64,000 nucleotides of DNA from Methanofastidiosum sp. (GCA_039679445.1 JBDKUY010000025.1:12362-76361), one strand, 5' to 3'. Counted from the first letter of the stretch, positions 1 through 64,000 are shown. A program made the numbers and translations. Notes: generated by a model not told the origin, from the sequence alone.

Positions 1-2
1 TT

Positions 3-236
3 GATGAGGAAAAGCTTAAGGCTTCAATTCTAGCCGCTGCAAGAGAAGCAGGCGTAATGAGCAGAAGAGGGGTAGAAGACTTAATTGAAAATGTTTCTGC
101 TAGCGCCATAGCCTTTTCAAGAGGCAAAAAAGAAGTAGAAACAAAAACATTGAAAGATATGATTCTGACAGACTTAGACAAACTTGAGAAGAAAATAGCA
201 GATGCTTGGAGAGAATTTGATAGAACAAAGCAGTAA
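3..236 (+). CDS. ATP-cone domain protein, C-terminal part (5' end outside the window)
   Basis: Frame open from the window edge to TAA at 234-236. Translation DEEKLKASILAAAREAGVMSRRGVEDLIENV...KTLKDMILTDLDKL parallels the ATP-cone-like N-terminus of the next ORF. Confidence 0.5.
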   Translation, partial: DEEKLKASILAAAREAGVMSRRGVEDLIENVSASAIAFSRGKKEVETKTLKDMILTDLDKLEKKIADAWREFDRTKQ

Positions 237-333
237 ATTAGTTCTAGAAATATTCAAATATTATTTTTTGTTTATTAAATTATATTTTTTTAAAAATAAT
301 TGTTAGAAAGTATATTCGTTAAGTTTAAATGTA

Positions 334-909
334 TTGAATCCCTATTATACGTGTATGACATACGTTATTAGAAGCAATGGAAAAAAAGAGGAATTCGACG
401 GAGAAAAACTACTATCTTCAATTATGGCTGCCGCAGATGATGCTGGTATAGCGAACGAAACTGGCGTTGAAGCCATTATAAAAAATATTATGTCTAACAC
501 CATTTCTTCAGCTCAAACTCAAGAAGTGGTCCAATCCAAAACATTGAAAGATATAATATTGGCCCAATTATTGAAGATTGGAATCCAAATGGCTATCCAG
601 AAATTTGGAGCATCTAATGTAACAAAAGAAGACGTTATTAGCGAGTTAATAAATGCAGGTTTACAGATGTCAAGTAAGAGTTCAAAGACTTCCCAATCAA
701 ATGACCTTTTAAGCCAACTACTTGGTACTGGGCTACAAACATCAAGTAAGAGCTCTAATCAATCAAACGATATCTTAAGCCAACTATTGGGTACTGGGCT
801 ACAAACATCAAGTAAGAATTCAAAAACTAGTGCATCGAATGATAATCTAGAAGATATGCTGAAGACTGGGATGAAACTAGCTAACGCATGGATGAAATAT
901 AATAGATAA
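334..909 (+). CDS. Stand-alone ATP-cone domain protein with S/Q-rich repeat tail
   Basis: VIRSNGKKEEFDGEKLLSSI...KTLKDIILAQL fits the ATP-cone pattern. The likely true start is the ATG at 355. The C-terminal half is low complexity, with LLSQLLGTGLQTSSK repeated. Confidence 0.6.
   Translation: MNPYYTCMTYVIRSNGKKEEFDGEKLLSSIMAAADDAGIANETGVEAIIKNIMSNTISSAQTQEVVQSKTLKDIILAQLLKIGIQMAIQKFGASNVTKEDVISELINAGLQMSSKSSKTSQSNDLLSQLLGTGLQTSSKSSNQSNDILSQLLGTGLQTSSKNSKTSASNDNLEDMLKTGMKLANAWMKYNR
709..817 (+). repeat. Coding tandem repeat, two 43-nt copies with a 66-nt period
   Basis: 709-751 and 775-817 are identical except for 2 mismatches (ttaagccaacta(c/t)t(t/g)ggtactgggctacaaacatcaagtaaga). Confidence 0.9.
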
Positions 910-1005
910 TCTAATGCATCCAATCCTTAAACGTCTCTCCGTAAATTTATAAATTTATTTTATATTTTTAATATTTTAATAATAAATAAACTGATAAGTG
1001 ATAAA

Positions 1006-1239
1006 ATGAAATCAGACCATATTGTATCGGATACTTTACAAAAAATAAAAGATGCTGAAAAGGAACTTATCGCGTTGAAAAATGAATATCTTTCAAAACA
1101 GGACCCGTCTATAAAGGAACAAATTGAAGAAAAGAAAAGGGATATAGATCGACTTAGAACATATTACAAAGACCATGTGATGACTTCATGCAACGAAAGT
1201 TTTGAAGCTAAGAGGAGAAGGCTTTCAAAGTATGACTGA
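1006..1239 (+). CDS. Small charged coiled-coil protein, unknown function
   Basis: 77-aa ORF in an intergenic position with K/E-rich heptad-like sequence. No recognisable motif. Confidence 0.4.
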   Translation: MKSDHIVSDTLQKIKDAEKELIALKNEYLSKQDPSIKEQIEEKKRDIDRLRTYYKDHVMTSCNESFEAKRRRLSKYD

Positions 1240-1380
1240 TGTACTTATCCAACTTTTTACAAATACTGCGATATATTCCATCTAGGATACATTTTTGGTA
1301 AATCTTAGACCATTTAAATTTATAATTATATGATCTTGAAGTAGGAAAACTATTAATATATGTACTAACAAAATAGTCTC

Positions 1381-2389
1381 GTGAAGAAAATATTGCTTTT
1401 TTTAATCTTGGCAATTGTAATAATTTCAGTATCAATAGCTTACAGATCAATAACTCTAGGAGAAAGCGTATTAGACGTAAAGGGAGGATTTATTAGAGAA
1501 AATAATGTAATCTGGTCTAAATCGCCTTCCATGACACTCAACATAAATAATAATTCCATCCTTCCTAAAAAGATAGAGATTGTAGTATTAAATATAAAAA
1601 AAGGTAGCATACTCCAAAGTAAAGATAAATCTAAATTAATTAATCCAAATGAGAAAACAGTTTTGGATCTCCCGCCTCTCTCCCGAAACTCTTACGTTAT
1701 AAACTCACCCGATAAAAGTAAATTAATATTTGCAGTTGTTGGCGATTCAAGACAAGACAGTTCCAAGTACCCCTACCCCAGAGTATTCAAAAAAATAATG
1801 GAGGATATAGATTCTAGAGACATTAATTTTGTAATACATGTCGGCGATTTTGTAATCCATGAAGAAGAGAAATATTTTGAAGAATTTGAAGACATTATGA
1901 GGGATTATGACACTCCTGTTTATACCGTAATAGGAAATCATGATAGCGATATTCAGAACGGCTCATTGTATAAAGAATATTATGGCGATACATTCTATAA
2001 TTTTATATATATGGATACAAAATTTATTATTCTCGACAATTCAACGGATCTCTTAAATCAAGAGAACATATCATTTCTAGAAAATGAATTAAAATATGGT
2101 GGAGAGAAATTAGTTTTTTTACATGTGCCTCCTTTTGACCCAAGACCCTCTGGATCACACAATATGGAAGATGGAGAAGAATTTATGCAAATCATGAAAG
2201 ATAATAAGATTAGTAATGTTTTTTCTGGCAATATTCATATGTATTATCAAACTATAAGAGATAATACGAGGTATATAATCACTGGGGGGCGGAGGGTCTC
2301 CCCTGCATACAACCGAAGAAAATGGAGGATTCCACCATTACCTGATTTATGATCAAGGCAGCATACAGCTAATTAGGATGGATGATTGA
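1381..2389 (+). pseudogene. Calcineurin-like metallophosphoesterase with N-terminal TM anchor, interrupted by a frameshift near 2284-2290
   Basis: Motifs VGDSRQD, HVGDFV, GNHD, LHVPPF and GNIHMY are present. After ITGG the annotated frame gives RRVSPAYNRRKW*. The +1 frame gives GGSPLHTTEENGGFHHYLIYDQGSIQLIRMDD*, the expected family C-terminus, ending at 2389. The shift lies at ggggggc. Confidence 0.7.
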
Positions 2390-2398
2390 TCTCCTATT

Positions 2399-3382
2399 TT
2401 ATTTATCGGATTTAATACTAATTGTAAAAATTGTTCCATTTGGTTTATTGTCTTCCACTTTAATGTCGCCGTTAGATCTTTTGAGAAGCTCTTTTACTAT
2501 GTAAAGGCCAAGACCAGAACCTTTATTTTCGCCCGAACTAAAATTTTCATCGAAGACCTTTTCTTTATTATCATCTGGAATCCCTCTTCCATTGTCAGCA
2601 ATTTTTATCTCGTAGTATTCCTTCTTTTTAGAAAAAGAGATATCAATTTTATCCGCCTTTCCGTGAACAACGGCATTTCTAATAATATTATCTATAACTG
2701 AAGAAAATGTATTTTTGACTTTAATATTAAAGCTACCGTGGAGATTTATGTTAACATCATAATTCTTAACTACTTCATCAATTATATCTTTCAGATTGTA
2801 GGCACTAATATCATTATCTGAAGAGATGTCATTTTCAAATTCCCTTACCTTATTGATCAAGTCTACACTTTTATTCATTGCTTTGATGGCCTTATCTTTG
2901 AGTTTCGTGTCTTTAGTATTTAGCATCTCTAATGACATCAGAGTCACTGAAATATTATTTAATATATCGTGTCTTAATATTTTATTTAAGAGTTTCAATG
3001 TATTATTCAAATCCTTTATTTCATCTGTTTCTCGTTTTTCTTTTGTAACAGATTTAAAAAATCCAGATATAACTATGAAAAGACCAATAGAAATTAAGAT
3101 TCCTTCTAGGTAAGTATTGAAGAGTTCAGATTCTATAGTGAATTCGTCCAGAAAGTCCACCAATAATCCATAAGAAAACATTGCCCAACCAAAGGTGAAT
3201 GTTCTGATATTCAATTTAAGAACATAAAATAGCATTACTACAACTAAGAAAAGATAAGTCCCTTCAAATATTATGTTACCTCCTTTAAATGAGTCATCAA
3301 TTGGAAATGAAATAAACCAAAAAAATACTATGAAAAAACCAACAATAGAAAATACAAGAATATTAAGATTCTTTTTGATCAT
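2399..3382 (-). CDS. Membrane-bound sensor histidine kinase
   Basis: Several N-terminal hydrophobic helices. H-box LRHDILNN, N-box RNAVVHG, G1 DNGRGIP, G2 GSGLGLYIV. Confidence 0.85.
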   Translation of the reverse strand: MIKKNLNILVFSIVGFFIVFFWFISFPIDDSFKGGNIIFEGTYLFLVVVMLFYVLKLNIRTFTFGWAMFSYGLLVDFLDEFTIESELFNTYLEGILISIGLFIVISGFFKSVTKEKRETDEIKDLNNTLKLLNKILRHDILNNISVTLMSLEMLNTKDTKLKDKAIKAMNKSVDLINKVREFENDISSDNDISAYNLKDIIDEVVKNYDVNINLHGSFNIKVKNTFSSVIDNIIRNAVVHGKADKIDISFSKKKEYYEIKIADNGRGIPDDNKEKVFDENFSSGENKGSGLGLYIVKELLKRSNGDIKVEDNKPNGTIFTISIKSDK

Positions 3383-3438
3383 TTAAATCTGACTCGTAAA
3401 AAAGACAGCCAATTAAATAACTTTCGCTTTCTAGGATA

Positions 3439-4029
3439 TTACCTCATGATTTCTTTTCTAAAATATTTTCTCAAGAACCTATAAAGTTTCTTATCCCAGT
3501 TTGGTGGTGGGTCTTCTCTTTCTGTGAGTGTTAAAATATATGATATCGATTTTTTATCTAAAAGATATTCAAAGTCTTTATCTTCTATAAATCTATACAT
3601 TGCATTGAATATAGGTGAAGGTAAAGGAACGTTAAGCTTTGATAATTTAAGATTTGTAAGCATCAAAGATTTCTTTAAATATTCTCTTTCTTTTTCAGAT
3701 ATACCATGATAATCCATTTCATCTTTTCTTTTTTCCCAATCTATTTTTGCCTTTTCCCTAAACAGCTCTAAAGTACTGTAAATCCTTGGCCATCTTTCAG
3801 GATATTCAAGAAGTAATCTTTGTATGGGGATTATATTTTCCTGAATTAGTAAAACTCTTTTCTGTATCTCTTCTATGTCACTTTGGGCATAATTGACTTC
3901 ATAGTAATCAAGTTGATTTATTAGCCACGAATCCCTTCTCCCTTCAGCATTTTTTCTTCCGGAGATGGGAGCTTTATGTACCTCTTTTGAATCTTTTGTA
4001 GTTAACGGGATATTTTTATCATTTTGCAT
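3439..4029 (-). CDS. Hypothetical protein
   Basis: 196-aa ORF with coding-like composition. No motif recognised. Confidence 0.45.
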   Translation of the reverse strand: MQNDKNIPLTTKDSKEVHKAPISGRKNAEGRRDSWLINQLDYYEVNYAQSDIEEIQKRVLLIQENIIPIQRLLLEYPERWPRIYSTLELFREKAKIDWEKRKDEMDYHGISEKEREYLKKSLMLTNLKLSKLNVPLPSPIFNAMYRFIEDKDFEYLLDKKSISYILTLTEREDPPPNWDKKLYRFLRKYFRKEIMR

Positions 4030-4076
4030 TCGAACATAAAATGATAAATAAATATAAAAATATTAGTATTTTAAAG

Positions 4077-5981
4077 TCATATCCCTAGTTTTTTTCTATT
4101 CGATTCAATGTGAGAAAGGATTGCATCAGATGCTTTAATCGGATCTTTCTCAACACTTAATATCCCGCCTGTAATACCTTTACAGTCGACGGTCAAAAGT
4201 TTTACAAGATTTGGGCCACCGGTCACAGGAGGAACTGGGTTGACATAGGTATATAATCCGAATGCCAATGCAAATATCGCATCTATAGTTGCCTTCTGTT
4301 CCATATATTCTGGTGCAACTGCAACAACGGGTAAATCTGGTACAGGCACATCCCCTAACGCATTGGAAATTACACCAATTAAATCTGCAAGTCTTCCTGT
4401 GTCAGTACATGTTCCATAACTTAGTACTGGAGGGATATTCAATAGAGTACATAATTTCTTTAATCCTGGGCCTGCCTTGTCTTTAGACTCTAAGCTACAG
4501 AGCCCACCAACCTGTACTGCAGCATTTCCGCATCCAAGAGATAATACTAGTATGTCCCTTTTTATCAACTCAGTTACCATTTTTATTGTGTGAACGTCCT
4601 GGCCTGAATCTCTTAATGAAGTACAAGAAACCATTCCGGCGACGCCTCTTATTGTACCATCTTTAATTGCATTTAATAGAGGTTCAATTGTTCCACCTAA
4701 TGCTTCAACTATACTTTCAGTTGAAAATCCAACTATCGCTTCTTTAGTTGGAAGGCCTACAACAGGGTCAATTGAACTCCTTCGCTCCTTGAAGTTGTCA
4801 ATTGCCATTTGTAAAAGTGATGCGACCTGTTTCTCTGCTTCTTTTGGGAGATAATCCATTCTTTCAGTAATGCCTTCAAATGCTACAACCTCGCTTGCAG
4901 GCACCAATTTGAATTTGTATTTCTTTGCATATATTGGGTCAATCGGCATGGAACAGTTCATATCTGCCACAAATATATCTATACAGCCACTTGCCATTAT
5001 TGCTTCCTGCATAATCCAGTTGCCGGTGTATCCATAGAAAACTTTGTCCATCTCCCATCTTTGAATTATTTCTTGGCCTGTTTCAATATTTGCTATTATT
5101 CTGAGACCTTTGGCACCTATGGCCTTTGCCTTTTGTTGCCATTCCTCTTTTCTTGCAAGCTGGATCATTGCAAATCCCAAGAAAGGTTCATGACCGTTTG
5201 GTAAAACGTTGACATAATCCGGATCTAAAATTCCCAGATCTACTCTCATTTTATGGGGTCTTGGAATTCCAAAAAGAATGTCTTGAGTAAATTCATTAAT
5301 TATTTGACTTTGATACGCCATTGCTATTCCGATTCTCATTGCTTTTAAGGCTAAACTTACATAGTATCCATCTACATTTGTTAAACAAGAACTTGTGGAG
5401 AACATTATTTCCCCATGGACGCCTCCAGGGAATATCCCTAGTTTTTTCCATGCATTTTTTCTCTCGGGTGGGGCTAATATTTCTACAATTTTGCTTTGCT
5501 CAGAATATTTTCTATTAAAGTCCTCTTCAACAAAATCACAAAATCTTAAAGCAATTTCGTTAATGCTCCCACTTATATCCACTCCAAGTCGTTTAGCAAA
5601 TGATTTTAATTTTTCTGGCTCTTTTATTTGAAAAGGAGTATCGCCTTTGGCAGTTGCCCTTAGAGTTTTTATTGTTTGTTCGGTGTGATAATGGTAAGTC
5701 GAAGTACCCAATACATTCCTCAAAAGCATCATTCTCATTGCCATGCCATCTGCGGTAATCCCACAGACTCCTCTTTTATCAATTGATGCGTCAGAACGAC
5801 ATGGACCATTTGAGCAAAGGTCACATCGAACTCCACCTTGGCAAAAAGGACATCTTTTATCGGGGTCTCCCCCAAATCCTTGAGCTTCGTATCTATCCCA
5901 AATATTTGTTATATTGTCATCTTTAATTTTCTTGTACATTTTTTTTACAGATTCATGATGAGATACTCTATCGCCTTCCAT
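4077..5981 (-). CDS. cooS: CooS-family (anaerobic CO dehydrogenase fold) protein, deviant CooS-V-like type
   Basis: WDRYEAQ, CPFCQGGVRCDLCSNGPCR and GVCGITADG match the CooS N-terminus. Cys ligands equivalent to C333, C446, C476 and C526 are present (DMNCS, VSCTS, LGCGN, YGTCTD). The canonical GICCTGNE motif reads ANIETGQE. Confidence 0.8.
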   Translation of the reverse strand: MEGDRVSHHESVKKMYKKIKDDNITNIWDRYEAQGFGGDPDKRCPFCQGGVRCDLCSNGPCRSDASIDKRGVCGITADGMAMRMMLLRNVLGTSTYHYHTEQTIKTLRATAKGDTPFQIKEPEKLKSFAKRLGVDISGSINEIALRFCDFVEEDFNRKYSEQSKIVEILAPPERKNAWKKLGIFPGGVHGEIMFSTSSCLTNVDGYYVSLALKAMRIGIAMAYQSQIINEFTQDILFGIPRPHKMRVDLGILDPDYVNVLPNGHEPFLGFAMIQLARKEEWQQKAKAIGAKGLRIIANIETGQEIIQRWEMDKVFYGYTGNWIMQEAIMASGCIDIFVADMNCSMPIDPIYAKKYKFKLVPASEVVAFEGITERMDYLPKEAEKQVASLLQMAIDNFKERRSSIDPVVGLPTKEAIVGFSTESIVEALGGTIEPLLNAIKDGTIRGVAGMVSCTSLRDSGQDVHTIKMVTELIKRDILVLSLGCGNAAVQVGGLCSLESKDKAGPGLKKLCTLLNIPPVLSYGTCTDTGRLADLIGVISNALGDVPVPDLPVVAVAPEYMEQKATIDAIFALAFGLYTYVNPVPPVTGGPNLVKLLTVDCKGITGGILSVEKDPIKASDAILSHIESNRKKLGI

Positions 5982-6051
5982 TTTTACTCCTCACAAATTT
6001 ATCTTTGTTTTATTATTATATATAGGTTTTCTTTACAAAAAGAAAAATAAA

Positions 6052-6372
6052 TTAATCTGTTAAGCCCAATAATATTGCCAGATTATCCTTAGCTTTGAGA
6101 GAGTGGGGTGCATTTTTAGGCATGAAAATAAATACCCCGGGAGCCATTTCAATCTCTTCATCAACAAGTGTAAAGGTACCTGTTCCATTCAAAACTTGTA
6201 CAATTCCCGCCTTAGTTGAAGTATGCGTGTCTATATTTGTCCCAGCAGATAGACACATCAATGTATAGTTGTATGTTTTGGACAATGCCAATACAGTGCT
6301 AAAAATGCCCTCTTTTGGAAACTGCATAGTTTTATTCAAATCCTTCCAAAATCCTTTTTCCATTATATCCAT
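6052..6372 (-). CDS. Cupin domain protein
   Basis: 106 aa. G-x-x-x-D-T-H-T-S...GVFIFMPKNAPHSL fits the cupin metal-site pattern. Overlaps the upstream gene by 10 nt. Confidence 0.6.
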   Translation of the reverse strand: MDIMEKGFWKDLNKTMQFPKEGIFSTVLALSKTYNYTLMCLSAGTNIDTHTSTKAGIVQVLNGTGTFTLVDEEIEMAPGVFIFMPKNAPHSLKAKDNLAILLGLTD

Positions 6373-7196
6373 TCCTCCTTTATTATATCTCCTTTAATCC
6401 CAACTACTATTAATTTTATCGGAATCTTTCGAGTTGCACCATCTAAAGCCTTCTTGGCTATTTGAAGAAGACCAGAGCAACATGGAACTTCCATTACTAG
6501 AACTGTTAATCTGTAAATCTTTGCCTCATCTACCATCTTTCTTATTTTCTCTACATAGACATCCCTATTTGAATCAAGTTTTGGGCATGCTATTACTAAT
6601 GTCTTACCCTTAAGGAAATCTTTGTGAAAATCACCTATGGAAAAGGCTGTACAATCTGCAGCAAGCAAAACATCCTTTCCAAGAAAATATGGTGCGTTTG
6701 GTGAGATCAGATGAAGTTGAATTGGCCATTGCCTAAGTTGAGAGGACCTCTTTCCTTCCTCATTTACTTTATTTTCTTCTTTTGAGAATTCCATAATTTT
6801 TGAACCGGGACAAGATGTCCTATGTAGATGACTTTCTTCCTTAATAGGATTTTCTATGCCTTTCTCTTCAAGGAAATTTTTTGCCTGTTTTAGATATTTA
6901 TCTGCACCGTGATCCTTTAAGTGCTGAAGATGCGCCTTGATAGTATTTTTACCTTGTTTTACTATATTCTCCATTACTTTTCTTTCATCGTATTCCTCAG
7001 CTTCTCTTTCTTCAACAAATATGGCGCCTTCTGGACAGTTTCCAATACAGGCTCCAAGCCCATCACAAAATAAATCACTAACTAATCTAGCTTTGCCATC
7101 TATTATTTGAAGCGCTCCTTCGGGGCAATTGGGAACACAAATCCCACATCCATTACATTTTTCCTCATAAATATTAATTATTTCCCTCTTTACCAT
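6363..7196 (-). CDS. 2x[4Fe-4S] ferredoxin-domain protein with Cys-containing C-terminal domain
   Basis: CNGCGICVPNCP and CDGLGACIGNCP motifs, with C-terminal VPCCSG. In an operon with the cupin and upstream of the cooS-like gene. Confidence 0.75.
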   Translation of the reverse strand: MVKREIINIYEEKCNGCGICVPNCPEGALQIIDGKARLVSDLFCDGLGACIGNCPEGAIFVEEREAEEYDERKVMENIVKQGKNTIKAHLQHLKDHGADKYLKQAKNFLEEKGIENPIKEESHLHRTSCPGSKIMEFSKEENKVNEEGKRSSQLRQWPIQLHLISPNAPYFLGKDVLLAADCTAFSIGDFHKDFLKGKTLVIACPKLDSNRDVYVEKIRKMVDEAKIYRLTVLVMEVPCCSGLLQIAKKALDGATRKIPIKLIVVGIKGDIIKEEWI

Positions 7197-7272
7197 TTCA
7201 ACACCAATATCTTTTCTATACTAAGTATATAATAGATACCTATATAAACTAGTAAGTTTCTAGTTTGATACC

Positions 7273-7638
7273 ATGATCGACTGCACTATTTTCAAAACAC
7301 TTGATATTGTAGGGAAAAAATGGTCTCTTCTAATTTTATTAGAGTTATATAGGGGTGAGACTAAAGATAAGAGATTTAATGAATTAAAAAGGGGATTAAA
7401 AGGAATAACGCCTAAAATTCTCTCATTAAGGCTTTCTGAACTAGAAGATCAAGGGCTTATCGAAAAGAACATAGACAATACTAAAGTTCCAATAAAATGT
7501 GAGTATTCTCTAACTGAAAGTGGAGAAGATTTTATCTATATAATTCAAGAAATTAAAAATTGGGGCCTTAAATGGAAATTTGATAATCCTGAGTGCGTAG
7601 CTACATATTGTAAACAGTGCCAGTTGGCCCTTGAATAA
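7273..7638 (+). CDS. HxlR-family winged-helix transcriptional regulator
   Basis: GKKWSLLILLEL...RFNELKRGLKGITPKILSLRLSELEDQGLIEK is the HxlR signature. Divergent from the 4Fe-4S/cupin/cooS-like genes. Confidence 0.85.
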   Translation: MIDCTIFKTLDIVGKKWSLLILLELYRGETKDKRFNELKRGLKGITPKILSLRLSELEDQGLIEKNIDNTKVPIKCEYSLTESGEDFIYIIQEIKNWGLKWKFDNPECVATYCKQCQLALE

Positions 7639-7736
7639 ATAGGACTGCTCCTTGAGATTATTACCCTATAGTAATATATATTTTATGTTGAATAATCTTA
7701 TAATACATTAGTTAGATTAGTTATTGTTGGATTAAT

Positions 7737-8153
7737 ATGAAGAAAAAAGTTCTTTTTGTTTGCACACATAATTCAGCTAGATCACAAATGGCCGAAGGCC
7801 TATTGAATAATATTTGTGGAAACACCTTTGAGGCATATAGCGCAGGCTCGACACCCACCAGAATAAACCCGTTATCCATTGAAGCTTTGAAAGAAATAGG
7901 AATTGACATATCCTCTCATTATTCAAAAAGCACTGAAGATTTTATGAACATACAATTTGATTACGTGATTACAGTTTGTGATAATGCTAAAGAAACATGC
8001 CCATTTTTTCCTGGTGCGAAAAATTACATACACAAAAGATTTGAAGATCCTTCCGGCGTAGAAGGAACAGAGGAAGATAAATTAAATGCTTTTAGGAAAT
8101 CTAGAGACGAAATAAAGCGATGGATAATAGAATTCTTTTGTAATAATTCTTAG
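7737..8153 (+). CDS. arsC: Arsenate reductase, LMW-PTPase/thioredoxin-coupled type
   Basis: CTHNSARS P-loop plus VCDNAKETCPFFPG, which carries the second and third catalytic Cys. Confidence 0.85.
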   Translation: MKKKVLFVCTHNSARSQMAEGLLNNICGNTFEAYSAGSTPTRINPLSIEALKEIGIDISSHYSKSTEDFMNIQFDYVITVCDNAKETCPFFPGAKNYIHKRFEDPSGVEGTEEDKLNAFRKSRDEIKRWIIEFFCNNS

Positions 8154-8209
8154 ATTAGTTTAAGTTAAAAAGACTAAAATTTAAAGTCTCCACGCCTAGC
8201 ATGAAATCC

Positions 8210-9572
8210 CTAAATAAGATTGAAGTCTTCAAAAATTATATTCCTTGGTTTAACACCAATTTGATAAATTGATCTGCAAGTTCCATCGTCATTTCATTGG
8301 GGCCATATATAAAAATTAATTTATTGGTGATTTTCTCTTTGGCACCTGATAATTGAACTATATCTTGTGCAGAAAGTCTTCCGAGATCGTTTGAGGTCCA
8401 TATTCTATATCGGATGTTATTCTTATTTTTTATAATTTCTTTTATTTCTTTATCGTAGAATGCATTCGTTTCATCTTTACATTACCATAGGAAATAAATT
8501 TTATTATTTTTTGGTAAATCTTCATATTTTAACATACTAAGAAAAGGAGTTATCCCTATCCCTCCTGTAACCCATATCATATCCTTTTTTTCAAAAAGAG
8601 ATTTCTCACCAAACTTACCATAAGGTCCGTATAAATATACCGTATCCCCAACATTAACTTTTGGTAGATGATACGAAGTAAAATCCCCTGATCTTTTTGC
8701 CGAGATTCTAATCAACTCATCACTCTTAGAACTTGATATAGAAAATGGAAATATTTCAAATGATTTTTCAAGATTTAAAAACTTGATAAAGATAAATTGA
8801 CCAGGATTAAAATTCATTTTTTTGCCAAGTGTTTTAAATTTTATTTCAGTGATATCACCAATGATCTTGACATCTTTAACTTCAGCCCTTACTTTAGGGC
8901 CAATTAATTGATAGAAAAATAGCATATAGAAATATGAAATAATTCCGACTAATGAGAACATAAGAATCCATATTCTAAGTACTGGATATTGAATTATATC
9001 CCGCCTTGCAACTAATGCATGCCAGGTAGCCAATATAAGAACTATTCCCATAAACTTGTGTGTAAGGTGCCAGATTTTGGAAGGTAGCCTTATTACAAGA
9101 GTCAATACCAAAAGAATAACAAGGAGGATAAAAGAAACAATCCCATACGTATAAGGAATATTCAACCCTGGGACAATGTATGTTGATATTAAATTCAGGT
9201 TGGGAAAGACTCTAATAATTAAAAAAGAGGGTGCAGTAGTATCACAATCATTGTAATCTGCCCTAAAAAGTGATGAGCTTTGTAGACTTTATCGAGGCCC
9301 CCAAAAAATGATTCCATGAAATGCCATCTTAGTGATAAAAAAATTGTTAAAGATAATAAACATATTCCAATCAATGCCGATACTTTAGCAATAACTAATA
9401 AGAATTGAAAATTCCCACCCATCCTGTTGAAGAGCCATATTTAAAAAGTGATTAATCCAAAGAAAAATATAATCCCAAGACTCTTATACCCAAATTGATT
9501 TCGATTGATTTTGTTAAGTAATCCTAATGGAACTATTTTCTTTATATTGATTCTGGAATTTTTTCTACTCAT
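8210..9572 (-). pseudogene. Ferric-reductase-like membrane domain fused to FAD/NAD-binding (FNR-like) oxidoreductase, decayed
   Basis: Pieces at 9444-9572, 9219-9422, 8482-9165 and 8210-8481 form one protein if two in-frame TAA codons (9441-9443, 8479-8481) are read through. Two frameshifts must also be corrected: the A6 run at 9221-9226, and near 8256, which restores the GVKPRNIIFEDFNLI* C-terminus. HHFLG, HALVARRD and TGGIGITPF motifs are present. Confidence 0.7.
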
Positions 9573-9697
9573 GCTAACACTGTTATGATATCTTTATTTA
9601 TTAATAGAAACATTAATTATAAAATTAACGTAAAATTTATTATCCTTATAATTTCGCATACATTAGTAATTTAAACGAATTAATTAAGATTTGACCT

Positions 9698-10804
9698 ATG
9701 CATTATCACATCATACTGACAACGAAATGTAATTCCCAGTGCAAATACTGTTACGAAAAGTCAATGAATGATTTTGATGCGGAGATTGAACAAAAAGTCA
9801 CTCTTGATTTATCTGCACCCGAATCTAGCGAAATCGATGTGAATGCTCTTAAGAAATTTATTAATAAGGATAAAAATCCAGTGATTATTTTCTATGGAGG
9901 AGAACCTCTCCTCCAAATAAAAAAAATCAAGGGGATTATTGATAATATTGATGTACCCTATAGAATGCAGACAAACGGAAAGCTTTTGGATAAACTTCCA
10001 ATAGAATATCTAGATAAAATTGGTAGGATTTTAGTTTCTATTGATGGAGACAGAGAGAGAACTGATTCAAATAGAGGTAAAGGAACTTACAACTTAGTAA
10101 TGAAGAATATTTCGCAAATTAAAGAAAAAGGTTATTCAGGGGAGATTATTGGCAGGATGACTTTAAACCCAGAATCTCCAGATATTTTTGAACAAGTCTT
10201 ACATTTGGTTGATAGTGGCTTTTCATCCGTCCATTGGCAGATAGATGCGGGTTTTTACGCATATGATTATGATAAAGAAAAATTTAGTTTATTTACAAAA
10301 GAATACAACAGTTCAATCACAAAACTTATCGATTATTGGGTAAGTCAGATGAGAAATGAAAAAGTTCTAAAACTTTATCCATTCATTGGAATAGTGGAGA
10401 GTCTTCTCAAAGGCGAGAAAACATTTCTAAGATGTGGTGCAGGCCATAGTGGATATGCTATACGCACAGATGGAAAATTGGTGGCTTGTCCAATCATGAC
10501 TTGGATTCAAGATTTTGTTTGTGGTGATTTAGATTCCGACCCTGCAGAATTAAAAAAATTTCCAATAGCAGAAAGATGCAAGAACTGTGAGATTAAGAAT
10601 ATTTGTGGCGGGAGATGCCTCTACTGGCAGCACCTAAAATTATGGCCAGAAGATGGAAATGAATTAATATGCAATACAATTAAACATCTTGTAATAGAGC
10701 TAAAAAATAAAATGCCTGAAATTAAAGAACTTATTGACAACGAGACAATCAGCTACAAAGATTTTGAATATGAGAAATATTTTGGGCCAGAAATAATACC
10801 ATAA
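9698..10804 (+). CDS. Radical SAM/SPASM-domain enzyme (putative peptide-modifying maturase type)
   Basis: CNSQCKYC (CxxxCxxC) at the N-terminus. C-terminal Cys clusters CGAGHSGYAIRTDGKLVACP and CKNCEIKNICGGRC. Confidence 0.8.
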   Translation: MHYHIILTTKCNSQCKYCYEKSMNDFDAEIEQKVTLDLSAPESSEIDVNALKKFINKDKNPVIIFYGGEPLLQIKKIKGIIDNIDVPYRMQTNGKLLDKLPIEYLDKIGRILVSIDGDRERTDSNRGKGTYNLVMKNISQIKEKGYSGEIIGRMTLNPESPDIFEQVLHLVDSGFSSVHWQIDAGFYAYDYDKEKFSLFTKEYNSSITKLIDYWVSQMRNEKVLKLYPFIGIVESLLKGEKTFLRCGAGHSGYAIRTDGKLVACPIMTWIQDFVCGDLDSDPAELKKFPIAERCKNCEIKNICGGRCLYWQHLKLWPEDGNELICNTIKHLVIELKNKMPEIKELIDNETISYKDFEYEKYFGPEIIP

Positions 10805-10886
10805 TTCGTTCTATTTTTTGAAATTATTAAGAATAATTCTCCGAAAGATACTTAAATACCATAATCAAAGTGTAGTTGGAGATTTT

Positions 10887-11450
10887 ATGGACTTATCAAT
10901 TTTGTTAATACTTGGAGTTGTAGTTGTTATAGCAATTGGTCTTATTGGGATATTTGTTGGCATCTACAACAGATTTTTTGCATTGAAGAATTCAGCTGAA
11001 GCAACTCTTGGACAGATAAGAGTCGCTCTAAAAAAGCGTCTTGATATGATTGACCAGCTATTGGGTGCTGTAAAGAGTTACGCAAAGTTTGAGAAAGAAA
11101 CATTGGAGAATATAACAAAATACCGTGCAAGTATTGGAAGCGCTTCTCCTAAGGCAATAAGTGAAATTGACCATCAAAGTGCAGGCATCTTGGGAAGACT
11201 TATTGCAGTAGCAGAAAACTATCCAGATCTTAAAACTTCAACTACAGTAGTTAATCTAATGGAATCAGTAAAAACTGTAGAAGATGAAATTGCAAGACAA
11301 AGGTATACCTACAATAACATAGCCCAACAGTTTAACACTATGCTTGATACAATACCCTCAAACATAGTTGGAAGAATCATCGGACTCATAAAACTAGAAT
11401 ACCTTAAATTTGAAGAGGCTATTGAAACAAGGCCAAAGATTGAGTTTTAG
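10887..11450 (+). CDS. lemA: LemA family protein
   Basis: N-terminal TM helix followed by YNRFFALKNSAEATLGQIRVALKKRLDMIDQL...ENYPDLK. ATG at 10887 preferred over the upstream TTG of the ORF track. Confidence 0.8.
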   Translation: MDLSILLILGVVVVIAIGLIGIFVGIYNRFFALKNSAEATLGQIRVALKKRLDMIDQLLGAVKSYAKFEKETLENITKYRASIGSASPKAISEIDHQSAGILGRLIAVAENYPDLKTSTTVVNLMESVKTVEDEIARQRYTYNNIAQQFNTMLDTIPSNIVGRIIGLIKLEYLKFEEAIETRPKIEF

Positions 11451-11461
11451 AAGATGAAAAT

Positions 11462-13276
11462 ATGGCTGAATCAAAACAGATTACAGTACTAGTGCTAGTT
11501 ACGCTTTTGATAGGCGCAACTACACTATTGCTACTGCCTAAAGGCCCAATAAATTTGGAAGGTGACCTTGTAGTAGATAACTATGAGGTCACTTTTCTTT
11601 CTGATGGTACCTTAACTGAAAAATACACCTATGATGTAAAGAATTCTGGACAGTATCAAATGCTTTTTAGGTATTGGGACGATATACTCTCATTTGAAAG
11701 ACTTGGAAGGTCCTATATTGAATTTGTAGACGTAAAGTATCCTTCTGGAACTATCGGTTATGCTAAAGATTACAAAGATGATGTGAGATTATTTGGAGAT
11801 GAATCCCACATTTATACCATAGATTCTTTAGCATATACAAATGAAGTGGGCGCATACAATCCTTCATACTTTAATAAAGGCAAGTATGAGATAGAATACA
11901 ATTACATCCTTCACCCACCTATTCAATACGATAGTGAAGTCAGTCATTTGAATCTAAAACTCCAGAGAGAACATATACCAATAAAAAATTTTAAGATAAT
12001 GATTGCAAAAGAAAGTATAGTAAAAGTTTATCCACATCCACCTAACTTAAAAGTTTCAGAAGATCAAAACTATATTATTATTACTGGAACTTCTCCAGAA
12101 AATGAACTTTTAGAAATTGAACTTCTTTTAAAGCCAGAATATATTAATACCATAAATGGTTTCCCAGAAAATATAAGTGGAGTTAGACAGGAAACAGAAA
12201 TGGCTAATTTACTCTATACTGTACCATTTTATGCGGCAAAGTTTCTTTATGCGTTAACAAGTCTACTGCTTATAATAGTTCCATTCATATTCTTATATAT
12301 TTATTACAGACATGGCAAAGAAAAAATCTTTACAGTGCCGGAATTTTTGAGCTTTGTTCCTAATGATAAATTGAAACCTTGGGTAGTCAATCTTCTGTTT
12401 AAAGGTGAGGCAAATACTTTTGACATGAATGCTTTCTACGCAACACTTTTGGATCTCCATAAAAGACATAAAATTGAGATAAAAGAGAAGGAAAATCCAA
12501 AATATATAACAATTAAACTAAAAGATAAAACTGACCTCGATCATTTTGAAACAAAGGTAATCGAGTTTATTGAAAAAGTAGGAACTGATGGAGTAGTTGA
12601 TACTGAAACAATATCCTCCCTGGCTAAGAGTGCAAGAAAGGATGTTATGAACCAAAAAACTATGCTAAGCTATCAATCATCCCTAAACGGCATTACAAAT
12701 GTTAAATCTACTGACAGAATGATTATTAAAAACTATATAGTTGAGGGAAGGACTAGACCTCTCCCAGTATTGCTTTTTGGGATACTCTTTGCAGTCATTT
12801 CTATTATTATGCTCATATTTATACCTTTTGCAACTAATGCATCAAGTTCTCTTATTGCTTCCATAATAATTGTTATCCAATCTATAATCGCTATGGCATT
12901 TCCAACAACACTATTCGGGCTATGGAAAAATGACAGCTATAAAGAAAAACTTGAATGGGATGCTTTTACTAAGTTCTTATCCGACCTCGCATTGATGAGA
13001 AAATATTCTCCAGATGATATCCTCATGTGGGGAGAATGGCTTGTATATGGAACTGCACTTGGAGTAGGGGATAAAGTAGAAGCTGCAATGAAAGCTCTGA
13101 ATGTAAACATACAAGACGTAAATGTAGTTCCTTACCATACGATAAATAGGTCTTTTATTCCAATTTCATCCTACGCACCCCCCAGCAGTGGCAGTGGTGG
13201 TAGTGGAGGATTTGGAGGCGGAGGAGGATTTGGTGGTGGCGGTGGCTTCGGTGGAGGCGGCGTTGGAGGTCGTTAA
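11462..13276 (+). CDS. DUF2207-like membrane protein with Gly-rich C-terminal tail
   Basis: N-terminal TM, large ectodomain, central and C-terminal TM helices, tail SGSGGSGGFGGGGGFGGGGGFGGGGVGGR. Sits directly downstream of lemA, a recurrent pairing. Confidence 0.65.
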   Translation: MAESKQITVLVLVTLLIGATTLLLLPKGPINLEGDLVVDNYEVTFLSDGTLTEKYTYDVKNSGQYQMLFRYWDDILSFERLGRSYIEFVDVKYPSGTIGYAKDYKDDVRLFGDESHIYTIDSLAYTNEVGAYNPSYFNKGKYEIEYNYILHPPIQYDSEVSHLNLKLQREHIPIKNFKIMIAKESIVKVYPHPPNLKVSEDQNYIIITGTSPENELLEIELLLKPEYINTINGFPENISGVRQETEMANLLYTVPFYAAKFLYALTSLLLIIVPFIFLYIYYRHGKEKIFTVPEFLSFVPNDKLKPWVVNLLFKGEANTFDMNAFYATLLDLHKRHKIEIKEKENPKYITIKLKDKTDLDHFETKVIEFIEKVGTDGVVDTETISSLAKSARKDVMNQKTMLSYQSSLNGITNVKSTDRMIIKNYIVEGRTRPLPVLLFGILFAVISIIMLIFIPFATNASSSLIASIIIVIQSIIAMAFPTTLFGLWKNDSYKEKLEWDAFTKFLSDLALMRKYSPDDILMWGEWLVYGTALGVGDKVEAAMKALNVNIQDVNVVPYHTINRSFIPISSYAPPSSGSGGSGGFGGGGGFGGGGGFGGGGVGGR

Positions 13277-13338
13277 ATCTATTAAAATAAAATTTTTTTT
13301 ATAATTAAGAAAATTAGAATATATTTAATAAAATGAAA

Positions 13339-13372
13339 TAATAACTATTTTAGCTTAATAACTATTTTAGCT
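13339..13372. repeat. Perfect 17-bp tandem duplication (taataactattttagct x2)
   Basis: 13339-13355 equals 13356-13372. The second copy covers the ftsZ stop codon and last sense codon. Confidence 0.95.
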
Positions 13373-14518
13373 AAATAGATCATCTATTCCATATTTAGCC
13401 CAGTCGATGCTTCGTCCAAAGCTTTCTCCGCCGCCCACTCTTTTCCTTCTTGCGTCTCTCTCAAACGGTTGTAGTTCTATGTCTCCATCTGCAGCTCTTC
13501 CAGATATGAACGGTGATTTTACTCCAGTCATGATGAGCATTACTCTCATCGAATCTTTTAGACCTTCGTCAACTCTTGCACCCCAAATAATCTTTGCTTC
13601 AGGATCCATAATTGAGTTAACAATTTCTCCGACTCTGTTGGCCTCGTTTAAGGTCATATTGCTACCGCCTGAAACGTGAACAAGTGCACCTTTTGCATTC
13701 TTATAGTCAACATCCAATAGTTTGCAGGTCATTGCTTCGTGGACTGCTTCCTCAACTCTATTCTTCGTATTAGATTCACCGACTCCAATTACAGCAACTC
13801 CACCATCTTGCATGATTGTCCTTACATCAGCATAATCTAAGTTAACAAGACTTGGTTGTGTAATAGTTTCTGTGATTCCTTTAACCATCTCGGCAAGAAC
13901 TTCGTCAGATACACTAAATGCATAGTCAATTGGCATGTTCGGAACAAGTTGAAGTAGCTTATTGTTATCTAGTGTGATAACTGTATCTGCATATCGCCTA
14001 AAGGCTTCAAGTCCTTGAATTGCCTTTTCAAATCTGTGAGATCCTTCCATTCTAAAAGGTAAGGTTACTACCCCCACAACTAACGCGCCACATTCTTTAG
14101 CAACTTCAGCAACTACCGGGGCACTCCCCGTTCCTGTTCCGCCCCCCATACCTGCAGAGACGAAAACTAAATTTGCGTCTTTAAAAAGATCTTTTAATTT
14201 ATGCCTATCCTCTTGAGCGGCTTCCCAGCCAATGCTAGGGTCTCCCCCTGCTCCAAGACCTTTTGTAAGCTCTTTTCCAATAACAAACTTTTTGTCAGCT
14301 TGAATATTTTCTAAGTGCTGCCTATCGGTATTCAAGGCAATTGTTTCGGCGCCCATTACTCCTCCGAGCATTGAAAGTCTATTTATTGTATTATTGCCTG
14401 CACCACCACATCCTGCACATATTATCCTAGCGTGCCCAATGCCTTCTAATTCCACTGCAGTTTCTTCAAAGTTATTAGTTTGAGTATATCTTGAAGCATT
14501 TTCCAAGATGCCTTTCAT
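13367..14518 (-). CDS. ftsZ: Cell division GTPase FtsZ
   Basis: [33 protein letters not shown], and a conserved C-terminal peptide IDDLFS. Confidence 0.95.
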
Positions 14519-14554
14519 ATAAAACCCCCAATTATATAAATTATTTTTTATTAT

Positions 14555-14737
14555 TTACTTTATTTTTCCAGATATGCCTTCATTTCTAAGTGATCTAAAC
14601 CCACCAAGTTCGTTCTTTAGCATGTCTCTGATCGCTGATCTTATGGCTTCACTCTTATTAGGGAAGTATCCATAATTAACCAACTCGTCCAACCCGTTCA
14701 TATATGCTTCTGGTATTTGTACTGATATGAGTTTCAT
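14555..14737 (-). CDS. Ribbon-helix-helix (CopG-like) protein upstream of ftsZ
   Basis: KLISVQIPEAYMNGLDELV...NKSEAIRSAIRDML is a typical RHH beta-strand plus two helices. 36 nt upstream of ftsZ on the same strand. Confidence 0.7.
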   Translation of the reverse strand: MKLISVQIPEAYMNGLDELVNYGYFPNKSEAIRSAIRDMLKNELGGFRSLRNEGISGKIK

Positions 14738-14793
14738 TAGTGTCCCTCTAGCATCTGTATAATACTTAGGAGATATATCTATATAAGAGTTTC

Positions 14794-14992
14794 GGTTATC
14801 CAGATATCCCTTATAACCTATTTGGATATCTTCCTGATGTGTTTCTTGTATTATCCTTATACCCCCATAATATTATTCAGATATTATATGGACACTTCAT
14901 ATCTATTGTCTGGATACTTCAATAGTGGTATTGTAATATCGCTCACGGATTATCATTATGGATAATCATTGTCTTTCATGTGGGTTATCCAG
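14794..14992. promoter_or_regulatory. Cluster of repeated GGTTATCCAG / CTGGATA / GGAT(T/A)ATCATT motifs in a 406-bp intergenic region
   Basis: ggttatccag at 14794-14803 and 14983-14992. Inverted ctggata at 14910-14916. Tandem ggattatcatt/ggataatcatt at 14947-14970. Lies between the divergent RHH-ftsZ and cgi121 genes. Confidence 0.35.
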
Positions 14993-15143
14993 TAAATACT
15001 AATTTTGTTAACTACTATATATAGTTTTCGGTTAATAATGATAAACAATACTTCTTTTAGATTTCCATAAAGTATTACCAATTATAAACTTTATTAACAA
15101 TGCACAACGATAATTTTTTAAGAAAAGAGAAGATAGTATAATC

Positions 15144-15593
15144 ATGTTACTGGTATTTGAATCCCAAATTCAAGATGCACAAAAACTAATTGAAATATTA
15201 AAGAAAAATGGGGCAGATGCTATTTTTGACGTAAGTAAAGCATATGGAATTAATCATATAGCTATGGCTTTGTACCAGACAACTCAAGCATTTAAGAATA
15301 AATCAAACTTTGCTGATGATTTTTCACTTGAGTATTTGATCAGATTATCTGGAGAAAAACAGATATCTAAAGCTTTAACGTTTGGTATAAAAAATGGATG
15401 TAATAGTATAGGAATTATAGTGAATGAAGAAAAAAAAGGGAAGATTATTCAGATTTTAGGTCAGCCCGTTCCCCCAGGGATATATGATAAAGATTTCATA
15501 ATAGAGTATTTTGAAATAACGGATATCAATAATAGAATAGAAACTGAAAAAAAGATATTTGAAAAGATTGCATTACTTAATACTAAAATATAG
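15144..15593 (+). CDS. cgi121: KEOPS complex subunit Cgi121
   Basis: HIAMALYQTTQAFKNKSNFADDFSLEYLIRLSGEKQISKALTFGIK...FEKIALLNTKI aligns by eye with archaeal Cgi121 (ILVRASGQRQIHEAIKIIG...LEKIALIELKK). Confidence 0.75.
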   Translation: MLLVFESQIQDAQKLIEILKKNGADAIFDVSKAYGINHIAMALYQTTQAFKNKSNFADDFSLEYLIRLSGEKQISKALTFGIKNGCNSIGIIVNEEKKGKIIQILGQPVPPGIYDKDFIIEYFEITDINNRIETEKKIFEKIALLNTKI

Positions 15594-15716
15594 ACTAATG
15601 ATAAACAATAGTTAAAATAATGATTAACATATTAATCAATATAAATTTCTACCTTAACTTACGAAATGTTCAATCAATATAATAAGATATTTAAATAGAA
15701 TTATTCAGCTAATGGT

Positions 15717-16389
15717 GTGACTATAGACCAAATAATCTCAATGTCGTTTAAATTAATTGATGAAATGTCTGTCATGGTGACGGTTATAGCGGTATTAGTC
15801 AGCTCGATAAAGAATTTCAGAGCAATTGTTGTTGACCAAGATTTTAATATAAAAAATCAAATCATAATGATATTAATATTTGGCACATTTTCTATTTTTG
15901 GTAATTATGGTGGGGATTAAACTATCTTCAGGTGCCATTGCTAATATAAGGGACATTGGGCCATTGTTCGCAGGATTAGTTGGAGGTCCAGTCATTGGAC
16001 TTGGCGCAGGATTGATAGGGGGGATTAATAGATACTACGGAGGAGGTTTTACTGCTGTCCCATGTTCAGTTGCTACCATTTCTGCCGGCGTAGTAGGCGG
16101 GATAGTTTATTTGATTAACAAGAAAGAATTCGTAGGAACTTACAAAGCAGTCATTATTGCCACTCTTGTTCAAATGTACCATATGGGCATTACTTTGATT
16201 CTTGCAAAACCATTTTCCTTGGCCTTAGAAACAGTTAAAACAGTAGTTTTGCCCATGACAATTGCAAATGCATTAGGCATTGGTATTTTCTCTCTTATTA
16301 TAGGCAGTTTGATCCAAGATAAAAAGAAAATCAAACAACTTGAAGAAGATCTAGAAATGGTTTCATCTAAAGATGAACAGCTTATATAA
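15717..16389 (+). pseudogene. LytS/5TMR-LYT-type membrane sensor domain protein, split by a frameshift in a GGGG run
   Basis: ORFs 15717-15920 and 15880-16389 join as ...FGNYGGIKLSSGAIANIRDIGPLFAGLVGGPVIGLGAGLIGG... if one G of 15912-15915 is removed. RDIGP...GLxGG is the 5TM receptor signature. Confidence 0.65.
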
Positions 16390-16407
16390 TGTGTAGGATA
16401 AAAGAGG

Positions 16408-16459
16408 CGGGCCTGGTGGGATTTGAACCCACGATCTCAAGGTCCGAAGCCCTACGCCA
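16408..16459 (-). repeat. att direct repeat (left): 52-nt copy of the 3' portion of tRNA-Arg
   Basis: 49/52 identical to 37616-37667 in the same orientation. Covers the acceptor 3' strand, T-arm, variable loop and anticodon arm. The upstream 5' part is degenerate, so this is not a complete tRNA. Confidence 0.85.
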
Positions 16460-16578
16460 CCTAGTAGGCAATTAATTGTTAAATGTTAAGTATATAAGTA
16501 TTTTGTTTATTGATTTGTATATACTAAGATTTTGTTGTTTTAAATTCTTTTACACTTTATTCAAATGTTCTTTACTAT

Positions 16579-18015
16579 TTAATCAATCATGTCATTTTCT
16601 TTTAATTGTGGAAGATCTGGATATGTAATAGGCATTCCAACTAGTTTAGAAGCCAATGATTTTCTTAATTCATCTGTAAGATTCATTTTCTCAGACAAAT
16701 CCTTAGGGCATGATGATCGCTCTAATCCAGTTCCCCTATCAATAATATTTAATAAAAAATAAGGTGTAGTAGCTTTAACATTTTGCCTATGACGTAGACA
16801 AGAAGGTATATCCTTTCGGATATCCTTTAAAGAAGAGATTAATCCCATAACTAAAGATGGAGTAATAGATGCACCTACTATATATCCTGCTGCAACACCA
16901 AGTCCACCCCAAATAGTATTTTCTACTATTTTTTTCAACAAAGTGTTATTTATTGAATTTAACTCTTTCTGGCATTTGTCGAGATTTTCATTTAGATTAT
17001 CCAACCAAGTTGATGGCTCTAAATCCCCACTAAATAATCCTTTGCCTTCATTCCATTCTTTTCTGAAATTTATGAATGATGTCAATTCGTTCGAGCGAAA
17101 TTCAAGAAATTTTTCTTCTTTCACTTTGCCCAATAAAGGTATTTTTTTAATAGAGATTTTATTTTCACAATTTTTTTGATATATATGCTCGTTTTTTCTT
17201 TTTAGAAATTCAAAAGTTAGGGCTTCGTTAGTAGTGATTGTTGCAGATAGTAATTCGGATAAAAATATATTTTTATTAATTTTATTAGCAACTGCGCATG
17301 AATTATTATGAATCTCTAGATTTACCCAGTTTTGTATTTCCTCGTCTGGTATGTCTTCTATATTATTAGGGATTATTCCCCTATGAATCATTTTTCCATT
17401 ATCTTCAATTTGAACTAATTTTGAGAAAGGAGAATACATATGAATAGGTTCATAATCTAAATCACCTATTTGCATGGCAAGAATATTCGAGTCTTTATAT
17501 ACTTTCCACTTTATTCTCGATTCAATATACTTTAATGATTCATTTTCAATCCAATCTTTTTCTAATTCATATTTTAAACTAATATTAAAAAAAGATAAAA
17601 TAAAATTGCTCGGTATCAACTCAATAAGATTTTCTCGGAATAATGGCTCCACATCAAATACTATTTTTAGGCTTGATTTTAGATTTTCTAAGAATACTTT
17701 AAGATTATTTTTATAGTGGGGTGGTGTAAATAGAGTAGCATCTATTGGATCTTGAATAACTTGTTTATCATTATATAGCGAATTATTAACGATAATGTTT
17801 GCATTAATGTAAGGTGAACCAGAAGTTGGAATTACTGGCAAATCATTGCTATACCAAAAGTATTCAAACAGTGAACTTTTATTATGAATTGAAGACCAAT
17901 CTTCAAGAAATTTATCTAAAGTATCTGAATCAAAATTATCAATGATTGTCTTATAATTATCACGTGTTATTTCCCATTTCATTAAAAAAATAAGAAATTC
18001 ATTTCCTTGCATCAA
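16579..18015 (-). CDS. Orphan 478-aa protein with one C-terminal-proximal TM segment (element cargo)
   Basis: Long ORF, hydrophobic stretch IWGGLGVAAGYIVGASITPSLVMGLISSL. No motif recognised. Confidence 0.5.
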   Translation of the reverse strand: MMQGNEFLIFLMKWEITRDNYKTIIDNFDSDTLDKFLEDWSSIHNKSSLFEYFWYSNDLPVIPTSGSPYINANIIVNNSLYNDKQVIQDPIDATLFTPPHYKNNLKVFLENLKSSLKIVFDVEPLFRENLIELIPSNFILSFFNISLKYELEKDWIENESLKYIESRIKWKVYKDSNILAMQIGDLDYEPIHMYSPFSKLVQIEDNGKMIHRGIIPNNIEDIPDEEIQNWVNLEIHNNSCAVANKINKNIFLSELLSATITTNEALTFEFLKRKNEHIYQKNCENKISIKKIPLLGKVKEEKFLEFRSNELTSFINFRKEWNEGKGLFSGDLEPSTWLDNLNENLDKCQKELNSINNTLLKKIVENTIWGGLGVAAGYIVGASITPSLVMGLISSLKDIRKDIPSCLRHRQNVKATTPYFLLNIIDRGTGLERSSCPKDLSEKMNLTDELRKSLASKLVGMPITYPDLPQLKENDMID

Positions 18016-18052
18016 TGCTAAATGACATTTTTCATTTTTATATTTATCTAAT

Positions 18053-19384
18053 GTGAATAGGATTAGAAATAAAAAGATTTATTATGTTAAATACATATTT
18101 AGCACTATGATTGATTGGATGTCTCTTTTCTTAGGAGGCTTAATAGGTGGCATAATATCGACTTTTTTCTCCATTATTTATATCAGAGACAAAGAAAAGA
18201 AAGAAGAGAAAACTAAGAAGGAAATTATCCATAAATTATTAGAAAGTGCTAATAACTTAACAAATCTAGATAGATTTGAAGATTCAAAACCAATCTATAA
18301 TGAATTACTAACAATGGTTTCGGCTAAAAAATATCCCCTCATATATCCAGAAATTAAGTATTGCCAAGGCAATTGTTTTAGAGGAATTGGAAAAACAACT
18401 CAAGATATTAATGCATTTTTTACTGCAATTAATTACTATTATGAATCAGCCGATTTGTATAAGAAAAATGACAAATATTTGGAATATTCTTGGTGTAAGA
18501 ATAATCTAGGCGCTACATACTCTTCACTAGCTGAATTTAAAGGAATACTTGAATACTTTGATAAAGCTATAGAATCTTACAATGACGCTTTGGAAATCAG
18601 AACACGAGACAAATATCCAGAGTATTATGCAAAAACTAAGATGAATATAGGGAATATATATCTAAAATTATCAAAAATTAAAGAGAATAAAAAACAAGAA
18701 ATAGAATATGCAATTAGTCAGTATTCAGAAGCGCTAGAAACTTATGAGAATTTAAAAAATAATAAAGGAATTGCTTCAATAAAACAATATTTGGGAGTAT
18801 GTTATAAAGATTTATTTGATGTAGATGGCAAAAAAGACAATCTTCTAAAATCTATAATATATTTTAGTAATGCACTAGAAATAATAACAATACCAGACTA
18901 CCCAAAAGATTACGCTAATGCCCAAGATTCGTTAGGCAATACTTATAAAAAACTATCTTCATATGAAAATAAAGAAATTAATCTAAATAAAGCTATATCA
19001 TGCTATAAAAAATCTTTAGAAGTGGTAGAAAAAAAATCTCCGGATCATGCTAGAGTTTTAGGCAATCTTGGAAGTGTATATAGATTATACTTTGAAGTTA
19101 ATGATAGCAAGAAATGTCTGGAACAATCAATTAAATATTATAATAAATCATTAGAAATATATCTACCAAATAAGTATCCTTTTGAATACGCTAGGATAAG
19201 AAAGAATATGGGCAATGCTTATAGAGATTTATCTAGAATCTCTGATAAAAAGCATAATCTAAAACTTGCAATTGAGTGTTATGAATCTGCCCAAGATATC
19301 TATAAAGACAAGTATATAGATTTATATAATGAAGTAAGTAACTATCTAAGAGAAATTAATGAAGAAATTTTATCTGGGCAATAG
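18053..19384 (+). CDS. TM-anchored tetratricopeptide-repeat protein (element cargo)
   Basis: N-terminal TM (MSLFLGGLIGGIISTFFSIIYI) followed by about 8 repeats of A-x-x-Y-x-x-A-L-E-I...YP-x-x-YA-x-x-x-x-N-x-G-N-x-Y. The start may be the ATG at 18107. Confidence 0.75.
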   Translation: MNRIRNKKIYYVKYIFSTMIDWMSLFLGGLIGGIISTFFSIIYIRDKEKKEEKTKKEIIHKLLESANNLTNLDRFEDSKPIYNELLTMVSAKKYPLIYPEIKYCQGNCFRGIGKTTQDINAFFTAINYYYESADLYKKNDKYLEYSWCKNNLGATYSSLAEFKGILEYFDKAIESYNDALEIRTRDKYPEYYAKTKMNIGNIYLKLSKIKENKKQEIEYAISQYSEALETYENLKNNKGIASIKQYLGVCYKDLFDVDGKKDNLLKSIIYFSNALEIITIPDYPKDYANAQDSLGNTYKKLSSYENKEINLNKAISCYKKSLEVVEKKSPDHARVLGNLGSVYRLYFEVNDSKKCLEQSIKYYNKSLEIYLPNKYPFEYARIRKNMGNAYRDLSRISDKKHNLKLAIECYESAQDIYKDKYIDLYNEVSNYLREINEEILSGQ

Positions 19385-19548
19385 TTTATTGAATTTATTT
19401 TTATTATTTAAGTTTGCCACTATTATCAAATAGTTTTTTTACCCTTGTTCGATCCATCTCTGATTTATAGCTTTTATGATAAATCTCAATAAAATACAGA
19501 GTTAGAGTATCTTTATCATACATATAAATTATTCTAATTAAATTATAT

Positions 19549-21033
19549 TTAAACCGCCACCATTGATAGTTTATATCCAAAGAACAGTAGGAACAAAAAT
19601 ATTAATCCGCAGAATATAACTAACTCCGGCCTTCTTTTCCATACTCCAATTAGCCCGCCTATTAGTATAAATACCCAAGTTGGTATCCCGTATTTATCAT
19701 TGAAGTTAAATAAATTTCTAAATAATACATTTTGCAGATCTCCGGTATATTGCCCATCCACGCTAATTATAGGAGTATCATCTGTTAAATCTGGATATAC
19801 GGGATTAGAGGGAGTTCCTGGATCTCCTGGATCTACGACAGGAGGAGTAACTACCGGAGGATCATAATAATAGACTTTTACTTGATAGTAATATCCATCA
19901 AAATAGCATTTATAGGTATATACAGATTTATAAATTAATGATACTTTTAATACTCCATCTTCATTAATATACGTCTCAAAATTATTACCAATCTCTAAAT
20001 TATGGGTTTTTGGCCCACCCCAATAAGTTCTTTCGTAATACTCTAAATAATTACCCCTGGTATCAACATTTTCATTAATATATCCTGGTGCATTATTATC
20101 ATATATATATGCCTTTAATTCTATATCTTGTGGAGTATATTGATTATAGTATGATAAATTTGCTTTAAACAATATTTCTATTTTCTGTATTTTGCTAACA
20201 TTTTCATCAATTTTAGTTTCAAATCTATACCCCATATATCTTTGAGTATTTGTTGCATCTTCTAATCGGTGATAATTCGCATCATCAGATCCAAAATAAG
20301 TATAAGTAGTATTTGATTCTGAACCATTAAATGTAGGTTGAAAAGATCCTATATCGCCATTATAAAATACATTATTATAAGTATCAACATCTGTTACATT
20401 GGCATAATCATAAATCGTATATTTAATATCAGGATTTCCTTCATTTAATTCATTGGCATATTCAATAATTAATTTTGGCCTAGCTTGGACATAGTAAGTA
20501 GTTTTTTCTTTAGTAGTCCAACGACAATCCCCTGCACTTTTTGAGGCAAAAGAAACATCAGTAATAGAATTATTTAATCTATCAGCTACCCAACTAGTTA
20601 CATCACAATCGGGATAAGTATATCTTATAGTTGTAGGTATTGTTACTATTTCATCCCCGTATAATGGCCTATTGTTATATGTTAAAGTTAATTCATCCCA
20701 ATTATTGGAATCTACCTCATATATTGTTGAGCTTGGATTAACAGGAGTATAATCTGGACTAATCCTTAAATATGCTTTTACTATTTTCGCACTTTCAGGA
20801 ACAGTTGCTAGACTAAATTGGAAATATGCCGTCCTAGTTCCATCGCTCATTATAGGATTAACAGATCCATAATTGGTATTAGGATTATTACTACAAACAT
20901 AGGCATCATCTGAAACATTGATATACAAAAAATTAGTTTTATAATCTGGATCTTCGCATAAAGCTAGAGTAGTATTCATTAATAGCATAGCTACCATTAT
21001 TATACCAAATATTGTTATGTATTTTCTTTTCAA
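19549..21033 (-). CDS. Secreted, C-terminally anchored surface protein with a DNRLRE/CBM96-like N-terminal module
   Basis: Signal peptide. DDAYVCSNNPNTNYG...AYFQFSL...AKIVKAYLRI...NWDELTLTYNNRP. Pro-rich linker PPVVTPPVVDPGDPGTP. C-terminal TM helices. Confidence 0.6.
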   Translation of the reverse strand: MKRKYITIFGIIMVAMLLMNTTLALCEDPDYKTNFLYINVSDDAYVCSNNPNTNYGSVNPIMSDGTRTAYFQFSLATVPESAKIVKAYLRISPDYTPVNPSSTIYEVDSNNWDELTLTYNNRPLYGDEIVTIPTTIRYTYPDCDVTSWVADRLNNSITDVSFASKSAGDCRWTTKEKTTYYVQARPKLIIEYANELNEGNPDIKYTIYDYANVTDVDTYNNVFYNGDIGSFQPTFNGSESNTTYTYFGSDDANYHRLEDATNTQRYMGYRFETKIDENVSKIQKIEILFKANLSYYNQYTPQDIELKAYIYDNNAPGYINENVDTRGNYLEYYERTYWGGPKTHNLEIGNNFETYINEDGVLKVSLIYKSVYTYKCYFDGYYYQVKVYYYDPPVVTPPVVDPGDPGTPSNPVYPDLTDDTPIISVDGQYTGDLQNVLFRNLFNFNDKYGIPTWVFILIGGLIGVWKRRPELVIFCGLIFLFLLFFGYKLSMVAV

Positions 21034-21044
21034 TTTATCACATC

Positions 21045-22193
21045 CTAAAATGGTTTTTTAAATCCCATAAATGCCCATATTACAAATAATGCGACTAGTC
21101 CTAGGACTATCATATTTGTGTAACTATTAGTTGCGCCAAAATAAAACGAAGGTAGATCAACTTCAGTTGTATCTATTACCGTATAGGCAGTTGCCACCGC
21201 TTTAGAGTTAGTTAACTCTATCATGAAAATAGTTGTTTTCCCACTTGGTATTATCTGGTTTCTAGTTCCAAACGACTTGCTACCCCTGTAAATTTCATCG
21301 CCGTCCTGGTATAAGATATACTGGTTGATAGTTCCGGTTGATTTGTCTATTATATCTACCTGATATTCACTATTTCCAAACGGTTTTAGATTTGCAGAGG
21401 TAATGGAGGCCACCATCCCGAAATCTTCTATTTCCGGGGGAACTGGTATAGTTCCAGTATCGGCAGTTGCATAGGCCGTTGAGTTTCTACCAGAGTTAGA
21501 AACTTCTATCATAAATACTGATATTTGCCCTGGATCAATATATGCCCTTATTGATCTAAATGAACTTGCGCCCTCATAGATTAATTTATCATCCTGGTAA
21601 AGTTTCCAGTATGTTATTTTTCCAGTTGAAAGATCATCTACCAAAACTTCATATACCCCACTTGAAAGAGGGGAGGGTTTAGTTACTACTATTGAGGCTT
21701 GAATAGTGTCGTCATAAACTGGATCCGGTATATCGACTTCATCGGCAATATCTACTGGTGAAGGCAAAAAAGGAGGCTCAATATAATAATCATTATCGTT
21801 TGGTCCAACTTCTATATTATACCTTACTGATCCAGATTCAGTTTTCGGAGTTCTGTAAGATTCATAACCAACATCTTCAGTAAATTGGTATCTTACATCA
21901 AAAACGCAATTTTTAATTATTGCATAATCATAAATCTGTATCTCTGTTTCGGACTGTGGAGGCATCCAATACCATTGGCCTTGTTGCCATATTCGGCCAT
22001 CCTTGTAAATATCTACTTTATAAGACACCGAATATTGGTAAGGATTTACTAATGTATTCCAGATCTCTACATTAGATCCATATTCTACATTTATGGTCCG
22101 GCCGGGTTGATTAAAATTAAATGGCAGATAAGAATTAAAGGCTATTACTCCAACTAATATAATTCCCAATAAAATAAGTATATTTTTATTCAT
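21045..22193 (-). CDS. Secreted, C-terminally anchored protein with an internally duplicated domain of about 90 aa
   Basis: Signal peptide and C-terminal TM. Residues 164-250 and 259-346 share Y-V..D.STG.I..Y.LYQD...IY.G..SF....I.PG....FMIE..NS....TAY. Confidence 0.6.
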   Translation of the reverse strand: MNKNILILLGIILVGVIAFNSYLPFNFNQPGRTINVEYGSNVEIWNTLVNPYQYSVSYKVDIYKDGRIWQQGQWYWMPPQSETEIQIYDYAIIKNCVFDVRYQFTEDVGYESYRTPKTESGSVRYNIEVGPNDNDYYIEPPFLPSPVDIADEVDIPDPVYDDTIQASIVVTKPSPLSSGVYEVLVDDLSTGKITYWKLYQDDKLIYEGASSFRSIRAYIDPGQISVFMIEVSNSGRNSTAYATADTGTIPVPPEIEDFGMVASITSANLKPFGNSEYQVDIIDKSTGTINQYILYQDGDEIYRGSKSFGTRNQIIPSGKTTIFMIELTNSKAVATAYTVIDTTEVDLPSFYFGATNSYTNMIVLGLVALFVIWAFMGFKKPF

Positions 22194-22236
22194 ACGGATA
22201 CACCTAGAAAAGAGGGCGATTGAAAGTTAATATAAG

Positions 22237-22260
22237 TTAGTCCAACTATTAGTAGGACTG
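22237..22260. promoter_or_regulatory. Operator-like 24-bp element, copy 1 (ttagtccaactattagtaggactg)
   Basis: Identical to 25992-26015. Contains the inverted repeat AGTCC-N11-GGACT. Lies between divergent genes starting at 22193 (-) and 22340 (+). Confidence 0.6.
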
Positions 22261-22339
22261 AAAGAGAATAATTCTAGGATAAAAAAAGAGCATAATTAAT
22301 GTAAAAGAATATAAATATTATCCAATATATCTAGTTGTT

Positions 22340-22789
22340 ATGAATGAATATATAAAACAATTATTAACAATTTTACTTTTGTCTTTGGTGTTATTTATCT
22401 TAATTTATTTATTCGGTATAAATTCTTTTTTAATTAACGATACTGTTAAATATTATTTTTTATCTGCTATAATCCAGAGTAATTGTGCCTTATTTGGTTT
22501 AATATTAGTAAGTCTTGGCCTTAGAAGAAATGAACAAGAATCGTTCTTTCATCAAAGAGTAACTTTTGTATCGTTTAGTGTAATGTGCTTCTTTATTTGT
22601 ATAATAATTCTATTATCTATATTCTTTATGTTGATAAAAATATCCCCTGCATTAATCATTTTAATAGCGTGTATGGAAAGCGTTACAATCTGGTTAATTT
22701 TTGTGAATATAATTAATCTCATTGACTCTTTTAGCAATAAATCTAAGAAAGAACCGCCTCAAATACACGCAAGTCCAATTAAATTATAA
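22340..22789 (+). CDS. Polytopic membrane protein (4 predicted TM helices)
   Basis: 149 aa, four long hydrophobic segments. Plus-strand gene just downstream of operator copy 1. Confidence 0.5.
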   Translation: MNEYIKQLLTILLLSLVLFILIYLFGINSFLINDTVKYYFLSAIIQSNCALFGLILVSLGLRRNEQESFFHQRVTFVSFSVMCFFICIIILLSIFFMLIKISPALIILIACMESVTIWLIFVNIINLIDSFSNKSKKEPPQIHASPIKL

Positions 22790-22836
22790 GAATTATACAG
22801 CAAAACATATGCAAAAGGGTAAAAGAAAAATTAATT

Positions 22837-23304
22837 TTATTTCAAATATCCTTTATCGTATATGAAATACCCGTTATGTTTTCTCTCAAAGTTATAAAGA
22901 AACTCTTTAGTTGAAAAAGGCAGTTTAAATAAATTGTCAATCAATGGAAGTATAAAAATTGATTCCGGTGTTTCTGGTATCCCAGAGCCAACGACTACAA
23001 ATACATCAATATTGTTTTTATCCCTGTAATCCTTGAAGAAGTCCAGTTGGTCCTTCTTGATTAAAAAGTTTTTTTCTTTTATTTCAGATCTAAATTTGCA
23101 CTCTACCGCAAAATTAGTATTGTTGTAATTTGCCCTTATAATGAAGTCCGGCAGATTATCCATTAAAGTCTTGGAATCCTGAAAATGAGAGGTCCGATGG
23201 ACTATGCTATAAATTGGTTCTGGAAAAAGAGTTTGAACATAGGATTGGAATTTATAGCCCATTTCTAAATGAATGTTAAACATTTCTGATTCATTTATCA
23301 TCAA
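22837..23304 (-). CDS. Putative PD-(D/E)xK nuclease-fold protein
   Basis: GYKFQSYVQTLF...LPDFIIRANYNNTNFAVECKFRS gives D...E-x-K spacing like Mrr-cat/Hjc-type nucleases. Confidence 0.4.
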   Translation of the reverse strand: MMINESEMFNIHLEMGYKFQSYVQTLFPEPIYSIVHRTSHFQDSKTLMDNLPDFIIRANYNNTNFAVECKFRSEIKEKNFLIKKDQLDFFKDYRDKNNIDVFVVVGSGIPETPESIFILPLIDNLFKLPFSTKEFLYNFERKHNGYFIYDKGYLK

Positions 23305-23340
23305 ATAAAAAAAGAAAATAATTTATTTAAATGTTTGCTT

Positions 23341-24252
23341 TTATTTGTAGATTTTTGGATTAGCCCAATATATTTGGAAGTCCACAGTTTCATCCCAGTT
23401 AGATCTTCTTAGTTTTATTGTGCTAGTAAATTCGCTATTATCTGGGTTAATAGTTCCGCTCTGAAGGCCTAATAGGGAACTGTTCTTTAAGAGCATATTT
23501 AGTTGAATTTCATAAGTTTGTAGGGAATTATCGTCCGGGAGGCCTAATTGACACCCGTAAGACTGTTCGGCCATCCTGGTATCAATCCAGAATATTACAG
23601 GATAAGCAGTAACTCCATTATGAGTAATTGGATAAGGCCTTGTTGGAGTTAAAGGATCTCCTAATGCAACAGTAGTTGCACTATCGCTTGGATTTATCCT
23701 AAAGAAATAATAGCCGTCATTTACAACTACTTTTCCTACTCCAAGAGAAGTATCTATTGGTGAGCCACTAAATCCAGGATCCAATACAAACTGGTCACTA
23801 GTCATCCATGGCCTTTCATATACCCTCTTATTGTATGGGTATGTTATTTTAGTTGCATAGTAAGAAAAATCAATGTAGTCTATACTGTATTCTGAAATCG
23901 GTTTCTCAAAGTCAGCAAAAGCCAAAAAGCCGAATCCTATTAATTCGTTTCCATTTTCATCATAGATTTGAAAAGATTTGTTAAATATGCCGTCCTGGGA
24001 ACTACCAAGTAGTTCATGAGTTCCATCTGAATATATGCCGAATACAAATTGATTTACCGATCCCACCGTCATGGCATTTGAAACTATAAAGAGCATGAAT
24101 ATAGTTGCTATGGCTATTGCGCCAAGGCCGTATATACTGGCTAGTTTTACTCCGAATTTATATAGGATAAATGCAAATATGGCCACCGCTACTACCACTA
24201 TAAGTAAAGCAGTATTTCCCAATTGCCCCACTCCCGAAAGTATTGATAACAT
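23341..24252 (-). CDS. Membrane-anchored protein (two N-terminal TM helices, large ectodomain)
   Basis: 303 aa. N-terminal hydrophobic helices followed by a beta-rich, aromatic-rich domain. No motif recognised. Confidence 0.5.
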   Translation of the reverse strand: MLSILSGVGQLGNTALLIVVVAVAIFAFILYKFGVKLASIYGLGAIAIATIFMLFIVSNAMTVGSVNQFVFGIYSDGTHELLGSSQDGIFNKSFQIYDENGNELIGFGFLAFADFEKPISEYSIDYIDFSYYATKITYPYNKRVYERPWMTSDQFVLDPGFSGSPIDTSLGVGKVVVNDGYYFFRINPSDSATTVALGDPLTPTRPYPITHNGVTAYPVIFWIDTRMAEQSYGCQLGLPDDNSLQTYEIQLNMLLKNSSLLGLQSGTINPDNSEFTSTIKLRRSNWDETVDFQIYWANPKIYK

Positions 24253-24277
24253 TTTTTCTTTACCTCCTTTTAGTTTT

Positions 24278-24517
24278 TTATAATAATTTTACTCCACTTT
24301 TTGAAATAATGTAGAGGATCGTCATTGTTGGTATGAATCCATCAAGTTGGTCCGTAATGTCCAGTAATTCCCAGGCATAGAAAATTCCCATAGGTCCAAT
24401 AAGATAGTAGGCTACTGGTATTCCTACAAGGTCAAATAATGTTCCTAGCCCTGGAATCCTAACAAAGAAATCAATTATATCAAATATAATGCATAGGAAA
24501 AATCTAATATCCATCAA
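24278..24517 (-). CDS. Small hydrophobic membrane protein
   Basis: 79 aa, 2-3 hydrophobic segments. ATGA 4-nt overlap with the upstream CPBP gene. Confidence 0.45.
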   Translation of the reverse strand: MMDIRFFLCIIFDIIDFFVRIPGLGTLFDLVGIPVAYYLIGPMGIFYAWELLDITDQLDGFIPTMTILYIISKSGVKLL

Positions 24518-25035
24518 ATAATCACCCCGAATAATATTATTGGAAATATCATTAATGTCCTAGTTGAGATAAGATCCCACCCGGCATGAAATGCTATTGC
24601 AGATTCCAAGCCTACATATTCACTAAGCATATACATGAAGATACCGCCTAGAAAGGCTAGTATCAATCCGCTTAATAGGTATGAAAAGGTCAATGAATTT
24701 ACCGAATATGCGTAGGTGTGGGCAAGAGAGAACAGCATTTGCGATAGTATTGCAGGTCCCCAGATCTTCCCAAAGAAAGGAAGAGAGGGAAATATGTTTT
24801 TTGCTTTTGGCAATACTCCCTGGAAAAAATAAGTTTCCCCGAATCCCACAAACAAGGAGTAGAAAACTAGAGGCCAAATAAGGGAGGCTTCAGAGATTAC
24901 AAAATACCCCCTGAAAGGGATCAATAGGAATATAGTCGAAATAAATGTTACAGCAAATACTATCATGGAAGTATATAGATCATGCTTAAATTTCACATCC
25001 GGAACTAGGAATAATCCCAAAAGTTCAATGATCAT
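24514..25035 (-). CDS. CPBP (CAAX protease/Abi) family intramembrane protease-like protein
   Basis: Polytopic. GETYFFQGVLP (motif 1, normally EExxxR), FSLAH (motif 2) and HAGWD (motif 3) in the expected order. Confidence 0.55.
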   Translation of the reverse strand: MIIELLGLFLVPDVKFKHDLYTSMIVFAVTFISTIFLLIPFRGYFVISEASLIWPLVFYSLFVGFGETYFFQGVLPKAKNIFPSLPFFGKIWGPAILSQMLFSLAHTYAYSVNSLTFSYLLSGLILAFLGGIFMYMLSEYVGLESAIAFHAGWDLISTRTLMIFPIILFGVII

Positions 25036-25244
25036 GTATGCGATTAAAACTATTGAATACCTAACTACATCCGCACTTGGTATAAATGCAGGTAGGGAAA
25101 CTAATACTATGAATTGTAATATGATTAACCAGATTACAGCATTTATTCCCCGTAAAATTGAAACTGGTCTTATATTGAAGTTTATTTTAACACCCTCATG
25201 TTTTTTTAAAAGGAAAGAAAAAAATAAAATTTCCTAAAATTTAT

Positions 25245-25961
25245 TTAGCTTTTTGCGATTACTAAAAAGTTTACTGTATATGTATCCCCGGCAACATTGA
25301 ACTGGACCGGTGCGCTTTCATATGCGTCAAGATAGTCTAGTGAAGAAGCTAAAGGAGTAATAACTACATCAACTTCAACTGGTGTTGTGGTAACAACTAC
25401 CCTAGATTTATCATAAATTCCAGTATCATATTCAATGTCAAAAGAGGACCTTGTATATCCAGATCTCCAGGCAACAGGGTATATTGGTGAGGTCAATTCA
25501 GAAGTATCCTCGTTAGAAATTGCAGGAACATTATGAGTAACAGTTGTTACTCCCTGAAGGTTGGAATCTGTATTTAGATCTGTCCTATCTATCGTAAATG
25601 TTGCAGTTACCTCTGATACATCAGAAACAGGAGTTACCCCCGAACCTGTTATTGTTATTGGAACTGTTAATGTCCTAGTTGTTATATCATAACTTGAAAT
25701 TGAAGAATTGTAATCGGACAATTCGGTCTTAAAAGTTATGTTTGCATTTTGTTTGCCCTGGTCCGGATTAGATGAGCCTAGATTAAAGCCAATATCTACA
25801 TCAAGAACAGAAGGCAGTATTAGAAGGCCAATAATTACACCTACGACTAATCCAGGTATAACACCCTTCATTTTGGCCAATGTCCACCCGATATAGGCGC
25901 AAACTAGAGCTACTATACCAGTTGCCAATAATAGAGCTTGCATATCCATAAAATCACCCAA
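25245..25961 (-). CDS. Membrane-anchored T/S/V-rich protein (candidate envelope or structural protein)
   Basis: Two N-terminal TM helices, then a beta-rich T/S/V/D-rich domain. First gene of the minus-strand block downstream of operator copy 2. Confidence 0.5.
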   Translation of the reverse strand: MGDFMDMQALLLATGIVALVCAYIGWTLAKMKGVIPGLVVGVIIGLLILPSVLDVDIGFNLGSSNPDQGKQNANITFKTELSDYNSSISSYDITTRTLTVPITITGSGVTPVSDVSEVTATFTIDRTDLNTDSNLQGVTTVTHNVPAISNEDTSELTSPIYPVAWRSGYTRSSFDIEYDTGIYDKSRVVVTTTPVEVDVVITPLASSLDYLDAYESAPVQFNVAGDTYTVNFLVIAKS

Positions 25962-25991
25962 GCCTACTAATTGGCGTTTGATATAAATAAA

Positions 25992-26015
25992 TTAGTCCAA
26001 CTATTAGTAGGACTG
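25992..26015. promoter_or_regulatory. Operator-like 24-bp element, copy 2
   Basis: Identical to 22237-22260. Flanked by TATA-like boxes on both sides (atataaataa at 25981-25990, atatatataa at 26021-26030). A partial inverted copy cctactaat..tgg lies at 25963-25974. Confidence 0.6.
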
Positions 26016-26048
26016 GAAAGATATATATAAGAATTTAAAAAAAATATA

Positions 26049-26867
26049 TTGATGGATTATAATACTGCTCGTTCTATGAAATTATCGCTTTTTTCTACTA
26101 TTTTCGGTATTGTTATAAGTGCATTTTTTTCTTTAATTTTTTTAACTCTAAATCAGTTTTTTGATATTAAAGATTATCCTTTGTTATATTTTTTTTTCGG
26201 CTGGATTTTAGTTATGATTATTCTTTTACTAATCAGAGAAATTATATCTTTTTTAGAATATGATTTACCTGAAATTTCAAAAGGAGAATTACCTGAAAAC
26301 TCATTTGAGTATTTTTCTCAATTAAATATGGCCATAGAAAAAAAGTATTTTTGTAAATGCGAATGTGTCTCAAAGAATGAATCCACAATAGGTTTGATTT
26401 TACAAGTAATTTGTAAATTATCAAGTATCTTTTCCCCGTTTATTCCTATATTTATTGTTTTTTTTCTTTGTATTAGTCTCTGGGCTTCTTTAAAATTTTT
26501 TTACTGGGTATGGTCTATTATTCTATCTCCTCACATTTCGGCATTATTAGCTTTTTTATGTCTTTTTATAGCTATTATTGTTATTATACAATTTGATTTA
26601 CCATATAAAATAATCAATTATTTTAATCATGGTTGTAATCTTAAAATAAAAATTATTTCTAAAATAGCACTAAAATATCCTATATTGATACAATACAACA
26701 TCAAAAATGAAAGCATAACTAATGAGTTTCCCTTGAAACTTTTCATTGACCTTAAAGAAAAATCATTTTATTTTCACTCTATTGACCCGGATAATCCAAG
26801 AACTAAAAAGAAAATCTTGAAAATAATCAATGAAGTAATTGATAAATGTATTAAGAATCAATTGTAA
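26049..26867 (+). CDS. Polytopic membrane protein
   Basis: 272 aa, multiple hydrophobic helices. Plus-strand gene just downstream of operator copy 2. Confidence 0.5.
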   Translation: MMDYNTARSMKLSLFSTIFGIVISAFFSLIFLTLNQFFDIKDYPLLYFFFGWILVMIILLLIREIISFLEYDLPEISKGELPENSFEYFSQLNMAIEKKYFCKCECVSKNESTIGLILQVICKLSSIFSPFIPIFIVFFLCISLWASLKFFYWVWSIILSPHISALLAFLCLFIAIIVIIQFDLPYKIINYFNHGCNLKIKIISKIALKYPILIQYNIKNESITNEFPLKLFIDLKEKSFYFHSIDPDNPRTKKKILKIINEVIDKCIKNQL

Positions 26868-26895
26868 TAAATTGTCTATATAATTATATTAATCT

Positions 26896-27840
26896 TTATT
26901 TATCCCTATTTTCCATTTCCTTGAATTTGGCTATTAGTTGCTTTTCGTCAAATTCATAGCTGCTTTTTGATAGGTAGTCAAGAATAAAAGAGATCCTTGC
27001 GCCGGACTTGTAATAATTGTATCCTATCGCCATGGCTTCATCCTCATTTTTGATTTTCCGGTAGAATCTTGAAATGTCATCACTCCAAAATGAGGGTAGT
27101 GGAACTTTTATGGTCATAAGCTCTGAATCAGAAACTATTAGGCAATCCTCTTTCTTTTGAGGCATCATAAATTCCACTACCGATTTAAAAATGCCCTCTC
27201 TTTCCGTTGTTGCCTGGAAAATGGCATTTTTCTTGATTAATGAAAAACTGGCCTGTCTTACGACTTCTATATCTACTGAAGCCGTATATTGGGTGATAAA
27301 AATTATATTCTTGTGTTGGTGCCTTGCGACCATGAGCAGTTGGCCTAAGTCCTTGTTGTCCTTGTTTGCAAAGTTCCTACTTGAATATTGCACCCCTGTT
27401 TCATCCTGTATTATTATGCTATCTTCCGGGCAATCTTCTATACTAGGAGAGTAAGTTATCCACTCCGGCAGTTTGTTGTTTGGAAGTCCGACCCAGAATA
27501 TCTGATTTTCATTGTAATATTTTTGCTCATAAAGTTGCTCTATAAAAAAAAGTATAGAGGCAGTTTTCCCGCTACCCCTACCGCCGAATACGAGCTCTAC
27601 CTGTCCATCCCCCATGTATAGTTCCATGGCTTTATTCAGTTTTGTTACCGGATCATCCATGTAATCATTTAAGGCATAGTAGACATCAAGAGGTTTGAAT
27701 CGTGCAAGGTAATAGCAGTATGATTTATCATATTGGCTAAATCTTTCCGATATGTAAGATTCAAATGTTGCGGTATTTCTGTCTATAAATTCCCATGCGT
27801 AGTCCAGGCCTTTGTAATACCCGTCATTATAGAATACCAT
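26896..27840 (-). CDS. P-loop NTPase, Zot/pI-like (assembly or extrusion type)
   Basis: Walker A GGRGSGKTAS, Walker B SIIIQDETG, then LLMVARHQHKNIIFITQ resembling the Zot-family hRHhGxDIxxxTQ motif. Confidence 0.6.
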   Translation of the reverse strand: MVFYNDGYYKGLDYAWEFIDRNTATFESYISERFSQYDKSYCYYLARFKPLDVYYALNDYMDDPVTKLNKAMELYMGDGQVELVFGGRGSGKTASILFFIEQLYEQKYYNENQIFWVGLPNNKLPEWITYSPSIEDCPEDSIIIQDETGVQYSSRNFANKDNKDLGQLLMVARHQHKNIIFITQYTASVDIEVVRQASFSLIKKNAIFQATTEREGIFKSVVEFMMPQKKEDCLIVSDSELMTIKVPLPSFWSDDISRFYRKIKNEDEAMAIGYNYYKSGARISFILDYLSKSSYEFDEKQLIAKFKEMENRDK

Positions 27841-27993
27841 TTATTCATCCTATAATTGGAGTTTGCCATCTTATTGTATATCCGACAAAAAATAAAAAAA
27901 TATTCAATACATGTAGATATGTTCTTTTGTTTAAAGGAGTTCTATAATACCTAAATCCTAGGGCAAAAGTAATATTACATAATTTTTGTATGT

Positions 27994-28821
27994 TCATCTT
28001 TCATCATCCCTGTCTATTTTTCTCCTATCTTTATCCCCGATAAACTTGCTTTTCCAGTCGGTTGGGTATAGTGATTTATTAATTCCGCCCAGGGTGTCAA
28101 TGAATCTGCTTACCGCCCTAAAGTTTCCCTCCGATAGATCCCTGTATGTATGGATTAGCATGTTGGTATCAGAATAATTTTTACTAAGAATCGCTATTGA
28201 TTCCAAGTATGTTTTCAAATCTTTTTCACCAAATAGATCAATCGCCTTGGATTCCTCTAGGGCATAGCCAAAGAAATAAGGGCCCTTGAATTTTCCTTTA
28301 TCGGATTCAAGAAAGTCAACTATTTGGGGTGCCAACCACTCCAATCTATACGGCATTAATGGGCAGAAGCAGAGGAAGTTAGAGGAGTTCACATACTTGT
28401 TGTTAGGTTCAATGCTATATTGATCATATCCAAATTCCATTATTTGGCCGATGGCAATATTTGCCACAAGATTTGGGTTTACTTTTTTTATTGCAGATTT
28501 AAAAGTGATTACCGTTCCTTCCCCGCCCTCTTTGCTCATGCCTACGGCCATGTATGAGCCAATCGGAACAGCAATACAGTCGGTGTTAGGTATATCATAA
28601 GGCTCAAAAAGGATACTAGCATGAAAGTTAGGTGCTATGATTTGCGGTGTTGCGTATCTCCAGGACCCGACAGAGGCAGAGTAAAGAAAGAATCCCATGA
28701 ATCCAAAGACAAGGACTATGTATGTTGTTGGGATTTCAACTACCCCTAAATAATCACGACCGTAGTATGCAAGAACAACGGCTACAAGCATTATGATGGC
28801 TATTTTAGCTTGTTTGTTCAT
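27994..28821 (-). CDS. Membrane protein (two N-terminal TM helices), unknown function
   Basis: 275 aa. Overlaps the upstream gene by 17 nt. Confidence 0.5.
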   Translation of the reverse strand: MNKQAKIAIIMLVAVVLAYYGRDYLGVVEIPTTYIVLVFGFMGFFLYSASVGSWRYATPQIIAPNFHASILFEPYDIPNTDCIAVPIGSYMAVGMSKEGGEGTVITFKSAIKKVNPNLVANIAIGQIMEFGYDQYSIEPNNKYVNSSNFLCFCPLMPYRLEWLAPQIVDFLESDKGKFKGPYFFGYALEESKAIDLFGEKDLKTYLESIAILSKNYSDTNMLIHTYRDLSEGNFRAVSRFIDTLGGINKSLYPTDWKSKFIGDKDRRKIDRDDER

Positions 28822-29302
28822 TGTTAGAACACTCCTCTAGTTCTGTTGCCTTCTTGTAAAGTCTCAAATCCTCAATGGCATAGTATAAAGACGGTTTTGA
28901 AGTGTATCGGTCAAAAAGATTACAAATTATGTAAGCCCTCATGTTCTGATTATTGTTATATGAAAAGTCCTTTATTTCATTTAAGAAAAGTGAAAATTCC
29001 TTGTATAGGTAAACTTTTTTTATAAACTTGTGCTGCTTCTCTGTTACCTTGATTTCCCAATTTTTTATGTTACTACTTGCTTTTACTGAAGCAGTATTTC
29101 CCATGGCTAGTTGGTCCTCTAGGTCTTTTACGCACTTGAATATTACCGCCATCTTTTTTTCAAAGTTTTGTGCATCTTCATAAAGATAGATATTGTCAAT
29201 AAATGCCTTCAATACGCCGGATATGTTGTTTTTTACCAGGAAGTTAATATCTGATTTGTTTATGCCTTTTAGGGTATATTTATAGTTCAGGTCGGAGGTC
29301 AT
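28805..29302 (-). CDS. Hypothetical soluble protein
   Basis: 165 aa. Directly abuts the upstream gene (29303). Confidence 0.5.
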   Translation of the reverse strand: MTSDLNYKYTLKGINKSDINFLVKNNISGVLKAFIDNIYLYEDAQNFEKKMAVIFKCVKDLEDQLAMGNTASVKASSNIKNWEIKVTEKQHKFIKKVYLYKEFSLFLNEIKDFSYNNNQNMRAYIICNLFDRYTSKPSLYYAIEDLRLYKKATELEECSNNEQTS

Positions 29303-29977
29303 TTAATATCTCCCCTGATTATAGTTCTGATAGTTTTTTTCCTCAATGGCCAGTTGTTTGTCCTTTTCAATTTGTTGTTTTTCCCTGGGTGTTGAGGGGA
29401 TTAGAGGTTTTGGCCTTGGAGTTTTATTGGAACTATTAGACATTGGCCTAAGTGATATTATTATTGCGAATATGCCGAGGCATAGAGAGATCACACCGAG
29501 ATAAAGGGAATACTTGTAATTTAGATCATCTATTCTAACGGTAGTATCGGCTAGATTCTTTATTCCGTTGGAAAGTGTGTTATAGTTCCTGGCAAGATTT
29601 TTTACAGAGGTATTTAGATCACTTATTGAGTTTGAGGTTATGTCCGGAGGACTTCCGCCCATCTCTTTTTTTAATCCTGTAATTGCATTGTTAAGTTCCG
29701 CTACTGTTACAAATCCGCTTAGGTCCGTTTCATCTGAATTGGAAGATTTTAATAGAGTTTCAAGATTATTTACTTTATTTTCAAGGACTTTTAATCTCTG
29801 GTCAAATGTATTGCTAAATGCTTCAGTTCCGCTTGATTTAATATCCGATAGATCATAGGAAACGGACATTATATTTCCGCCCATTGATAGTTCTATTGTA
29901 TAGACCTGTCCTATATATCCCTCTTTTTCAATTAGATCGGTTGGTATTTCATTAGAAGTCATTATTACTCTGGTCAT
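29303..29977 (-). CDS. Coiled-coil protein with C-terminal TM anchor
   Basis: Heptad-like N/L/S-rich central region, TM helix LYLGVISLCLGIFAIIISL, basic tail. 4-nt overlap with the upstream gene. Confidence 0.5.
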   Translation of the reverse strand: MTRVIMTSNEIPTDLIEKEGYIGQVYTIELSMGGNIMSVSYDLSDIKSSGTEAFSNTFDQRLKVLENKVNNLETLLKSSNSDETDLSGFVTVAELNNAITGLKKEMGGSPPDITSNSISDLNTSVKNLARNYNTLSNGIKNLADTTVRIDDLNYKYSLYLGVISLCLGIFAIIISLRPMSNSSNKTPRPKPLIPSTPREKQQIEKDKQLAIEEKNYQNYNQGRY

Positions 29978-30525
29978 CCCCCCGAATCGGTAGTATATTC
30001 TGATTTAATGCTTAATCGTTCTTTTACGAGGTTAGGCATAGCACCATATGTAATTTTTAAATCAGATCTAGGGCCGTAATGTATGAAACTAGCTTGCGAT
30101 TTATACCTTAATTCCCCAAAGCCAGTATCCCAGTAGGTATTAGGATTTACTGGTCCAGAAGCTGAAGAATTATTTACATCCATAAGTCTTGTATGGGTAT
30201 GTAAAATTGTATTATCAGTTGCAGTTACCTTTATCACATATTGACCGTTTTGCACATTGGAAGTTTGCCAGTAAATAGAGTATTCCGAATTTTTATCGGT
30301 TGATTCATTGATTAAACTAAAGTCCACACCGTTAGCCGAATATTCATATATGCATTTTACACTAGAATTACCCGTATAAGTTACCGTAGATTTCAGTTCC
30401 ACAAATCCAGTTGCAGTTGCCGGGGAAGTCAAGATTACATTAATAGTATTTGCGGATAATAAGGGAATCAATAAAAGCATTAAGCCGATAGCCAGGATTA
30501 TAGATTTTTTCATAATAATATCCAC
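29974..30525 (-). CDS. Secreted protein with Ig-like beta-sandwich character
   Basis: Signal peptide (KKSIILAIGLMLLLIPLLSA), then alternating beta-pattern VELKSTVTYTGNSSVKCIYEYS...GQYVIKVTATD. Confidence 0.5.
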   Translation of the reverse strand: MDIIMKKSIILAIGLMLLLIPLLSANTINVILTSPATATGFVELKSTVTYTGNSSVKCIYEYSANGVDFSLINESTDKNSEYSIYWQTSNVQNGQYVIKVTATDNTILHTHTRLMDVNNSSASGPVNPNTYWDTGFGELRYKSQASFIHYGPRSDLKITYGAMPNLVKERLSIKSEYTTDSGG

Positions 30526-30843
30526 TTCCCTAATTCCCTTGCGACTGGTCGGCCGTCATTTAAAATTCCTTTGTCCTCTACCCCTTTTCTGTAAGTTATT
30601 GTAAATTGGCCATAAATTGGAATCAGTTCATTATTTTCAGGAATTTGTTGGAAAATTCTATCGGTTCCCGTTTTTGCATATTTTTTTCTCATTTCTAGCA
30701 CCTGGGAATTTAATATCTCTCTCTTTCAAGAATTGCAATCTACTCTGTAAGGACATGTTGCAGAATCTAGCAAAATCATCTTCATTTTCAAAGATGGATT
30801 CTTTCACGATAAGCTTCTTTCTGGATTTTTTCATAATGATCAA
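30510..30843 (-). pseudogene. Small protein ORF split at a T7/A7 homopolymer (30681-30687)
   Basis: ORFs 30658-30843 and 30510-30701 fuse into about 112 aa (...FPGARNEKKYAKTGTDRIFQQ...) if the A7 run on the coding strand is read as A6. Confidence 0.45.
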
Positions 30844-30960
30844 GAGCAGATTTCACTAAAAATAAAAAACACTCTCTAGGCCTATACTTGTTAAATAATG
30901 TCTCGAATAGAATATCTACTTTAGAGGTATCTTCAGGCAAGAGAGAGGTATCCATTTAAA

Positions 30961-31215
30961 TCAGTTCCAGCCACCGTGGGATAGTCCATTTAGCAAGCCA
31001 CCGGAAATGAGAAGTCCGATAGCAATAATGCAAACACCAGTAATGTTAATGTAGGTCATAGGTAGATAAGATACATTGGCAATTGCCATGAATAGCATAA
31101 GTGTAAAGCAACCGCCACCCCCGACCATAAAAAACGCACCGAGTATGGCTAGGGCAAATCTTATACCTTTTAGTTCCAATAGACTATTTATTTTAAATAG
31201 AGTATTTTTGGACAT
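30961..31215 (-). CDS. 84-aa protein with two hydrophobic helices (candidate spindle-virus-type major capsid protein)
   Basis: Short polar N-terminus, then ALAILGAFFMVGGGGCFTLMLFMAIANV, a short loop, and GVCIIAIGLLISGGLLNGL. This architecture resembles SSV1 VP1-like capsid proteins. Architecture only, no sequence match was tested. Confidence 0.4.
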   Translation of the reverse strand: MSKNTLFKINSLLELKGIRFALAILGAFFMVGGGGCFTLMLFMAIANVSYLPMTYINITGVCIIAIGLLISGGLLNGLSHGGWN

Positions 31216-31219
31216 CTAA

Positions 31220-31927
31220 TCAGTTCTCTTTTTTGTTAAACTCTGTTTTGTCCTTGAATCCCTGTCTTGGTGCGTATTCGGGTTTATCGGCAAGTATCTT
31301 TTTAGCTTCATCTGGATTTGCTTTTATCCAATCTTCTCTTAGAGTTAGTTTCCTTGTTTTTACAGTTCCTATAATTTTCATGTCCACTATGTCTTTGCTA
31401 CTAGCTTTCCACTCCGGATACTCCGGGTTAAAGTTTTCCTCTTTCTTGTATGCGGATAGTTCAATTTCTACTGATTCGCCGTTTTTCCTTGCCATGACTA
31501 TTTGAGTTTCCAGTTTGTCAATTAATTTCTGGTAAGTTTCCCCATTGGGATCAAACACAGAGAAATAGATAGGTTCTTTTGTCTTATCGTTTAAGACATC
31601 AATAATATTGCCGTCCTTGTCAAACTGTTTCTTTTTTAGCCTAATCTCTGAATCGCCGTAAACTTGAATTTCGGCTTTTACCGGCGCGTCATTAAACATG
31701 TTACTTGGCTTTTTGTCAGGATCTTCAACTGAAATTCTAAGCATTGAGTAAAGCCTTTCGTCAGGTGAGCTATTCATCATTTTCTTTAATTCAGGGTAGA
31801 AGTCCAGGACTTCTTGTTTTGTTACAAAATCTTTATTGTATTGGTCATTTTTATAGCCAATACTTTTTACTATTGTTTTAAAAACATTTCTTGCTTTTTT
31901 CCTTTTCATTGAATAATTCAATGGCAT
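31220..31927 (-). CDS. Charged K/E-rich 235-aa protein, unknown function
   Basis: First gene of the minus-strand operon that ends with the NTPase. No motif recognised. Confidence 0.5.
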   Translation of the reverse strand: MPLNYSMKRKKARNVFKTIVKSIGYKNDQYNKDFVTKQEVLDFYPELKKMMNSSPDERLYSMLRISVEDPDKKPSNMFNDAPVKAEIQVYGDSEIRLKKKQFDKDGNIIDVLNDKTKEPIYFSVFDPNGETYQKLIDKLETQIVMARKNGESVEIELSAYKKEENFNPEYPEWKASSKDIVDMKIIGTVKTRKLTLREDWIKANPDEAKKILADKPEYAPRQGFKDKTEFNKKEN

Positions 31928-32163
31928 ATTTACACATCCTATTTTTTACATCCATAGAGGTTGGGGAGTAAGCCCACTAGATTGTTACTCCCTATTGATT
32001 AGATTCGGATATGGTATATAGCCAGTCTTGGTTAAACAATAGTGGTTATCATTATTGGGGATATTATTTAGTAAGTTTATAGAAAATTAAAATATCTTAA
32101 AAGAGAAGAAAACACCCACCCAAAAGAAAAGGTATAATTAAAATTAAATTATTTCGTCCATAC

Positions 32164-32502
32164 TCATAATAAGTTATCCCCTAGAATATCCCCAAGGAAT
32201 CCATAAACTGAAAATAGTAAATCAGAATTATCGCTACTAAAGGTATGTATATTATCTGCATTTCCACAGATATCGACACTGAAAAGACGTATTAGTCCAA
32301 TCTTACCTTGACAGATACCAAATAATACTATAAAGCCCTTTTCTTCTTCAAGTAACTCTGGATATCTACTAGGATCTTTTAACCAATAATAGTATTCTCC
32401 ATCAATACATCTTCTATTTTTTGGAATCCACTCATTTAGAGAATTTAAATCTATTTCTTCTTTAGTATTGTCCCAGTCAATAATAATGCTATTAAGTTTC
32501 AT
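32164..32502 (-). CDS. Hypothetical protein
   Basis: 112-aa acidic ORF standing alone between operons. Confidence 0.4.
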   Translation of the reverse strand: MKLNSIIIDWDNTKEEIDLNSLNEWIPKNRRCIDGEYYYWLKDPSRYPELLEEEKGFIVLFGICQGKIGLIRLFSVDICGNADNIHTFSSDNSDLLFSVYGFLGDILGDNLL

Positions 32503-32749
32503 GTAAATCTTTTATTTATTACAATTTGTCCTTTATATATCCTTCTAAATTAGTCAAATAATTTATTAATTCAAAATATTTACTAATTTTATTTTCGTTA
32601 AAATTTATGGAGGGTTGGCACATAGGCACACACCACTCCTAAATTTTACGGTCCAATGACTTCAAAATAAAATTGAGGCCATAAAGTTACTAGAGTAATT
32701 TAGGCCTACCACGAAAAATCAAAGATTTTTCCTTTTCTGTAAAAAAAGT

Positions 32750-32899
32750 ATGTTGCCTGAATTCGGGAAATTCATGCGAATAGCACAAAAACAAGAGATT
32801 TTTGTTAAGGTTTTCGGTCCCCCGAGAGGCCTAAAGGCCTGGAAAGACGAAGATCTTAATTTATCTCTATTAAACTGGAGGTCTAAAAATGAATTTTGA
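32750..32899 (+). CDS. Possible small protein (49 aa)
   Basis: ATG-initiated ORF MLPEFGKFMRIAQKQEIFVKVFGPPRGLKAWKDEDLNLSLLNWRSKNEF, co-oriented with the ArdC-like gene and integrase. Below the ORF-track cutoff. Confidence 0.25.
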   Translation: MLPEFGKFMRIAQKQEIFVKVFGPPRGLKAWKDEDLNLSLLNWRSKNEF

Positions 32900-32999
32900 A
32901 AGATTGAACAAAAAACAGGTCAAGAGCTGGAAAAGGCAAGAAATGAAAGTATTAGTTAAAGAATTGGGATTTAATGAAGTAAAAAAGGAGGAATATTAA
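32889..32999 (+). CDS. Possible small basic protein (36 aa)
   Basis: MNFERLNKKQVKSWKRQEMKVLVKELGFNEVKKEEY. Its stop abuts the ATG of the ArdC-like gene at 33000. Confidence 0.3.
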   Translation: MNFERLNKKQVKSWKRQEMKVLVKELGFNEVKKEEY

Positions 33000-33788
33000 A
33001 TGCAAGATCTAAGAAATGATAAGATTAAAGAAAGTTTAAGAAATGTAGTAGAGGCCTTTAAAACTGGTGAAGTTCCGGAGGCCATTAGAATAGTTATGTT
33101 TCCTAGATCTGAAATGCCATCAAATAAATGGAGTTTATGCAATCGGTTAATAATGTTTTTCAATGGAACAGAGGACGCCAGGGGATTTAAACAATGGAAC
33201 AGCCAAGAAAGATGGGTAAAGAAAGGAAGCAGAGCATTTTATATTCTAGGTCCAAAGATGGCCAAGATCCATGAAGAAGATGGAACAGAAAATATAATAT
33301 TGAAAGGTTTTATTTCAATTCCAGTTTTTAGAGCAGAAGATACAGAGGGTAAGCCATTAGAAAAGCCAGATCTAAAACTACCAGAATTAAGATTATTAAA
33401 TGTTGCAGAAAAATGGGGAATTGATGTTAAACCAATAGAAGGTAACGACATATGTAATGGCTATTTTATGCCAAATCAGAATAAGATCCGATTAGCTACC
33501 CCCGAAGAAAAAGTATTTTTCCATGAATTAGCCCACGCAGGCCATAATTTAATACTAAATTCCCATGGCAAAAAATTAAAGGGTGGCCAAGATCCAAGAC
33601 AAGAGATAACAGCAGAGTTAACAGCTTCGGTTTTATCTGAATATTTCGGTATAAGATCCACTCTGGGGAACAGCTACGATTATATCAAATCGTATGCAGA
33701 TGAACAAAGTAAATCTGTAGAACTAGCAGTTTTAGAAGTATTAACGGACGTAGAGAAGATATTAAATTTAATAATGGAAGAAAATTAA
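33000..33788 (+). CDS. ArdC-like protein (N-terminal ssDNA-binding-like domain plus HExxH metalloprotease domain)
   Basis: N-terminus NKWSLCNRLIMFFNGTEDARGFKQWNSQERWVKKGSRAFYILGP resembles the ArdC-N/DUF1738 pattern. C-terminal FFHELAHAGH zinc-protease motif. Confidence 0.6.
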   Translation: MQDLRNDKIKESLRNVVEAFKTGEVPEAIRIVMFPRSEMPSNKWSLCNRLIMFFNGTEDARGFKQWNSQERWVKKGSRAFYILGPKMAKIHEEDGTENIILKGFISIPVFRAEDTEGKPLEKPDLKLPELRLLNVAEKWGIDVKPIEGNDICNGYFMPNQNKIRLATPEEKVFFHELAHAGHNLILNSHGKKLKGGQDPRQEITAELTASVLSEYFGIRSTLGNSYDYIKSYADEQSKSVELAVLEVLTDVEKILNLIMEEN

Positions 33789-33824
33789 TTTTTTAATTTT
33801 TTACTACTTTGGCAGGATATAAAA

Positions 33825-34622
33825 ATGGAATTTATTAATCATCTGATCATAAAGAAAGGGATAAGTCCATATCAGGCCAAAGATTACAATTATAAAATTT
33901 TGCAGTTTTTAAGAAAATATCAAGACACTAAAGAAAATATGGAAGAATTTTATATTGATTATCTCAAAGGTGATTATTCAAAGTCCACAATAAGAAATGT
34001 TGCTTTTGCCCTAAATCATTATGCAGAGTATAAAGGCTATGATCTAAAGATTAAGCCACCTAAAAAAAATATGACCGAAGTTAAATATCTCAATAAGGAA
34101 GATATTATTAATGTTTTAGATCACATGCCAAATTACAGGGAAACAGCGATTTTTTTATTAATGGTCCAGGCAGGTTTAAGGATCAATGAAGTATGCAAGT
34201 TGAATATAGAAGATCTTTATCTGAAAGATGATTATATTTTATTGAAGGATACCAAGAATCGTAAGGACTGGAAGGTTTATATTTCTGAAGAAATCAAGAC
34301 GGCAATTTTAGTTTATATTGGCCATGAAAGGCCATCAAGTAATAATAAGGCAGTTTTTATTAATTCTAATAATAGTAGGTTGTCAAATAGATTTATAGAA
34401 AAAAGATTTGAGATTATAAGAGAAAAATCAAATATTTATTTTTATCCACACATGCTAAGGCATACATGCGCTACCCAAATGCGACTGAACGGTGCGGACA
34501 TAGATACAATAAAAAATCAATTAAGACACCTTGATTATAAGTCCACTCAAAGATATATTCATGCTATAAATGAGATCCAGAAGGTCAATTATTTGAAGTA
34601 TTGCCCTAAAATTTTAAAATAG
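33825..34622 (+). CDS. int: Tyrosine recombinase/integrase (XerC/D-like, intact)
   Basis: Catalytic pattern AGLRINE (R), HMLRHT (HxxR), LRH (H), STQRYIH (Y). N-terminal SAM-like core-binding domain. Confidence 0.9.
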   Translation: MEFINHLIIKKGISPYQAKDYNYKILQFLRKYQDTKENMEEFYIDYLKGDYSKSTIRNVAFALNHYAEYKGYDLKIKPPKKNMTEVKYLNKEDIINVLDHMPNYRETAIFLLMVQAGLRINEVCKLNIEDLYLKDDYILLKDTKNRKDWKVYISEEIKTAILVYIGHERPSSNNKAVFINSNNSRLSNRFIEKRFEIIREKSNIYFYPHMLRHTCATQMRLNGADIDTIKNQLRHLDYKSTQRYIHAINEIQKVNYLKYCPKILK

Positions 34623-34661
34623 CTTGAGGGTGTCTAATTATCGGATACTCCCCTTCTAAGA

Positions 34662-34688
34662 GTCAACCGTTCCGGTTGGCCTTTTTTT
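34662..34688 (+). terminator. Hairpin plus T7 tract after the integrase gene
   Basis: gtcaaccg-ttc-cggttggc stem-loop at 34662-34680, followed by ttttttt at 34682-34688. Confidence 0.5.
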
Positions 34689-34992
34689 AAATAATATATT
34701 AGGCCTTCTTTTCCTATTTAGAGGGATTATAGCCCTTCTTTTACAGCTTCATACCGGCTTATATTATTATTACTATTATAATGACTATGACTAAGATATT
34801 GACAATGATAATAAGATCTCTATGCCAGTTTTCCGCTTCGCTTAGGAAAACAGGCCACCGAAATAATTCCTATTGCCTTTTCTTGAAAGAAAAGCTAACA
34901 AAAGAACTTTATTGAAATTATAATTTATTTAAAATTATATTTGATTTTATATAAAAATAGTTTTACCTGGAATACATGATATCATAGAAAAA

Positions 34993-35250
34993 TTATAGAT
35001 TTGGAAGATAGAAATAATGGCCATATAGTTTAAAATAGTTAATCTGATTTGATTTTCTTAGATTCTGAAGATTTCGCCTTATGGTCCTTATTGGCAGGTT
35101 TAGATCTTCTGATATTTGCCCTGGTGTTACAGGAGTATAACAATCCATATTTTTAAGATAATTAACTATATCACATTGGGTAATCTGAATCCCCCCAAAA
35201 ATCATTATCTGATTCTTTGACTTTATCATCATCTTCACACATGGAATCAT
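34993..35250 (-). CDS. Small winged-helix DNA-binding protein
   Basis: IVNYLKNMDCYTPVTPGQISEDLNLPIRTIRRNLQNLRKSNQI is HTH-like. The start is uncertain because it overlaps the upstream Zn-ribbon ORF. Confidence 0.5.
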   Translation of the reverse strand: MIPCVKMMIKSKNQIMIFGGIQITQCDIVNYLKNMDCYTPVTPGQISEDLNLPIRTIRRNLQNLRKSNQINYFKLYGHYFYLPNL

Positions 35251-35356
35251 AATTTAATATAGTTTGGCATTTAGGACATGCGCCATGCATAGTTAATTTT
35301 CCATATATGCCACAAATTGGACATTTACCTTTATTATTAATTTCCAATTTACCCAT
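35171..35356 (-). CDS. Zinc-ribbon protein with acidic tail
   Basis: CPICG-x13-CPKC, then a D/E-rich C-terminus. 8-nt overlap with the upstream 615-aa gene. Confidence 0.5.
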   Translation of the reverse strand: MGKLEINNKGKCPICGIYGKLTMHGACPKCQTILNYDSMCEDDDKVKESDNDFWGDSDYPM

Positions 35357-37196
35357 CTCCCTGTTTTTCTAATAATTTACCTCTCAATCTTTCCACTTTG
35401 TTTAGATAATACTCTATTTTGATTATGATCTGTTCCGGCGTTAGTTCTTTTTCCCACCATCTTAATTCCTCATTAGTAAATGGCAGTAATTCAGGGTAAT
35501 GTTTAGAATATAGAAAGAAGATATTTTTTACTAGGTCAACTATCTTTGGTGCTACATCAAAGTATTGCATATCTCTAAAGTAGGTGCCGTATTCAGGGGA
35601 TAAACAAAAGGTCCGCTTATTGAATCCATAGATATTCCCCCGATCATCCTGGACCACTTCGGTTGATTCGCCCTTTTCTATAAGTCCGAATCTAGCCAAC
35701 ATATTAGTATGATAATTGATGGTAGTCCTGGCAAGAGATAATTCATCCATAAGACTGTAATAGTCCTGGTAGTTTGAAGATCCTAGGATTTGCAGAATTT
35801 CCAATCGGACAGGTGAGAAGAACATTTGCCCGACTTTTCTTAATGATTCATTTAGAGCTCTAAGTTCTGATTTTATGGCCTTGTATTTTTCCGTTTTAGT
35901 CAAGTTCATTTTTTGCAGGTCATTTAAAATATCCTGTTTACGCCTTAAATCCCTAAAAAGTTCAGATTCTTTTGCAAAGTCCGGCAGATCATAGGAAAAA
36001 TGAGAGATCCTAATATCGCTAGTAAGATCTCTCTTAAAAAAATCCAGAAAATCCGATAGCATGGAGGAAACGCTAAAGGATTCTGGTGAAACTAACCCAT
36101 AGGAGGCATATTCCGGCATTAAGTCTTTTATGGAATCTTGGTTTAGATGATCTTCATTTTTATGTAATAACGCCACAAATTGATCATATAGAAAAGAATT
36201 TTCTTTATTGAAATATTCATCATTGTCCTGGACAATAAAATCCCTACTCATGATTTCCGCACAAATCAGGAAGAAAGTTAATAAACATTGATAGAATCTT
36301 AAAGCCCTTAAAGTATCAGTTTCACTATTCATTATTATTTTTACTTCTACTTTAGGGTGATAACCCAATTCGTTCTTTTTTGTTTGCCTAAATTCCTTTG
36401 GAAAATAAACTTTTAGGCTTATTGAATTTCCTATATCCACTCCTAGTTTTTCGCTAAATTCTTTTAATGAAAAGTTACCACGAAATAGAGAATTAAATTT
36501 ATCTCTATTATAATGCCTCATTATAGTTGAATCAATTTGGATAGATTTATCGGAATAACAGGATAATGTATAAAAAAATGAATCTAAAGAGGCCATCAAT
36601 GCCGGAGTTTTTAATCTGTTAATTCTAACATATTTTTCGGTGAAAGATATATATTCTTTAACCCTTGAAAGGTCAATATCTCTAGTTCCTATTTTTAATT
36701 TAGAAATAAAATTATAAAAAATTTCTTTAGTTTTTTGAGAATCGTGCTTTAAAGCACCGCTTTTAGGCCAAACTTGAAATGTTGTAGTTCCTTTTCCTAT
36801 ATGGACATTTATACTAATCCCTTTATCATTATTCCAATCAGGATAAACTTTTATGAAAAGTTTATCAGGAATAAGTTTATAGCCATCATCCGTTTTTTTG
36901 CTCTTTATCCACATTAGTCTTTTTGATTCAAGATCATTCTTATTGCCACTCCAAGAACAACTATACCCTATAATAAATCCGTTCCAGTCAAATTTAAATT
37001 CTGGTGTTCTAGTTTTTTTCTGATAATATGGACTATTGCTTTTGGCATTTGTTTTATTCTTGTAATTATCCCACTCCTGGAGTTTTTTTACTTCTTTGAA
37101 CATGGCACTAGTTAAGGCCATGTAAATAGCATCAGAATCAAACTTGAAAGTATAGCTTAACGCATGTTGTATGGGCAATGGTGAAACATGGACCAA
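35349..37196 (-). CDS. 615-aa orphan protein with C-terminal ArsR-like wHTH (candidate replication or regulatory protein)
   Basis: RLEILQILGSSNYQDYYSLMDELSLARTTINYHTNMLARFGLIEKG is wHTH-like. No Walker, HUH or primase motifs seen in the N-terminal 450 aa. Confidence 0.55.
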   Translation of the reverse strand: MVHVSPLPIQHALSYTFKFDSDAIYMALTSAMFKEVKKLQEWDNYKNKTNAKSNSPYYQKKTRTPEFKFDWNGFIIGYSCSWSGNKNDLESKRLMWIKSKKTDDGYKLIPDKLFIKVYPDWNNDKGISINVHIGKGTTTFQVWPKSGALKHDSQKTKEIFYNFISKLKIGTRDIDLSRVKEYISFTEKYVRINRLKTPALMASLDSFFYTLSCYSDKSIQIDSTIMRHYNRDKFNSLFRGNFSLKEFSEKLGVDIGNSISLKVYFPKEFRQTKKNELGYHPKVEVKIIMNSETDTLRALRFYQCLLTFFLICAEIMSRDFIVQDNDEYFNKENSFLYDQFVALLHKNEDHLNQDSIKDLMPEYASYGLVSPESFSVSSMLSDFLDFFKRDLTSDIRISHFSYDLPDFAKESELFRDLRRKQDILNDLQKMNLTKTEKYKAIKSELRALNESLRKVGQMFFSPVRLEILQILGSSNYQDYYSLMDELSLARTTINYHTNMLARFGLIEKGESTEVVQDDRGNIYGFNKRTFCLSPEYGTYFRDMQYFDVAPKIVDLVKNIFFLYSKHYPELLPFTNEELRWWEKELTPEQIIIKIEYYLNKVERLRGKLLEKQGDG

Positions 37197-37256
37197 GTTC
37201 TCTATATCGTTAATAAATTCCTTGGTGATGGCTATTTGATTAGTTATATAGACACC

Positions 37257-37568
37257 TTAGAATTTAGGATCTCTCTCAATAATGTTTTTTACATTATCCA
37301 ATCTTTCAGAATTGCCGTTATTTTTGGTCCAAATTTCCGGAGGATATTCTTTAAGGCATAGATCAATAAGATCATCGAGGGGAAGATCTGAATGAATAGG
37401 CCAGATTTTAGCCATATCAAATCTAGTTTGTGCCAAAATACCTCTTTTTGAAAGTGAATCGTTGGGATCAATCCCGTATCTTTTTAAACTCTCTAAAATT
37501 TCCTGGTCCGAAAAGGACATTTTCTTTAATTTTCTAGAATTTTCTTTATTTATGGAGTTTCCAATCAT
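37257..37568 (-). CDS. Hypothetical protein (last element gene before the tRNA)
   Basis: 103-aa ORF. No motif recognised. Confidence 0.4.
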   Translation of the reverse strand: MIGNSINKENSRKLKKMSFSDQEILESLKRYGIDPNDSLSKRGILAQTRFDMAKIWPIHSDLPLDDLIDLCLKEYPPEIWTKNNGNSERLDNVKNIIERDPKF

Positions 37569-37615
37569 TTTATTACCTGATTTTTTACTCCACTAGATAG
37601 AGAATAGGGAAATAG

Positions 37616-37667
37616 CGGGCCTGATGGGATTTGAACCCACGATCTCAGGGTCCGAAGCCCTGCGCCA
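37616..37667 (-). repeat. att direct repeat (right), inside the intact tRNA-Arg
   Basis: 49/52 identity with 16408-16459. Confidence 0.85.
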
Positions 37668-37688
37668 TATCCACTAGACTACAGGCCC
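37616..37688 (-). tRNA. tRNA-Arg (anticodon UCG)
   Basis: Hand-folded cloverleaf: acceptor GGGCCTG/CAGGCCC, anticodon stem CAGGG/CCCTG with loop CTTCGGA, T-arm GTGGG-TTCAAAT-CCCAT, discriminator G, no encoded CCA. Confidence 0.85.
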
Positions 37689-37785
37689 CCTGTAGAATCT
37701 CTATATGAGAATTTATAAATATATTCGAAATCCTTAAATATTAATTAAAATAAACCTGTTTAGACTCTTTTAGGAGAGAAAAATA

Positions 37786-38400
37786 ATGGGCAAAAGACGC
37801 AAAGTATCAAAACCTTTTAAGTATAAGCCGGTAAGTGTAAAGGATCTTTTAGTTGAGATGAAAGATATCTCTGAACTAATGGTCGACTTAGCCTATTCTT
37901 CAATCCTTTTCAAAAATAAGGAAATAGCAGAGGATGTTACCGAACTTGAGAGCAGGATGGATGAACTAAATTATAGGATAAGGATAACAGCAATGCTAGC
38001 CGCTAGAAGCGTTGAAGATGCAGAGAGAATTTCAGCTGTTTTGCAATTTGCCTCTGCCTCCGAAAAAATATCAAATGCAGCTGGAGATTTGTCCAATATT
38101 ATCTTAAGAGATATAAAAATACATCCAATCGTTTACGAGGCTCTTGAAGACGCTGAAGAGCAAATAGAAAAATATGAAGTATCTCCTAAATCAAAACTAT
38201 CGCACATGACATTAAAAAAGGCAGAACTGGGATCTAAAATAGGAACATATATAATCGCTGTAAAAAGAAAAGATTCTATCAAATATAACCCTTCTAAAGG
38301 ATTTGTTATTAAAGAGGGAGATATACTCATTGCAAGGGGCAGTAATACCGGTCTTGAAATATTAAAGAGTATATGTAGTGGTATAAAAACAAAGTGGTGA
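37786..38400 (+). CDS. PhoU-like plus TrkA-C (RCK_C) domain protein
   Basis: Helical N-domain (LLVEMKDISELMVDLAYSS...) and C-terminal LGSKIGTYIIAVKR...GDILIARG. First of a paralogous tandem pair. Confidence 0.55.
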   Translation: MGKRRKVSKPFKYKPVSVKDLLVEMKDISELMVDLAYSSILFKNKEIAEDVTELESRMDELNYRIRITAMLAARSVEDAERISAVLQFASASEKISNAAGDLSNIILRDIKIHPIVYEALEDAEEQIEKYEVSPKSKLSHMTLKKAELGSKIGTYIIAVKRKDSIKYNPSKGFVIKEGDILIARGSNTGLEILKSICSGIKTKW

Positions 38401-38404
38401 TATA

Positions 38405-38977
38405 ATGGAAACTGGTATGGCAGATATATTAACGCAGATGAAAAATAATTCAGAATTAATGGTTGCCCTATCATACACTGCCCTTTTATACAATAATAAA
38501 TACATAGCAGAGGAAGTAATGGAACTTGAAGAGATTGTAGATAAACTGAACTATGAAATGGGTAGAAAAATACTTCAAAAGGCGTCTAAGGTCAGTAACC
38601 CTGAAGACCTACTAAGTCTGATTTATATAACTGAGGCAACTGAAGCGATTGCAGACGCCGCTTCTGAAATAGCCGATATTGTAACTAGAGGAATTGATGC
38701 TCACCCAATATTTAAAGAGGCCATGAAAGAAACTGATCAGATCACTGCTAGGGTAAAGATATGCTCAGGCTCCATTATTATAAATAAAACTTTCCAGGAA
38801 ATAAAACTACAAAGTAAGACAGGCATATACATATTTCTCATAAAGAGAGATAAAGACTACATTTACTCCCCAAAGAAAAACTTCAAATTGAACGAAGGGG
38901 ATATACTCTATGGTATTGGCATGGAAAGTGGTATAGAAAAATTACAAGAACTTGCTAACTGCAAGCTTCAGGCATAA
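38405..38977 (+). CDS. PhoU-like plus TrkA-C (RCK_C) domain protein, paralogue
   Basis: Same architecture as 37786-38400 (ILTQMKNNSELMVALSYTA...GDILYGIG). Confidence 0.55.
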   Translation: METGMADILTQMKNNSELMVALSYTALLYNNKYIAEEVMELEEIVDKLNYEMGRKILQKASKVSNPEDLLSLIYITEATEAIADAASEIADIVTRGIDAHPIFKEAMKETDQITARVKICSGSIIINKTFQEIKLQSKTGIYIFLIKRDKDYIYSPKKNFKLNEGDILYGIGMESGIEKLQELANCKLQA

Positions 38978-40016
38978 TTTTTAGTTTTAATTTTCCAGTT
39001 AATCTCATGAATAGGACAGACAACCCACCTGCAATAAACAGATAAATCATTAGAATTTCTAAAGATATAGAGCCCAGGATAAACTTAGCAGATTGATATA
39101 GGATAAATGAGAATACTGCTGTGAAAAATGTTAGTGCAAGTGTACTCATTACTTCCTTCTTATTTGTAGAGTAAGCTTCTAGAAATCTACCAAACATCGC
39201 TATTGCAAAAGCAACGTAAATGAGTTCAATCCTTGATAGAATTGTTGCAATTACCAAAGGTACGCTTTGCCAAGTTGGAAATTGAATGAGATAGTAATAA
39301 CTCTGCCATACCCCAATAGTACCTAATAATACAGCAATGAGATAAAAAACAAATCCCACCCTTTTTGGTGAAAACTCTTTCTTTAAGAAATTGTCAATCC
39401 CAAATCCCTTGAAGAACAGGTAGATTCCTAGAATAAATAAAAATCCAAACCAGCCTATCTGAGGTTTTCCCAACAAAAATGCCACACCAAAAAGAAGGAA
39501 GATTAGTCCGGGCGCCCCTAGCATAAGTCCTGCAAGTTTTCGGTCTTCCATGACCTCCCTTATATATCTATGAAGAATAAAGTATGTTTCTTCGATTGTT
39601 TCACTTTGCTGTATAACTATCCTATCTATAGATATTATTTGCACCTTTGATTGAATGGCCGGCAAGATATTCTCATCTTCACGCCCATCTGTGACAAGAA
39701 TTACACCTTTTACTTTTATTTTTTTAAGAACATAGTCAAGTTGATCGGATAGCACTATATCAGATTTTACACCAACGTCAGAATCCCCAGTAAGAGCTAC
39801 GACTTCACAAGGTGTGTCCTCTTTTTTCAATTTTCGAAAGACTTGGATTGCCCTAAAAAGAACATTTGTATCTGATTCTGTAGGATCGGCTATACCAAGT
39901 TCCATGGCTGCATTTAGGATACTTTTTTCTCCTATAATCGGCCCTTGAATACCTGTTTTTACCCCCAGGTCATTATCTCTATCAACTGAGAGCACCAATA
40001 TTTTCTTCTCAAACAT
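38955..40016 (-). CDS. DUF373-like archaeal membrane protein
   Basis: Soluble N-domain LVLSVDRDNDLGVKTG...VILVTDGRED, followed by about 7 TM helices. Confidence 0.5.
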   Translation of the reverse strand: MFEKKILVLSVDRDNDLGVKTGIQGPIIGEKSILNAAMELGIADPTESDTNVLFRAIQVFRKLKKEDTPCEVVALTGDSDVGVKSDIVLSDQLDYVLKKIKVKGVILVTDGREDENILPAIQSKVQIISIDRIVIQQSETIEETYFILHRYIREVMEDRKLAGLMLGAPGLIFLLFGVAFLLGKPQIGWFGFLFILGIYLFFKGFGIDNFLKKEFSPKRVGFVFYLIAVLLGTIGVWQSYYYLIQFPTWQSVPLVIATILSRIELIYVAFAIAMFGRFLEAYSTNKKEVMSTLALTFFTAVFSFILYQSAKFILGSISLEILMIYLFIAGGLSVLFMRLTGKLKLKIMPEACS

Positions 40017-40314
40017 CGATTTCTACCATCTTCTTTTTGACTGAGTCTAACTTATCTTGCATAGAAGACTTCTTGTCTAATCTATAATCAATCTTTACGT
40101 TAGTTATAATTCTTTCTATTCCCATTTCAAATATTAAGTTATGCGAATAATCGATTAACTTGGATATCTCATTCCACTCACCTTCTACAATTGTACCCAT
40201 AGGTGTGAGTTGATATTTTAATCCACTTTTTTCTATGTTTTTTATAACTACTGCGATATAACGACTAAGAGATGTTCCAACTCCAATAGGGACAAAAGAT
40301 ATTTCCGCTATCAA
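40009..40314 (-). CDS. MTH1187/YkoF-like (UPF0045) small protein
   Basis: IAEISFVPIGVGTSLSRYIAVVIKNIEKSGLKYQLTPMGTIVEG is the family signature. Confidence 0.7.
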   Translation of the reverse strand: MIAEISFVPIGVGTSLSRYIAVVIKNIEKSGLKYQLTPMGTIVEGEWNEISKLIDYSHNLIFEMGIERIITNVKIDYRLDKKSSMQDKLDSVKKKMVEIDV

Positions 40315-41177
40315 ATATTTCCCCCAGCCTGGAGAATCTTAAGTTCGTCCAAGGTAAGTTTTTCTCCATTTTTAAATTTCTCTAAGATATCCTCACTTTT
40401 CTTTGATATTTCTATTTTCTTTTCTTTTATCTTTTTCTCTTTTTCCTGTTTCTCAGTTTTTCTTGAATTAATTTCTAATCCTTTGATTTTAGCCCTTAGT
40501 TCTCTTATTTTGTCATATAGTTCATCAACATATTTTTTCTTTTCAATATAGTTCTTGTGTATTGTATCTGCTTCTTTTTTGATATCTTCAGAACTATTGA
40601 AATAGTATATCATACGCTCATGATACTTAGTGGATTCATCCGAAAGCTCTAGGACTTTTTTATGGTATTCCTCAGAATTTTTTTTCAATGTATCTAAATC
40701 TTTTCGAGAAAAGCGGGCTTCTTTGGAAAGAGCTTCATAGTTTTTAGATTCTTTAAGGTCTTTTTTTAAGTCCTTTATGATGTCAACAAGTTGTCGTTCT
40801 TTATCCAATGAAAGAACTTCAGTTTCAAGTTTCCATTCAATATTGTCAATCTTTTTTTCAATCTCTGAAGAGGAAGTAATATCCTTGTTCTTTGTAGCTT
40901 CTTTAATTTTATTCAAAGATTCATAAATTACTCTTAGTTTAGAGCTATTTTCTTCACGTAGTGCCTTATATTTTTTTGTTTCCTCATTAGCTTTATCTCT
41001 AAGTTCCTTGTTTTCCTTGCCTTTCTTAATCAGATCAGAAACTTGAGCGTTCTTTTCATCTCTTTTTTGCTTTAAGGCCAAAAGCTCTTTTTTATATGAT
41101 TCCGCCTCAGATTCCAAAGCCTTTAATTCTTGTGAAATTTTTATAATTTCATCGTCTACTGAACCTTCCAAAGACAT
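40311..41177 (-). CDS. Archaeal coiled-coil protein (COG1340-like)
   Basis: 288 aa, continuous K/E-rich heptad repeats. Confidence 0.5.
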   Translation of the reverse strand: MSLEGSVDDEIIKISQELKALESEAESYKKELLALKQKRDEKNAQVSDLIKKGKENKELRDKANEETKKYKALREENSSKLRVIYESLNKIKEATKNKDITSSSEIEKKIDNIEWKLETEVLSLDKERQLVDIIKDLKKDLKESKNYEALSKEARFSRKDLDTLKKNSEEYHKKVLELSDESTKYHERMIYYFNSSEDIKKEADTIHKNYIEKKKYVDELYDKIRELRAKIKGLEINSRKTEKQEKEKKIKEKKIEISKKSEDILEKFKNGEKLTLDELKILQAGGNI

Positions 41178-41262
41178 ACCTCAACTTGTAAATATTAGTA
41201 TCATTTATAATTATTTTGGTTAAATCAGTTAAGAATATATATTTCATCCTATAATTAGACTT

Positions 41263-42684
41263 ATGTCTCTTATTTTTGGAGCCGGTAAAATAGGATATGC
41301 AGTATCTTTAGTACTTAAAAAGAGAGGCAAAGAAGTAGTGGTCATAGATAAAAATATGCAGGCTTTGAGCAGGGCCGAAACTATTGGTTGTAAAACTTAT
41401 CTATTTGATTTTACTAAATCATTTAATCTTATAGAGGTAAATATTTCAAAATTTAAAGAAATAATTATCACTACTTCAGACCATAAGATCAATATTGAAG
41501 CTTTGAAAATTTCAAGAGAGCTCAATAAAGAAGCTTTGATAATTGTTAACGCCCCTAGTTCAGAACATATCTCCGGACTTAAAAAATTGGGGGCAGATTT
41601 TGTTGTTACCCCAGATAGATCTATGGCGCAAATAATAATAAATCAGCTTGAACTTTCAAATTATTGGAGAAATAAAGACACATTAAAAAAAATACTTGAG
41701 AAATCCAAGTCCTTAGCAATTGTAATGCATGATAATCCTGACCCAGACGCAATGTCAAGCGCTTATGCCCTTAAAACAATTGCAGAAAGTTTGAAGGTAA
41801 ATGTAGATATATATTATGGTGGCGAAATTAGTCACGAAGGAAACAAATTGATGGTTGAACTTTTGAAATGGGATTTCAAGAAGATAGCCGAACATAAGAA
41901 ATATGTCTTAAGAGAGTATGATAAAATTGCATTAATCGATATGCCAAATCTGTCTAATACGACTATATTCCCATCGGAAATAAAACCAGATATTATAATT
42001 GATCATCATTATACTGAAGAAGAAAAAATAAATGCAGAATTCATGGATATAAGACCTAAAGTTGGTGCAACTGCCACCATTATGACTTCTTATTTGAGAG
42101 ATTTTGGTATTGAAGTAAATGAGCAATTAGCCACAGGATTAATGTATGGGATTCTTGTTGATACTAATAACTTTAAACGAAATTTTGAGAAGGAAGATAC
42201 CGAGGCCGTATATTATTTAAAACCCAAGATTAATAAAGAACTTTTGAATATTATTGAAAATCCTAATATTTCTCAAGATACTCTTGATGTTTTGTCTAAG
42301 GCGATAAATAACAAGAAGCTTTACGACAAATATGTCATTTCCAATGTTGGATATGTAGATAATAAGGAATCATTGTCTCAATCTGCAGATCTATTATTGA
42401 AACTTGAAGGGATTACTGTATCCATAGTTATTGGAATAATTGAAGATTATGTATACGTATCTGCTAGGTCAAGGGACCAGATTATTGATATCAGCAAGAT
42501 AATTACAAAGGCTTTTTCTAAAATGGGTTCTGCAGGAGGGCATATGAATTTTGCCGCTACAAAGATATCTCTTGGGGCTTTCGGTTATAGTGAAGACAAG
42601 GATATTTTAGTAAAAATAGTAGGGGATACTATATCGGAGTACTTCTTTAAGACTTTAAAATTAAATAGTAAAGGTTCAATATAA
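41263..42684 (+). CDS. DHH/DHHA1 phosphoesterase with N-terminal TrkA-N-like Rossmann domain
   Basis: IFGAGKIGYAV; HDNPDPDAMSS; IIIDHHY; VDTNNF; GGHMNFA. Confidence 0.7.
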   Translation: MSLIFGAGKIGYAVSLVLKKRGKEVVVIDKNMQALSRAETIGCKTYLFDFTKSFNLIEVNISKFKEIIITTSDHKINIEALKISRELNKEALIIVNAPSSEHISGLKKLGADFVVTPDRSMAQIIINQLELSNYWRNKDTLKKILEKSKSLAIVMHDNPDPDAMSSAYALKTIAESLKVNVDIYYGGEISHEGNKLMVELLKWDFKKIAEHKKYVLREYDKIALIDMPNLSNTTIFPSEIKPDIIIDHHYTEEEKINAEFMDIRPKVGATATIMTSYLRDFGIEVNEQLATGLMYGILVDTNNFKRNFEKEDTEAVYYLKPKINKELLNIIENPNISQDTLDVLSKAINNKKLYDKYVISNVGYVDNKESLSQSADLLLKLEGITVSIVIGIIEDYVYVSARSRDQIIDISKIITKAFSKMGSAGGHMNFAATKISLGAFGYSEDKDILVKIVGDTISEYFFKTLKLNSKGSI

Positions 42685-42742
42685 ATTGAACCATATCGAA
42701 ATATATAAATATAGAGCATTATAAGTTTCTATTGGTGATGAA

Positions 42743-43615
42743 ATGAAAAAATCCTTTATGATACTTGGTGCAATTGGAGTAATTGCAATCTTAATTTCAG
42801 GATTCTTTATAGGAACTTTTTTTTTAGGACCAAATATATACTCCAAGAGAGTTATTTACGATGAAGGTGTTGCTTACTCCCCAGGATACGGCGGTGCCCC
42901 TCAGACCGATACCTATTCAAAAACTGTTTACCAGAGTTATACGGAATCAAGTGAATTAAATTCAAATGATCGAAAAGTTGTCAAAAATGGGAATGCAAAT
43001 ATAGAAGTTGAAAACTTTGATTCTTCTATCTCAAAAATTAAAGAACTGGCCATTAAATACGAAGGATACGTAACAAACTCGAATATGTGGATTTCTGATT
43101 CAGAAACAAAAAGCGGTAATATTACAGTAAAGATACCGGAAAAAAGATTTGAAGAGTTTAGTGATTCTTTAGTCCAAATTGGAAAGATTAAATCCAAAGA
43201 AACTTCGGGATACGATGTTACTGAAGAGTATATAGATTTACAGGCAAGATTAAAAAACTTGAAAAATCAGGAAAAAAGGTACACAGAACTTCTAGACATG
43301 GCTAAGGATGTACAAGACGTTCTTGCAATTGAAGTCCAACTTGGGAGAATCAGAGGCGAGATAGAAAGTTATGAGGGAAGATTAAAATATCTCGATAATA
43401 CAACAACTTTTGGTACATTTTATATAAATCTATATGAACCTGAAAAGATTGCCCACGAGTGGGGCATAAAGAACACATTTGATAGAGCCATAGATGCATT
43501 CATAGTTTCAGTTGCTGGAATAATAATATTGGGCGGATTCTTTATACCAATATTAATCCTTCTTGGGGTAATATACGTAATAGTAAAATATATTAGGAAA
43601 AGAGTAAAAAAATAA
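42743..43615 (+). CDS. DUF4349-like membrane protein
   Basis: N-terminal TM, central coiled coil (LQARLKNLKNQEKRYTELL), C-terminal TM. Architecture typical of DUF4349. Confidence 0.5.
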   Translation: MKKSFMILGAIGVIAILISGFFIGTFFLGPNIYSKRVIYDEGVAYSPGYGGAPQTDTYSKTVYQSYTESSELNSNDRKVVKNGNANIEVENFDSSISKIKELAIKYEGYVTNSNMWISDSETKSGNITVKIPEKRFEEFSDSLVQIGKIKSKETSGYDVTEEYIDLQARLKNLKNQEKRYTELLDMAKDVQDVLAIEVQLGRIRGEIESYEGRLKYLDNTTTFGTFYINLYEPEKIAHEWGIKNTFDRAIDAFIVSVAGIIILGGFFIPILILLGVIYVIVKYIRKRVKK

Positions 43616-43624
43616 TATTTTATT

Positions 43625-43783
43625 TTATTTTTTTGGAATTGATTGTGGTACATACTGAGTATTTCTTTCGTTGCCTTTTAACGGAGGTTTACTCAAAGTA
43701 TTTCTTTTCCTACTAAGTCCCTCTATTATTGCAAATAATGCTATCAATCCTATTACAATTGCTATGAAAACATAGAACTCCAT
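43625..43783 (-). CDS. Possible 52-aa single-pass membrane protein
   Basis: MEFYVFIAIVIGLIALFAIIEGLSRKRN... Below the ORF-track cutoff, in an intergenic position. Confidence 0.3.
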   Translation of the reverse strand: MEFYVFIAIVIGLIALFAIIEGLSRKRNTLSKPPLKGNERNTQYVPQSIPKK

Positions 43784-43842
43784 AATTTCACCTTGTCATT
43801 GGTTTAAAAAAAAGGTATATAAAATTATTGGTTGAGATATTT

Positions 43843-44340
43843 TTATTTACCGCAACCACAGCCACTAGATGATCCTCCGTCTCTTCCGCCGCCCGCAGAA
43901 TTACTAGTACTTAGCCCCATTGATTCAGTGTCTAATGCAAATAACTTGGATATTTTAGTACTTACTGGACCTTTCCCATCGTTTGTTCTAAACCAATATT
44001 CTATATCCCATTCTTTTGCCTTTGGCGCAAATTTGAAAAGTTCATCTTCATACATAGGCAGGATATACAATATTCCATCTTTCGAATTGTTATCAGTTAT
44101 ATCTGCTTTAATCATTTCTCTTCTTGACCCATTTATAAAGACAAACATATATCTGGGTAGATCTCCATCAGCGTCTTTATATTCTACTTGAAATTTATAA
44201 GAAAATGTGTTATTCTTGAAAGTGTACAAAAGAACTCCGTTTTGAAGTTCTGGGGACGTATTTTCTGTGGCCAATATAGGGGAAACAAATAGAGATATCG
44301 CAAATATCAATGTTAATAAGACCATAATTATTTTATTCAT
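43843..44340 (-). CDS. Secreted protein with C-terminal GCGCGK tail
   Basis: Signal peptide MNKIIMVLLTLIFAISLFVSPILA. No motif recognised. Confidence 0.5.
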   Translation of the reverse strand: MNKIIMVLLTLIFAISLFVSPILATENTSPELQNGVLLYTFKNNTFSYKFQVEYKDADGDLPRYMFVFINGSRREMIKADITDNNSKDGILYILPMYEDELFKFAPKAKEWDIEYWFRTNDGKGPVSTKISKLFALDTESMGLSTSNSAGGGRDGGSSSGCGCGK

Positions 44341-44409
44341 TTTTTTACCTCCAATACTGCTTAAGATAAATTTTTAAAAAATATTTATATAAGCTTTTGT
44401 ATTGATATT

Positions 44410-44784
44410 CTATAGAAGTTTCAGATTCCCCACTATCTTATCAATTTCATCCTCTGGGGCGGGCCCTATACCCAAAACAGTGATTGTTCCAGGAGGGATT
44501 TCTGTTAATCCCGCATCTTTGATTAGTTCAGTTGTCAGACCAACGCTTTTTGCCTCATTGAATACTTTAAGGAGCGAATCTAAATCATCAATCTTCAAAA
44601 CAACTTTTTTTTGCCCTTCAGAAAACCATTCAGAAAAATATTTATTTTTGTTATTTTCTGATTTTATTGCACAACTTACTGCAGCATGTGCTACTTGAGC
44701 AGATAGTTTTCCTTTTGATAATTTCAAATCATCTCTAACAACAATTGCCATTTTATATTTAAATTTGTTAAAAAAACCAAACAA
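44410..44784 (-). CDS. pth2: Peptidyl-tRNA hydrolase, archaeal type
   Basis: KMAIVVRDDLKLSKGKLSAQVAHAAV...KVVLK...TELIKDAGLTEIPPGTITVLGIGP. Confidence 0.9.
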   Translation of the reverse strand: MFGFFNKFKYKMAIVVRDDLKLSKGKLSAQVAHAAVSCAIKSENNKNKYFSEWFSEGQKKVVLKIDDLDSLLKVFNEAKSVGLTTELIKDAGLTEIPPGTITVLGIGPAPEDEIDKIVGNLKLL

Positions 44785-46071
<1,287 letters not shown>

Positions 46072-47655
46072 TTATCTCGCCTCGTGTTCAATATTAAATC
46101 CTTTTTTTATTATGATTGCCTTTTTCCAATTTTTATCCTCGTTTGGATAATCACTTCTATAATGAGCCCCTCTAGATTCTGTTCTTTCTAGAGCAGATAT
46201 GGCTACAGCTTGGGCAACAAAAATAATATTTCTTAATTTGAAGTATTCCAAATAATTTTGTGTTGCGTTTATCTTTTCAAATTTATTTTTTATTTCAGAA
46301 AACTCCTTGATTGCAGTCGTTATTCCTTCTTTGTTTCTAATAATCCCAAGGTATCTCCACATGATCTCTTTTATTTCTTTAATCAGTTCTCTTTCTGAAG
46401 AACTTTCAATAAGTTTAGGTAATGAATCAATATACTTCTTGGTATCTATGTAGTCAAAATCATTTGCTAATGCAAATTCAGATGCATTTTTTCCTGCAAT
46501 TTCCCCAAACACTAAAGTTTCAGCTAAAGCGTTGCCTGCAAGCCTATTGGCCCCGTGCACGCCACCTGCAGTTTCTCCACAGGCATATAATCCTTTGACA
46601 TTTGTTTCGCATTTATCATTTATTTTTAATCCGCCCATGAAGAAATGACAGGAAGGCTTAACAAGAAGATTATCTTTAGTTAGATCAATCCCTTTAGTCA
46701 AGAAAAACCCTAATTCTCTTGAATATTTTGTTTTAAGAATATCCTCGGGAACTTCTTTATAGGATATGAAAACTCCACCATCGGTGCCTCTGCCTTCAAA
46801 GGCTTCGGTGAAAATAGCTCTTGACATTACATCTCGAGTAGTTTTTTCTAAAAGGTTTGAATCATATTTTCCAATGAATCTTTCACCTTTACTATTAAGA
46901 AGAACAGCGCCGTCAGTAAAGATGAATGGTAAAACTAGATAGGATTTAAGTGCCACAGTAGGGAAAAATTGTACATATTCCATATCTATCAAAGAAGCCC
47001 CAACATCTAACCCTAGGTAATACCCATCACCTTCAACATCGGAAGGGTTTGTGGAATTTCTATAGATATTTCCTGCCCCACCAGTTGCAATTATAATAGA
47101 TTTAAATGAAATTTCCAAAAAATTTTTCCCATCGCATACTATTCCGGATACAACTCTACCGTTCTTTTCAAAGAGTTTGATTAAATATTTTCCTTCCAAA
47201 AATTTTATATCATTATTTTTAGCATATTCCATTAGTTTCAATGGGATTATTCTCCCGCACCCAGGACCTGGTGGCTCTACTCTTACAGTTCGTGCAACTG
47301 AATTTCCGCCGGATAGATTAAGGACAAAATTTCCATTTTCTTTTTTATATTGAATTCCGTAATCTTCAAGTGAAAGAATGGCGCTTTTTGTATTTTGAGA
47401 AAGAATTTTTGCTAATTTTGGGTCTGATACATTCGCTGAACCTTTCATTATGTCTTCATAATACAGATCAGAAGAATCATTTTCAGATAATGGCGCATTT
47501 AAAATTCCTTCAGAAATTGAACTGCATCCACCCTTTCCCACATATCCTTTGGTCAATATTATTACGTCTTTGACATATTTTTTAGATTCTATGGCGGCCC
47601 TTAGCCCTGCAAGCCCACCGCCAACTACTAAGACATCACAATTTATCTTTTCCAT
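46072..47655 (-). CDS. FAD flavoprotein of the L-aspartate oxidase / fumarate reductase-succinate dehydrogenase subunit A family
   Basis: VLVVGGGLAGLRAA, GLYACGETAGGVHGANRL, ESRGAHYRSDYP. NadB versus TfrA/SdhA cannot be decided by eye. Confidence 0.7.
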   Translation of the reverse strand: MEKINCDVLVVGGGLAGLRAAIESKKYVKDVIILTKGYVGKGGCSSISEGILNAPLSENDSSDLYYEDIMKGSANVSDPKLAKILSQNTKSAILSLEDYGIQYKKENGNFVLNLSGGNSVARTVRVEPPGPGCGRIIPLKLMEYAKNNDIKFLEGKYLIKLFEKNGRVVSGIVCDGKNFLEISFKSIIIATGGAGNIYRNSTNPSDVEGDGYYLGLDVGASLIDMEYVQFFPTVALKSYLVLPFIFTDGAVLLNSKGERFIGKYDSNLLEKTTRDVMSRAIFTEAFEGRGTDGGVFISYKEVPEDILKTKYSRELGFFLTKGIDLTKDNLLVKPSCHFFMGGLKINDKCETNVKGLYACGETAGGVHGANRLAGNALAETLVFGEIAGKNASEFALANDFDYIDTKKYIDSLPKLIESSSERELIKEIKEIMWRYLGIIRNKEGITTAIKEFSEIKNKFEKINATQNYLEYFKLRNIIFVAQAVAISALERTESRGAHYRSDYPNEDKNWKKAIIIKKGFNIEHEAR

Positions 47656-47664
47656 TTTATAATC

Positions 47665-49509
47665 CTACCTAAAACTAGCTCTTAAAGAAAGTCTTCTTGG
47701 TAGAGGTAAAGGTCTTGTTGGTTTTCCTTTAATAAGATCTAAGAAGCTAGCTTTGAATTCATTTACAGAAGTATTCTTCTGAGATGAATCTTCTCTAGAT
47801 CTAATGTTAATTGTGGAATTCTTAATTTCCTCATCACCTATAACTATAATATATGGAACCCACTCTTTTTCAGCATCTCTTATTTTCTTACCAAGCCTCA
47901 AATCTCTATCATCTATATCGGTCCTTATTCCTGATTTTTCTAAATCTTCCAAAATTTTGAATGAGTATTCCAGTTGCTCTTCGCCTACAGGAAGAACTCT
48001 TACCTGGGTAGGAGATAACCACAATGGAAGCATTGGTTTCTTACCTTTCTTAGACTCTAAGTATGCTGTTTCAAGAAGTGCGTAAAGATTTCTCTCAATT
48101 GCACCTGAAATTGAAGCATGCAACATCAAAGGATATTTTTCTTTTCCATCTTCATCAAAATATTTGATTTCAAATCTTTCTGTATTTTCTATATCAATTT
48201 GAACAGTTGAAAGAGCTGAAGCTTTATTTAATGAATCGACAAAATTAAACTCAAATTTCATCACGAAATAGAATGGCCTTTCATCCCACATTTCAACTAA
48301 AACTGGCCTATTAATTAATGACATAAGCCTTTCCACAAATTCTGTATTTTCGTCATAAAATGATTTTACAAATCTTATAGCAACTTCATAATTTAAATTA
48401 AGTCCTTCCATCCATTTCATTGATAATTTAAATTGTTCGATAAACTCATTCTTTACACTGTCCATGGATGTAGCAAGAGTATGCATATCTGGCATAGTAA
48501 AAGCCCTTAATCGTCTTAAGCCTACTAGCTCGCCCCTTTGTTCTCTTCTGAAGCTGTAACGTGTCAATTCATATAATCTAAGTGGAAGATCTTTGTAAGA
48601 AATTATCATGTCATGTTTCATGAGATATTGGCCAAAACATGCTGCAAATCTTAAGAAATAATTATCATTTCCCGATTTAACTATATATTGCCTTGCCGGA
48701 AATCTATTTAGGTACTTAGAAAGCATTGGATGAGTAATACTATACATTATCGGTGTTTCTACTTCCATTCCCCCGTATTCGAGTATGCTATCGTTAACTC
48801 GAGTTTCTAATAACCTCTTGATTAGAACACCTTTTGGATACCACCTCAAATTTCCAGGATCTGAACCTTTTTCATAATCAACAAGCTCTAAATTTTTCAT
48901 GTATTCAACATGCGGTGGAACCATATCGACTTTTCTAGAGTGGGTAACTTCATATTCTGCTAATTTTTTGAGGCTGTCATGATTTTTAAAATCAAACTTT
49001 TCTTGGGGCATAAGATTTAGGGAAGGATCAAGTATATACCAACTAGATTTAATTCTTTCCTCAGCTTTCAAAGCTTCAGATACGACCTCAGTATCTCTTT
49101 GAGACTTAATACTCCTAGAAAGTTCGGATAGAGGATGGCCTTTACATGATACTTTAAAGGCTTTATAATAACCAAAAGGTGCCCTTTTTACCTCATATTC
49201 TGTTTTTAATTTATTTTCTAAATCTTTCAATAATTTAATAGCTATTTCAGGAGGTGCAAGATTATTACTTAAATGCGCATATGGATACAGAAAAACTTTT
49301 TCTGATTTAACAGATTTTGATACTTCTGCAACTTCATTAAATGCTTTATCAATTACAGAATCATCGTCACCTTCTTCAACAGCAACAAAGACCGAAAGAC
49401 AATCTTCCATTCTGCCTTCCTTTAAAGAATCTTCAATCTCCTCAGCTATTTTTGTCTTTGAAGTAATTTCATACTCTAAATAGTCACTATGTATTAAAAG
49501 AATCTGCAT
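47665..49509 (-). CDS. thrS: Threonyl-tRNA synthetase, archaeal type with N-terminal editing domain
   Basis: MQILLIHSDYLEYE... archaeal editing domain. Class II core (FRREQRGELVGLRRLRAFTMPDMH) and a C-terminal anticodon-binding domain. Confidence 0.9.
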   Translation of the reverse strand: MQILLIHSDYLEYEITSKTKIAEEIEDSLKEGRMEDCLSVFVAVEEGDDDSVIDKAFNEVAEVSKSVKSEKVFLYPYAHLSNNLAPPEIAIKLLKDLENKLKTEYEVKRAPFGYYKAFKVSCKGHPLSELSRSIKSQRDTEVVSEALKAEERIKSSWYILDPSLNLMPQEKFDFKNHDSLKKLAEYEVTHSRKVDMVPPHVEYMKNLELVDYEKGSDPGNLRWYPKGVLIKRLLETRVNDSILEYGGMEVETPIMYSITHPMLSKYLNRFPARQYIVKSGNDNYFLRFAACFGQYLMKHDMIISYKDLPLRLYELTRYSFRREQRGELVGLRRLRAFTMPDMHTLATSMDSVKNEFIEQFKLSMKWMEGLNLNYEVAIRFVKSFYDENTEFVERLMSLINRPVLVEMWDERPFYFVMKFEFNFVDSLNKASALSTVQIDIENTERFEIKYFDEDGKEKYPLMLHASISGAIERNLYALLETAYLESKKGKKPMLPLWLSPTQVRVLPVGEEQLEYSFKILEDLEKSGIRTDIDDRDLRLGKKIRDAEKEWVPYIIVIGDEEIKNSTINIRSREDSSQKNTSVNEFKASFLDLIKGKPTRPLPLPRRLSLRASFR

Positions 49510-49632
49510 AGATTCACCATTAAAAAGATTATATTATAGAAGCAATCTTAATGCGTAACTTATATAACTTTCGGAATAGATTCCTTATTTTAGAAAGGTA
49601 AATCTTTAATAGTTACAATTCATATATATTTT

Positions 49633-50178
49633 ATGGAAGGGATTCTTGCGATAACTGGTGCAAGTGGAGTTATATACGGCATCAAATTGTTGGAAAATTT
49701 GAAAGGCAACATACATTTAATTGTAAGTGAAAGTGCAAAGAAAATAATTAAGGATGAAACAAATTACGAGTTAGATAAATTAAATAAATATGCATACAAA
49801 GTCTATAAAAATAGTGAAATGAAGGCACCTATTGCTTCAGGGAGCTACCCTTTTGATTATATGGTCATATGCCCCGCTACAATTTCAACTATTTCCAAGA
49901 TAGCTGTAGGTATTCAAGATAATCTGATTACTAGAGCCGCAGCTGTATCTCTAAAAGAAAAAAGAAAATTGGTTATTGTTCCACGAGAAACTCCCTTGAC
50001 TTCAATAAATCTAAAAAACATGGCAACTCTCTCTGACGAGGGTGCTGTTATACTACCTGCAATGCCAGCTTTTTACCATAAGCCCAAAAATATAGATGAA
50101 GTTACAAATTTTGTAGTTGGGAGGATTTTAGATCAAGTTGGTGTAGAAAACAATTTATTCAAAAGATGGGGAACTTAG
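49633..50178 (+). CDS. ubiX: Flavin prenyltransferase UbiX/Pad1 family
   Basis: ITGASGVIYGIKLLENL...VICPATISTISKIAVG...VPRETPL. Confidence 0.85.
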   Translation: MEGILAITGASGVIYGIKLLENLKGNIHLIVSESAKKIIKDETNYELDKLNKYAYKVYKNSEMKAPIASGSYPFDYMVICPATISTISKIAVGIQDNLITRAAAVSLKEKRKLVIVPRETPLTSINLKNMATLSDEGAVILPAMPAFYHKPKNIDEVTNFVVGRILDQVGVENNLFKRWGT

Positions 50179-50190
50179 GAAAAATATAAA

Positions 50191-51546
50191 TTATTTTAAT
50201 TTTTTAAGTACAAGTTCAGCACAAATTTGAACAGGATCTATGGTTGGAGACAAAGGTGGGCTATAACAATTCTCTATTTTTGCCAAATCATTAATCTTAA
50301 TACCTTTTTGAACAGCAAAACCTACTGCAAGTGTTCTAGCAAATATACCTTCTTCGCCTATAGCTTGGAATCCCAATATATCACCTTCAGTAGACGCTAG
50401 AATTTTGATAATTATATCTTTATATCCCGGATAATATTCTGCCCTAGACTTACCTTTGTATCTGGCCTTGACATATTCTACCCCCATAGTAGATAAATTA
50501 TCTTCTGTTACTCCAAATGCCCCAATTTTTAAATCGAAGAAATCCATTATTGTGAGATTAATTACAGGATTTAATTCTAAATTTCCCCCAACAGAATTTA
50601 TTCCAGCAATTTTTCCACCCCTAACAGCATTTGTTCCTAGGCTTGAAGAAAATTGCTCACCTGTGAAAAAATATTTAACGCTTGCGCAATCCCCGCAAGC
50701 ATATATGCCATCAATTGATGTTTGAAGTCTTGAATCTGTCTTTATCCCTTTTTGAATCTCAATTCCACAATCTTTAGCTAAATAAGTATTTGTTCTGGTT
50801 CCAGAAGCCATTATGATGATGTCTGCATCTATTAATTCATTGTCGGCAATCAAGCCTTGAACTTTATCCTCACCAGCTATATTAATAACATTCTTATCTG
50901 TTACTAGGTTTATTCCTTTGCCCTTCAAATAATCTACAATTAATTCACTCATGTCCATGTCGATTTGCTGTCTTAATGGCCTATTTTCGTTAGAAACTAT
51001 AATTACATCAAGCCCTCTATTCTTCAGAGCATACGCCATTTCTAAGGATATTCTGCCAGAAATGCATCCTTTACATGCTGCTTTACACCCCCATCCGTAT
51101 GCATATATAATTGCTTTTTTTGAAGCGTCTATTTTTTTAGATAGGTTTATTGCATCATCTAGAGTTCTTATGAAATAGATACCTTCGGGATATTTATAGC
51201 CAATTTTATAATTGCATGGGATAGCGCCAGTTGCCAGAATCAACGAATCATAACTTATTTCAGAATTATCTTCGAGAATTACTTTTTTATCATGGGGATT
51301 TATTTTCTTAATTTCTTTATTAAGCAAAAGATTTATTTTTTGTTTTTCATAGAATTCTTTTGGAAATATTATAAGCTTATCAAAATTTTCGATATCACCA
51401 GATACCACATATGGGAGGCCACATAATGAATATTGAGGAAAATTTTGTTTTTCAATTAATGTAATCTCAGCATTTTTATCAAATTTTCTTGCTTCTAGAG
51501 CCGCTTCTGAACCCGCTGCGCCTCCTCCGACAATTACAAGTTTCAT
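50191..51546 (-). CDS. NADH oxidase/CoA-disulfide reductase-family flavoprotein with atypical second dinucleotide motif
   Basis: IVGGGAAGSEAA, redox Cys in YSLCGLPY, ACGDCA. The second GxGxxG region reads AYGWGCKAACKGCISGRISLEMA. Confidence 0.7.
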   Translation of the reverse strand: MKLVIVGGGAAGSEAALEARKFDKNAEITLIEKQNFPQYSLCGLPYVVSGDIENFDKLIIFPKEFYEKQKINLLLNKEIKKINPHDKKVILEDNSEISYDSLILATGAIPCNYKIGYKYPEGIYFIRTLDDAINLSKKIDASKKAIIYAYGWGCKAACKGCISGRISLEMAYALKNRGLDVIIVSNENRPLRQQIDMDMSELIVDYLKGKGINLVTDKNVINIAGEDKVQGLIADNELIDADIIIMASGTRTNTYLAKDCGIEIQKGIKTDSRLQTSIDGIYACGDCASVKYFFTGEQFSSSLGTNAVRGGKIAGINSVGGNLELNPVINLTIMDFFDLKIGAFGVTEDNLSTMGVEYVKARYKGKSRAEYYPGYKDIIIKILASTEGDILGFQAIGEEGIFARTLAVGFAVQKGIKINDLAKIENCYSPPLSPTIDPVQICAELVLKKLK

Positions 51547-51657
51547 ATAAATCGTCTCTAAATATAAAAATTAAGTATTATTTAAATATATTCTTAAGGA
51601 TATAAGGCCATCATATCTAAGAATAAAGAAAAAAATTAGACTAAATTAATTAGTTCG

Positions 51658-52005
51658 CTAATGTAATTTGTCAAGTCTGTTTACTAAGTCATCTTTCATT
51701 AGGCAACTAATAGCATCATCTACTGTTTGTTCCTCAGTGATTACAGCCATTATATTATGTCTAACTAAGTCATTATAGATGCCCTGGCCCATTCCGTAAC
51801 ATATGACTAAATTACAGTCTTGTATGTTATTAATCATACTTGAATGGTCACAACTACCACACTGCCCGTTACTTTTTCCAATATTTTGTCGGTATTCTTC
51901 TCTAATTATGGCGTTTTCTTTTATTTCAAAAACTCTGAACCCCAGAGTTCTACCAAAGTGATGAGATATAGTCACTTTGTCGTCAGTTGCTATGGCTACC
52001 TTCAT
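51658..52005 (-). CDS. NifX/NifB-C-terminal-like (dinitrogenase FeMo-cofactor-binding fold) protein
   Basis: MKVAIATDD..ISHHFGRTLGFRVFEI...VICYGMGQGIYNDL. Confidence 0.6.
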   Translation of the reverse strand: MKVAIATDDKVTISHHFGRTLGFRVFEIKENAIIREEYRQNIGKSNGQCGSCDHSSMINNIQDCNLVICYGMGQGIYNDLVRHNIMAVITEEQTVDDAISCLMKDDLVNRLDKLH

Positions 52006-52124
52006 AGATACACCTCTTTATGAATAATTATTCATAATATTTATAAATGTTTGCTAGTAACAATAATAAGACTAGGCATAGATAACGATTTAAGTAAAAA
52101 AGAAGAGAAAAAGTTGGTGTTTAT

Positions 52125-52529
52125 TTGGAGATAGGAACATATTTCTTTAGAGATGATTTATTTTACTCTAAAACACATGAATGGATGAAAATTGAAGGCG
52201 ATATATGTATTATCGGGATAGATGATTATTCCCAAAGAGAGATAGGAGAAATAGCTTATATCGAACTTCCTGCAATAGGTACTAATGTCAAACAATTTGG
52301 ATTATTATGTCAAATCGAATCTGTTAAGACTGTGTTGGATATTTTTTCTCCTATGTCTGGAACAATAATAGAAACTAATAAAGAAATTGAAAATTCGCCC
52401 GATCTTTTGAATACTAAACCATACGATTCATGGATATGTAAGATTAAATCCTCAGAACTTGATGAAAAAATAAATTTAATGAACATAAATGAATACATAG
52501 AATTCATTAAAGGAGTAATAGATAAATAA
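52125..52529 (+). CDS. gcvH: Glycine cleavage system H / lipoyl-carrier protein
   Basis: YSKTHEWMKIEGD...GIDDYSQREIGEI..IELP..G........IESVKTV.DIFSP.SG. Confidence 0.8.
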   Translation: MEIGTYFFRDDLFYSKTHEWMKIEGDICIIGIDDYSQREIGEIAYIELPAIGTNVKQFGLLCQIESVKTVLDIFSPMSGTIIETNKEIENSPDLLNTKPYDSWICKIKSSELDEKINLMNINEYIEFIKGVIDK

Positions 52530-52822
52530 AATTTAACTTATCTCCACACTGGAACTCTCCTAAAGATAAAATCCAAATATCCTTTGAACCTAACAAATGC
52601 ATACAAAGGCCTATAGAAAATGATAATTATTGGAGAAATTAGAAAATAGGAAAGGTCCTTCTTCTCTTTTACAACTTCTAAATCAGAATACCCAGTATTA
52701 AAATTCTTAATATAGAATGATACCGATCCTTTATCTTTGTCAAAAGATCTATCCTGACATTCCGGGCAAGACATTATCAGACAATATTAAATCAAAACTA
52801 GAGTTTTCTATTTTTCCATTGC

Positions 52823-55111
52823 TTAGCATTTTGTATACCCACAACATTTGCAACTTACACATCCTTCAGAAAATACTAATACTTCACCGCATTCTGGACA
52901 TTGCGCTGGCATTCCATTACTATTAGCCGCTCCGTTTGAGGTTACTACCAAATCTAGTCTTTCTTGTTTTGTGTTTAGTTCTTTCTTAATATACCTATCC
53001 AAAACTATAGCTATTGCATCAGCACAAGAATGAACAGGTATACCCTCGTCCCATGTAGGCATTGGACATCTGATATGTCTTAACTGCTCCAATATAGATT
53101 CAATTCCTATTCCAGATCTCAAGGCCAATGATATTAACCTTGCTATTGCTTCGTTCTGACTTGCGGGACAACCTCCAGATTTACCCATTTGCATAAATAT
53201 TTCGCAAAGCCCATATTCATCCTCGTTTATAGTAACATAAAGATTACCACAACCAGTTCTTATCTTTTCTGTAAATCCTTTAGTTACTTTTGGTCTTGGC
53301 CTTGGGGCCTTTTGGATAGAAGTTTCTTTTTTATTAACTTTCCCAATGTTCAAAACTTGTTCGTCTCTAGATCCATCCCTATATATAGTAGTCCCCTTGA
53401 GCCCACTTCTGTAAGCTAATAGATAAGCTTGCATGACATCCTTCTCAGTTGCACTTTTTGGGAAATTAATAGTTTTTGAAACAGCGTTATCTGTATACTC
53501 TTGAAATGCCGCTTGGATTCTTATATGCCATTCTGGAACAATATCGTGAGCAGTTACAAATATTTTTTTAATGTCTTCAGGTATTTCTTCTATATTTTTT
53601 AAAGTGCCTTCCCTTGCAATTCTCTTCATTAGCTCTTGATTGTAAATTCCTCGCTCATTGGATATTTCTGCAAAAACAGGATTAATTTCTAAAAGTTCAT
53701 CTTTATCCATCACATTTCGGATATAGGATATTGCGAATATAGGCTCTATTCCACTAGAACTACCTGCTATGAGGCTTATAGTACCAGTTGGTGCTATTGT
53801 AGTTACAGTTGCATTTCTAATTGGCATTTCTCTTCTGTCATGAAATACACTATTTTCAAAATTTGGAAAAGGCCCCCTCTTTGAAGCAAGTTCTCTTGAA
53901 GTTTCACTAGCTTCTTCTTTAATGAACTTCATTAAGATTTTTGCGAGATCGACTGCATCTTCTGAATTATATGGTACCCCCAGTTTTAGAAGCATGTCTG
54001 CAAAGCCCATGACCCCTAATCCTATTTTCCTGTTGCCTTTTGTCATGTCTTCAATTTGGGCCAAAGGATACCTATTAACATCAATAACATTATCTAGAAA
54101 ATGAACAGACTTCTTTACAACTTCTCTTAAATGGTCAAAATCTATTTCATATCCTTTATTAGTTTTCTTTAAAAATTTTGAAACATTTATTGAACCAAGA
54201 TTACAAGATTCATAGGGGAGAAGAGGTTGTTCTCCACAGGGATTAGTACTTTCGATTTCACCTATAGCGGGAGTTGGATTCCCTCTGTTTAGTCTATCAA
54301 TAAATACTATGCCGGGTTCTCCATTTTTCCAGGCCATATTTACTATTAGATTAAAAACTTCTATTGCACTTAATTTACCATCTACTTTCCCTGTTCTCGG
54401 ATTAAAAAGTTCATAATCTTTTCCATTTTCAAATGCTTCTATGAACTTATCTGTAATCGCCACGGATATATTAAAATTATTAAGTTTAGTATTCTCTTCT
54501 TTACATTTAATGAATTCTAGGATATCAGGGTGATCCACCCTTAAAATTGCCATATTGGCCCCTCTTCTTGTTCCACCCTGTTTTATCGTTTCTGTAGCTG
54601 TGTCAAATACAGTCATAAAAGAAACTGGGCCACTTGATATACCTTTAGTTGTCAGGACTACATCATTTTTAGGTCTAAGCCTTGAGAAGGAAAATCCAGT
54701 TCCACCACCGCTTTTGTGGATCAAAGCCGTATATTTTATTGCGTCAAATATACTATCAATTGAATCTTCAACAGGCAAAACAAAACATGCAGATAATTGG
54801 CCAAGTTCTCTCCCGGCGTTCATCAATGTAGGTGAATTTGGAAGGAATTCAAAATTTGTCATCATTTGATAAAACTCTTTAGTTAATCCTTCAACATCTG
54901 CATTTTCGTCATAAAGTAAATCAGCTATTGCGATACTTTTTGATACTCTTAAAAAGAGGTCATTTGGAGTTTCTATCACATTTCCTTCTTGATCCTTTTT
55001 TAGGTATCTCCTTTCTAATACTTTTATCGCATTATCTGACAAATTTAATGGCTCTTCTGCATAATCAGTACTACCACCCTTATCATAATTATAACCCTCA
55101 GAAACTGCCAT
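52823..55111 (-). CDS. nrdJ: Adenosylcobalamin-dependent (class II) ribonucleotide reductase with C-terminal Zn ribbon
   Basis: NSPTLMNAG, STNPCGEQPLLPYESCNLGS, C-terminal CPECG...CVSCKCCG. No N-terminal ATP-cone. Confidence 0.85.
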   Translation of the reverse strand: MAVSEGYNYDKGGSTDYAEEPLNLSDNAIKVLERRYLKKDQEGNVIETPNDLFLRVSKSIAIADLLYDENADVEGLTKEFYQMMTNFEFLPNSPTLMNAGRELGQLSACFVLPVEDSIDSIFDAIKYTALIHKSGGGTGFSFSRLRPKNDVVLTTKGISSGPVSFMTVFDTATETIKQGGTRRGANMAILRVDHPDILEFIKCKEENTKLNNFNISVAITDKFIEAFENGKDYELFNPRTGKVDGKLSAIEVFNLIVNMAWKNGEPGIVFIDRLNRGNPTPAIGEIESTNPCGEQPLLPYESCNLGSINVSKFLKKTNKGYEIDFDHLREVVKKSVHFLDNVIDVNRYPLAQIEDMTKGNRKIGLGVMGFADMLLKLGVPYNSEDAVDLAKILMKFIKEEASETSRELASKRGPFPNFENSVFHDRREMPIRNATVTTIAPTGTISLIAGSSSGIEPIFAISYIRNVMDKDELLEINPVFAEISNERGIYNQELMKRIAREGTLKNIEEIPEDIKKIFVTAHDIVPEWHIRIQAAFQEYTDNAVSKTINFPKSATEKDVMQAYLLAYRSGLKGTTIYRDGSRDEQVLNIGKVNKKETSIQKAPRPRPKVTKGFTEKIRTGCGNLYVTINEDEYGLCEIFMQMGKSGGCPASQNEAIARLISLALRSGIGIESILEQLRHIRCPMPTWDEGIPVHSCADAIAIVLDRYIKKELNTKQERLDLVVTSNGAANSNGMPAQCPECGEVLVFSEGCVSCKCCGYTKC

Positions 55112-55326
55112 GCTAATATAAATCCCTCCAATTCATATGTTAGTCCAAACTATTTTATTGATTAATTTGTTAATTATAAATCTTTTGGTAAACGATTTTT
55201 AAAATTTGATATTGCAAAAATTATTCCATTAAAACTGTTTTGATACATCAAAAATTATTTCTAATGTTCGATTTGAATGTTTTTTTATATCATTAATTAT
55301 TTAAAGAAATATTATTTTTTTATATT

Positions 55327-55986
55327 ATGCATAAAACAGCAAGCATTGACATTGAAAAAGACATCATAAAAGAGAATTCAATGATAGCAAATGATAATAG
55401 TAAACTTCTAAAGAAATATGGAATTAAATCTTATAATGTAATGGGTGCGATAGGCTCTGGAAAAACTTCTCTAATAGAAATTGCCATTGATGCTTTAGTG
55501 AAAAAAGGAAAAAAGGTTGGCATTATTGCAGGAGATGTAGTTGCTGAGTATGACTCTAATAGATTTAGAAAACACAAATGCCTTGTAATTCCATTAAATA
55601 CTGGAAAGGAGTGCCATCTAGATGCACACTTGATATCCCATGAACTGGAAGATCTAGAGGAAAGAGGAATTCTCCAAGACCTCGATTATTTTATAATGGA
55701 AAATGTGGGAAATTTAATATGTCCTTCAGATTTTACACTAGGTGAAGACAAAAGAATTGTTATTGTCAGTGTAAGTGAGGGAGATGATATAGTATTGAAA
55801 CACCCAATAATATTCAGGTTTTCAGATGTATGTATAATCAATAAAATTGATATCGCCGAAGCTGTTGATGCAAGCCCTGAAAAAATGGAAAGGGATTGTC
55901 TTTCGCTTAATCCTAAAATAAAAATTATCAAAACATCTGTAAAGAAAAATATAGGAATATCAGAATGGTTAGATATATTCGAATAA
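55327..55986 (+). CDS. hypB: Hydrogenase nickel-incorporation GTPase HypB
   Basis: GAIGSGKTS, GKECHLDAH, ENVGNLICP, NKIDI. Confidence 0.85.
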   Translation: MHKTASIDIEKDIIKENSMIANDNSKLLKKYGIKSYNVMGAIGSGKTSLIEIAIDALVKKGKKVGIIAGDVVAEYDSNRFRKHKCLVIPLNTGKECHLDAHLISHELEDLEERGILQDLDYFIMENVGNLICPSDFTLGEDKRIVIVSVSEGDDIVLKHPIIFRFSDVCIINKIDIAEAVDASPEKMERDCLSLNPKIKIIKTSVKKNIGISEWLDIFE

Positions 55987-56011
55987 GATACATTTATTAA
56001 GATATTAATAA

Positions 56012-56851
56012 TTATTTATAGTCTTTCAAAAATTTTCGGGTATCTTCTGTATTCATCCAGCCCTCATCCAGTTGTTTTATGACATCATCGATCTTCTCAA
56101 TCTGGGCTAATAAGTTTTGTTTTATCTCTGGTTCATTTATTCTAACATGTGTGAAGGTACTAAGTATTGCCAATGGATTCCGGATATGATCAATAAGATG
56201 AGCAAATTTTTCAATATTATTTTCTATTTGAACTAAAGCCTTTTTTCTTTCTGTAATATCCCTAAATGCAGTCACCGCACCGATGATTTCGGCATTTTGT
56301 GTAATAAACTTATTATTGGCTTCTACCATAATTGTGCTGCCATTTTTGTGATTTAATTCTAGTTCTATTCTTCCGTCAGGAGTATTGCTTATTCCTTGTC
56401 TATACATCTTAGCCAAAGTGGGGATATATTTGACATCAAGAATCCCCACGTCCATGAAACTTTTTCCAAGTAATTCTTCTTTCTTGTAACCTAATTTTGT
56501 TTCAATTCTTTTATTAATATCTAATATTTTCCCGTATTTATCGACATAAAGAATAATATCTCCAACGGTGTCCAGTATAATCTTATTCTTTCTCTCACCT
56601 TCAGTCATAATTTGAGTGGATGATTTTATTTTGTTAAATCCACGATTTATCAAATAAAAGACCAATAATGAAGTCAATAATATAAATAATATATCTTTAA
56701 AAGTTTGGAAAAAAACCAACGTAGGAACGTCTTTTGCACGCATAGCCAAAAATACGTCAGAGAATATAATCCATACGATTCCCATAACAAAATAAACACT
56801 GACAATAATAATTGGATTTTCGAAAGAAATTTTTTCATCTGATTGGCCCAT
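56012..56851 (-). CDS. Membrane-anchored PAS domain protein with an H-box (DHp) but no ATPase domain
   Basis: Two N-terminal TM helices, PAS (ILDTVGDIILYVDKYGKILDINKR...GKSF), H-box FAHLIDHIRNPLAIL. The ORF ends about 45 aa later. Confidence 0.6.
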   Translation of the reverse strand: MGQSDEKISFENPIIIVSVYFVMGIVWIIFSDVFLAMRAKDVPTLVFFQTFKDILFILLTSLLVFYLINRGFNKIKSSTQIMTEGERKNKIILDTVGDIILYVDKYGKILDINKRIETKLGYKKEELLGKSFMDVGILDVKYIPTLAKMYRQGISNTPDGRIELELNHKNGSTIMVEANNKFITQNAEIIGAVTAFRDITERKKALVQIENNIEKFAHLIDHIRNPLAILSTFTHVRINEPEIKQNLLAQIEKIDDVIKQLDEGWMNTEDTRKFLKDYK

Positions 56852-56971
56852 AATTAATACCTTTAGATTTTTACATGATTGCCTTAGTCATGATGAGATA
56901 TATTATTTTATTAACTTATGGGTAAAGCTAAATCTATAGCGAATGATAAAATAATAATTAATATAAAAAAA

Positions 56972-57607
56972 TTAATCTATAAACTCAACACTTACTTCTT
57001 TTACATCCCACAGTGTTTCGATCTTTTCTTTAATCTCTTCTCTTATCGAATTGGCAAATTGATGATTAGACGGCAAATCAATTGTAAGAAAGACTTTACC
57101 GTTGTTAATTTCTATCTTTTTAATAAGATTTGTCCTTACAACATCAAGCCCGGTTAATGGATTCATTACTTTCTTTAATCTATTGTTCACAATCTCTATT
57201 GTCGTTGGTACCTTTTCTGTTATTATTCCGTGTTTTTCTTCATAATTTTGAATTGCTGCCCTTAATCCTTCAACTGCCAATACTGAGCAGTGCGCTTTTA
57301 TTGCAGGCAATCCACCTAATGCATCTGCTGCCTGTTGCCAAGTAATTTTCTTTGCTTCATCAAGGGTTTTACCCTTGGCCATATCAGTGATAATAGAGCC
57401 TGTTGCGATATTAGATGCACAACCATAGGACTCAAATTTAATATCTTCAATTACCTTAGTTTCAAAATTTACTTTTATATAAACTGAAACCATGTCCCCA
57501 CATGCAGGACTTCCTTCAGTTGCTTTGCCATCTGGATTTTCTATTTTACCTACATTATGCGGATGACGAAAATGTTCCAAGACTTTTTCACTATATGGAA
57601 ATTTCAT
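56972..57607 (-). CDS. iscU: IscU/NifU-N scaffold fused to a DUF59-like C-terminal domain
   Basis: HPHNVG, GSPACGDM, YGCASNIATGS and HCSVLA give the three Cys ligands. C-terminal NPLTGLDVVRTNLIKKIEI...VSVEF resembles DUF59. Confidence 0.75.
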   Translation of the reverse strand: MKFPYSEKVLEHFRHPHNVGKIENPDGKATEGSPACGDMVSVYIKVNFETKVIEDIKFESYGCASNIATGSIITDMAKGKTLDEAKKITWQQAADALGGLPAIKAHCSVLAVEGLRAAIQNYEEKHGIITEKVPTTIEIVNNRLKKVMNPLTGLDVVRTNLIKKIEINNGKVFLTIDLPSNHQFANSIREEIKEKIETLWDVKEVSVEFID

Positions 57608-57618
57608 TAGTATCCCCC

Positions 57619-58785
57619 TTAAGAATTTTTACCCAATGGACTAATTTTTCTAAGCTCAGCTACAACTTCGGCTATATTGTCCACAATCAAATCAACATCA
57701 CTAATCTTATTGTATCTACCAAATGTGAATCGAACAGAACCATGCGCCCTCTCGTGGTTCCCACCAATACCCATTATAACATGACTTGCCTCAAGAGATC
57801 TACTGAAACATGCAGATCCTGTGCTGACAGAAAAACCCCTCATATCAAGATGAAGTGTAATTGATTCCCCTTCTACATAATGAAAGGTAATATTAGCGTT
57901 TTGGGGAATTCTTTTTTCATTGTGCCCATTCAAAGTTGTGTCAGGTATCTCAGATAATACTCTTTTAATAAGATGGTCTCGCATCTCTTCTATTTTTTTA
58001 GTTTCTTCTAGTGTTACCAATTCGATAGCCTTTGCAAAACCTACTGCCCCGGGAATATTTTCTAATCCTGCACGCTTGTTAAATTCCTGGAATCCTCCGT
58101 CCATCCATTTTGAGAGCGGAGTATTCTCACGGATAAATAACGCCCCAGATTCTTTAGGCCCGTGTATAGTGTGGGCAGACAAAGTAATAAGATCAACGGG
58201 AATTTTCCCAACGTCAATTGGAACTCTTGTGAAGGTATGTGTTGCATCTGTATGAAAAAGCACACCTTTATTTTTACAAATGTTTGCTATTTTAGCAATA
58301 TCCTGCATTGTACCAATTTCTTGATTAGCATGTTGAATTGATACTAAAATAGTGTCTTTGCTTATAGATTTTTCAAGTTGATCAAAATCAATTAATCCAT
58401 ATTGGTCAACATCAAGATAAGTAACTTCAAACCCCTGTCTTTCAAGACTCCTTGCACTATTAAGAACTGGAAAGTCTTCAATTTTTGATACGATTATGTG
58501 CTTACCTTTTTTTTCTTTTAGTGCCATTGCAACTCCTTTGATAGCCATATTACTTGATTCAGTGCTTCCTGAAGTGAAAACAATCTCTTCAAAATTGGCA
58601 CCAAGATATTTAGCTATAAATCTTCTAGAATCTTCCAGAACTTCTCTTGCCTCAATACCTAAGGAGTACCCAAATTCTGAAGTTGCAACAGCATACACTT
58701 CAAAGAAATATTTTTTCATAGATTCAAGAACTCTCTCGTCCAATCTTGTCGCAGCCGCATTGTCAAGATAAATATTTTTTTCCAT
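57619..58785 (-). CDS. iscS: IscS/NifS-like class V fold protein lacking the PLP-binding lysine
   Basis: Overall IscS pattern (IYLDNAAAT, FTSGSTESSN, STGSAC). SGHKIYGPKG reads SAHTIHGPKE, EHKA reads EDFP, and HVDAAQ reads HTDATH. Start placed at ATG 58785 (MEKNIYLD). Confidence 0.75.
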   Translation of the reverse strand: MEKNIYLDNAAATRLDERVLESMKKYFFEVYAVATSEFGYSLGIEAREVLEDSRRFIAKYLGANFEEIVFTSGSTESSNMAIKGVAMALKEKKGKHIIVSKIEDFPVLNSARSLERQGFEVTYLDVDQYGLIDFDQLEKSISKDTILVSIQHANQEIGTMQDIAKIANICKNKGVLFHTDATHTFTRVPIDVGKIPVDLITLSAHTIHGPKESGALFIRENTPLSKWMDGGFQEFNKRAGLENIPGAVGFAKAIELVTLEETKKIEEMRDHLIKRVLSEIPDTTLNGHNEKRIPQNANITFHYVEGESITLHLDMRGFSVSTGSACFSRSLEASHVIMGIGGNHERAHGSVRFTFGRYNKISDVDLIVDNIAEVVAELRKISPLGKNS

Positions 58786-58796
58786 AATAACACCAA

Positions 58797-59252
58797 TTAA
58801 ATAAACAAGGTCATGCTTGATTCCATTGCTTCTTGGATATATGTCCCAACTGCACAATAATCATCAATTAGGTCTTGCCTTAGATCTTCAGGCTTTACCC
58901 CCATTATTTCCATAGTCATATCACAAGCCAATATTTTACCGCCAAGTTCTTTGAAGTCTGTAATCAGTTTTTCTAGAGAAGCGACATTGGCTTTTTCCAT
59001 TCTCTTCTTTATCATCATTTTTCCCAATCCCAGCATATGCATCGTTGAGAGGGGACCTTTTTCAAGTCCCCCCTTCTTCAATCTCTGAAGCCCCCAAAAA
59101 GTAAAGTATAAAGAAACTTCCATACCCATTGAAAGAGCGCCATTTCCTATTATTAAGGCACTGTAAACTTTATCCATATCGCCGCTGTGAACAATTATCG
59201 TAGCTTTATTTTTTTTTGAATTAGTTAAACCTTGCATATTCTTATCTTCCAA
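58797..59252 (-). CDS. DsrE/DsrF-like family protein (COG2210 type)
   Basis: KATIIVHSGDMDKVYSALIIGNGALSMGMEVSLYFTFWGL...ACDMTMEIMG. Confidence 0.65.
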   Translation of the reverse strand: MEDKNMQGLTNSKKNKATIIVHSGDMDKVYSALIIGNGALSMGMEVSLYFTFWGLQRLKKGGLEKGPLSTMHMLGLGKMMIKKRMEKANVASLEKLITDFKELGGKILACDMTMEIMGVKPEDLRQDLIDDYCAVGTYIQEAMESSMTLFI

Positions 59253-59449
59253 GTATTACCCCCCTCTTCAATTGATACAATCTTATACCCTAAAGCCTTT
59301 ACAGCCATTGGTATTTCCTTCTTAGAAGCAGGGTGTGTTCCCTCTATCTCAACTATATCCCCAGCTACTGCTTTTCGCAACGCTTTTCTACATTCAACTA
59401 GGGGTACAGGGCAAGTTTGACCTTTAACATCAATTTTTATTTCCGCCAT
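59225..59449 (-). CDS. tusA: TusA/SirA-like sulfurtransferase
   Basis: DVKGQTCPVPLVECRKAL (CPxP motif), 74 aa. Confidence 0.8.
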   Translation of the reverse strand: MAEIKIDVKGQTCPVPLVECRKALRKAVAGDIVEIEGTHPASKKEIPMAVKALGYKIVSIEEGGNTWKIRICKV

Positions 59450-59648
59450 TTCTTCAACTCCCTTGAGATTACAAGAATATTAATATATAGTCTTTCAATA
59501 TATTTGATTGTTCAACGTTAAAAGCCTAACTGCAATAAATAATATATATAAAAATTTTTATTACTTTTAAAAAAATATAGAATTTGGATTTATAAAATAT
59601 TCAATATAGAATAGAAGAAAAATAAAATAAACTAAATAATAATTAGAT

Positions 59649-60959
59649 TTAATTATTATTCTTTTTATCCTGATTTTTCTTTAGGATTTTTGAAATACTG
59701 GCAACAGGAAGTTCACTGTATTTTATCCATGGATAATAATTAACTTTTCCATAGATTTTAGATCCTAGAGGCCCAGCATTTGAGCCCCACCAGTTATTTT
59801 GTGCATTAAATGTATTTGTTATATCGCTATTATATACTTCATATCCATTATATCCTAATCCAGAAAACGTCTGGATAGAATTAGAATATATGTCATTGCT
59901 GTTTGCCGTGGCCTCACTACCATCATCAATAGAGAATCCCCTAACGTTGCTTTTAATTATGTTGCCTGTTATAATGTGATTACCTGAACCTACATCAAAT
60001 TTGGAATATGCAAAGACTATTCCATTAAGATTATCGTGAATGTAGTTGTTAATAATTTGCCAGTCTTTACTTGCAGCAATCCATATACCTGCACTTTGAT
60101 TATTTGAAGATGATGTACCAGTTTTCATTGTATGCCCGTATATCTCATTGTTAGTTACAATAACTCCCTTGCTCCATCCTGCAGATTTAATTCCAATGTA
60201 TTTATCTACGCTGCCTATTGCACTGCCATTGTTGTAAACTTTATTGTTTTTGATTAAGATATTCAAGTTATTTACAAAGTTAGTCGAACTGACAGCAGAT
60301 TCAACATCAATTCTTATCCCTTCTGTTTCGTTGTTGTATATTGTGTTGTTTTCTACAATAACATTATAGGTATGATTTCCATCTTGTTTTCTGCCGTATA
60401 GAACAATTCCAACGCCCGAAGAACTTGGGTCATTGTTCTTTTTCTGACCCCAAACTTCGTTGTTAGAAATAGTAGAATTTTTAACATCGTTTAACAGTAT
60501 TCCATAACTGTTTGCTGTTATTTCGTTATGCGAGATTGTAACATTACTGAGCCCAGGAAATCCTTCTCCAACATAAATTCCTGCATTTTGTGAGGTGTTA
60601 GAATCGAACCCTCCCTGTATCCTAAATCCTCGAATATTGACATTGCTTACTGTTACCTTAAAGACAGACCTAGCTTGACCCCCTCCAGTTGTTGGGGCGT
60701 TCATTATAACGCTACTAGGGATTCCGGTATTTCCAACTAGACTAACAGATTTGGTAATTATTATTGAAGAATTAAGATCATAATTTCCACCCGTGAAATG
60801 AATGGTATCTCCATTGTTTGCACCAGCTATTGCCGTATTAATTTCTCCGGCCGACATGCTTGAATCGACATTAATAGTCGCCGCACTAACGGGATTTAAT
60901 ATAGCTAAATAGGACACTAACATTAGCACGCTTATTAATATTGAATTAATTTTTTTCAT
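59649..60959 (-). CDS. Secreted right-handed beta-helix (PbH1/NosD-like) repeat protein
   Basis: Signal peptide. Repeated N-x-I-x-x-N / I-x-x-N-x-I units (ISHNEITAN, ISNNEVWG, VENNTIYNN, IKNNKVYNN, VTNNEIYG, IINNYIHDN). Confidence 0.7.
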   Translation of the reverse strand: MKKINSILISVLMLVSYLAILNPVSAATINVDSSMSAGEINTAIAGANNGDTIHFTGGNYDLNSSIIITKSVSLVGNTGIPSSVIMNAPTTGGGQARSVFKVTVSNVNIRGFRIQGGFDSNTSQNAGIYVGEGFPGLSNVTISHNEITANSYGILLNDVKNSTISNNEVWGQKKNNDPSSSGVGIVLYGRKQDGNHTYNVIVENNTIYNNETEGIRIDVESAVSSTNFVNNLNILIKNNKVYNNGSAIGSVDKYIGIKSAGWSKGVIVTNNEIYGHTMKTGTSSSNNQSAGIWIAASKDWQIINNYIHDNLNGIVFAYSKFDVGSGNHIITGNIIKSNVRGFSIDDGSEATANSNDIYSNSIQTFSGLGYNGYEVYNSDITNTFNAQNNWWGSNAGPLGSKIYGKVNYYPWIKYSELPVASISKILKKNQDKKNNN

Positions 60960-61106
60960 TGAACCACCTCATTGTAAGTCATTGACTAACAATAATGGCT
61001 CAATCTTGATATATAAATATACCCAATATTGATTAGCAATAATTAAAAATATAATATATAATATTGTAACTAAAAAGTTAATAATAAAAATAGATAAATA
61101 AAAAAA

Positions 61107-62885
61107 TTATCTGCCTATTGCATCTACAGGGCATATGTAGGCGCATAATCCGCATCCGGTGCATACTGTTGGATTAATACTTGAGTGACCATCCTTAAAT
61201 TCTAAAGCAGGACATCCAGATAGTTTGATACATGCTTTGCATGCCCTACACATAGATACTTCTACTCTGTAGATAGGCCTCTTATCTATGCCCTTTAGGA
61301 GAACACATGGCCCTCTTGATACAATAGCATATACCTGTTCACTTTCAAGTGCTCTTTTTAGAGCATCTTCAATGCTTTTTACATCAGTTGCATTTACGAC
61401 TTCAACTGGTATATCCATACCGGCAATCAACTTCTCAATAGACACAGAACTTGCAGGTTCTCCCATAGCAGTTAGCTGCGTTCCGGGATGAGGTTGATGA
61501 CCTGTCATAGCGGTAGTTAAATTGTCAAGGATCACTGCTACAATCTTAGCATTGTTATATTTGGCATTGATTAATGGAGGTATCCCTGCATGGAAAAATG
61601 TAGAGTCCCCCAAAGTTGCAACAATTGGCTCATTTACAGATTTTGCAAGACCGCATGCTATCCCAAAACTTGAGCCCATGGCAATGCATGTATCAACTGT
61701 CTGGAGAGGCCTTGAGAATCCAAGAGTATAGCAACCGATATCCGAGGGGAATATGGCCTTTCCTCTTGTTACCTTTTTTATTGCATAAAACGTTGATCTG
61801 TGTGGACATCCAGCACATAATAATGGAGCCCTATTAGGAATAGTAATATTTTTAGGTTGTTCTTTAAATACATCAAACCTAAAAAATTTCGAAAGTATTT
61901 CAGTTACTAGATCCGTAGAATACTCGCCAGTTCTTGGAAATATATTCTTCCCGTATAACTTCAAGTTCAATTGATTTTCGTATATTATAATCTTTACATC
62001 ATTTTCAATTACTGGTTCAAGTTCTTCAACTATTATGACTTTTTCTAAATCTTTAATAAATGACAAGATTTTATTTTTTGCTAAAGGATAAGAAATTCCA
62101 ATTTTTAATATTGGGGGTTTAATGCCTAAAATATTAAGAGATTCCATCAAATAATTAAAAGATGCCCCTATAGTAATTATTCCAGTCTTTCCCTCTCCAG
62201 GTATGACATAATTAAAATTAGAGTCTTCAACAAATTCTCTTACTTTTTCCATTTTATCTAAAAGTTTTTTGTGTAATACTCTTGTATGGGATGGAACAGT
62301 GACATACCTTGTAACATCCTTTGTGAATTTTCCTTCTCTCTTTTGAATATTAATTTCGCCTAACTCTACATCGCCCCTTCCGTGGCATACTCTGGTAGTT
62401 GGCCTTAAAATTACAGGTATAGAAAACAACTCAGATAGGTCATATGCAAAGATTGTCATATCCCTAGATTCTTGAGCAGAAGATGGATCTAAACATGGTA
62501 CATTTGCAAATCTAGCAAATATTCTATTGTCCTGCTCATTCTGAGAAGAATGACATTCTGGCTCATCGGCAGAAACAAGGACAAATCCTCCGTCAACTCC
62601 TGTATATGCAAGAGTCATAAATGAATCAGATGCAACATTAACTCCGACATGCTTCATTGTTACAAGGGCTCTTTTTCCCGCCCAAGATGCCCCGATTCCT
62701 ACTTCGAGTGCAACCTTCTCATTAGTAGAAAATTCAACATAAACGCCGTACTGTTTGGCAAATCGTGCAGCAGTTTCAGGAATCTCTGTTGATGGTGTAC
62801 CAGGATAGGCTGCAACAACTTCAACACCGGCTTCAAAAGCGCCTAAGGCAATTGCTTCATTGCCCATTAGAAGTTCTCTTTTCAT
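61107..62885 (-). CDS. iorA: Indolepyruvate:ferredoxin oxidoreductase alpha subunit
   Basis: LMGNEAIALGA..AGV..AAYPGTPSTEI, TPP motif GDSTFFHAG, C-terminal CRACKACIKLSGCP and CTGCGLCAYICP. Confidence 0.85.
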   Translation of the reverse strand: MKRELLMGNEAIALGAFEAGVEVVAAYPGTPSTEIPETAARFAKQYGVYVEFSTNEKVALEVGIGASWAGKRALVTMKHVGVNVASDSFMTLAYTGVDGGFVLVSADEPECHSSQNEQDNRIFARFANVPCLDPSSAQESRDMTIFAYDLSELFSIPVILRPTTRVCHGRGDVELGEINIQKREGKFTKDVTRYVTVPSHTRVLHKKLLDKMEKVREFVEDSNFNYVIPGEGKTGIITIGASFNYLMESLNILGIKPPILKIGISYPLAKNKILSFIKDLEKVIIVEELEPVIENDVKIIIYENQLNLKLYGKNIFPRTGEYSTDLVTEILSKFFRFDVFKEQPKNITIPNRAPLLCAGCPHRSTFYAIKKVTRGKAIFPSDIGCYTLGFSRPLQTVDTCIAMGSSFGIACGLAKSVNEPIVATLGDSTFFHAGIPPLINAKYNNAKIVAVILDNLTTAMTGHQPHPGTQLTAMGEPASSVSIEKLIAGMDIPVEVVNATDVKSIEDALKRALESEQVYAIVSRGPCVLLKGIDKRPIYRVEVSMCRACKACIKLSGCPALEFKDGHSSINPTVCTGCGLCAYICPVDAIGR

Positions 62886-63076
62886 GATTTATCAACGATG
62901 TAATCTTTTAAAAAACTTATTATCACAGCTATAATATATAAGAAAAGTTATTTCTTATCAAAAGTAGATTAAGATATTTTTGAATAAACTTAGTAAAAAT
63001 CATTTTAGTTAAACTTAATTAACTAGATCTAATTAATGAAAACTCTTAAAAATAAGAATCAGAGTTAATTGGTAAT

Positions 63077-63949
63077 ATGCTCCAGAAATTAGATGATATT
63101 AACAAACAAAATTCTAAGAGAATTGGGATTATAAGTTGTGAAGTATTTGAAGATGAACTTTTATTTGTTATAAAAGAACATCCCGAAATAGGTAAAATAA
63201 TTATTGTAGATACAGAGTCTTCAAAGTATTTTGAGAACGTTATCAGAAGTAATTTTCCTTATGAAAAAATAAAGATAGCTAGGGAATTATTTGCCCCAAG
63301 ATACCTCAAAAGAGAAGAAAAACTTGAATTAATAGTATATATGTTGCCACTATTTCTCCATTATAGCCCAGGAGAATTAAAAGAAGAAGTATTGAAAGCT
63401 TGTATAGAATTACAGAAACATTCTGACTATCTTCTGCTTTATTATGGATTATGCGGCAATTCCATGAATAATTTAGAGGGTATGTTGAAAGATAATCGAG
63501 TAAGAATACCTTTTGATATTCTAAAGGATGAAAATAAAGAAATAGTTGATGACTGTGTATGTGCTCTTTTAGGTAGTAAATCCAAGTATTTAGAGATATT
63601 AACTAAAGAACCTGGTACATTTTTTTTGACTCCGGGGTATGCTAGTCATTGGGGACTTTTCAGCAAAAGAAAAATTGAAACTATAGGTGAAAACCGGCTA
63701 AAAGAAATTGGAGATAAATTGGGAATTGAAAAATTTGATGGTATTGAAATGACAAAATATTTACTAAGAGAAGCGAATTATAATCAGATTGTTGCATTAG
63801 AATACGATTGTTCTAATTGCCCGGAATACAAAAATAAATGTGAAACTATATCTTCTGAAATAGATCTAAGAATGTCCTATAGAGAAGGTACTATTAGACT
63901 ATTAAATGATAGTCTTGAAAGGACCATCTCAGAAATTTATGAGAAATAA
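63077..63949 (+). CDS. DUF1638 domain protein
   Basis: IGIISCEVFEDEL...LLLYYGLCGN...FLTPGYASHW matches the remembered DUF1638 pattern. Confidence 0.55.
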   Translation: MLQKLDDINKQNSKRIGIISCEVFEDELLFVIKEHPEIGKIIIVDTESSKYFENVIRSNFPYEKIKIARELFAPRYLKREEKLELIVYMLPLFLHYSPGELKEEVLKACIELQKHSDYLLLYYGLCGNSMNNLEGMLKDNRVRIPFDILKDENKEIVDDCVCALLGSKSKYLEILTKEPGTFFLTPGYASHWGLFSKRKIETIGENRLKEIGDKLGIEKFDGIEMTKYLLREANYNQIVALEYDCSNCPEYKNKCETISSEIDLRMSYREGTIRLLNDSLERTISEIYEK

Positions 63950-64000
63950 ACTTAGTAAAATATTAAGTTTAACTTAATAAACTATGATTTGATAAGTTAT

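Follow-up and report, generated by a model that had tools for sequence, protein, structure and literature searches.

A tRNA-Arg-integrated element of Candidatus Methanofastidiosum combines a predicted Rep-Arvir replication protein with a virus-type ATPase and may represent a new archaeal virus family

Actinomycete integrative and conjugative elements (AICEs) unite a tyrosine integrase targeting tRNA genes, a rolling-circle Rep, a single FtsK-like translocase and small membrane proteins within 9-24 kb, and ArdC proteins are typical of conjugative plasmids. In archaea, the Rep-Arvir family includes the replication proteins of the pleolipovirus SNJ2 and of the spindle virus PAV1; it constitutes the replication protein of the betapleolipoviruses and is found in plasmids and ICEs as well. 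The core genes of the Thermococcales spindle viruses include those for two TM-anchored lectin proteins. The pT26-2 family of Thermococcales and Methanococcales, with members of 17-38 kb, has been proposed to function in DNA/protein transfer and was reported to be missing from Methanofastidiosa, while putative archaeal inoviruses were reported in Methanosarcinaceae (Roux et al. 2019). The supplement of the Rep-Arvir paper (2026) lists a Methanofastidiosum protein that is nearly identical to the one described below and agrees with it in its N-terminal sequence, its context being classed as 'IE' (integrative element) and not as provirus. Here, we analysed a window of 64,000 nucleotides of the uncultured methanogen Methanofastidiosum sp. 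(GCA_039679445.1, JBDKUY010000025.1:12362-76361) and compare the locus found therein with these systems.

We show that positions 16460-37614 of the window are a site-specific integrative element inserted at the 3' end of tRNA-Arg(UCG), duplicating 53 nt of the tRNA. ARAGORN detects a single tRNA in the window, an intact tRNA-Arg (anticodon tcg) on the minus strand at 37615-37688, which Rfam places at 37616-37688 (66 bits). Its 52-nt 3' portion (37615-37666) is repeated at 16407-16458 with three mismatches, a match found in 0 of 100 dinucleotide shuffles; since one extra base matches beyond these 52 nt, the repeat comprises 16407-16459 and 37615-37667 (50/53 identical), the latter being the tRNA-proximal and the displaced fragment, likewise on the minus strand, the distal att core. 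According to ARAGORN and Rfam the fragment lacks the tRNA 5' half, so that it is not an independent tRNA pseudogene, and Rfam returned no second tRNA-like match within 14000-40000. The 21,155 bp (21.2 kb) between the repeats hold 28 ORFs, are 89% coding with seven stop/start overlaps, and have a non-coding left end (16460-16578) with two 21-nt direct repeats, each with a TATATA end. Both flanks are chromosomal: the left one encodes FtsZ, Cgi121 and a 5TM-LytS protein, the right one two PhoU/TrkA_C proteins and DUF373.

Four related Methanofastidiosum genomes (L003, L006, L007, L012) carry an empty site, in which the tRNA is directly followed by the LytS-like gene and the sequence is continuous from window position ~37615 to 16459; the flanks of L003 are 95% identical to those of the window. 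The same tRNA is occupied in other samples by at least six sibling elements (L017, L018, L019, L033, L034 and L013+L010) with Reps 69-98% identical to that of the window element. In L017-L019 the corresponding junction carries an intact tRNA, in L013 the same tRNA fragment follows the element end, and the gene block of the proposed export module is conserved among the siblings while the cargo genes differ. Because of these empty sites and siblings we regard the element as real, mobile and integrative, with all members of its family found here coming from Candidatus Methanofastidiosum. This supports the original prediction, a mobile element inserted by a tyrosine recombinase that targets tRNAs; the prediction had placed an intact tRNA and a displaced 3' copy, with coordinates correct to within 1 nt, around about 27 tightly packed ORFs with overlapping stops and starts, between ordinary chromosomal flanks (LytS-like left, PhoU/TrkA-C right). 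The relatives with an empty site that it proposed to search for exist in the four genomes named. None of the three observations it had listed as speaking against it was borne out, these being conserved chromosomal synteny without the repeat, an independent tRNA pseudogene at 16408-16459, which the missing 5' half contradicts, and a majority of ORFs matching housekeeping families.

The integrase is an intact tyrosine recombinase of 265 aa (33825-34622, plus strand; PF00589 at 3e-33) with the catalytic set R119, H209-x-x-R212, H235 and Y244, and is encoded next to an ArdC-like anti-restriction protein of 262 aa (33000-33788, plus strand) with ArdC-N and zincin domain (phrog_7245 at 5e-14; HELAH at 175). 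On the minus strand, the rep operon starts 46 nt from the att core with a conserved 103-aa ORF (37257-37568), followed by a 615-aa ORF (35349-37196) and by the distal genes for a wHTH and a Zn-ribbon protein (34993-35356), both found by Pfam and PHROGs profile searches. By its sequence, the 615-aa protein belongs to the Rep-Arvir/DUF7845 family and is a predicted rolling-circle initiator. Its DUF7845 match (4e-5, 23.5 bits) lies below the Pfam cut-off of 27, which sibling Reps exceed (P0009, 28.0 bits; P0010, 27.5 bits), and hhalign against single viral Reps gave no significant match, both of which speak against the rolling-circle reading. The order DUF7845, wHTH (461-508) and variable C-terminus agrees with the Rep-Arvir description; the candidate catalytic Y264 lies in K-V-Y, a K-x-Y aligning with KHYY of HRPV-3 and KIY of PAV1, and E284 follows 20 residues later, a spacing equal to that of SNJ2 Y283/E303. 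Downstream of the operon, a non-coding region (34623-34992), 80% conserved with siblings, contains three AAAGAAGGCC-type repeats and hairpins, one at 34824-34855 with a conserved loop and a second at ~34660-34675 whose changes versus siblings are fully compensatory. This matches the bind-site/nick-site layout of the SNJ2 ori (PMC13107129), making the region, by analogy, a candidate replication origin.

The long minus-strand operon starts with a conserved charged protein of 235 aa (31220-31927), followed by an accessory two-helix membrane protein of 84 aa (30961-31215), which is the sole hairpin protein of the element and is found in the window copy but in none of the siblings examined, and by two small soluble ORFs of 63 and 55 aa (30510-30955), conserved in sibling comparison. 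The product of the spike-like gene (29303-30525) combines an Ig-like domain and heptad repeats with a signal peptide and a TM anchor. The gene is one ORF of 403-407 aa in five siblings and is split in the window into ORFs of 183 and 224 aa because one nucleotide is missing next to a G6 run (~29975-29985), so that the window copy may be defective. It is followed by a conserved soluble 165-aa protein (28805-29302) without family match, a 275-aa protein with two TM segments and a 50-aa ORF (together 27845-28821), and a 314-aa NTPase (26896-27840), resulting in the order spike-like (403/407), 165, 275, 50, NTPase. The 275-aa protein and the NTPase form a cassette conserved by sequence in distant relatives, where Rce1-like and lectin-domain (Laminin_G_3) genes accompany it.

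Further along the operon are a conserved 238-aa protein (25245-25961) with N-terminal TM helices and a domain without TM or family match, an Rce1-like (CPBP) intramembrane protease of 173 aa (24514-25035; PF02517 at 4e-9), also encoded beside the ATPase in the distant relatives L028-L031, a small membrane protein of 79 aa (24278-24517), assigned by TM prediction and conserved among siblings, a conserved 303-aa protein (23341-24252) with two N-terminal TM helices preceding a domain without TM, for which family and PDB searches gave no match, and a conserved 155-aa protein (22837-23304) with weak TnsA-N/VRR-NUC (PD-(D/E)xK nuclease-like) matches. A 382-aa surface protein (21045-22193), anchored by a C-terminal TM segment, carries a signal peptide and two internal repeats; its L014 orthologue has TSP_3 repeats. 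The last gene encodes a 494-aa CBM96/DNRLRE protein (19549-21033; PF24517 at 1e-19, PDB 8wab at 3.7e-6) with signal peptide and C-terminal TM helices, conserved in L013 and L014, a candidate adhesin or receptor-binding protein. Besides the two-TM/NTPase cassette and the protease, the operon thus holds at least six membrane-anchored or secreted proteins including the lectin-type adhesin and the heptad-repeat spike-like protein, and about 14 element proteins carry hydrophobic segments. Cargo and accessory genes are multi-TM proteins of 272 aa (26049-26867, plus strand; GC 0.24; other genes or none there in siblings) and 149 aa (22340-22789, plus strand; low GC; missing from siblings), a 478-aa ORF (minus) without family match and a 443-aa TPR protein (plus) at 16579-19384 (GC 0.27; missing from L013), and a 112-aa ORF (32164-32502, minus) missing from L017-L019 and present in the near-identical L033/L034.

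Both Walker motifs are present in the NTPase (A, GGRGSGKT at 86; B, IIIQDE at 142), which has no TM segment and matches Pfam Zot PF05707 with 26.0 bits (cut-off 20.3). Its structure model (pLDDT 88.6), with the STIV2 packaging NTPase B204 (4e-7, TMt ~0.6) and the Zot N-terminal domain as best PDB matches, indicates the FtsK/HerA fold of viral packaging/morphogenesis NTPases; EssC and TcpA, a coupling protein of conjugation, are among the further fold matches. The top match in the PDB profile search is the Zot domain 2r2a (3.9e-9). Among 59 family members, 41 match the Zot PHROG and 28 the pleolipovirus NTPase PHROG 1979, the window protein matching the latter at 5e-4 (family best 1.4e-8; hhalign probability 80%) and being somewhat nearer to Zot. 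With 858 relatives, the NTPase marks out a wider family of uncharacterised elements, and IMG/VR contains no relatives of Rep or NTPase. Pfam, PHROGs, NCBIfam, PDB sequence and hhalign searches returned no homologue of a capsid, VP3, VP4-like fusogen or hairpin coat protein. Hence, of the originally stated absence of capsid, packaging and replication genes the capsid part stands, whereas the Rep-Arvir-type initiator and the NTPase of packaging-type fold contradict the other two; the recombinase (R, HxxR, H, Y), the ArdC-like, Zot-like, wHTH and Zn-ribbon proteins and the minimum of 12 proteins with signal peptides or TM helices were all recovered. The suggested comparison with pT26-2-type plasmids excludes membership of that family, the element having similarity to none of the pMEFER01 proteins.

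An integrase, a rolling-circle gene and a virus-type ATPase without known capsid suggest either a new archaeal virus or a transfer-capable integrative plasmid. With a probability of roughly 55%, we favour an integrative, rolling-circle, DNA-exporting element, the export most likely occurring as a non-lytic membrane-derived virion of a new virus family. The integrase would recombine an attP containing the 3' part of the tRNA with the tRNA of the chromosome, and element DNA would then complete the functional tRNA. The excised circle would replicate by rolling circle, Rep-Arvir using Y264 to nick the conserved hairpin region that follows the rep/Zn-ribbon/wHTH operon, and ArdC may shield incoming DNA from restriction. 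The long operon on the minus strand (31927-19549) may encode the apparatus exporting the element DNA from the cell, in a form pleolipovirus-like in logic. Built from structural proteins unrelated to those of pleolipoviruses, such a virion would define a new family of non-lytic membrane-associated archaeal viruses. The missing capsid, VP3, VP4 and hairpin coat homologues, the missing IMG/VR relatives and the 'IE' classification argue against a virion, as does the fact that conjugative DNA transfer, too, is powered by FtsK/HerA-type ATPases acting with membrane partners, as reflected by the TcpA and EssC matches.

The main rival, possible but clearly doubtful, is an integrative plasmid transferring itself without a virion, AICE-like or like the transfer system proposed for pT26-2, in which the two-TM/NTPase pair would be a membrane DNA translocase, while donor and recipient cells would be kept in contact by the lectin and Ig-like surface proteins. 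The module set of integrase, rolling-circle Rep, FtsK/HerA-fold NTPase and many membrane proteins fits this explanation, as do the TcpA/EssC fold matches, the lack of a capsid gene and of IMG/VR relatives, the ArdC-like gene (PHROG match), the 'IE' class and the known occurrence of Rep-Arvir in plasmids and ICEs. However, Pfam and PHROGs searches of the element ORFs found no VirB4, relaxase or other known conjugation family, the NTPase finds its best structural matches in viral proteins (B204, Zot), its family overlaps the pleolipovirus NTPase PHROG, and a heptad-repeat, C-terminally anchored spike-like protein together with lectin adhesins is typical of enveloped or spindle-shaped archaeal viruses.

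A diverged member of the pleolipovirus lineage (Pleolipoviridae/'Thalassapleoviridae'-like) with VP3 and VP4 beyond the reach of sequence methods is unlikely. The betapleolipovirus type of Rep, temperate tRNA integration as in SNJ2 and AvPV1, the NTPase match to PHROG 1979 and pleolipovirus-like proviruses in other methanogens point to it, and the gene order mirrors VP4 - ORF6 (181) - ORF7 (270) - VP8 of HRPV-1 in sizes and topology, and likewise ORF29-33 of His2, whose counterpart of ORF7 has two TM segments. Yet PHROGs and hhalign searches found no similarity to VP3, VP4, ORF6 or ORF7, the PDB search with the 407-aa spike-like protein did not return HRPV spikes, the NTPase is closer to Zot, and 21 kb exceeds the range of 7-17 kb. 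A spindle-shaped (PAV1/TPV1-like) provirus, with a small hydrophobic hairpin coat protein and the lectin proteins as tail-fibre adhesins, appears quite improbable, even though PAV1 ORF528 is a Rep-Arvir (DUF7845 at 2.6e-55), the host class is sister to Thermococcales, size (18-21 kb), many TM proteins and the TM-anchored lectin proteins agree, the NTPase is weakly similar to PAV1 ORF375, and distant relatives encode Laminin_G_3 proteins weakly matching PAV1 ORF678 and hairpin proteins of 69-81 aa. The sole hairpin protein of the element is missing from all siblings examined, ORF375 falls into a different PHROG with likeness limited to Walker A, and hhalign gave no signal to any PAV1 protein. 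We consider a filamentous element of the archaeal inovirus-like kind described by Roux et al. 2019 very improbable: the Zot match above cut-off, the Zot domain as top PDB sequence match, inovirus pI proteins as best tblastn matches, the occurrence of Rep_trans-related initiators in inoviruses and the reports from Methanosarcinaceae favour it, but the NTPase lacks the TM domain of pI and resembles pI at no more than superfamily level (24-31% identity across 34-57% of the query), the searches revealed no pVIII-like coat, and 21 kb with large multi-domain surface proteins is unlike inoviruses. A non-mobile chromosomal island beside a tRNA pseudogene, favoured by nothing except the missing capsid genes, is ruled out by the empty sites, the presence/absence polymorphism with boundaries exactly at the repeat, the intact integrase, the siblings with other cargo at the same site and the fragment without tRNA 5' half agreeing against it.

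In comparison with known systems, the element shares with pT26-2 the size, tRNA integration, many TM proteins, an FtsK/HerA-type ATPase and a carbohydrate-binding protein, but its integrase is not split by integration and its replication protein is different. AICEs follow the same module logic but are bacterial, and they are not known to carry lectin or spike-like surface proteins or to share homology with the element beyond superfamily level. With Inoviridae and the putative archaeal inoviruses it has in common a Zot/pI-type NTPase, predicted rolling-circle replication and chromosomal integration, in a genome two to three times larger than that of Inoviridae. PAV1 and the other spindle-shaped viruses of Thermococcales ('Osirisviridae', 'Sethviridae') resemble it in a TM-rich genome of ~18-21 kb, TM-anchored carbohydrate-binding proteins and a sister host lineage, PAV1 also in its Rep-Arvir; it differs in having no conserved hairpin coat gene, in a CBM96 instead of the ConA/LamG lectin domain of Thermococcales spindle viruses, and from PAV1 in an NTPase of another PHROG and protein similarity not going beyond Walker A. 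With SNJ2, betapleolipoviruses and AvPV1 it shares the predicted Rep-Arvir (DUF7845 and wHTH) with a conserved structured non-coding region downstream and tyrosine-recombinase integration into a tRNA gene, and further a P-loop NTPase from the same broad Zot-like group, encoded after a two-TM protein of ~270 aa, and C-terminally anchored spike-like proteins with signal peptides; it is set apart from them by the lack of detectable homologues of the hallmark proteins VP3 and VP4, by an extra block of six conserved membrane/surface genes and the Rce1-like protease, and by its host class, Methanofastidiosia.

The element occupies 21,155 bp (28 ORFs, 89% coding density, seven stop/start overlaps) between a tRNA-Arg(tcg) gene on the minus strand (37615-37688), which is the sole tRNA detected by ARAGORN in the window and is supported by Rfam at 66 bits, and a second copy of the tRNA 3' 52 nt at 16407-16458, which shows three mismatches and was matched in 0/100 shuffles. 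A further matching base extends the repeat to 53 nt (16407-16459 and 37615-37667, 50/53 identical). These data agree with the original prediction of an intact tRNA-Arg(UCG) accompanied by a copy of its 3' portion. A tRNA pseudogene, which would have spoken against integration, is ruled out as the origin of the distal copy, as this lacks the tRNA 5' half and thus is a displaced fragment; Rfam finds no other tRNA-like sequence within 14000-40000. Empty sites, proposed earlier as a check, are present in four related genomes, i.e. L003 (flanks 95% identical), L006, L007 and L012, in which the position corresponding to window ~37615 is joined directly to 16459 and the LytS-like gene follows directly after the tRNA. 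The boundaries of the empty site coincide exactly with the repeat. The flank encodes a DUF373 protein that shares 82-97% identity with its counterparts in Candidatus Methanofastidiosum MAGs, and the window contains no CRISPR array.

Related elements, termed siblings here, occupy the same tRNA beside the same PhoU/TrkA_C gene pair. The siblings on contigs L017, L018 and L019 encode a replication protein (Rep) 69% identical to that of the window, those on L033 and L034 are 81-89% identical to the window element at the DNA level, and both of the latter encode the Rep P0174, which clusters with the window Rep at 90% identity. One MAG is broken at the tRNA into the contigs L010 and L013, the latter carrying the left end of the element followed by the same att fragment, and several further MAG contigs terminate at the same tRNA-Arg. 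The presence/absence polymorphism and the occurrence of several variants at one tRNA argue for an active element family. It is firmly established that the element is integrative and mobile and belongs to a family specific to Methanofastidiosum.

The anticodon stem and the 3' end of the tRNA vary between lysogens and empty sites, a variation to be expected where the 3' part of the tRNA comes with each element. The anticodon stems read CAGGG/CCCTG in the window (37615-37688), CAGGG/CCCGG in L017 (3543-3618) and TCGGG/CCCGA in the empty-site genome L003 (12328-12402), the L017 tRNA having an encoded CCA and an A/G mismatch in the anticodon stem. About 12 nt just 3' of the L003 tRNA resemble the element arm, possibly being the scar of an earlier excision. 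The LytS-like 5TM gene next to the att fragment (15880-16389; region 15604-16406) is itself variable: contigs L008, L009 and L011 run from the tRNA to window ~15600 without it. A 66-nt tandem repeat at 694-817 (1.9 copies, 89% match) lies far outside the element.

Two proteins recognised from the beginning, an intact tyrosine recombinase and an ArdC-like protein, are confirmed by profile searches. The 265-aa recombinase matches PF00589 at 3e-33, has all of the residues R119, H209-x-x-R212, H235 and Y244, and its gene is uninterrupted by integration. The 262-aa ArdC-like anti-restriction protein matches phrog_7245 at 5e-14 and carries HELAH at 175. A 77% identical ArdC is encoded by L020, an otherwise different Rep-Arvir element, suggesting that ArdC is exchanged modularly between elements. 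The L020 element (Logan SRR12489244; 7175-7933, 10001-11194) has a Rep of 397 aa that is 43% identical, and its ArdC neighbours are a 405-aa integrase, a KAP NTPase and an SMC-like ATPase.

The 615-aa ORF at 35349-37196 matches DUF7845 (PF25227) at E 4e-5 with 23.5 bits, below the Pfam cut-off of 27, and the sibling Reps P0009 and P0010 (69% identical) lie above this cut-off with 28.0 and 27.5 bits. A 2026 study identified DUF7845 as the domain responsible for catalysis in Rep-Arvir, a family of rolling-circle initiators distantly related to Rep_trans, which is essential in the temperate pleolipovirus SNJ2 and is also found in PAV1, in lemon-shaped haloviruses and in the plasmids pRT1 and pAMT11 (PMC13107129). 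Y264 of the window Rep (K-V-Y) aligns with the K-H-Y-Y of HRPV-3 and the K-I-Y of PAV1, E284 follows it at +20, the spacing of Y283/E303 in SNJ2, and E187 is invariant in the Rep alignment. Judged from this alignment, the protein appears to possess the catalytic tyrosine and the acidic residues that are conserved in Rep-Arvir. An ArsR-type wHTH (HTH_5, E 1e-3) is located at residues 461-508, as it is in the siblings. PAV1 ORF528 and HRPV-3 ORF9 both match DUF7845 strongly; hhalign of the Rep family against these two single sequences gave no significant match because the profiles are shallow, and tblastn of Rep against phage and plasmid collections returned spurious HTH matches only. The supplement of the DUF7845 study assigns the Methanofastidiosum protein MEN6378750.1 to 'IE' (PMC13107129), and its printed residues agree with the N-terminus of the window Rep. 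Clustering at 90% identity places the window Rep in a group of 18 proteins, among them NMC76190.1 (NCBI), which is annotated merely as 'helix-turn-helix transcriptional regulator', a GenBank label which our assignment corrects.

The origin of SNJ2, composed of an inverted repeat and a conserved hairpin, is located downstream of rep (PMC13107129). Downstream of the operon encoding Rep, a Zn-ribbon protein and a wHTH protein, the element has 370 bp of non-coding DNA (34623-34992) being 80% identical to the siblings, compared to 51-69% for the proteins of the rep operon and 78% for the integrase on the other side. This region contains a hairpin at 34824-34855 with the conserved loop (T/A)AAGCGAAGC (DNA fold -8.9 kcal/mol, z = -3.0), in which stem pairing is kept through a G-C/C-G exchange, a second hairpin, CAACCG-GAA-CGGTTG, whose L017 counterpart TAGTCC-GAA-GGACTA is fully compensated, and three repeats of the AAAGAAGGCC type. 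By analogy with SNJ2 we infer that this stretch may serve as the origin. At the level of sequence it is firmly established that the element has a replication module of the Rep-Arvir type, the origin assigned to it being plausible.

When the siblings are compared, a conserved core can be told apart from variable cargo. Read in the direction of minus-strand transcription, the core begins with a charged protein of 235 aa and two small soluble ORFs. Next come a spike-like protein (29303-30525) with signal peptide, Ig-like domain, heptad repeats and TM anchor, whose length is 403-407 aa in five siblings, proteins of 165 aa and 275 aa, the latter with two TM helices, a 50-aa ORF and the 314-aa NTPase. 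The NTPase is followed by a 238-aa protein, an Rce1-like protease, a small membrane protein (79 aa) and a 303-aa protein; the 238- and 303-aa proteins both combine TM helices with a subsequent domain lacking a family match. The last three genes encode a nuclease-like protein of 155 aa, an anchored, repeat-containing surface protein of 382 aa and a TM-anchored CBM96 adhesin of 494 aa. The element proteins have no NCBIfam matches, and PDB sequence searches of the 303-, 382- and 235-aa proteins returned nothing convincing. The presence of a conserved, NTPase-centred membrane module in the element is firmly established.

The spike-like gene is a single ORF of 403-407 aa in L017, L018, L019, L033 and L034. 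The window copy is split into 183 and 224 aa by the loss of 1 nt beside a G6 run, the split point lying within 29950-30010 (ORFs 29974-30525 and 29303-29977) and leaving an ATGA stop/start overlap. This may be a real inactivating frameshift, rendering the window copy defective, or a homopolymer assembly error. The heptad-repeat region beside the TM anchor (L017 11279-12502, residues 254-344) corresponds to the product of window 29303-29977, and its arrangement with the anchor is compatible with a fusion-protein-like layout. Weak PDB matches of this region to HR1/HR2 constructs of the coronavirus spike S2 (E 0.01-0.03) probably reflect coiled-coil composition, and homology to S2 was dropped.

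The cargo genes are lower in GC (0.24-0.27). They comprise the genes of a 478-aa protein and a TPR protein at the left end (16579-19384), which are absent from L013, plus-strand multi-TM genes at 22340-22789 and 26049-26867 (272 aa), and the gene of an 84-aa two-helix hairpin protein (30961-31215). The latter, a candidate for a spindle-virus coat protein, was rejected as such because it occurs in the window copy only and is absent from the siblings L017-L019 and L033/L034. A 112-aa ORF and ArdC are accessory, both being absent from L017-L019 and having ORFs of the same size in L033/L034. PADLOC returned a generic TPR match only. The site 3' of the NTPase gene harbours the 272-aa multi-TM gene on the opposite strand in the window, a gene for a 439-aa soluble protein in L033 (17316-18635) and nothing in L013. 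Just upstream of the NTPase gene, L017 (13960-15004) and L013 (774-1319) carry an ORF of 172-181 aa, with an N-terminal hydrophobic segment in the L013 copy, and L017 additionally has a 135-aa ORF; both ORFs are absent from the window element and neither has a family match.

The 314-aa NTPase matches Pfam Zot (PF05707) with 26.0 bits against a cut-off of 20.3, its profile finds 2r2a in the PDB at 3.9e-9, and its Walker A and B motifs are located at 86 and 142; no TM segment was found in it. An alignment of 59 relatives resulted in a confident AlphaFold2 model (pLDDT 88.6), while a 4-sequence alignment gave an unusable one (pLDDT 43). Searched against the PDB with Foldseek, the model retrieves the STIV2 genome-packaging NTPase B204 first (4e-7, TMt ~0.6) and the Zot N-terminal domain second, followed by HerA, EssC and TcpA, and against BFVD inovirus Zot proteins, A32-like packaging ATPases and archaeal AMDV proteins. 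The Zot PHROG is matched by 41/59 family members and phrog_1979 by 28/59 (window NTPase 5e-4, family best 1.4e-8, hhalign probability 80%), the Zot PHROG scoring better. phrog_1979 is the pleolipovirus NTPase family, matched by HRPV-1 VP8, HRPV-3 ORF5 and His2 ORF33 at 1e-97 or better; PAV1 ORF375 falls into a different PHROG, its similarity to the NTPase being confined to Walker A. Since the nearest structures (B204, Zot) and the PHROGs are viral, fold model and profiles place the NTPase, at superfamily level, as a predicted virus-type morphogenesis/packaging enzyme between the Zot and the pleolipovirus groups. The original prediction, which had listed a Zot-like P-loop NTPase in an element without recognisable capsid, packaging or replication genes, therefore stands for the NTPase and, within the reach of sequence methods, for the capsid, and is revised in two respects: the virus-type NTPase with B204 as its top PDB fold match supplies a putative packaging gene, and the 615-aa ORF, by DUF7845, wHTH, Y264/E284 and a listed homologue, is assigned as a Rep-Arvir replication gene.

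The NTPase belongs to a much wider family. An exhaustive HMMER search retrieved 858 relatives, 444 of these at E <= 1e-10. Scans for close relatives in IMG/VR found none of the NTPase or of Rep, whether conducted with single proteins, with alignments or with two distant NTPases; tblastn of the NTPase against phage and plasmid collections yielded weak inovirus Zot matches only, and a metagenome scan with the NTPase alignment a single 2.5-kb contig. The distant relatives L028-L031 (NTPase identity 27-34%) keep the cassette of two-TM protein and NTPase, the 275-aa protein of the window matching a 232-aa protein of L030 at 4.9e-7, and their NTPase is accompanied by Rce1-like protease genes and large Laminin_G_3 lectin proteins. 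These contigs span 12-23 kb (Logan ERR4450751/57; GCA_041692815.1; GCA_041694085.1), with no host genes seen; small two-helix membrane proteins occur in L028 and L030, hairpin proteins of 49-81 aa are present among the four contigs, and L028 has a resolvase in place of the tyrosine integrase.

Taken as a whole, we favour the reading that the module builds a non-lytic, membrane-derived virion, with a probability of roughly 0.55. This is supported by the viral nature of the nearest structures and PHROGs of the NTPase, by Rep-Arvir being common to pleomorphic and spindle viruses, and by the module resembling archaeal enveloped and spindle viruses in its lectin adhesins and its anchored spike-like protein with heptad repeats. 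A virion-less transfer plasmid acting like AICEs or as proposed for pT26-2 is the main rival and, in our assessment, the less likely reading. The pT26-2 family is defined by seven core genes (t26-5p, 6p, 7p, 11p, 13p, 14p, 15p), and the comparison with it suggested at the outset, conducted with the 28 ORFs (phmmer) and the NTPase HMM against the small set of 34 pMEFER01 proteins, yielded no match with an E value under 0.007, in agreement with the reported absence of pT26-2 from Methanofastidiosa. Carrying the virion reading further, we tentatively propose, at less than even odds, a new archaeal virus family, the first for the class Methanofastidiosia, having virion proteins unrelated to described capsids or fusogens. 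It would be part of a much larger unrecognised group, marked by the 858 NTPase relatives, the two-TM/NTPase cassette, the Rce1-like protease and lectin adhesins, which is not found in IMG/VR and would stand evolutionarily between the inovirus pI/Zot and pleolipovirus morphogenesis modules.

Digesters and sediments are habitats of Methanofastidiosum, a widespread methyl-reducing methanogen for which the accessible literature describes no virus or plasmid. Already known are the way in which the element integrates, its Rep family and its ATPase superfamily, and a Rep of the same element type has been catalogued as 'IE'. What is new is that the element has been defined and delimited, that its family has been traced to a single tRNA hot spot, that a candidate origin has been located, and that a conserved morphogenesis-like module without known structural homologues has been linked to a large uncharacterised group defined by the NTPase. 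With Rep-Arvir and the candidate origin, the element offers a concrete replicon for an uncultured lineage, in addition to a system of integration, and the export module together with the 858-member NTPase family points to a sizeable class of archaeal, possibly bacterial, elements absent from the IMG/VR results. Should the module form particles, these would contain new structural proteins; otherwise it would represent a new archaeal DNA-transfer system.

For spindle viruses, the conserved small hydrophobic hairpin capsid was not found, the sole candidate (84 aa) having no sibling copies, and hhalign of two enlarged element families against 11 PAV1 proteins gave no signal. Regarding the PRD1/STIV or sphaerolipovirus type, in which a jelly-roll MCP is encoded next to an A32/B204-like packaging ATPase, the NTPase fold is nearest to B204, and at the sequence level no soluble neighbour of MCP size matches a family or a PDB entry. 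By the inovirus criteria of Roux et al. 2019, the element shares the pI/Zot-like ATPase and differs in the ATPase having no TM domain, in no conserved pVIII-like ORF being recognised and in its unfit size. Compared to the Thermococcales two-lectin core, the element has a single CBM96 protein and a single surface protein with repeats, each of them TM-anchored, with no homology to ConA1/ConA2 found in the comparisons made. Neither a VP4-like fusogen, the hallmark of pleolipoviruses (PHROGs, hhalign and PDB sequence search of the 403/407-, 494- and 382-aa proteins), nor a VP3-like internal membrane protein (PHROGs, hhalign) was detected, and hhalign of ten element families against pleolipovirus VP3, VP4, ORF6 and ORF7 gave no signal. 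In order and sizes, the VP4/ORF6/ORF7/(ORF32)/NTPase series of the pleolipoviruses HRPV-1 and His2 is mirrored in the element by the spike-like protein, the 165-aa protein, the 275-aa protein with two TM helices, the 50-aa ORF and the NTPase.

Follow-up and report, generated by a model that had tools for sequence, protein, structure and literature searches.

The hallmark of pleolipoviruses is a VP4-type fusogen, and their virion genes follow the order VP4-ORF5-ORF6-ORF7-VP8 in HRPV-1, VP14-ORF15 to ORF19 in HRPV-9 and ORF29-33 in His2. The spindle-shaped viruses of Thermococcales have TM-anchored lectin proteins among their core genes, and in PAV1 the gene of a DUF7845/winged helix-turn-helix (wHTH) protein was placed at the replication locus (PMC12934983). 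The pT26-2 elements are 17-38 kb long and integrated at the 3' end of tRNA genes, and some of them have an internal integrase (PMC6972569). Their conserved block is composed of about 12 ORFan genes, which encode mostly transmembrane proteins, one ATPase, described as VirB4/HerA-like, and a protein with a carbohydrate-binding domain; the core proteins were reported to have no homologues outside Thermococcales and Methanococcales (PMC6972569). Moreover, inovirus-like proviruses have been proposed for Methanosarcinaceae and Aenigmarchaeota (PMC6813254), and Roux et al. require a TM domain of genuine pI proteins. Here, we analysed a stretch of 64,000 nucleotides from Methanofastidiosum sp. (GCA_039679445.1 JBDKUY010000025.1:12362-76361), hereafter referred to as the window, the minus strand of which carries a gene array running from 31927 down to 19549. 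The reading that we favour, and to which we give about half of our confidence, is that the array is a module with which a temperate, non-lytic archaeal virus, enveloped by a membrane, builds its virion and enters its host; this virus would be a distant kin of pleolipoviruses and form a new family-level lineage.

The array is carried by an element of 21.2 kb that is integrated into the chromosome of Candidatus Methanofastidiosum, an uncultured methanogen, at the 3' end of tRNA-Arg(TCG). The host was named from its ThrRS, which is 98-99% identical to those of Methanofastidiosum MAGs. The tRNA gene (37615-37688, minus strand; ARAGORN and Rfam) contains attR in its 3' 53 nt (37615-37667). The other copy of this 53-nt direct repeat, D1, is attL (16407-16459), which is 94% identical and lies 21,208 nt away. 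Neither an excised form of the element nor an empty attachment site was seen. Inside the element are an intact tyrosine integrase gene (33825-34622, plus strand; Pfam Phage_integrase, E 3e-33) and the gene of an ArdC-like anti-restriction protein (33000-33788, plus strand), with an ssDNA-binding N domain and a metallopeptidase. The latter matches the anti-restriction protein of PHROG (E 5e-14), while its Pfam ArdcN and MPTase-PolyVal scores are both slightly under the cut-off. A 615-aa protein (35349-37196, minus strand) has a DUF7845-like region (23.5 bits, under the cut-off of 27) and a C-terminal winged HTH (HTH_5). It has the same architecture as ORF528 of PAV1, for which the DUF7845 score is 188 bits, and is probably a replication or control protein. 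These att sites, integrase, and replication and anti-restriction genes place the array within an integrated mobile element. At the opposite extremity, a 478-aa ORF (16579-18015, minus strand) and a TPR/TPR-S protein with TPR domains (18053-19384, plus strand) form a variant-specific cargo region (16579-19384) with a GC content of 0.277, versus 0.322 for the whole element. Both genes are missing from the relative L001, in which the identical att sequence directly abuts the CBM96 gene described below. No recognised capsid, portal or terminase gene was found in the element with PHROG and Pfam, and there were zero PHROG or Pfam matches to tailed-virus, icosahedral or lysis genes.

Nine minus-strand ORFs from 31927 down to 26896 had been described in an earlier note as a translationally coupled operon. 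All nine are present at these coordinates, and the four junctions singled out there are overlaps or abutments of 4, 0, 17 and 16 nt, but the total for this segment is 11 when ORFs of 61 and 50 aa are added. The ORFs of the segment are real, but the module continues past 26896: beyond the NTPase, seven more genes, conserved and colinear in relatives, extend it by a further 7 kb, to 19549. Eight related elements, from other strains or species, share with this one either the adjoining host genes (CGI-121, FtsZ) or the att sequence and have a colinear core in common, with 29-97% amino acid identity; the relatives keep the operon. The shared core of about 16 genes is under purifying selection across the eight elements. 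Its upstream part consists of the 235-aa protein, three small ORFs, the 407-aa spike-like protein, the 165- and 275-aa proteins and the NTPase; the remainder consists of the 238-aa protein, an Rce1-like protease, the 79-, 303-, 155- and 382-aa proteins and the CBM96 protein. Eight core proteins have TM segments or a signal peptide. The Ka/Ks of the conserved ORFs, measured against two diverged relatives, is 0.03-0.25, which argues that they are real genes.

The genes of the array are on the minus strand. The first conserved one encodes a basic, soluble protein of 235 aa (31220-31927; pI 9.0) that is K/E-rich, as had been stated, with K and E making up 25%. It is 54-90% identical across five relatives, with Ka/Ks of 0.06-0.17. 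Three small overlapping soluble ORFs (30510-30955) of 55 aa (30788-30955), 61 aa (30658-30843) and 63 aa (30510-30701) have 44-97% identity to those of relatives and Ka/Ks of 0.05-0.25; the 61-aa ORF that had been missed is itself conserved, with a low Ka/Ks. The next segment (29303-30525) had been described as two genes, one for a secreted Ig-like protein and one for a coiled-coil anchored protein. The 183-aa (29974-30525) and 224-aa (29303-29977) ORFs are instead the N- and C-terminal halves of a single spike-like protein of 407 aa, which is encoded by an undivided ORF in L139, L140, L142 and L143. The junction 29977/29974, which had been taken for translational coupling, is a frameshift caused by a 1-nt deletion that gives a G6 run (TCGGGGGGATGACC in the window, TCCGGTGGCATGACC in relatives), and the same split was found in five assemblies. 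A signal peptide and a weak Ig-like match (Big_7, E 0.0017) lie in the N-terminal half, and the coiled coil lies in the C-terminal half, together with a TM anchor and a tail. The 407-aa protein thereby carries the signal peptide and is anchored C-terminally, in a predicted type-I topology. Since this gene is frameshifted, the provirus copy in the window may be impaired. It is followed by a soluble conserved protein of 165 aa (28805-29302; 72-88% identity in five relatives, Ka/Ks 0.13-0.14), a conserved core protein of 275 aa with two N-terminal TM helices (27994-28821; 29-86% identity in seven relatives) and a called ORF of 50 aa (27845-27997), which has a near-identical 49-aa counterpart in L146.

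The 314-aa P-loop NTPase (26896-27840) contains the motifs previously read from it, GGRGSGKTAS at residue 86, IIIQDETG at residue 142 and ARHQHKNIIFITQ at residue 172. Among Pfam families, Zot alone scores above threshold (26 bits versus a cut-off of 20.3), and among PHROG families the Zot-like, pI and DnaA-like ones were matched. The best PDB match of the family profile is 2r2a, the solved Zot N-terminal domain. In hhalign, the probability was 96.4% (E 1.2e-9) for pleolipovirus NTPases, 91.6% for His1-type ATPases and 84.3% for M13 pI. The alignment to the pleolipovirus NTPases spans 132 columns, from before Walker A to past Walker B, while unrelated P-loop proteins, used as controls, aligned over just 27-28 columns. 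No TM segment was found in this NTPase, nor in those of pleolipoviruses. These comparisons establish, at the level of sequence profiles, that the NTPase is homologous to pleolipovirus VP8-type NTPases, His1-type ATPases and inovirus pI/Zot, with the VP8 type the closest; its place is not among the conjugative or partition ATPases. Relatives of the NTPase were also seen in tailed-phage contigs, in DNA-metabolism regions with a sigma-factor-like gene on one side and thymidylate synthase on the other, and adjoining housekeeping genes in chromosomes of DPANN-like archaea. Morphogenesis is therefore not the only context in which the family occurs.

Past the NTPase gene, a 272-aa multi-TM ORF on the opposite strand (26049-26867, plus strand; GC 0.239) is a variant-specific insertion, present only in window-type contigs and missing from L001, L002 and L139-L146. 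The array continues with an acidic 238-aa core protein with an N-terminal TM segment (25245-25961; pI 4.1; 42-77% identity in seven relatives) and a 173-aa Rce1-like (CAAX/CPBP) intramembrane protease (24514-25035; Pfam PF02517, E 4e-9), which is kept in relatives. The gene of the latter overlaps by 4 nt that of a 79-aa small membrane protein (24278-24517; 59-92% identity in relatives), whose family has 59 members. Two distant members were looked up; the first, in a 354-kb contig, has lipid/sugar-metabolism genes beside it, and the second is in a contig of Woesearchaeota. As both sit in chromosomal contexts, the 79-aa protein is of a cellular family captured by the element. It is followed by core proteins of 303 aa, with N-terminal TM segments (23341-24252; 37-81% identity), and of 155 aa (22837-23304; 43-97% identity, Ka/Ks 0.03-0.16), both compared in seven relatives. 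The last two proteins each have a signal peptide and a C-terminal TM anchor. The 382-aa core protein (21045-22193; TM 1-27 and 357-381) is 58-90% identical across six relatives, with Ka/Ks of 0.10-0.17. The 494-aa CBM96 protein (19549-21033; Pfam CBM96, E 1e-19; TM 5-27 and 467-494) has a C-terminal stalk and anchor that are 69-87% conserved among relatives, whereas its N-terminal head is 36-39% identical. A conserved anchor with a divergent head is as expected for a receptor-binding protein, and the CBM96 protein is a candidate receptor-binding adhesin.

The order of genes from the 407-aa protein to the NTPase, that is, a signal-peptide/C-anchored protein, the 165-aa protein, the two-TM 275-aa protein, a small ORF and the NTPase, parallels that of the three pleolipoviruses named above. 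In the position of the 50-aa ORF, HRPV-9 and His2 also have a small ORF, ORF18 and ORF32, respectively. By order and topology, the 407-aa protein is the candidate counterpart of the VP4-type fusogen. The 275-aa protein resembles pleolipovirus ORF7 in size and in its N-proximal TM segments, although without profile similarity, and the 165-aa protein has no TM segment, in contrast to pleolipovirus ORF6 with its signal peptide and anchor. When the proteins other than the NTPase were compared with those of pleolipoviruses, His1 and PAV1, hhalign gave at most 1.3%, with zero BLASTP or phmmer matches.

The 84-aa ORFan (30961-31215) is made mostly of hydrophobic helices, as had been described, but its proposed identity as a capsid protein of the SSV1 VP1 type did not hold. 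Its gene is cleanly missing from L131, L139, L140, L142 and L143, which keep every other gene of the operon. Searches of 5.8 billion proteins and of 1.84 billion cluster representatives gave zero homologues of the protein, which also has no Pfam, PHROG or BLAST match, no Foldseek match to VP1, VP3, VP21 or other capsid proteins, and no basic C-terminal tail, which five reference capsid proteins have. The gene has a GC content of 0.40, versus 0.34-0.36 in its neighbours, and is flanked by similar junctions, GAACTGATTAGATG and GAACTGATTTAAATG. It is a dispensable accessory gene of a single variant, for which a capsid role is not supported; perhaps it acts in superinfection exclusion. Its absence from five relatives and the lack of a homologue or fold match speak against a spindle-virus capsid protein, and the spindle-capsid reading of it is largely refuted. 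More generally, a spindle-shaped virus in which this or another small hairpin protein is the VP1-type major capsid protein would agree with the short loop, bearing two N-x-S/T sequons, that joins the hydrophobic helices, with the His1-type profile match, with the DUF7845/wHTH protein of PAV1 and with the TM-anchored glycan-binding proteins, as in Thermococcales spindle viruses. However, the family core has no conserved two-helix hairpin protein, and its sole conserved small hydrophobic protein, of 79 aa, is of the cellular family; we regard such a virus as very unlikely. Still less probable is an archaeal inovirus-like filamentous virus, in which small membrane-inserted proteins would form the coat of a filament and a pI/Zot ATPase would drive its extrusion. 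The Pfam and 2r2a matches point in this direction, as do the best phage and plasmid collection matches, which are inovirus pI/Zot, and the 84-aa protein is readable in principle as a procoat with a leader and one TM segment. Nevertheless, the NTPase lacks the TM domain demanded of genuine pI proteins and matches M13 pI less well than the pleolipovirus NTPases, no rolling-circle Rep was found among the genes of the element, the element has 21 kb with many large membrane proteins, and the 84-aa protein is unconserved and without a basic C terminus.

The strongest competitor, unlikely but with an appreciable share of our confidence, is a non-viral integrative plasmid of the kind of the pT26-2 family of Thermococcales and Methanococcales, in which the module and its ATPase would not build a true virion but would be a DNA or protein transfer device or make plasmid-loaded membrane vesicles. 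Plasmid pR1SE of Halorubrum is vesicle-borne, and ArdC-like proteins, one of which is encoded here, are typical of conjugative plasmids. The overall design is that of pT26-2 elements (PMC6972569), the class to which the host belongs is sister to Thermococcales, none of the proteins is recognisable as that of a capsid, and the IMG/VR viral contigs scanned contained neither the element nor its relatives. On the other hand, the ATPase is Zot/VP8-like and not VirB4/HerA-like, its best profile match is the NTPase of the pleolipovirus virion module, in plasmid and phage collections it matches nothing but the Zot or pI of filamentous phages, and the pT26-2 core proteins are reportedly confined to Thermococcales and Methanococcales. 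We consider it improbable, though less so than the spindle and filamentous viruses, that the NTPase serves to initiate replication or load a helicase and not as an assembly motor, and that the membrane proteins are cargo or remodel the surface, possibly in a decaying element. The match to the PHROG family 'DnaA-like replication initiation protein' (E 1e-5), the DnaA-like annotation of His1 ORF16 and SSV1 B251 in their records and the gene neighbourhood of the tailed-phage homologues would fit such a role, and the frameshifted spike-like gene would fit decay. Pfam DnaA (Bac_DnaA), however, is not among the matches of the NTPase, whereas Zot is above threshold. Its gene is located mid-block among colinear membrane and secreted proteins under purifying selection, in the same position as in the pleolipovirus morphogenetic block, and far from the integrase/DUF7845 replication side in eight of eight relatives.

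The reading of the array as a pleolipovirus-like module is thus based on the NTPase profile match, the gene order and topology, and the conserved membrane-protein core; that of a non-lytic enveloped virus is also based on the candidate CBM96 adhesin and on the absence of tailed-virus, icosahedral and lysis gene matches. Against it speak the dissimilarity of all proteins but the NTPase to those of pleolipoviruses, His1 and PAV1, the missing TM segment of the 165-aa protein, the NTPase relatives outside morphogenesis, the absence of the element and its relatives from the IMG/VR contigs scanned, the absence of an excised form or empty site among the results, and the broken spike-like gene. Of the earlier proposal, a virion assembly module of a membrane-associated, extrusion- or spindle-type virus, the non-lytic membrane-virus part is supported by the NTPase profiles, but the spindle-capsid part is not. 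The best reading of the element is a provirus or virus-derived element, with virion production predicted from its genes. In such a cycle, the element would be excised and its circular DNA would replicate with the help of the DUF7845/wHTH protein, while coating or condensing this DNA may be the task of the basic 235-aa protein. The type-I 407-aa, TM-anchored 382-aa and CBM96 proteins would enter the cell membrane and serve there as spikes of the envelope and as adhesins that bind glycans, and the 275-, 238-, 303- and 79-aa membrane proteins would organise a budding patch. The cytoplasmic NTPase would power DNA loading or assembly at the membrane, the particle would exit without lysis, via budding or extrusion, and the ArdC-like protein would shield the DNA entering a new cell. 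If this reading is true, the element represents a new family-level virus lineage, the first for Methanofastidiosia.

The array of minus-strand genes that runs from 31927 down to 19549 lies between the copies of a 53-nt direct repeat (16407-16459 and 37615-37667; 94% identical, with a spacing of 21,208 nt), the right copy of which is the 3' part of a tRNA-Arg(TCG) gene. Between the repeats there is also a tyrosine integrase, which is intact, along with a small HTH protein, an anti-restriction protein of the ArdC-like kind and a protein of 615 aa. The last of these has a match to DUF7845 (E 4e-5; 23.5 bits, under the Pfam cut-off of 27) and a C-terminal HTH (HTH_5). From the attachment repeats and these genes it follows that the array is part of an integrated mobile element. 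The element is 21 kb long, or about 18 kb without a 3.1-kb cargo that is missing in L001, a relative found in a different Methanofastidiosum MAG. Its host is Candidatus Methanofastidiosum (WSA2): the ThrRS of the window is 98-99% identical to those of MAGs of the genus, and archaeal housekeeping genes are found in both flanks. Two genes lie at the left end of the element (16579-19384; GC 0.277; missing in L001): one encodes an ORFan of 478 aa and the other, transcribed divergently from it, a TPR/TPR-S 'sensor' protein. This pair looks like acquired cargo and may serve in defence or sensing; for the cargo genes, PADLOC gave a generic TPR match and nothing else.

Several metagenomes, from tailings cultures and from cultures that degrade hydrocarbons, contain identical copies of the element, and eight diverged relatives were recovered. 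Public runs in which the element is present are SRR15035648, SRR636569 and JGI 3300002219 and 3300002220. One relative, L131, has about 90% nucleotide identity to the window element. Five others (L142, L143, L139, L140 and L146) have amino acid identities of 70-97% from the gene of a spike-like protein onward, with only 44-75% for the 235-aa and small upstream ORFs of L139 and L140. The relative L002 is at 29-59% amino acid identity. Relatives whose contigs reach a flank have the same host genes or attachment site as the window: PhoU in L131, CGI-121 and FtsZ in L139 and L142, and the same tRNA-derived att sequence in L001. Every conserved ORF of the array has a Ka/Ks of 0.03-0.25 against two diverged relatives, and these ORFs are therefore real genes and did not arise by chance.

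The earlier note had described the first part of the array as a nine-ORF morphogenesis-like operon. All of these ORFs and their junctions are present on the minus strand, as are the motifs of the 314-aa NTPase (26896-27840), at residues 86, 142 and 172, and the K/E-rich 235-aa protein (K+E of 25%; pI 9.0). The number of ORFs is 11 rather than nine, and includes a 61-aa ORF (30658-30843, minus strand), conserved in relatives with a low Ka/Ks, and a 50-aa ORF (27845-27997, minus strand), which has a near-identical 49-aa counterpart in L146. The operon recurs in the related elements as a colinear module, without the 84-aa ORF in the five that cover its position. The secreted Ig-like protein and the anchored coiled-coil protein, which had been taken as separate, turned out to be two halves, of 183 aa (29974-30525) and 224 aa (29303-29977), of what is one 407-aa ORF in the relatives. 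This spike-like protein of 407 aa has an Ig-like region and a coiled coil in addition to its signal peptide and TM anchor, and its tail is about 45 aa long. The window copy carries a 1-nt deletion, which leaves a run of six G residues and an ATGA stop/start overlap (29974-29977), and the same lesion is found in all five independent assemblies. The intact 407-aa proteins have a conserved methionine at the site of this overlap. Both halves might still be made, and the split gene could be a pseudogene, a case of phase variation or a tolerated split. The activity of the element is unproven: besides this broken spike-like gene, no excised form or empty attachment site was seen via the flanking genes, every contig examined being occupied or ending at the att repeat, and neither the element nor its relatives were in the IMG/VR contigs scanned. 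The contig ends at the att repeat (L133 and L134) are accounted for by the assembly breaking at the repeat.

Past the NTPase gene, the presence/absence matrix shows that the relatives keep genes for a 238-aa protein, an Rce1-like protease, proteins of 79, 303, 155 and 382 aa, and a CBM96 protein that adjoins attL. Eight of the approximately 16 core proteins have TM segments or a signal peptide. The C-terminal stalk and anchor of the CBM96 protein are 69-87% conserved among relatives and its glycan-binding head 36-39%; judged from these sequences, the conserved anchor and divergent head are the pattern expected of a receptor-binding protein. Two multi-TM ORFs on the plus strand, of 272 aa (26049-26867; GC 0.239) and 149 aa (22340-22789), are found only in window-type elements. 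They are antisense insertions that break an array which, in relatives, runs continuously in one direction. Together with the 478-aa/TPR pair, they make three variant-specific features, of which the 272-aa ORF and the pair are low in GC. A 32-nt repeat (22232-22263 and 25987-26018; 94% identical) lies directly upstream of the 382-aa and 238-aa genes; within it is a palindrome that reads AGTCC...TGGACT on the coding strand. The repeat may serve the two genes as a common operator, as a promoter element or as an RNA processing site that marks internal transcription units.

The genes of the Rce1-like (CPBP) protease and of the 79-aa protein (24278-25035) overlap by 4 nt, and the pair is kept in all relatives. 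The 79-aa product has eight invariant acidic residues and belongs to a family of 59 proteins; it is the sole conserved small hydrophobic protein of the module. Of two distant homologs looked up, the first is on a 354-kb contig, next to genes of lipid/sugar metabolism, and the second on a Woesearchaeota contig; both stand alone in chromosomes, with no adjacent protease. From these chromosomal contexts, the family is cellular, and the 79-aa protein was rejected as a capsid candidate. Pfam and PHROG recognised none of the ORFs scanned as a gene for a capsid, portal, terminase, tail or lysis protein.

The 84-aa protein (30961-31215, minus strand), which had been proposed as a capsid protein of the SSV1 VP1 type, is hydrophobic and helical over almost all of its length. 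Its ORF is missing in all five relatives that cover its position (L131, L139, L140, L142 and L143). In L131, the 235-aa homolog is directly followed by a 55-aa homolog, and in the window the 84-aa gene is bracketed by the near-identical junctions GAACTGATTAGATG and GAACTGATTTAAATG. Its GC content of 0.40 is unlike that of its neighbours. The protein has no Pfam or PHROG match, no relative in an indexed search of 5.8 billion proteins, and no homolog among 1.84 billion cluster representatives in an exhaustive phmmer search, which is a single-sequence query of less than HHpred-level sensitivity. Furthermore, tblastn against a phage collection that includes SSV1, His1, PAV1 and BLv25 gave no match, and there was no BLASTP alignment with His1 VP21 or SSV1 VP3. 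For the reference families, tblastn with His1 VP21 and His1 ORF16 yielded two or three relatives only. A single-sequence AF2 model (pLDDT 65) has three helices, and Foldseek against BFVD and PDB returned nothing at E<3 and listed no capsid protein; hairpins carry little fold information. The helices are glycine-rich and there is no basic C-terminal tail, features in which five reference capsid proteins differ; the loop has two N-x-S/T sequons, which is weak evidence.

No conserved hairpin protein was found in the family core. As it is missing in relatives and no homolog was found, the 84-aa gene is best read, from sequence comparison, as an accessory gene of the window variant. The spindle-capsid reading is not supported, as a VP1-type capsid protein is not detectable by sequence and the gene is not kept in related genomes. 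A two-helix hydrophobic ORF beside an ATPase is insufficient to call a spindle-virus capsid gene, and it was the comparison of close relatives that decided the capsid question where homology searches could not. In the relative L143, the NTPase gene is followed by an insertion peculiar to that relative (6707-8392 of the contig), with ORFs of 362, 90 and 76 aa. The 76-aa ORF encodes a two-helix hairpin, so that the element family repeatedly has small hairpin ORFs among its variable accessory genes. Small two-TM ORFs near distant NTPase homologs on five further contigs (L018, L028, L033, L035 and L024) were considered as a recurrent pairing and dismissed: they are unrelated to each other and to the 84-aa protein, and most of the loci are chromosomal. 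One of these contigs (L033, SDBT01017881.1) carries at 279-10796 an unrelated low-GC element with a tyrosine integrase, a serine resolvase, a 318-aa NTPase of the window type and several small TM proteins. Its 75-aa two-helix protein, with a basic C terminus, is more VP1-like in look than the 84-aa ORF of the window.

Pfam Zot (PF05707) is the only family over threshold for the NTPase (26 bits against 20.3), and it is also matched by the family members on L033 and L022. Its PHROG matches are Zot-like, DnaA-like and pI, and tblastn of phage and plasmid collections gave inovirus pI/Zot genes only, weakly. Proteins of the pI/Zot type have a role in non-lytic, membrane-coupled virion export. A family profile of 24 sequences had as its best PDB match 2r2a, the structure of a Zot N-terminal domain. 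Profiles were compared by hhalign in local mode; they were shallow (Neff 2-3) and without secondary structure, and the E-values are those of single comparisons. Against a profile of five pleolipovirus NTPases (HRPV-1 VP8, HHPV-1, HRPV-10, HRPV-9 and His2), the element-type profile reached a probability of 96.4% (E 1.2e-9); the 132 aligned columns begin ahead of Walker A and extend to a conserved R-x-x-S motif past Walker B. The NTPase is homologous to those of the pleolipoviruses. The window sequence alone gave 78.9%, and the HMMER profile was not significant against HRPV-1 VP8 alone. The ATPases of the spindle virus His1 (Halspiviridae; ORF16) and of BLv25 (ORF1) are also related, with 91.6% over 110 columns by hhalign and E 1e-7 to 9e-6 by HMM search. 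Further values were 84.3% over 145 columns for M13 pI, 81.9% over only 50 columns, in the Walker A region, for PAV1 ORF375, and 41.9% for SSV1 B251; two unrelated P-loop proteins used as controls gave 31-42% over 27-28 columns. Among themselves, the reference groups reached 14-59% (pleolipovirus and His1-type), 58-72% (pleolipovirus and pI) and less than 1% (His1-type and pI). A hydropathy scan found no TM segment in the NTPase, its element-borne relatives or the pleolipovirus and His1-type ATPases; the same scan found none in M13 pI either, so that it does not by itself separate the groups. An AF2 model of the NTPase from a five-sequence alignment was unusable (pLDDT 42).

Outside the element family, about 25 metagenomic homologs with 27-36% identity and about 270 aa were found, mostly in DPANN-like archaeal chromosomes beside housekeeping genes. 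An N-terminal hydrophobic segment is found only in these distant homologs. The NTPases of L032 and L033 have the window-type N-terminal domain, and L033 also carries an integrase and a resolvase. The subfamily of about 270 aa (L014-L037; for example L018 6011-6835 and L028 9821-10642) is Zot-like, has a conserved C-terminal LPSFW..ISK motif and lies on low-GC contigs, next to genes for an AsnRS/AspRS-type synthetase, a ThrRS with an archaeal editing domain and adenylosuccinate lyase. This Zot-like ATPase would have a chromosomal and possibly a cellular role. No GTDB genome was among the matches listed for the NTPase profile; a related element is present in an NCBI MAG.

The element was compared with Pleolipoviridae (HRPV-1, HHPV-1, HRPV-9/-10 and His2) and the related AvPV1-like viruses, which are hyperthermophilic. 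In relatives, the gene order is 407 aa (signal peptide and C-terminal TM segment), 165 aa, 275 aa (two N-terminal TM segments), a small ORF and the NTPase. The corresponding order is VP4 (518 aa), ORF5 (57), ORF6 (181), ORF7 (270) and VP8 (343) in HRPV-1; VP14, ORF15, ORF16 (189), ORF17 (255), ORF18 (48) and ORF19 in HRPV-9; and ORF29, ORF30 (185), ORF31 (294), ORF32 (62) and ORF33 in His2. The topologies agree for the spike-like protein, the 275-aa protein and ORF7, and the NTPase. They disagree for the 165-aa protein, which is soluble whereas pleolipovirus ORF6 is membrane-anchored. [quoted passage not shown] The 407-aa protein has the same type-I topology as VP4 and no profile similarity to it (probability of 0.1%), and hhalign detected no similarity of the element to VP3, VP4, ORF6 or ORF7 (probabilities of at most 1.3%). 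No element family resembles the internal membrane protein VP3 (at most 0.1%), and the genes upstream of the spike-like gene encode soluble proteins, barring the non-conserved 84-aa ORF. A temperate character, a tyrosine integrase and a tRNA attachment site are features that the element shares with AvPV1 and many pleolipoviruses, and it is larger than their 7-17 kb genomes (PMC10919331). Neither has a capsid-type protein. Unlike pleolipoviruses, the element adds a seven-gene membrane/adhesin block (with the CPBP protease and the CBM96 adhesin) after the NTPase, and its host is a mesophilic methanogen of the class Methanofastidiosia. Pleolipovirus-like proviruses are known from Methanonatronarchaeales, Methanomassiliicoccales and Archaeoglobi (PMC10919331). 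The link to pleolipoviruses is through the NTPase, and perhaps through local gene order; the element is otherwise new.

With the spindle viruses His1 and, from Thermococcales, PAV1 and TPV1, the element has in common TM-anchored glycan-binding proteins and long one-directional arrays of membrane-protein genes, and TM-anchored lectin proteins are core genes in Thermococcales spindle viruses (PMC12934983). Those viruses have a VP1-type hairpin capsid protein and the element has no conserved one. In PAV1, whose relatives are named 'Osirisviridae', ORF528, which is placed at the replication locus of that virus (PMC12934983, a 2026 preprint), has the DUF7845 and C-terminal HTH architecture of the 615-aa protein, with 188 bits against 23.5. 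The two showed no pairwise similarity, and no element protein matched a PAV1 protein by pairwise BLASTP or phmmer. Inoviruses share with the element the Zot match, the PDB hit and the similarity to M13 pI. They are recognised by a pI-like ATPase that is nearest to Zot and has one or two TM domains, in a context of a replication initiator, short genes and single-TM coat proteins of 30-90 aa (Roux et al. 2019, PMC6813254). The NTPase is nearest to Zot and lacks the TM domain. No Rep family was found in the element with Pfam and, unlike in inoviruses, there is no secretin, ssDNA-binding protein or conserved small coat protein. Many genes encode 150-500 aa, the small hydrophobic ORFs are only the non-conserved 84-aa and the cellular-type 79-aa ones, and the element is several-fold larger than typical inoviruses. 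An inovirus is not supported, on account of the TM domain and the gene context.

Taken from sequence, the picture that best fits is a temperate element whose array builds membrane-enveloped particles that are released without lysis. The 235-aa protein would coat the DNA, the membrane proteins would each have a part in building the particle, the NTPase would be the assembly motor, and the particles would leave by budding. The main rival is an integrative plasmid that is not viral and encodes an apparatus for transfer or for vesicles, by analogy with what has been proposed for pT26-2 of the sister order Thermococcales. By published description, the pT26-2 family of Thermococcales and Methanococcales resembles the element in its similar size, in integration at a tRNA 3' end, and in having a conserved block of TM-rich ORFans, one ATPase, a carbohydrate-binding protein and a variable singleton region (PMC6972569). 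The ATPase of pT26-2 (t26-14p) is a VirB4/HerA-like AAA+ protein, whereas the NTPase of the element best matches Zot, pI and the VP8 type, with HerA_C and FtsK sub-threshold and seen for distant relatives only. Moreover, the host orders differ, and the pT26-2 core genes (t26-5p, 6p, 7p, 11p, 13p, 14p and 15p) are reported to have no homologs outside Thermococcales and Methanococcales (PMC6972569). A second rival gives the NTPase a role in replication instead of assembly. The DnaA-like PHROG match speaks for it, as do the only homologs from the IMG/VR scan, which are distant proteins of 207-231 aa (98% hhalign probability) on four tailed-phage contigs (L004-L007). These lie, for example at L006 9980-10615, in a region of DNA metabolism and not of morphogenesis, where they are flanked by a sigma-factor-like gene on one side and thymidylate synthase on the other.

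The element is new at the family level within the known temperate, non-lytic membrane viruses or virus-like elements of archaea, and the literature searched does not describe any virus or provirus of Methanofastidiosia. We regard it as possible, though doubtful, that it represents the first virus lineage of this class and a new family, whose members would be temperate, enveloped and non-lytic. The NTPase of the element stands between VP8, the His1-type ATPases and pI/Zot, nearer to each than they are to one another, and one ancient ATPase module would be combined with entirely new envelope proteins. If true, one ancient module would serve membrane-coupled, non-lytic virion export in the pleomorphic and spindle viruses of archaea as well as in the filamentous phages of bacteria. 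The NTPase ties together three virus groups that leave through the membrane without lysis and are usually treated apart. Methanofastidiosia are methyl-reducing methanogens that are often found in digesters and in consortia that degrade hydrocarbons. A virus family that resides, possibly chronically, at one chromosomal site across several strains (tRNA-Arg in the window and in L001) would give a handle on the ecology of the host, for which the integrase and attachment site of the element are also a possible genetic tool.
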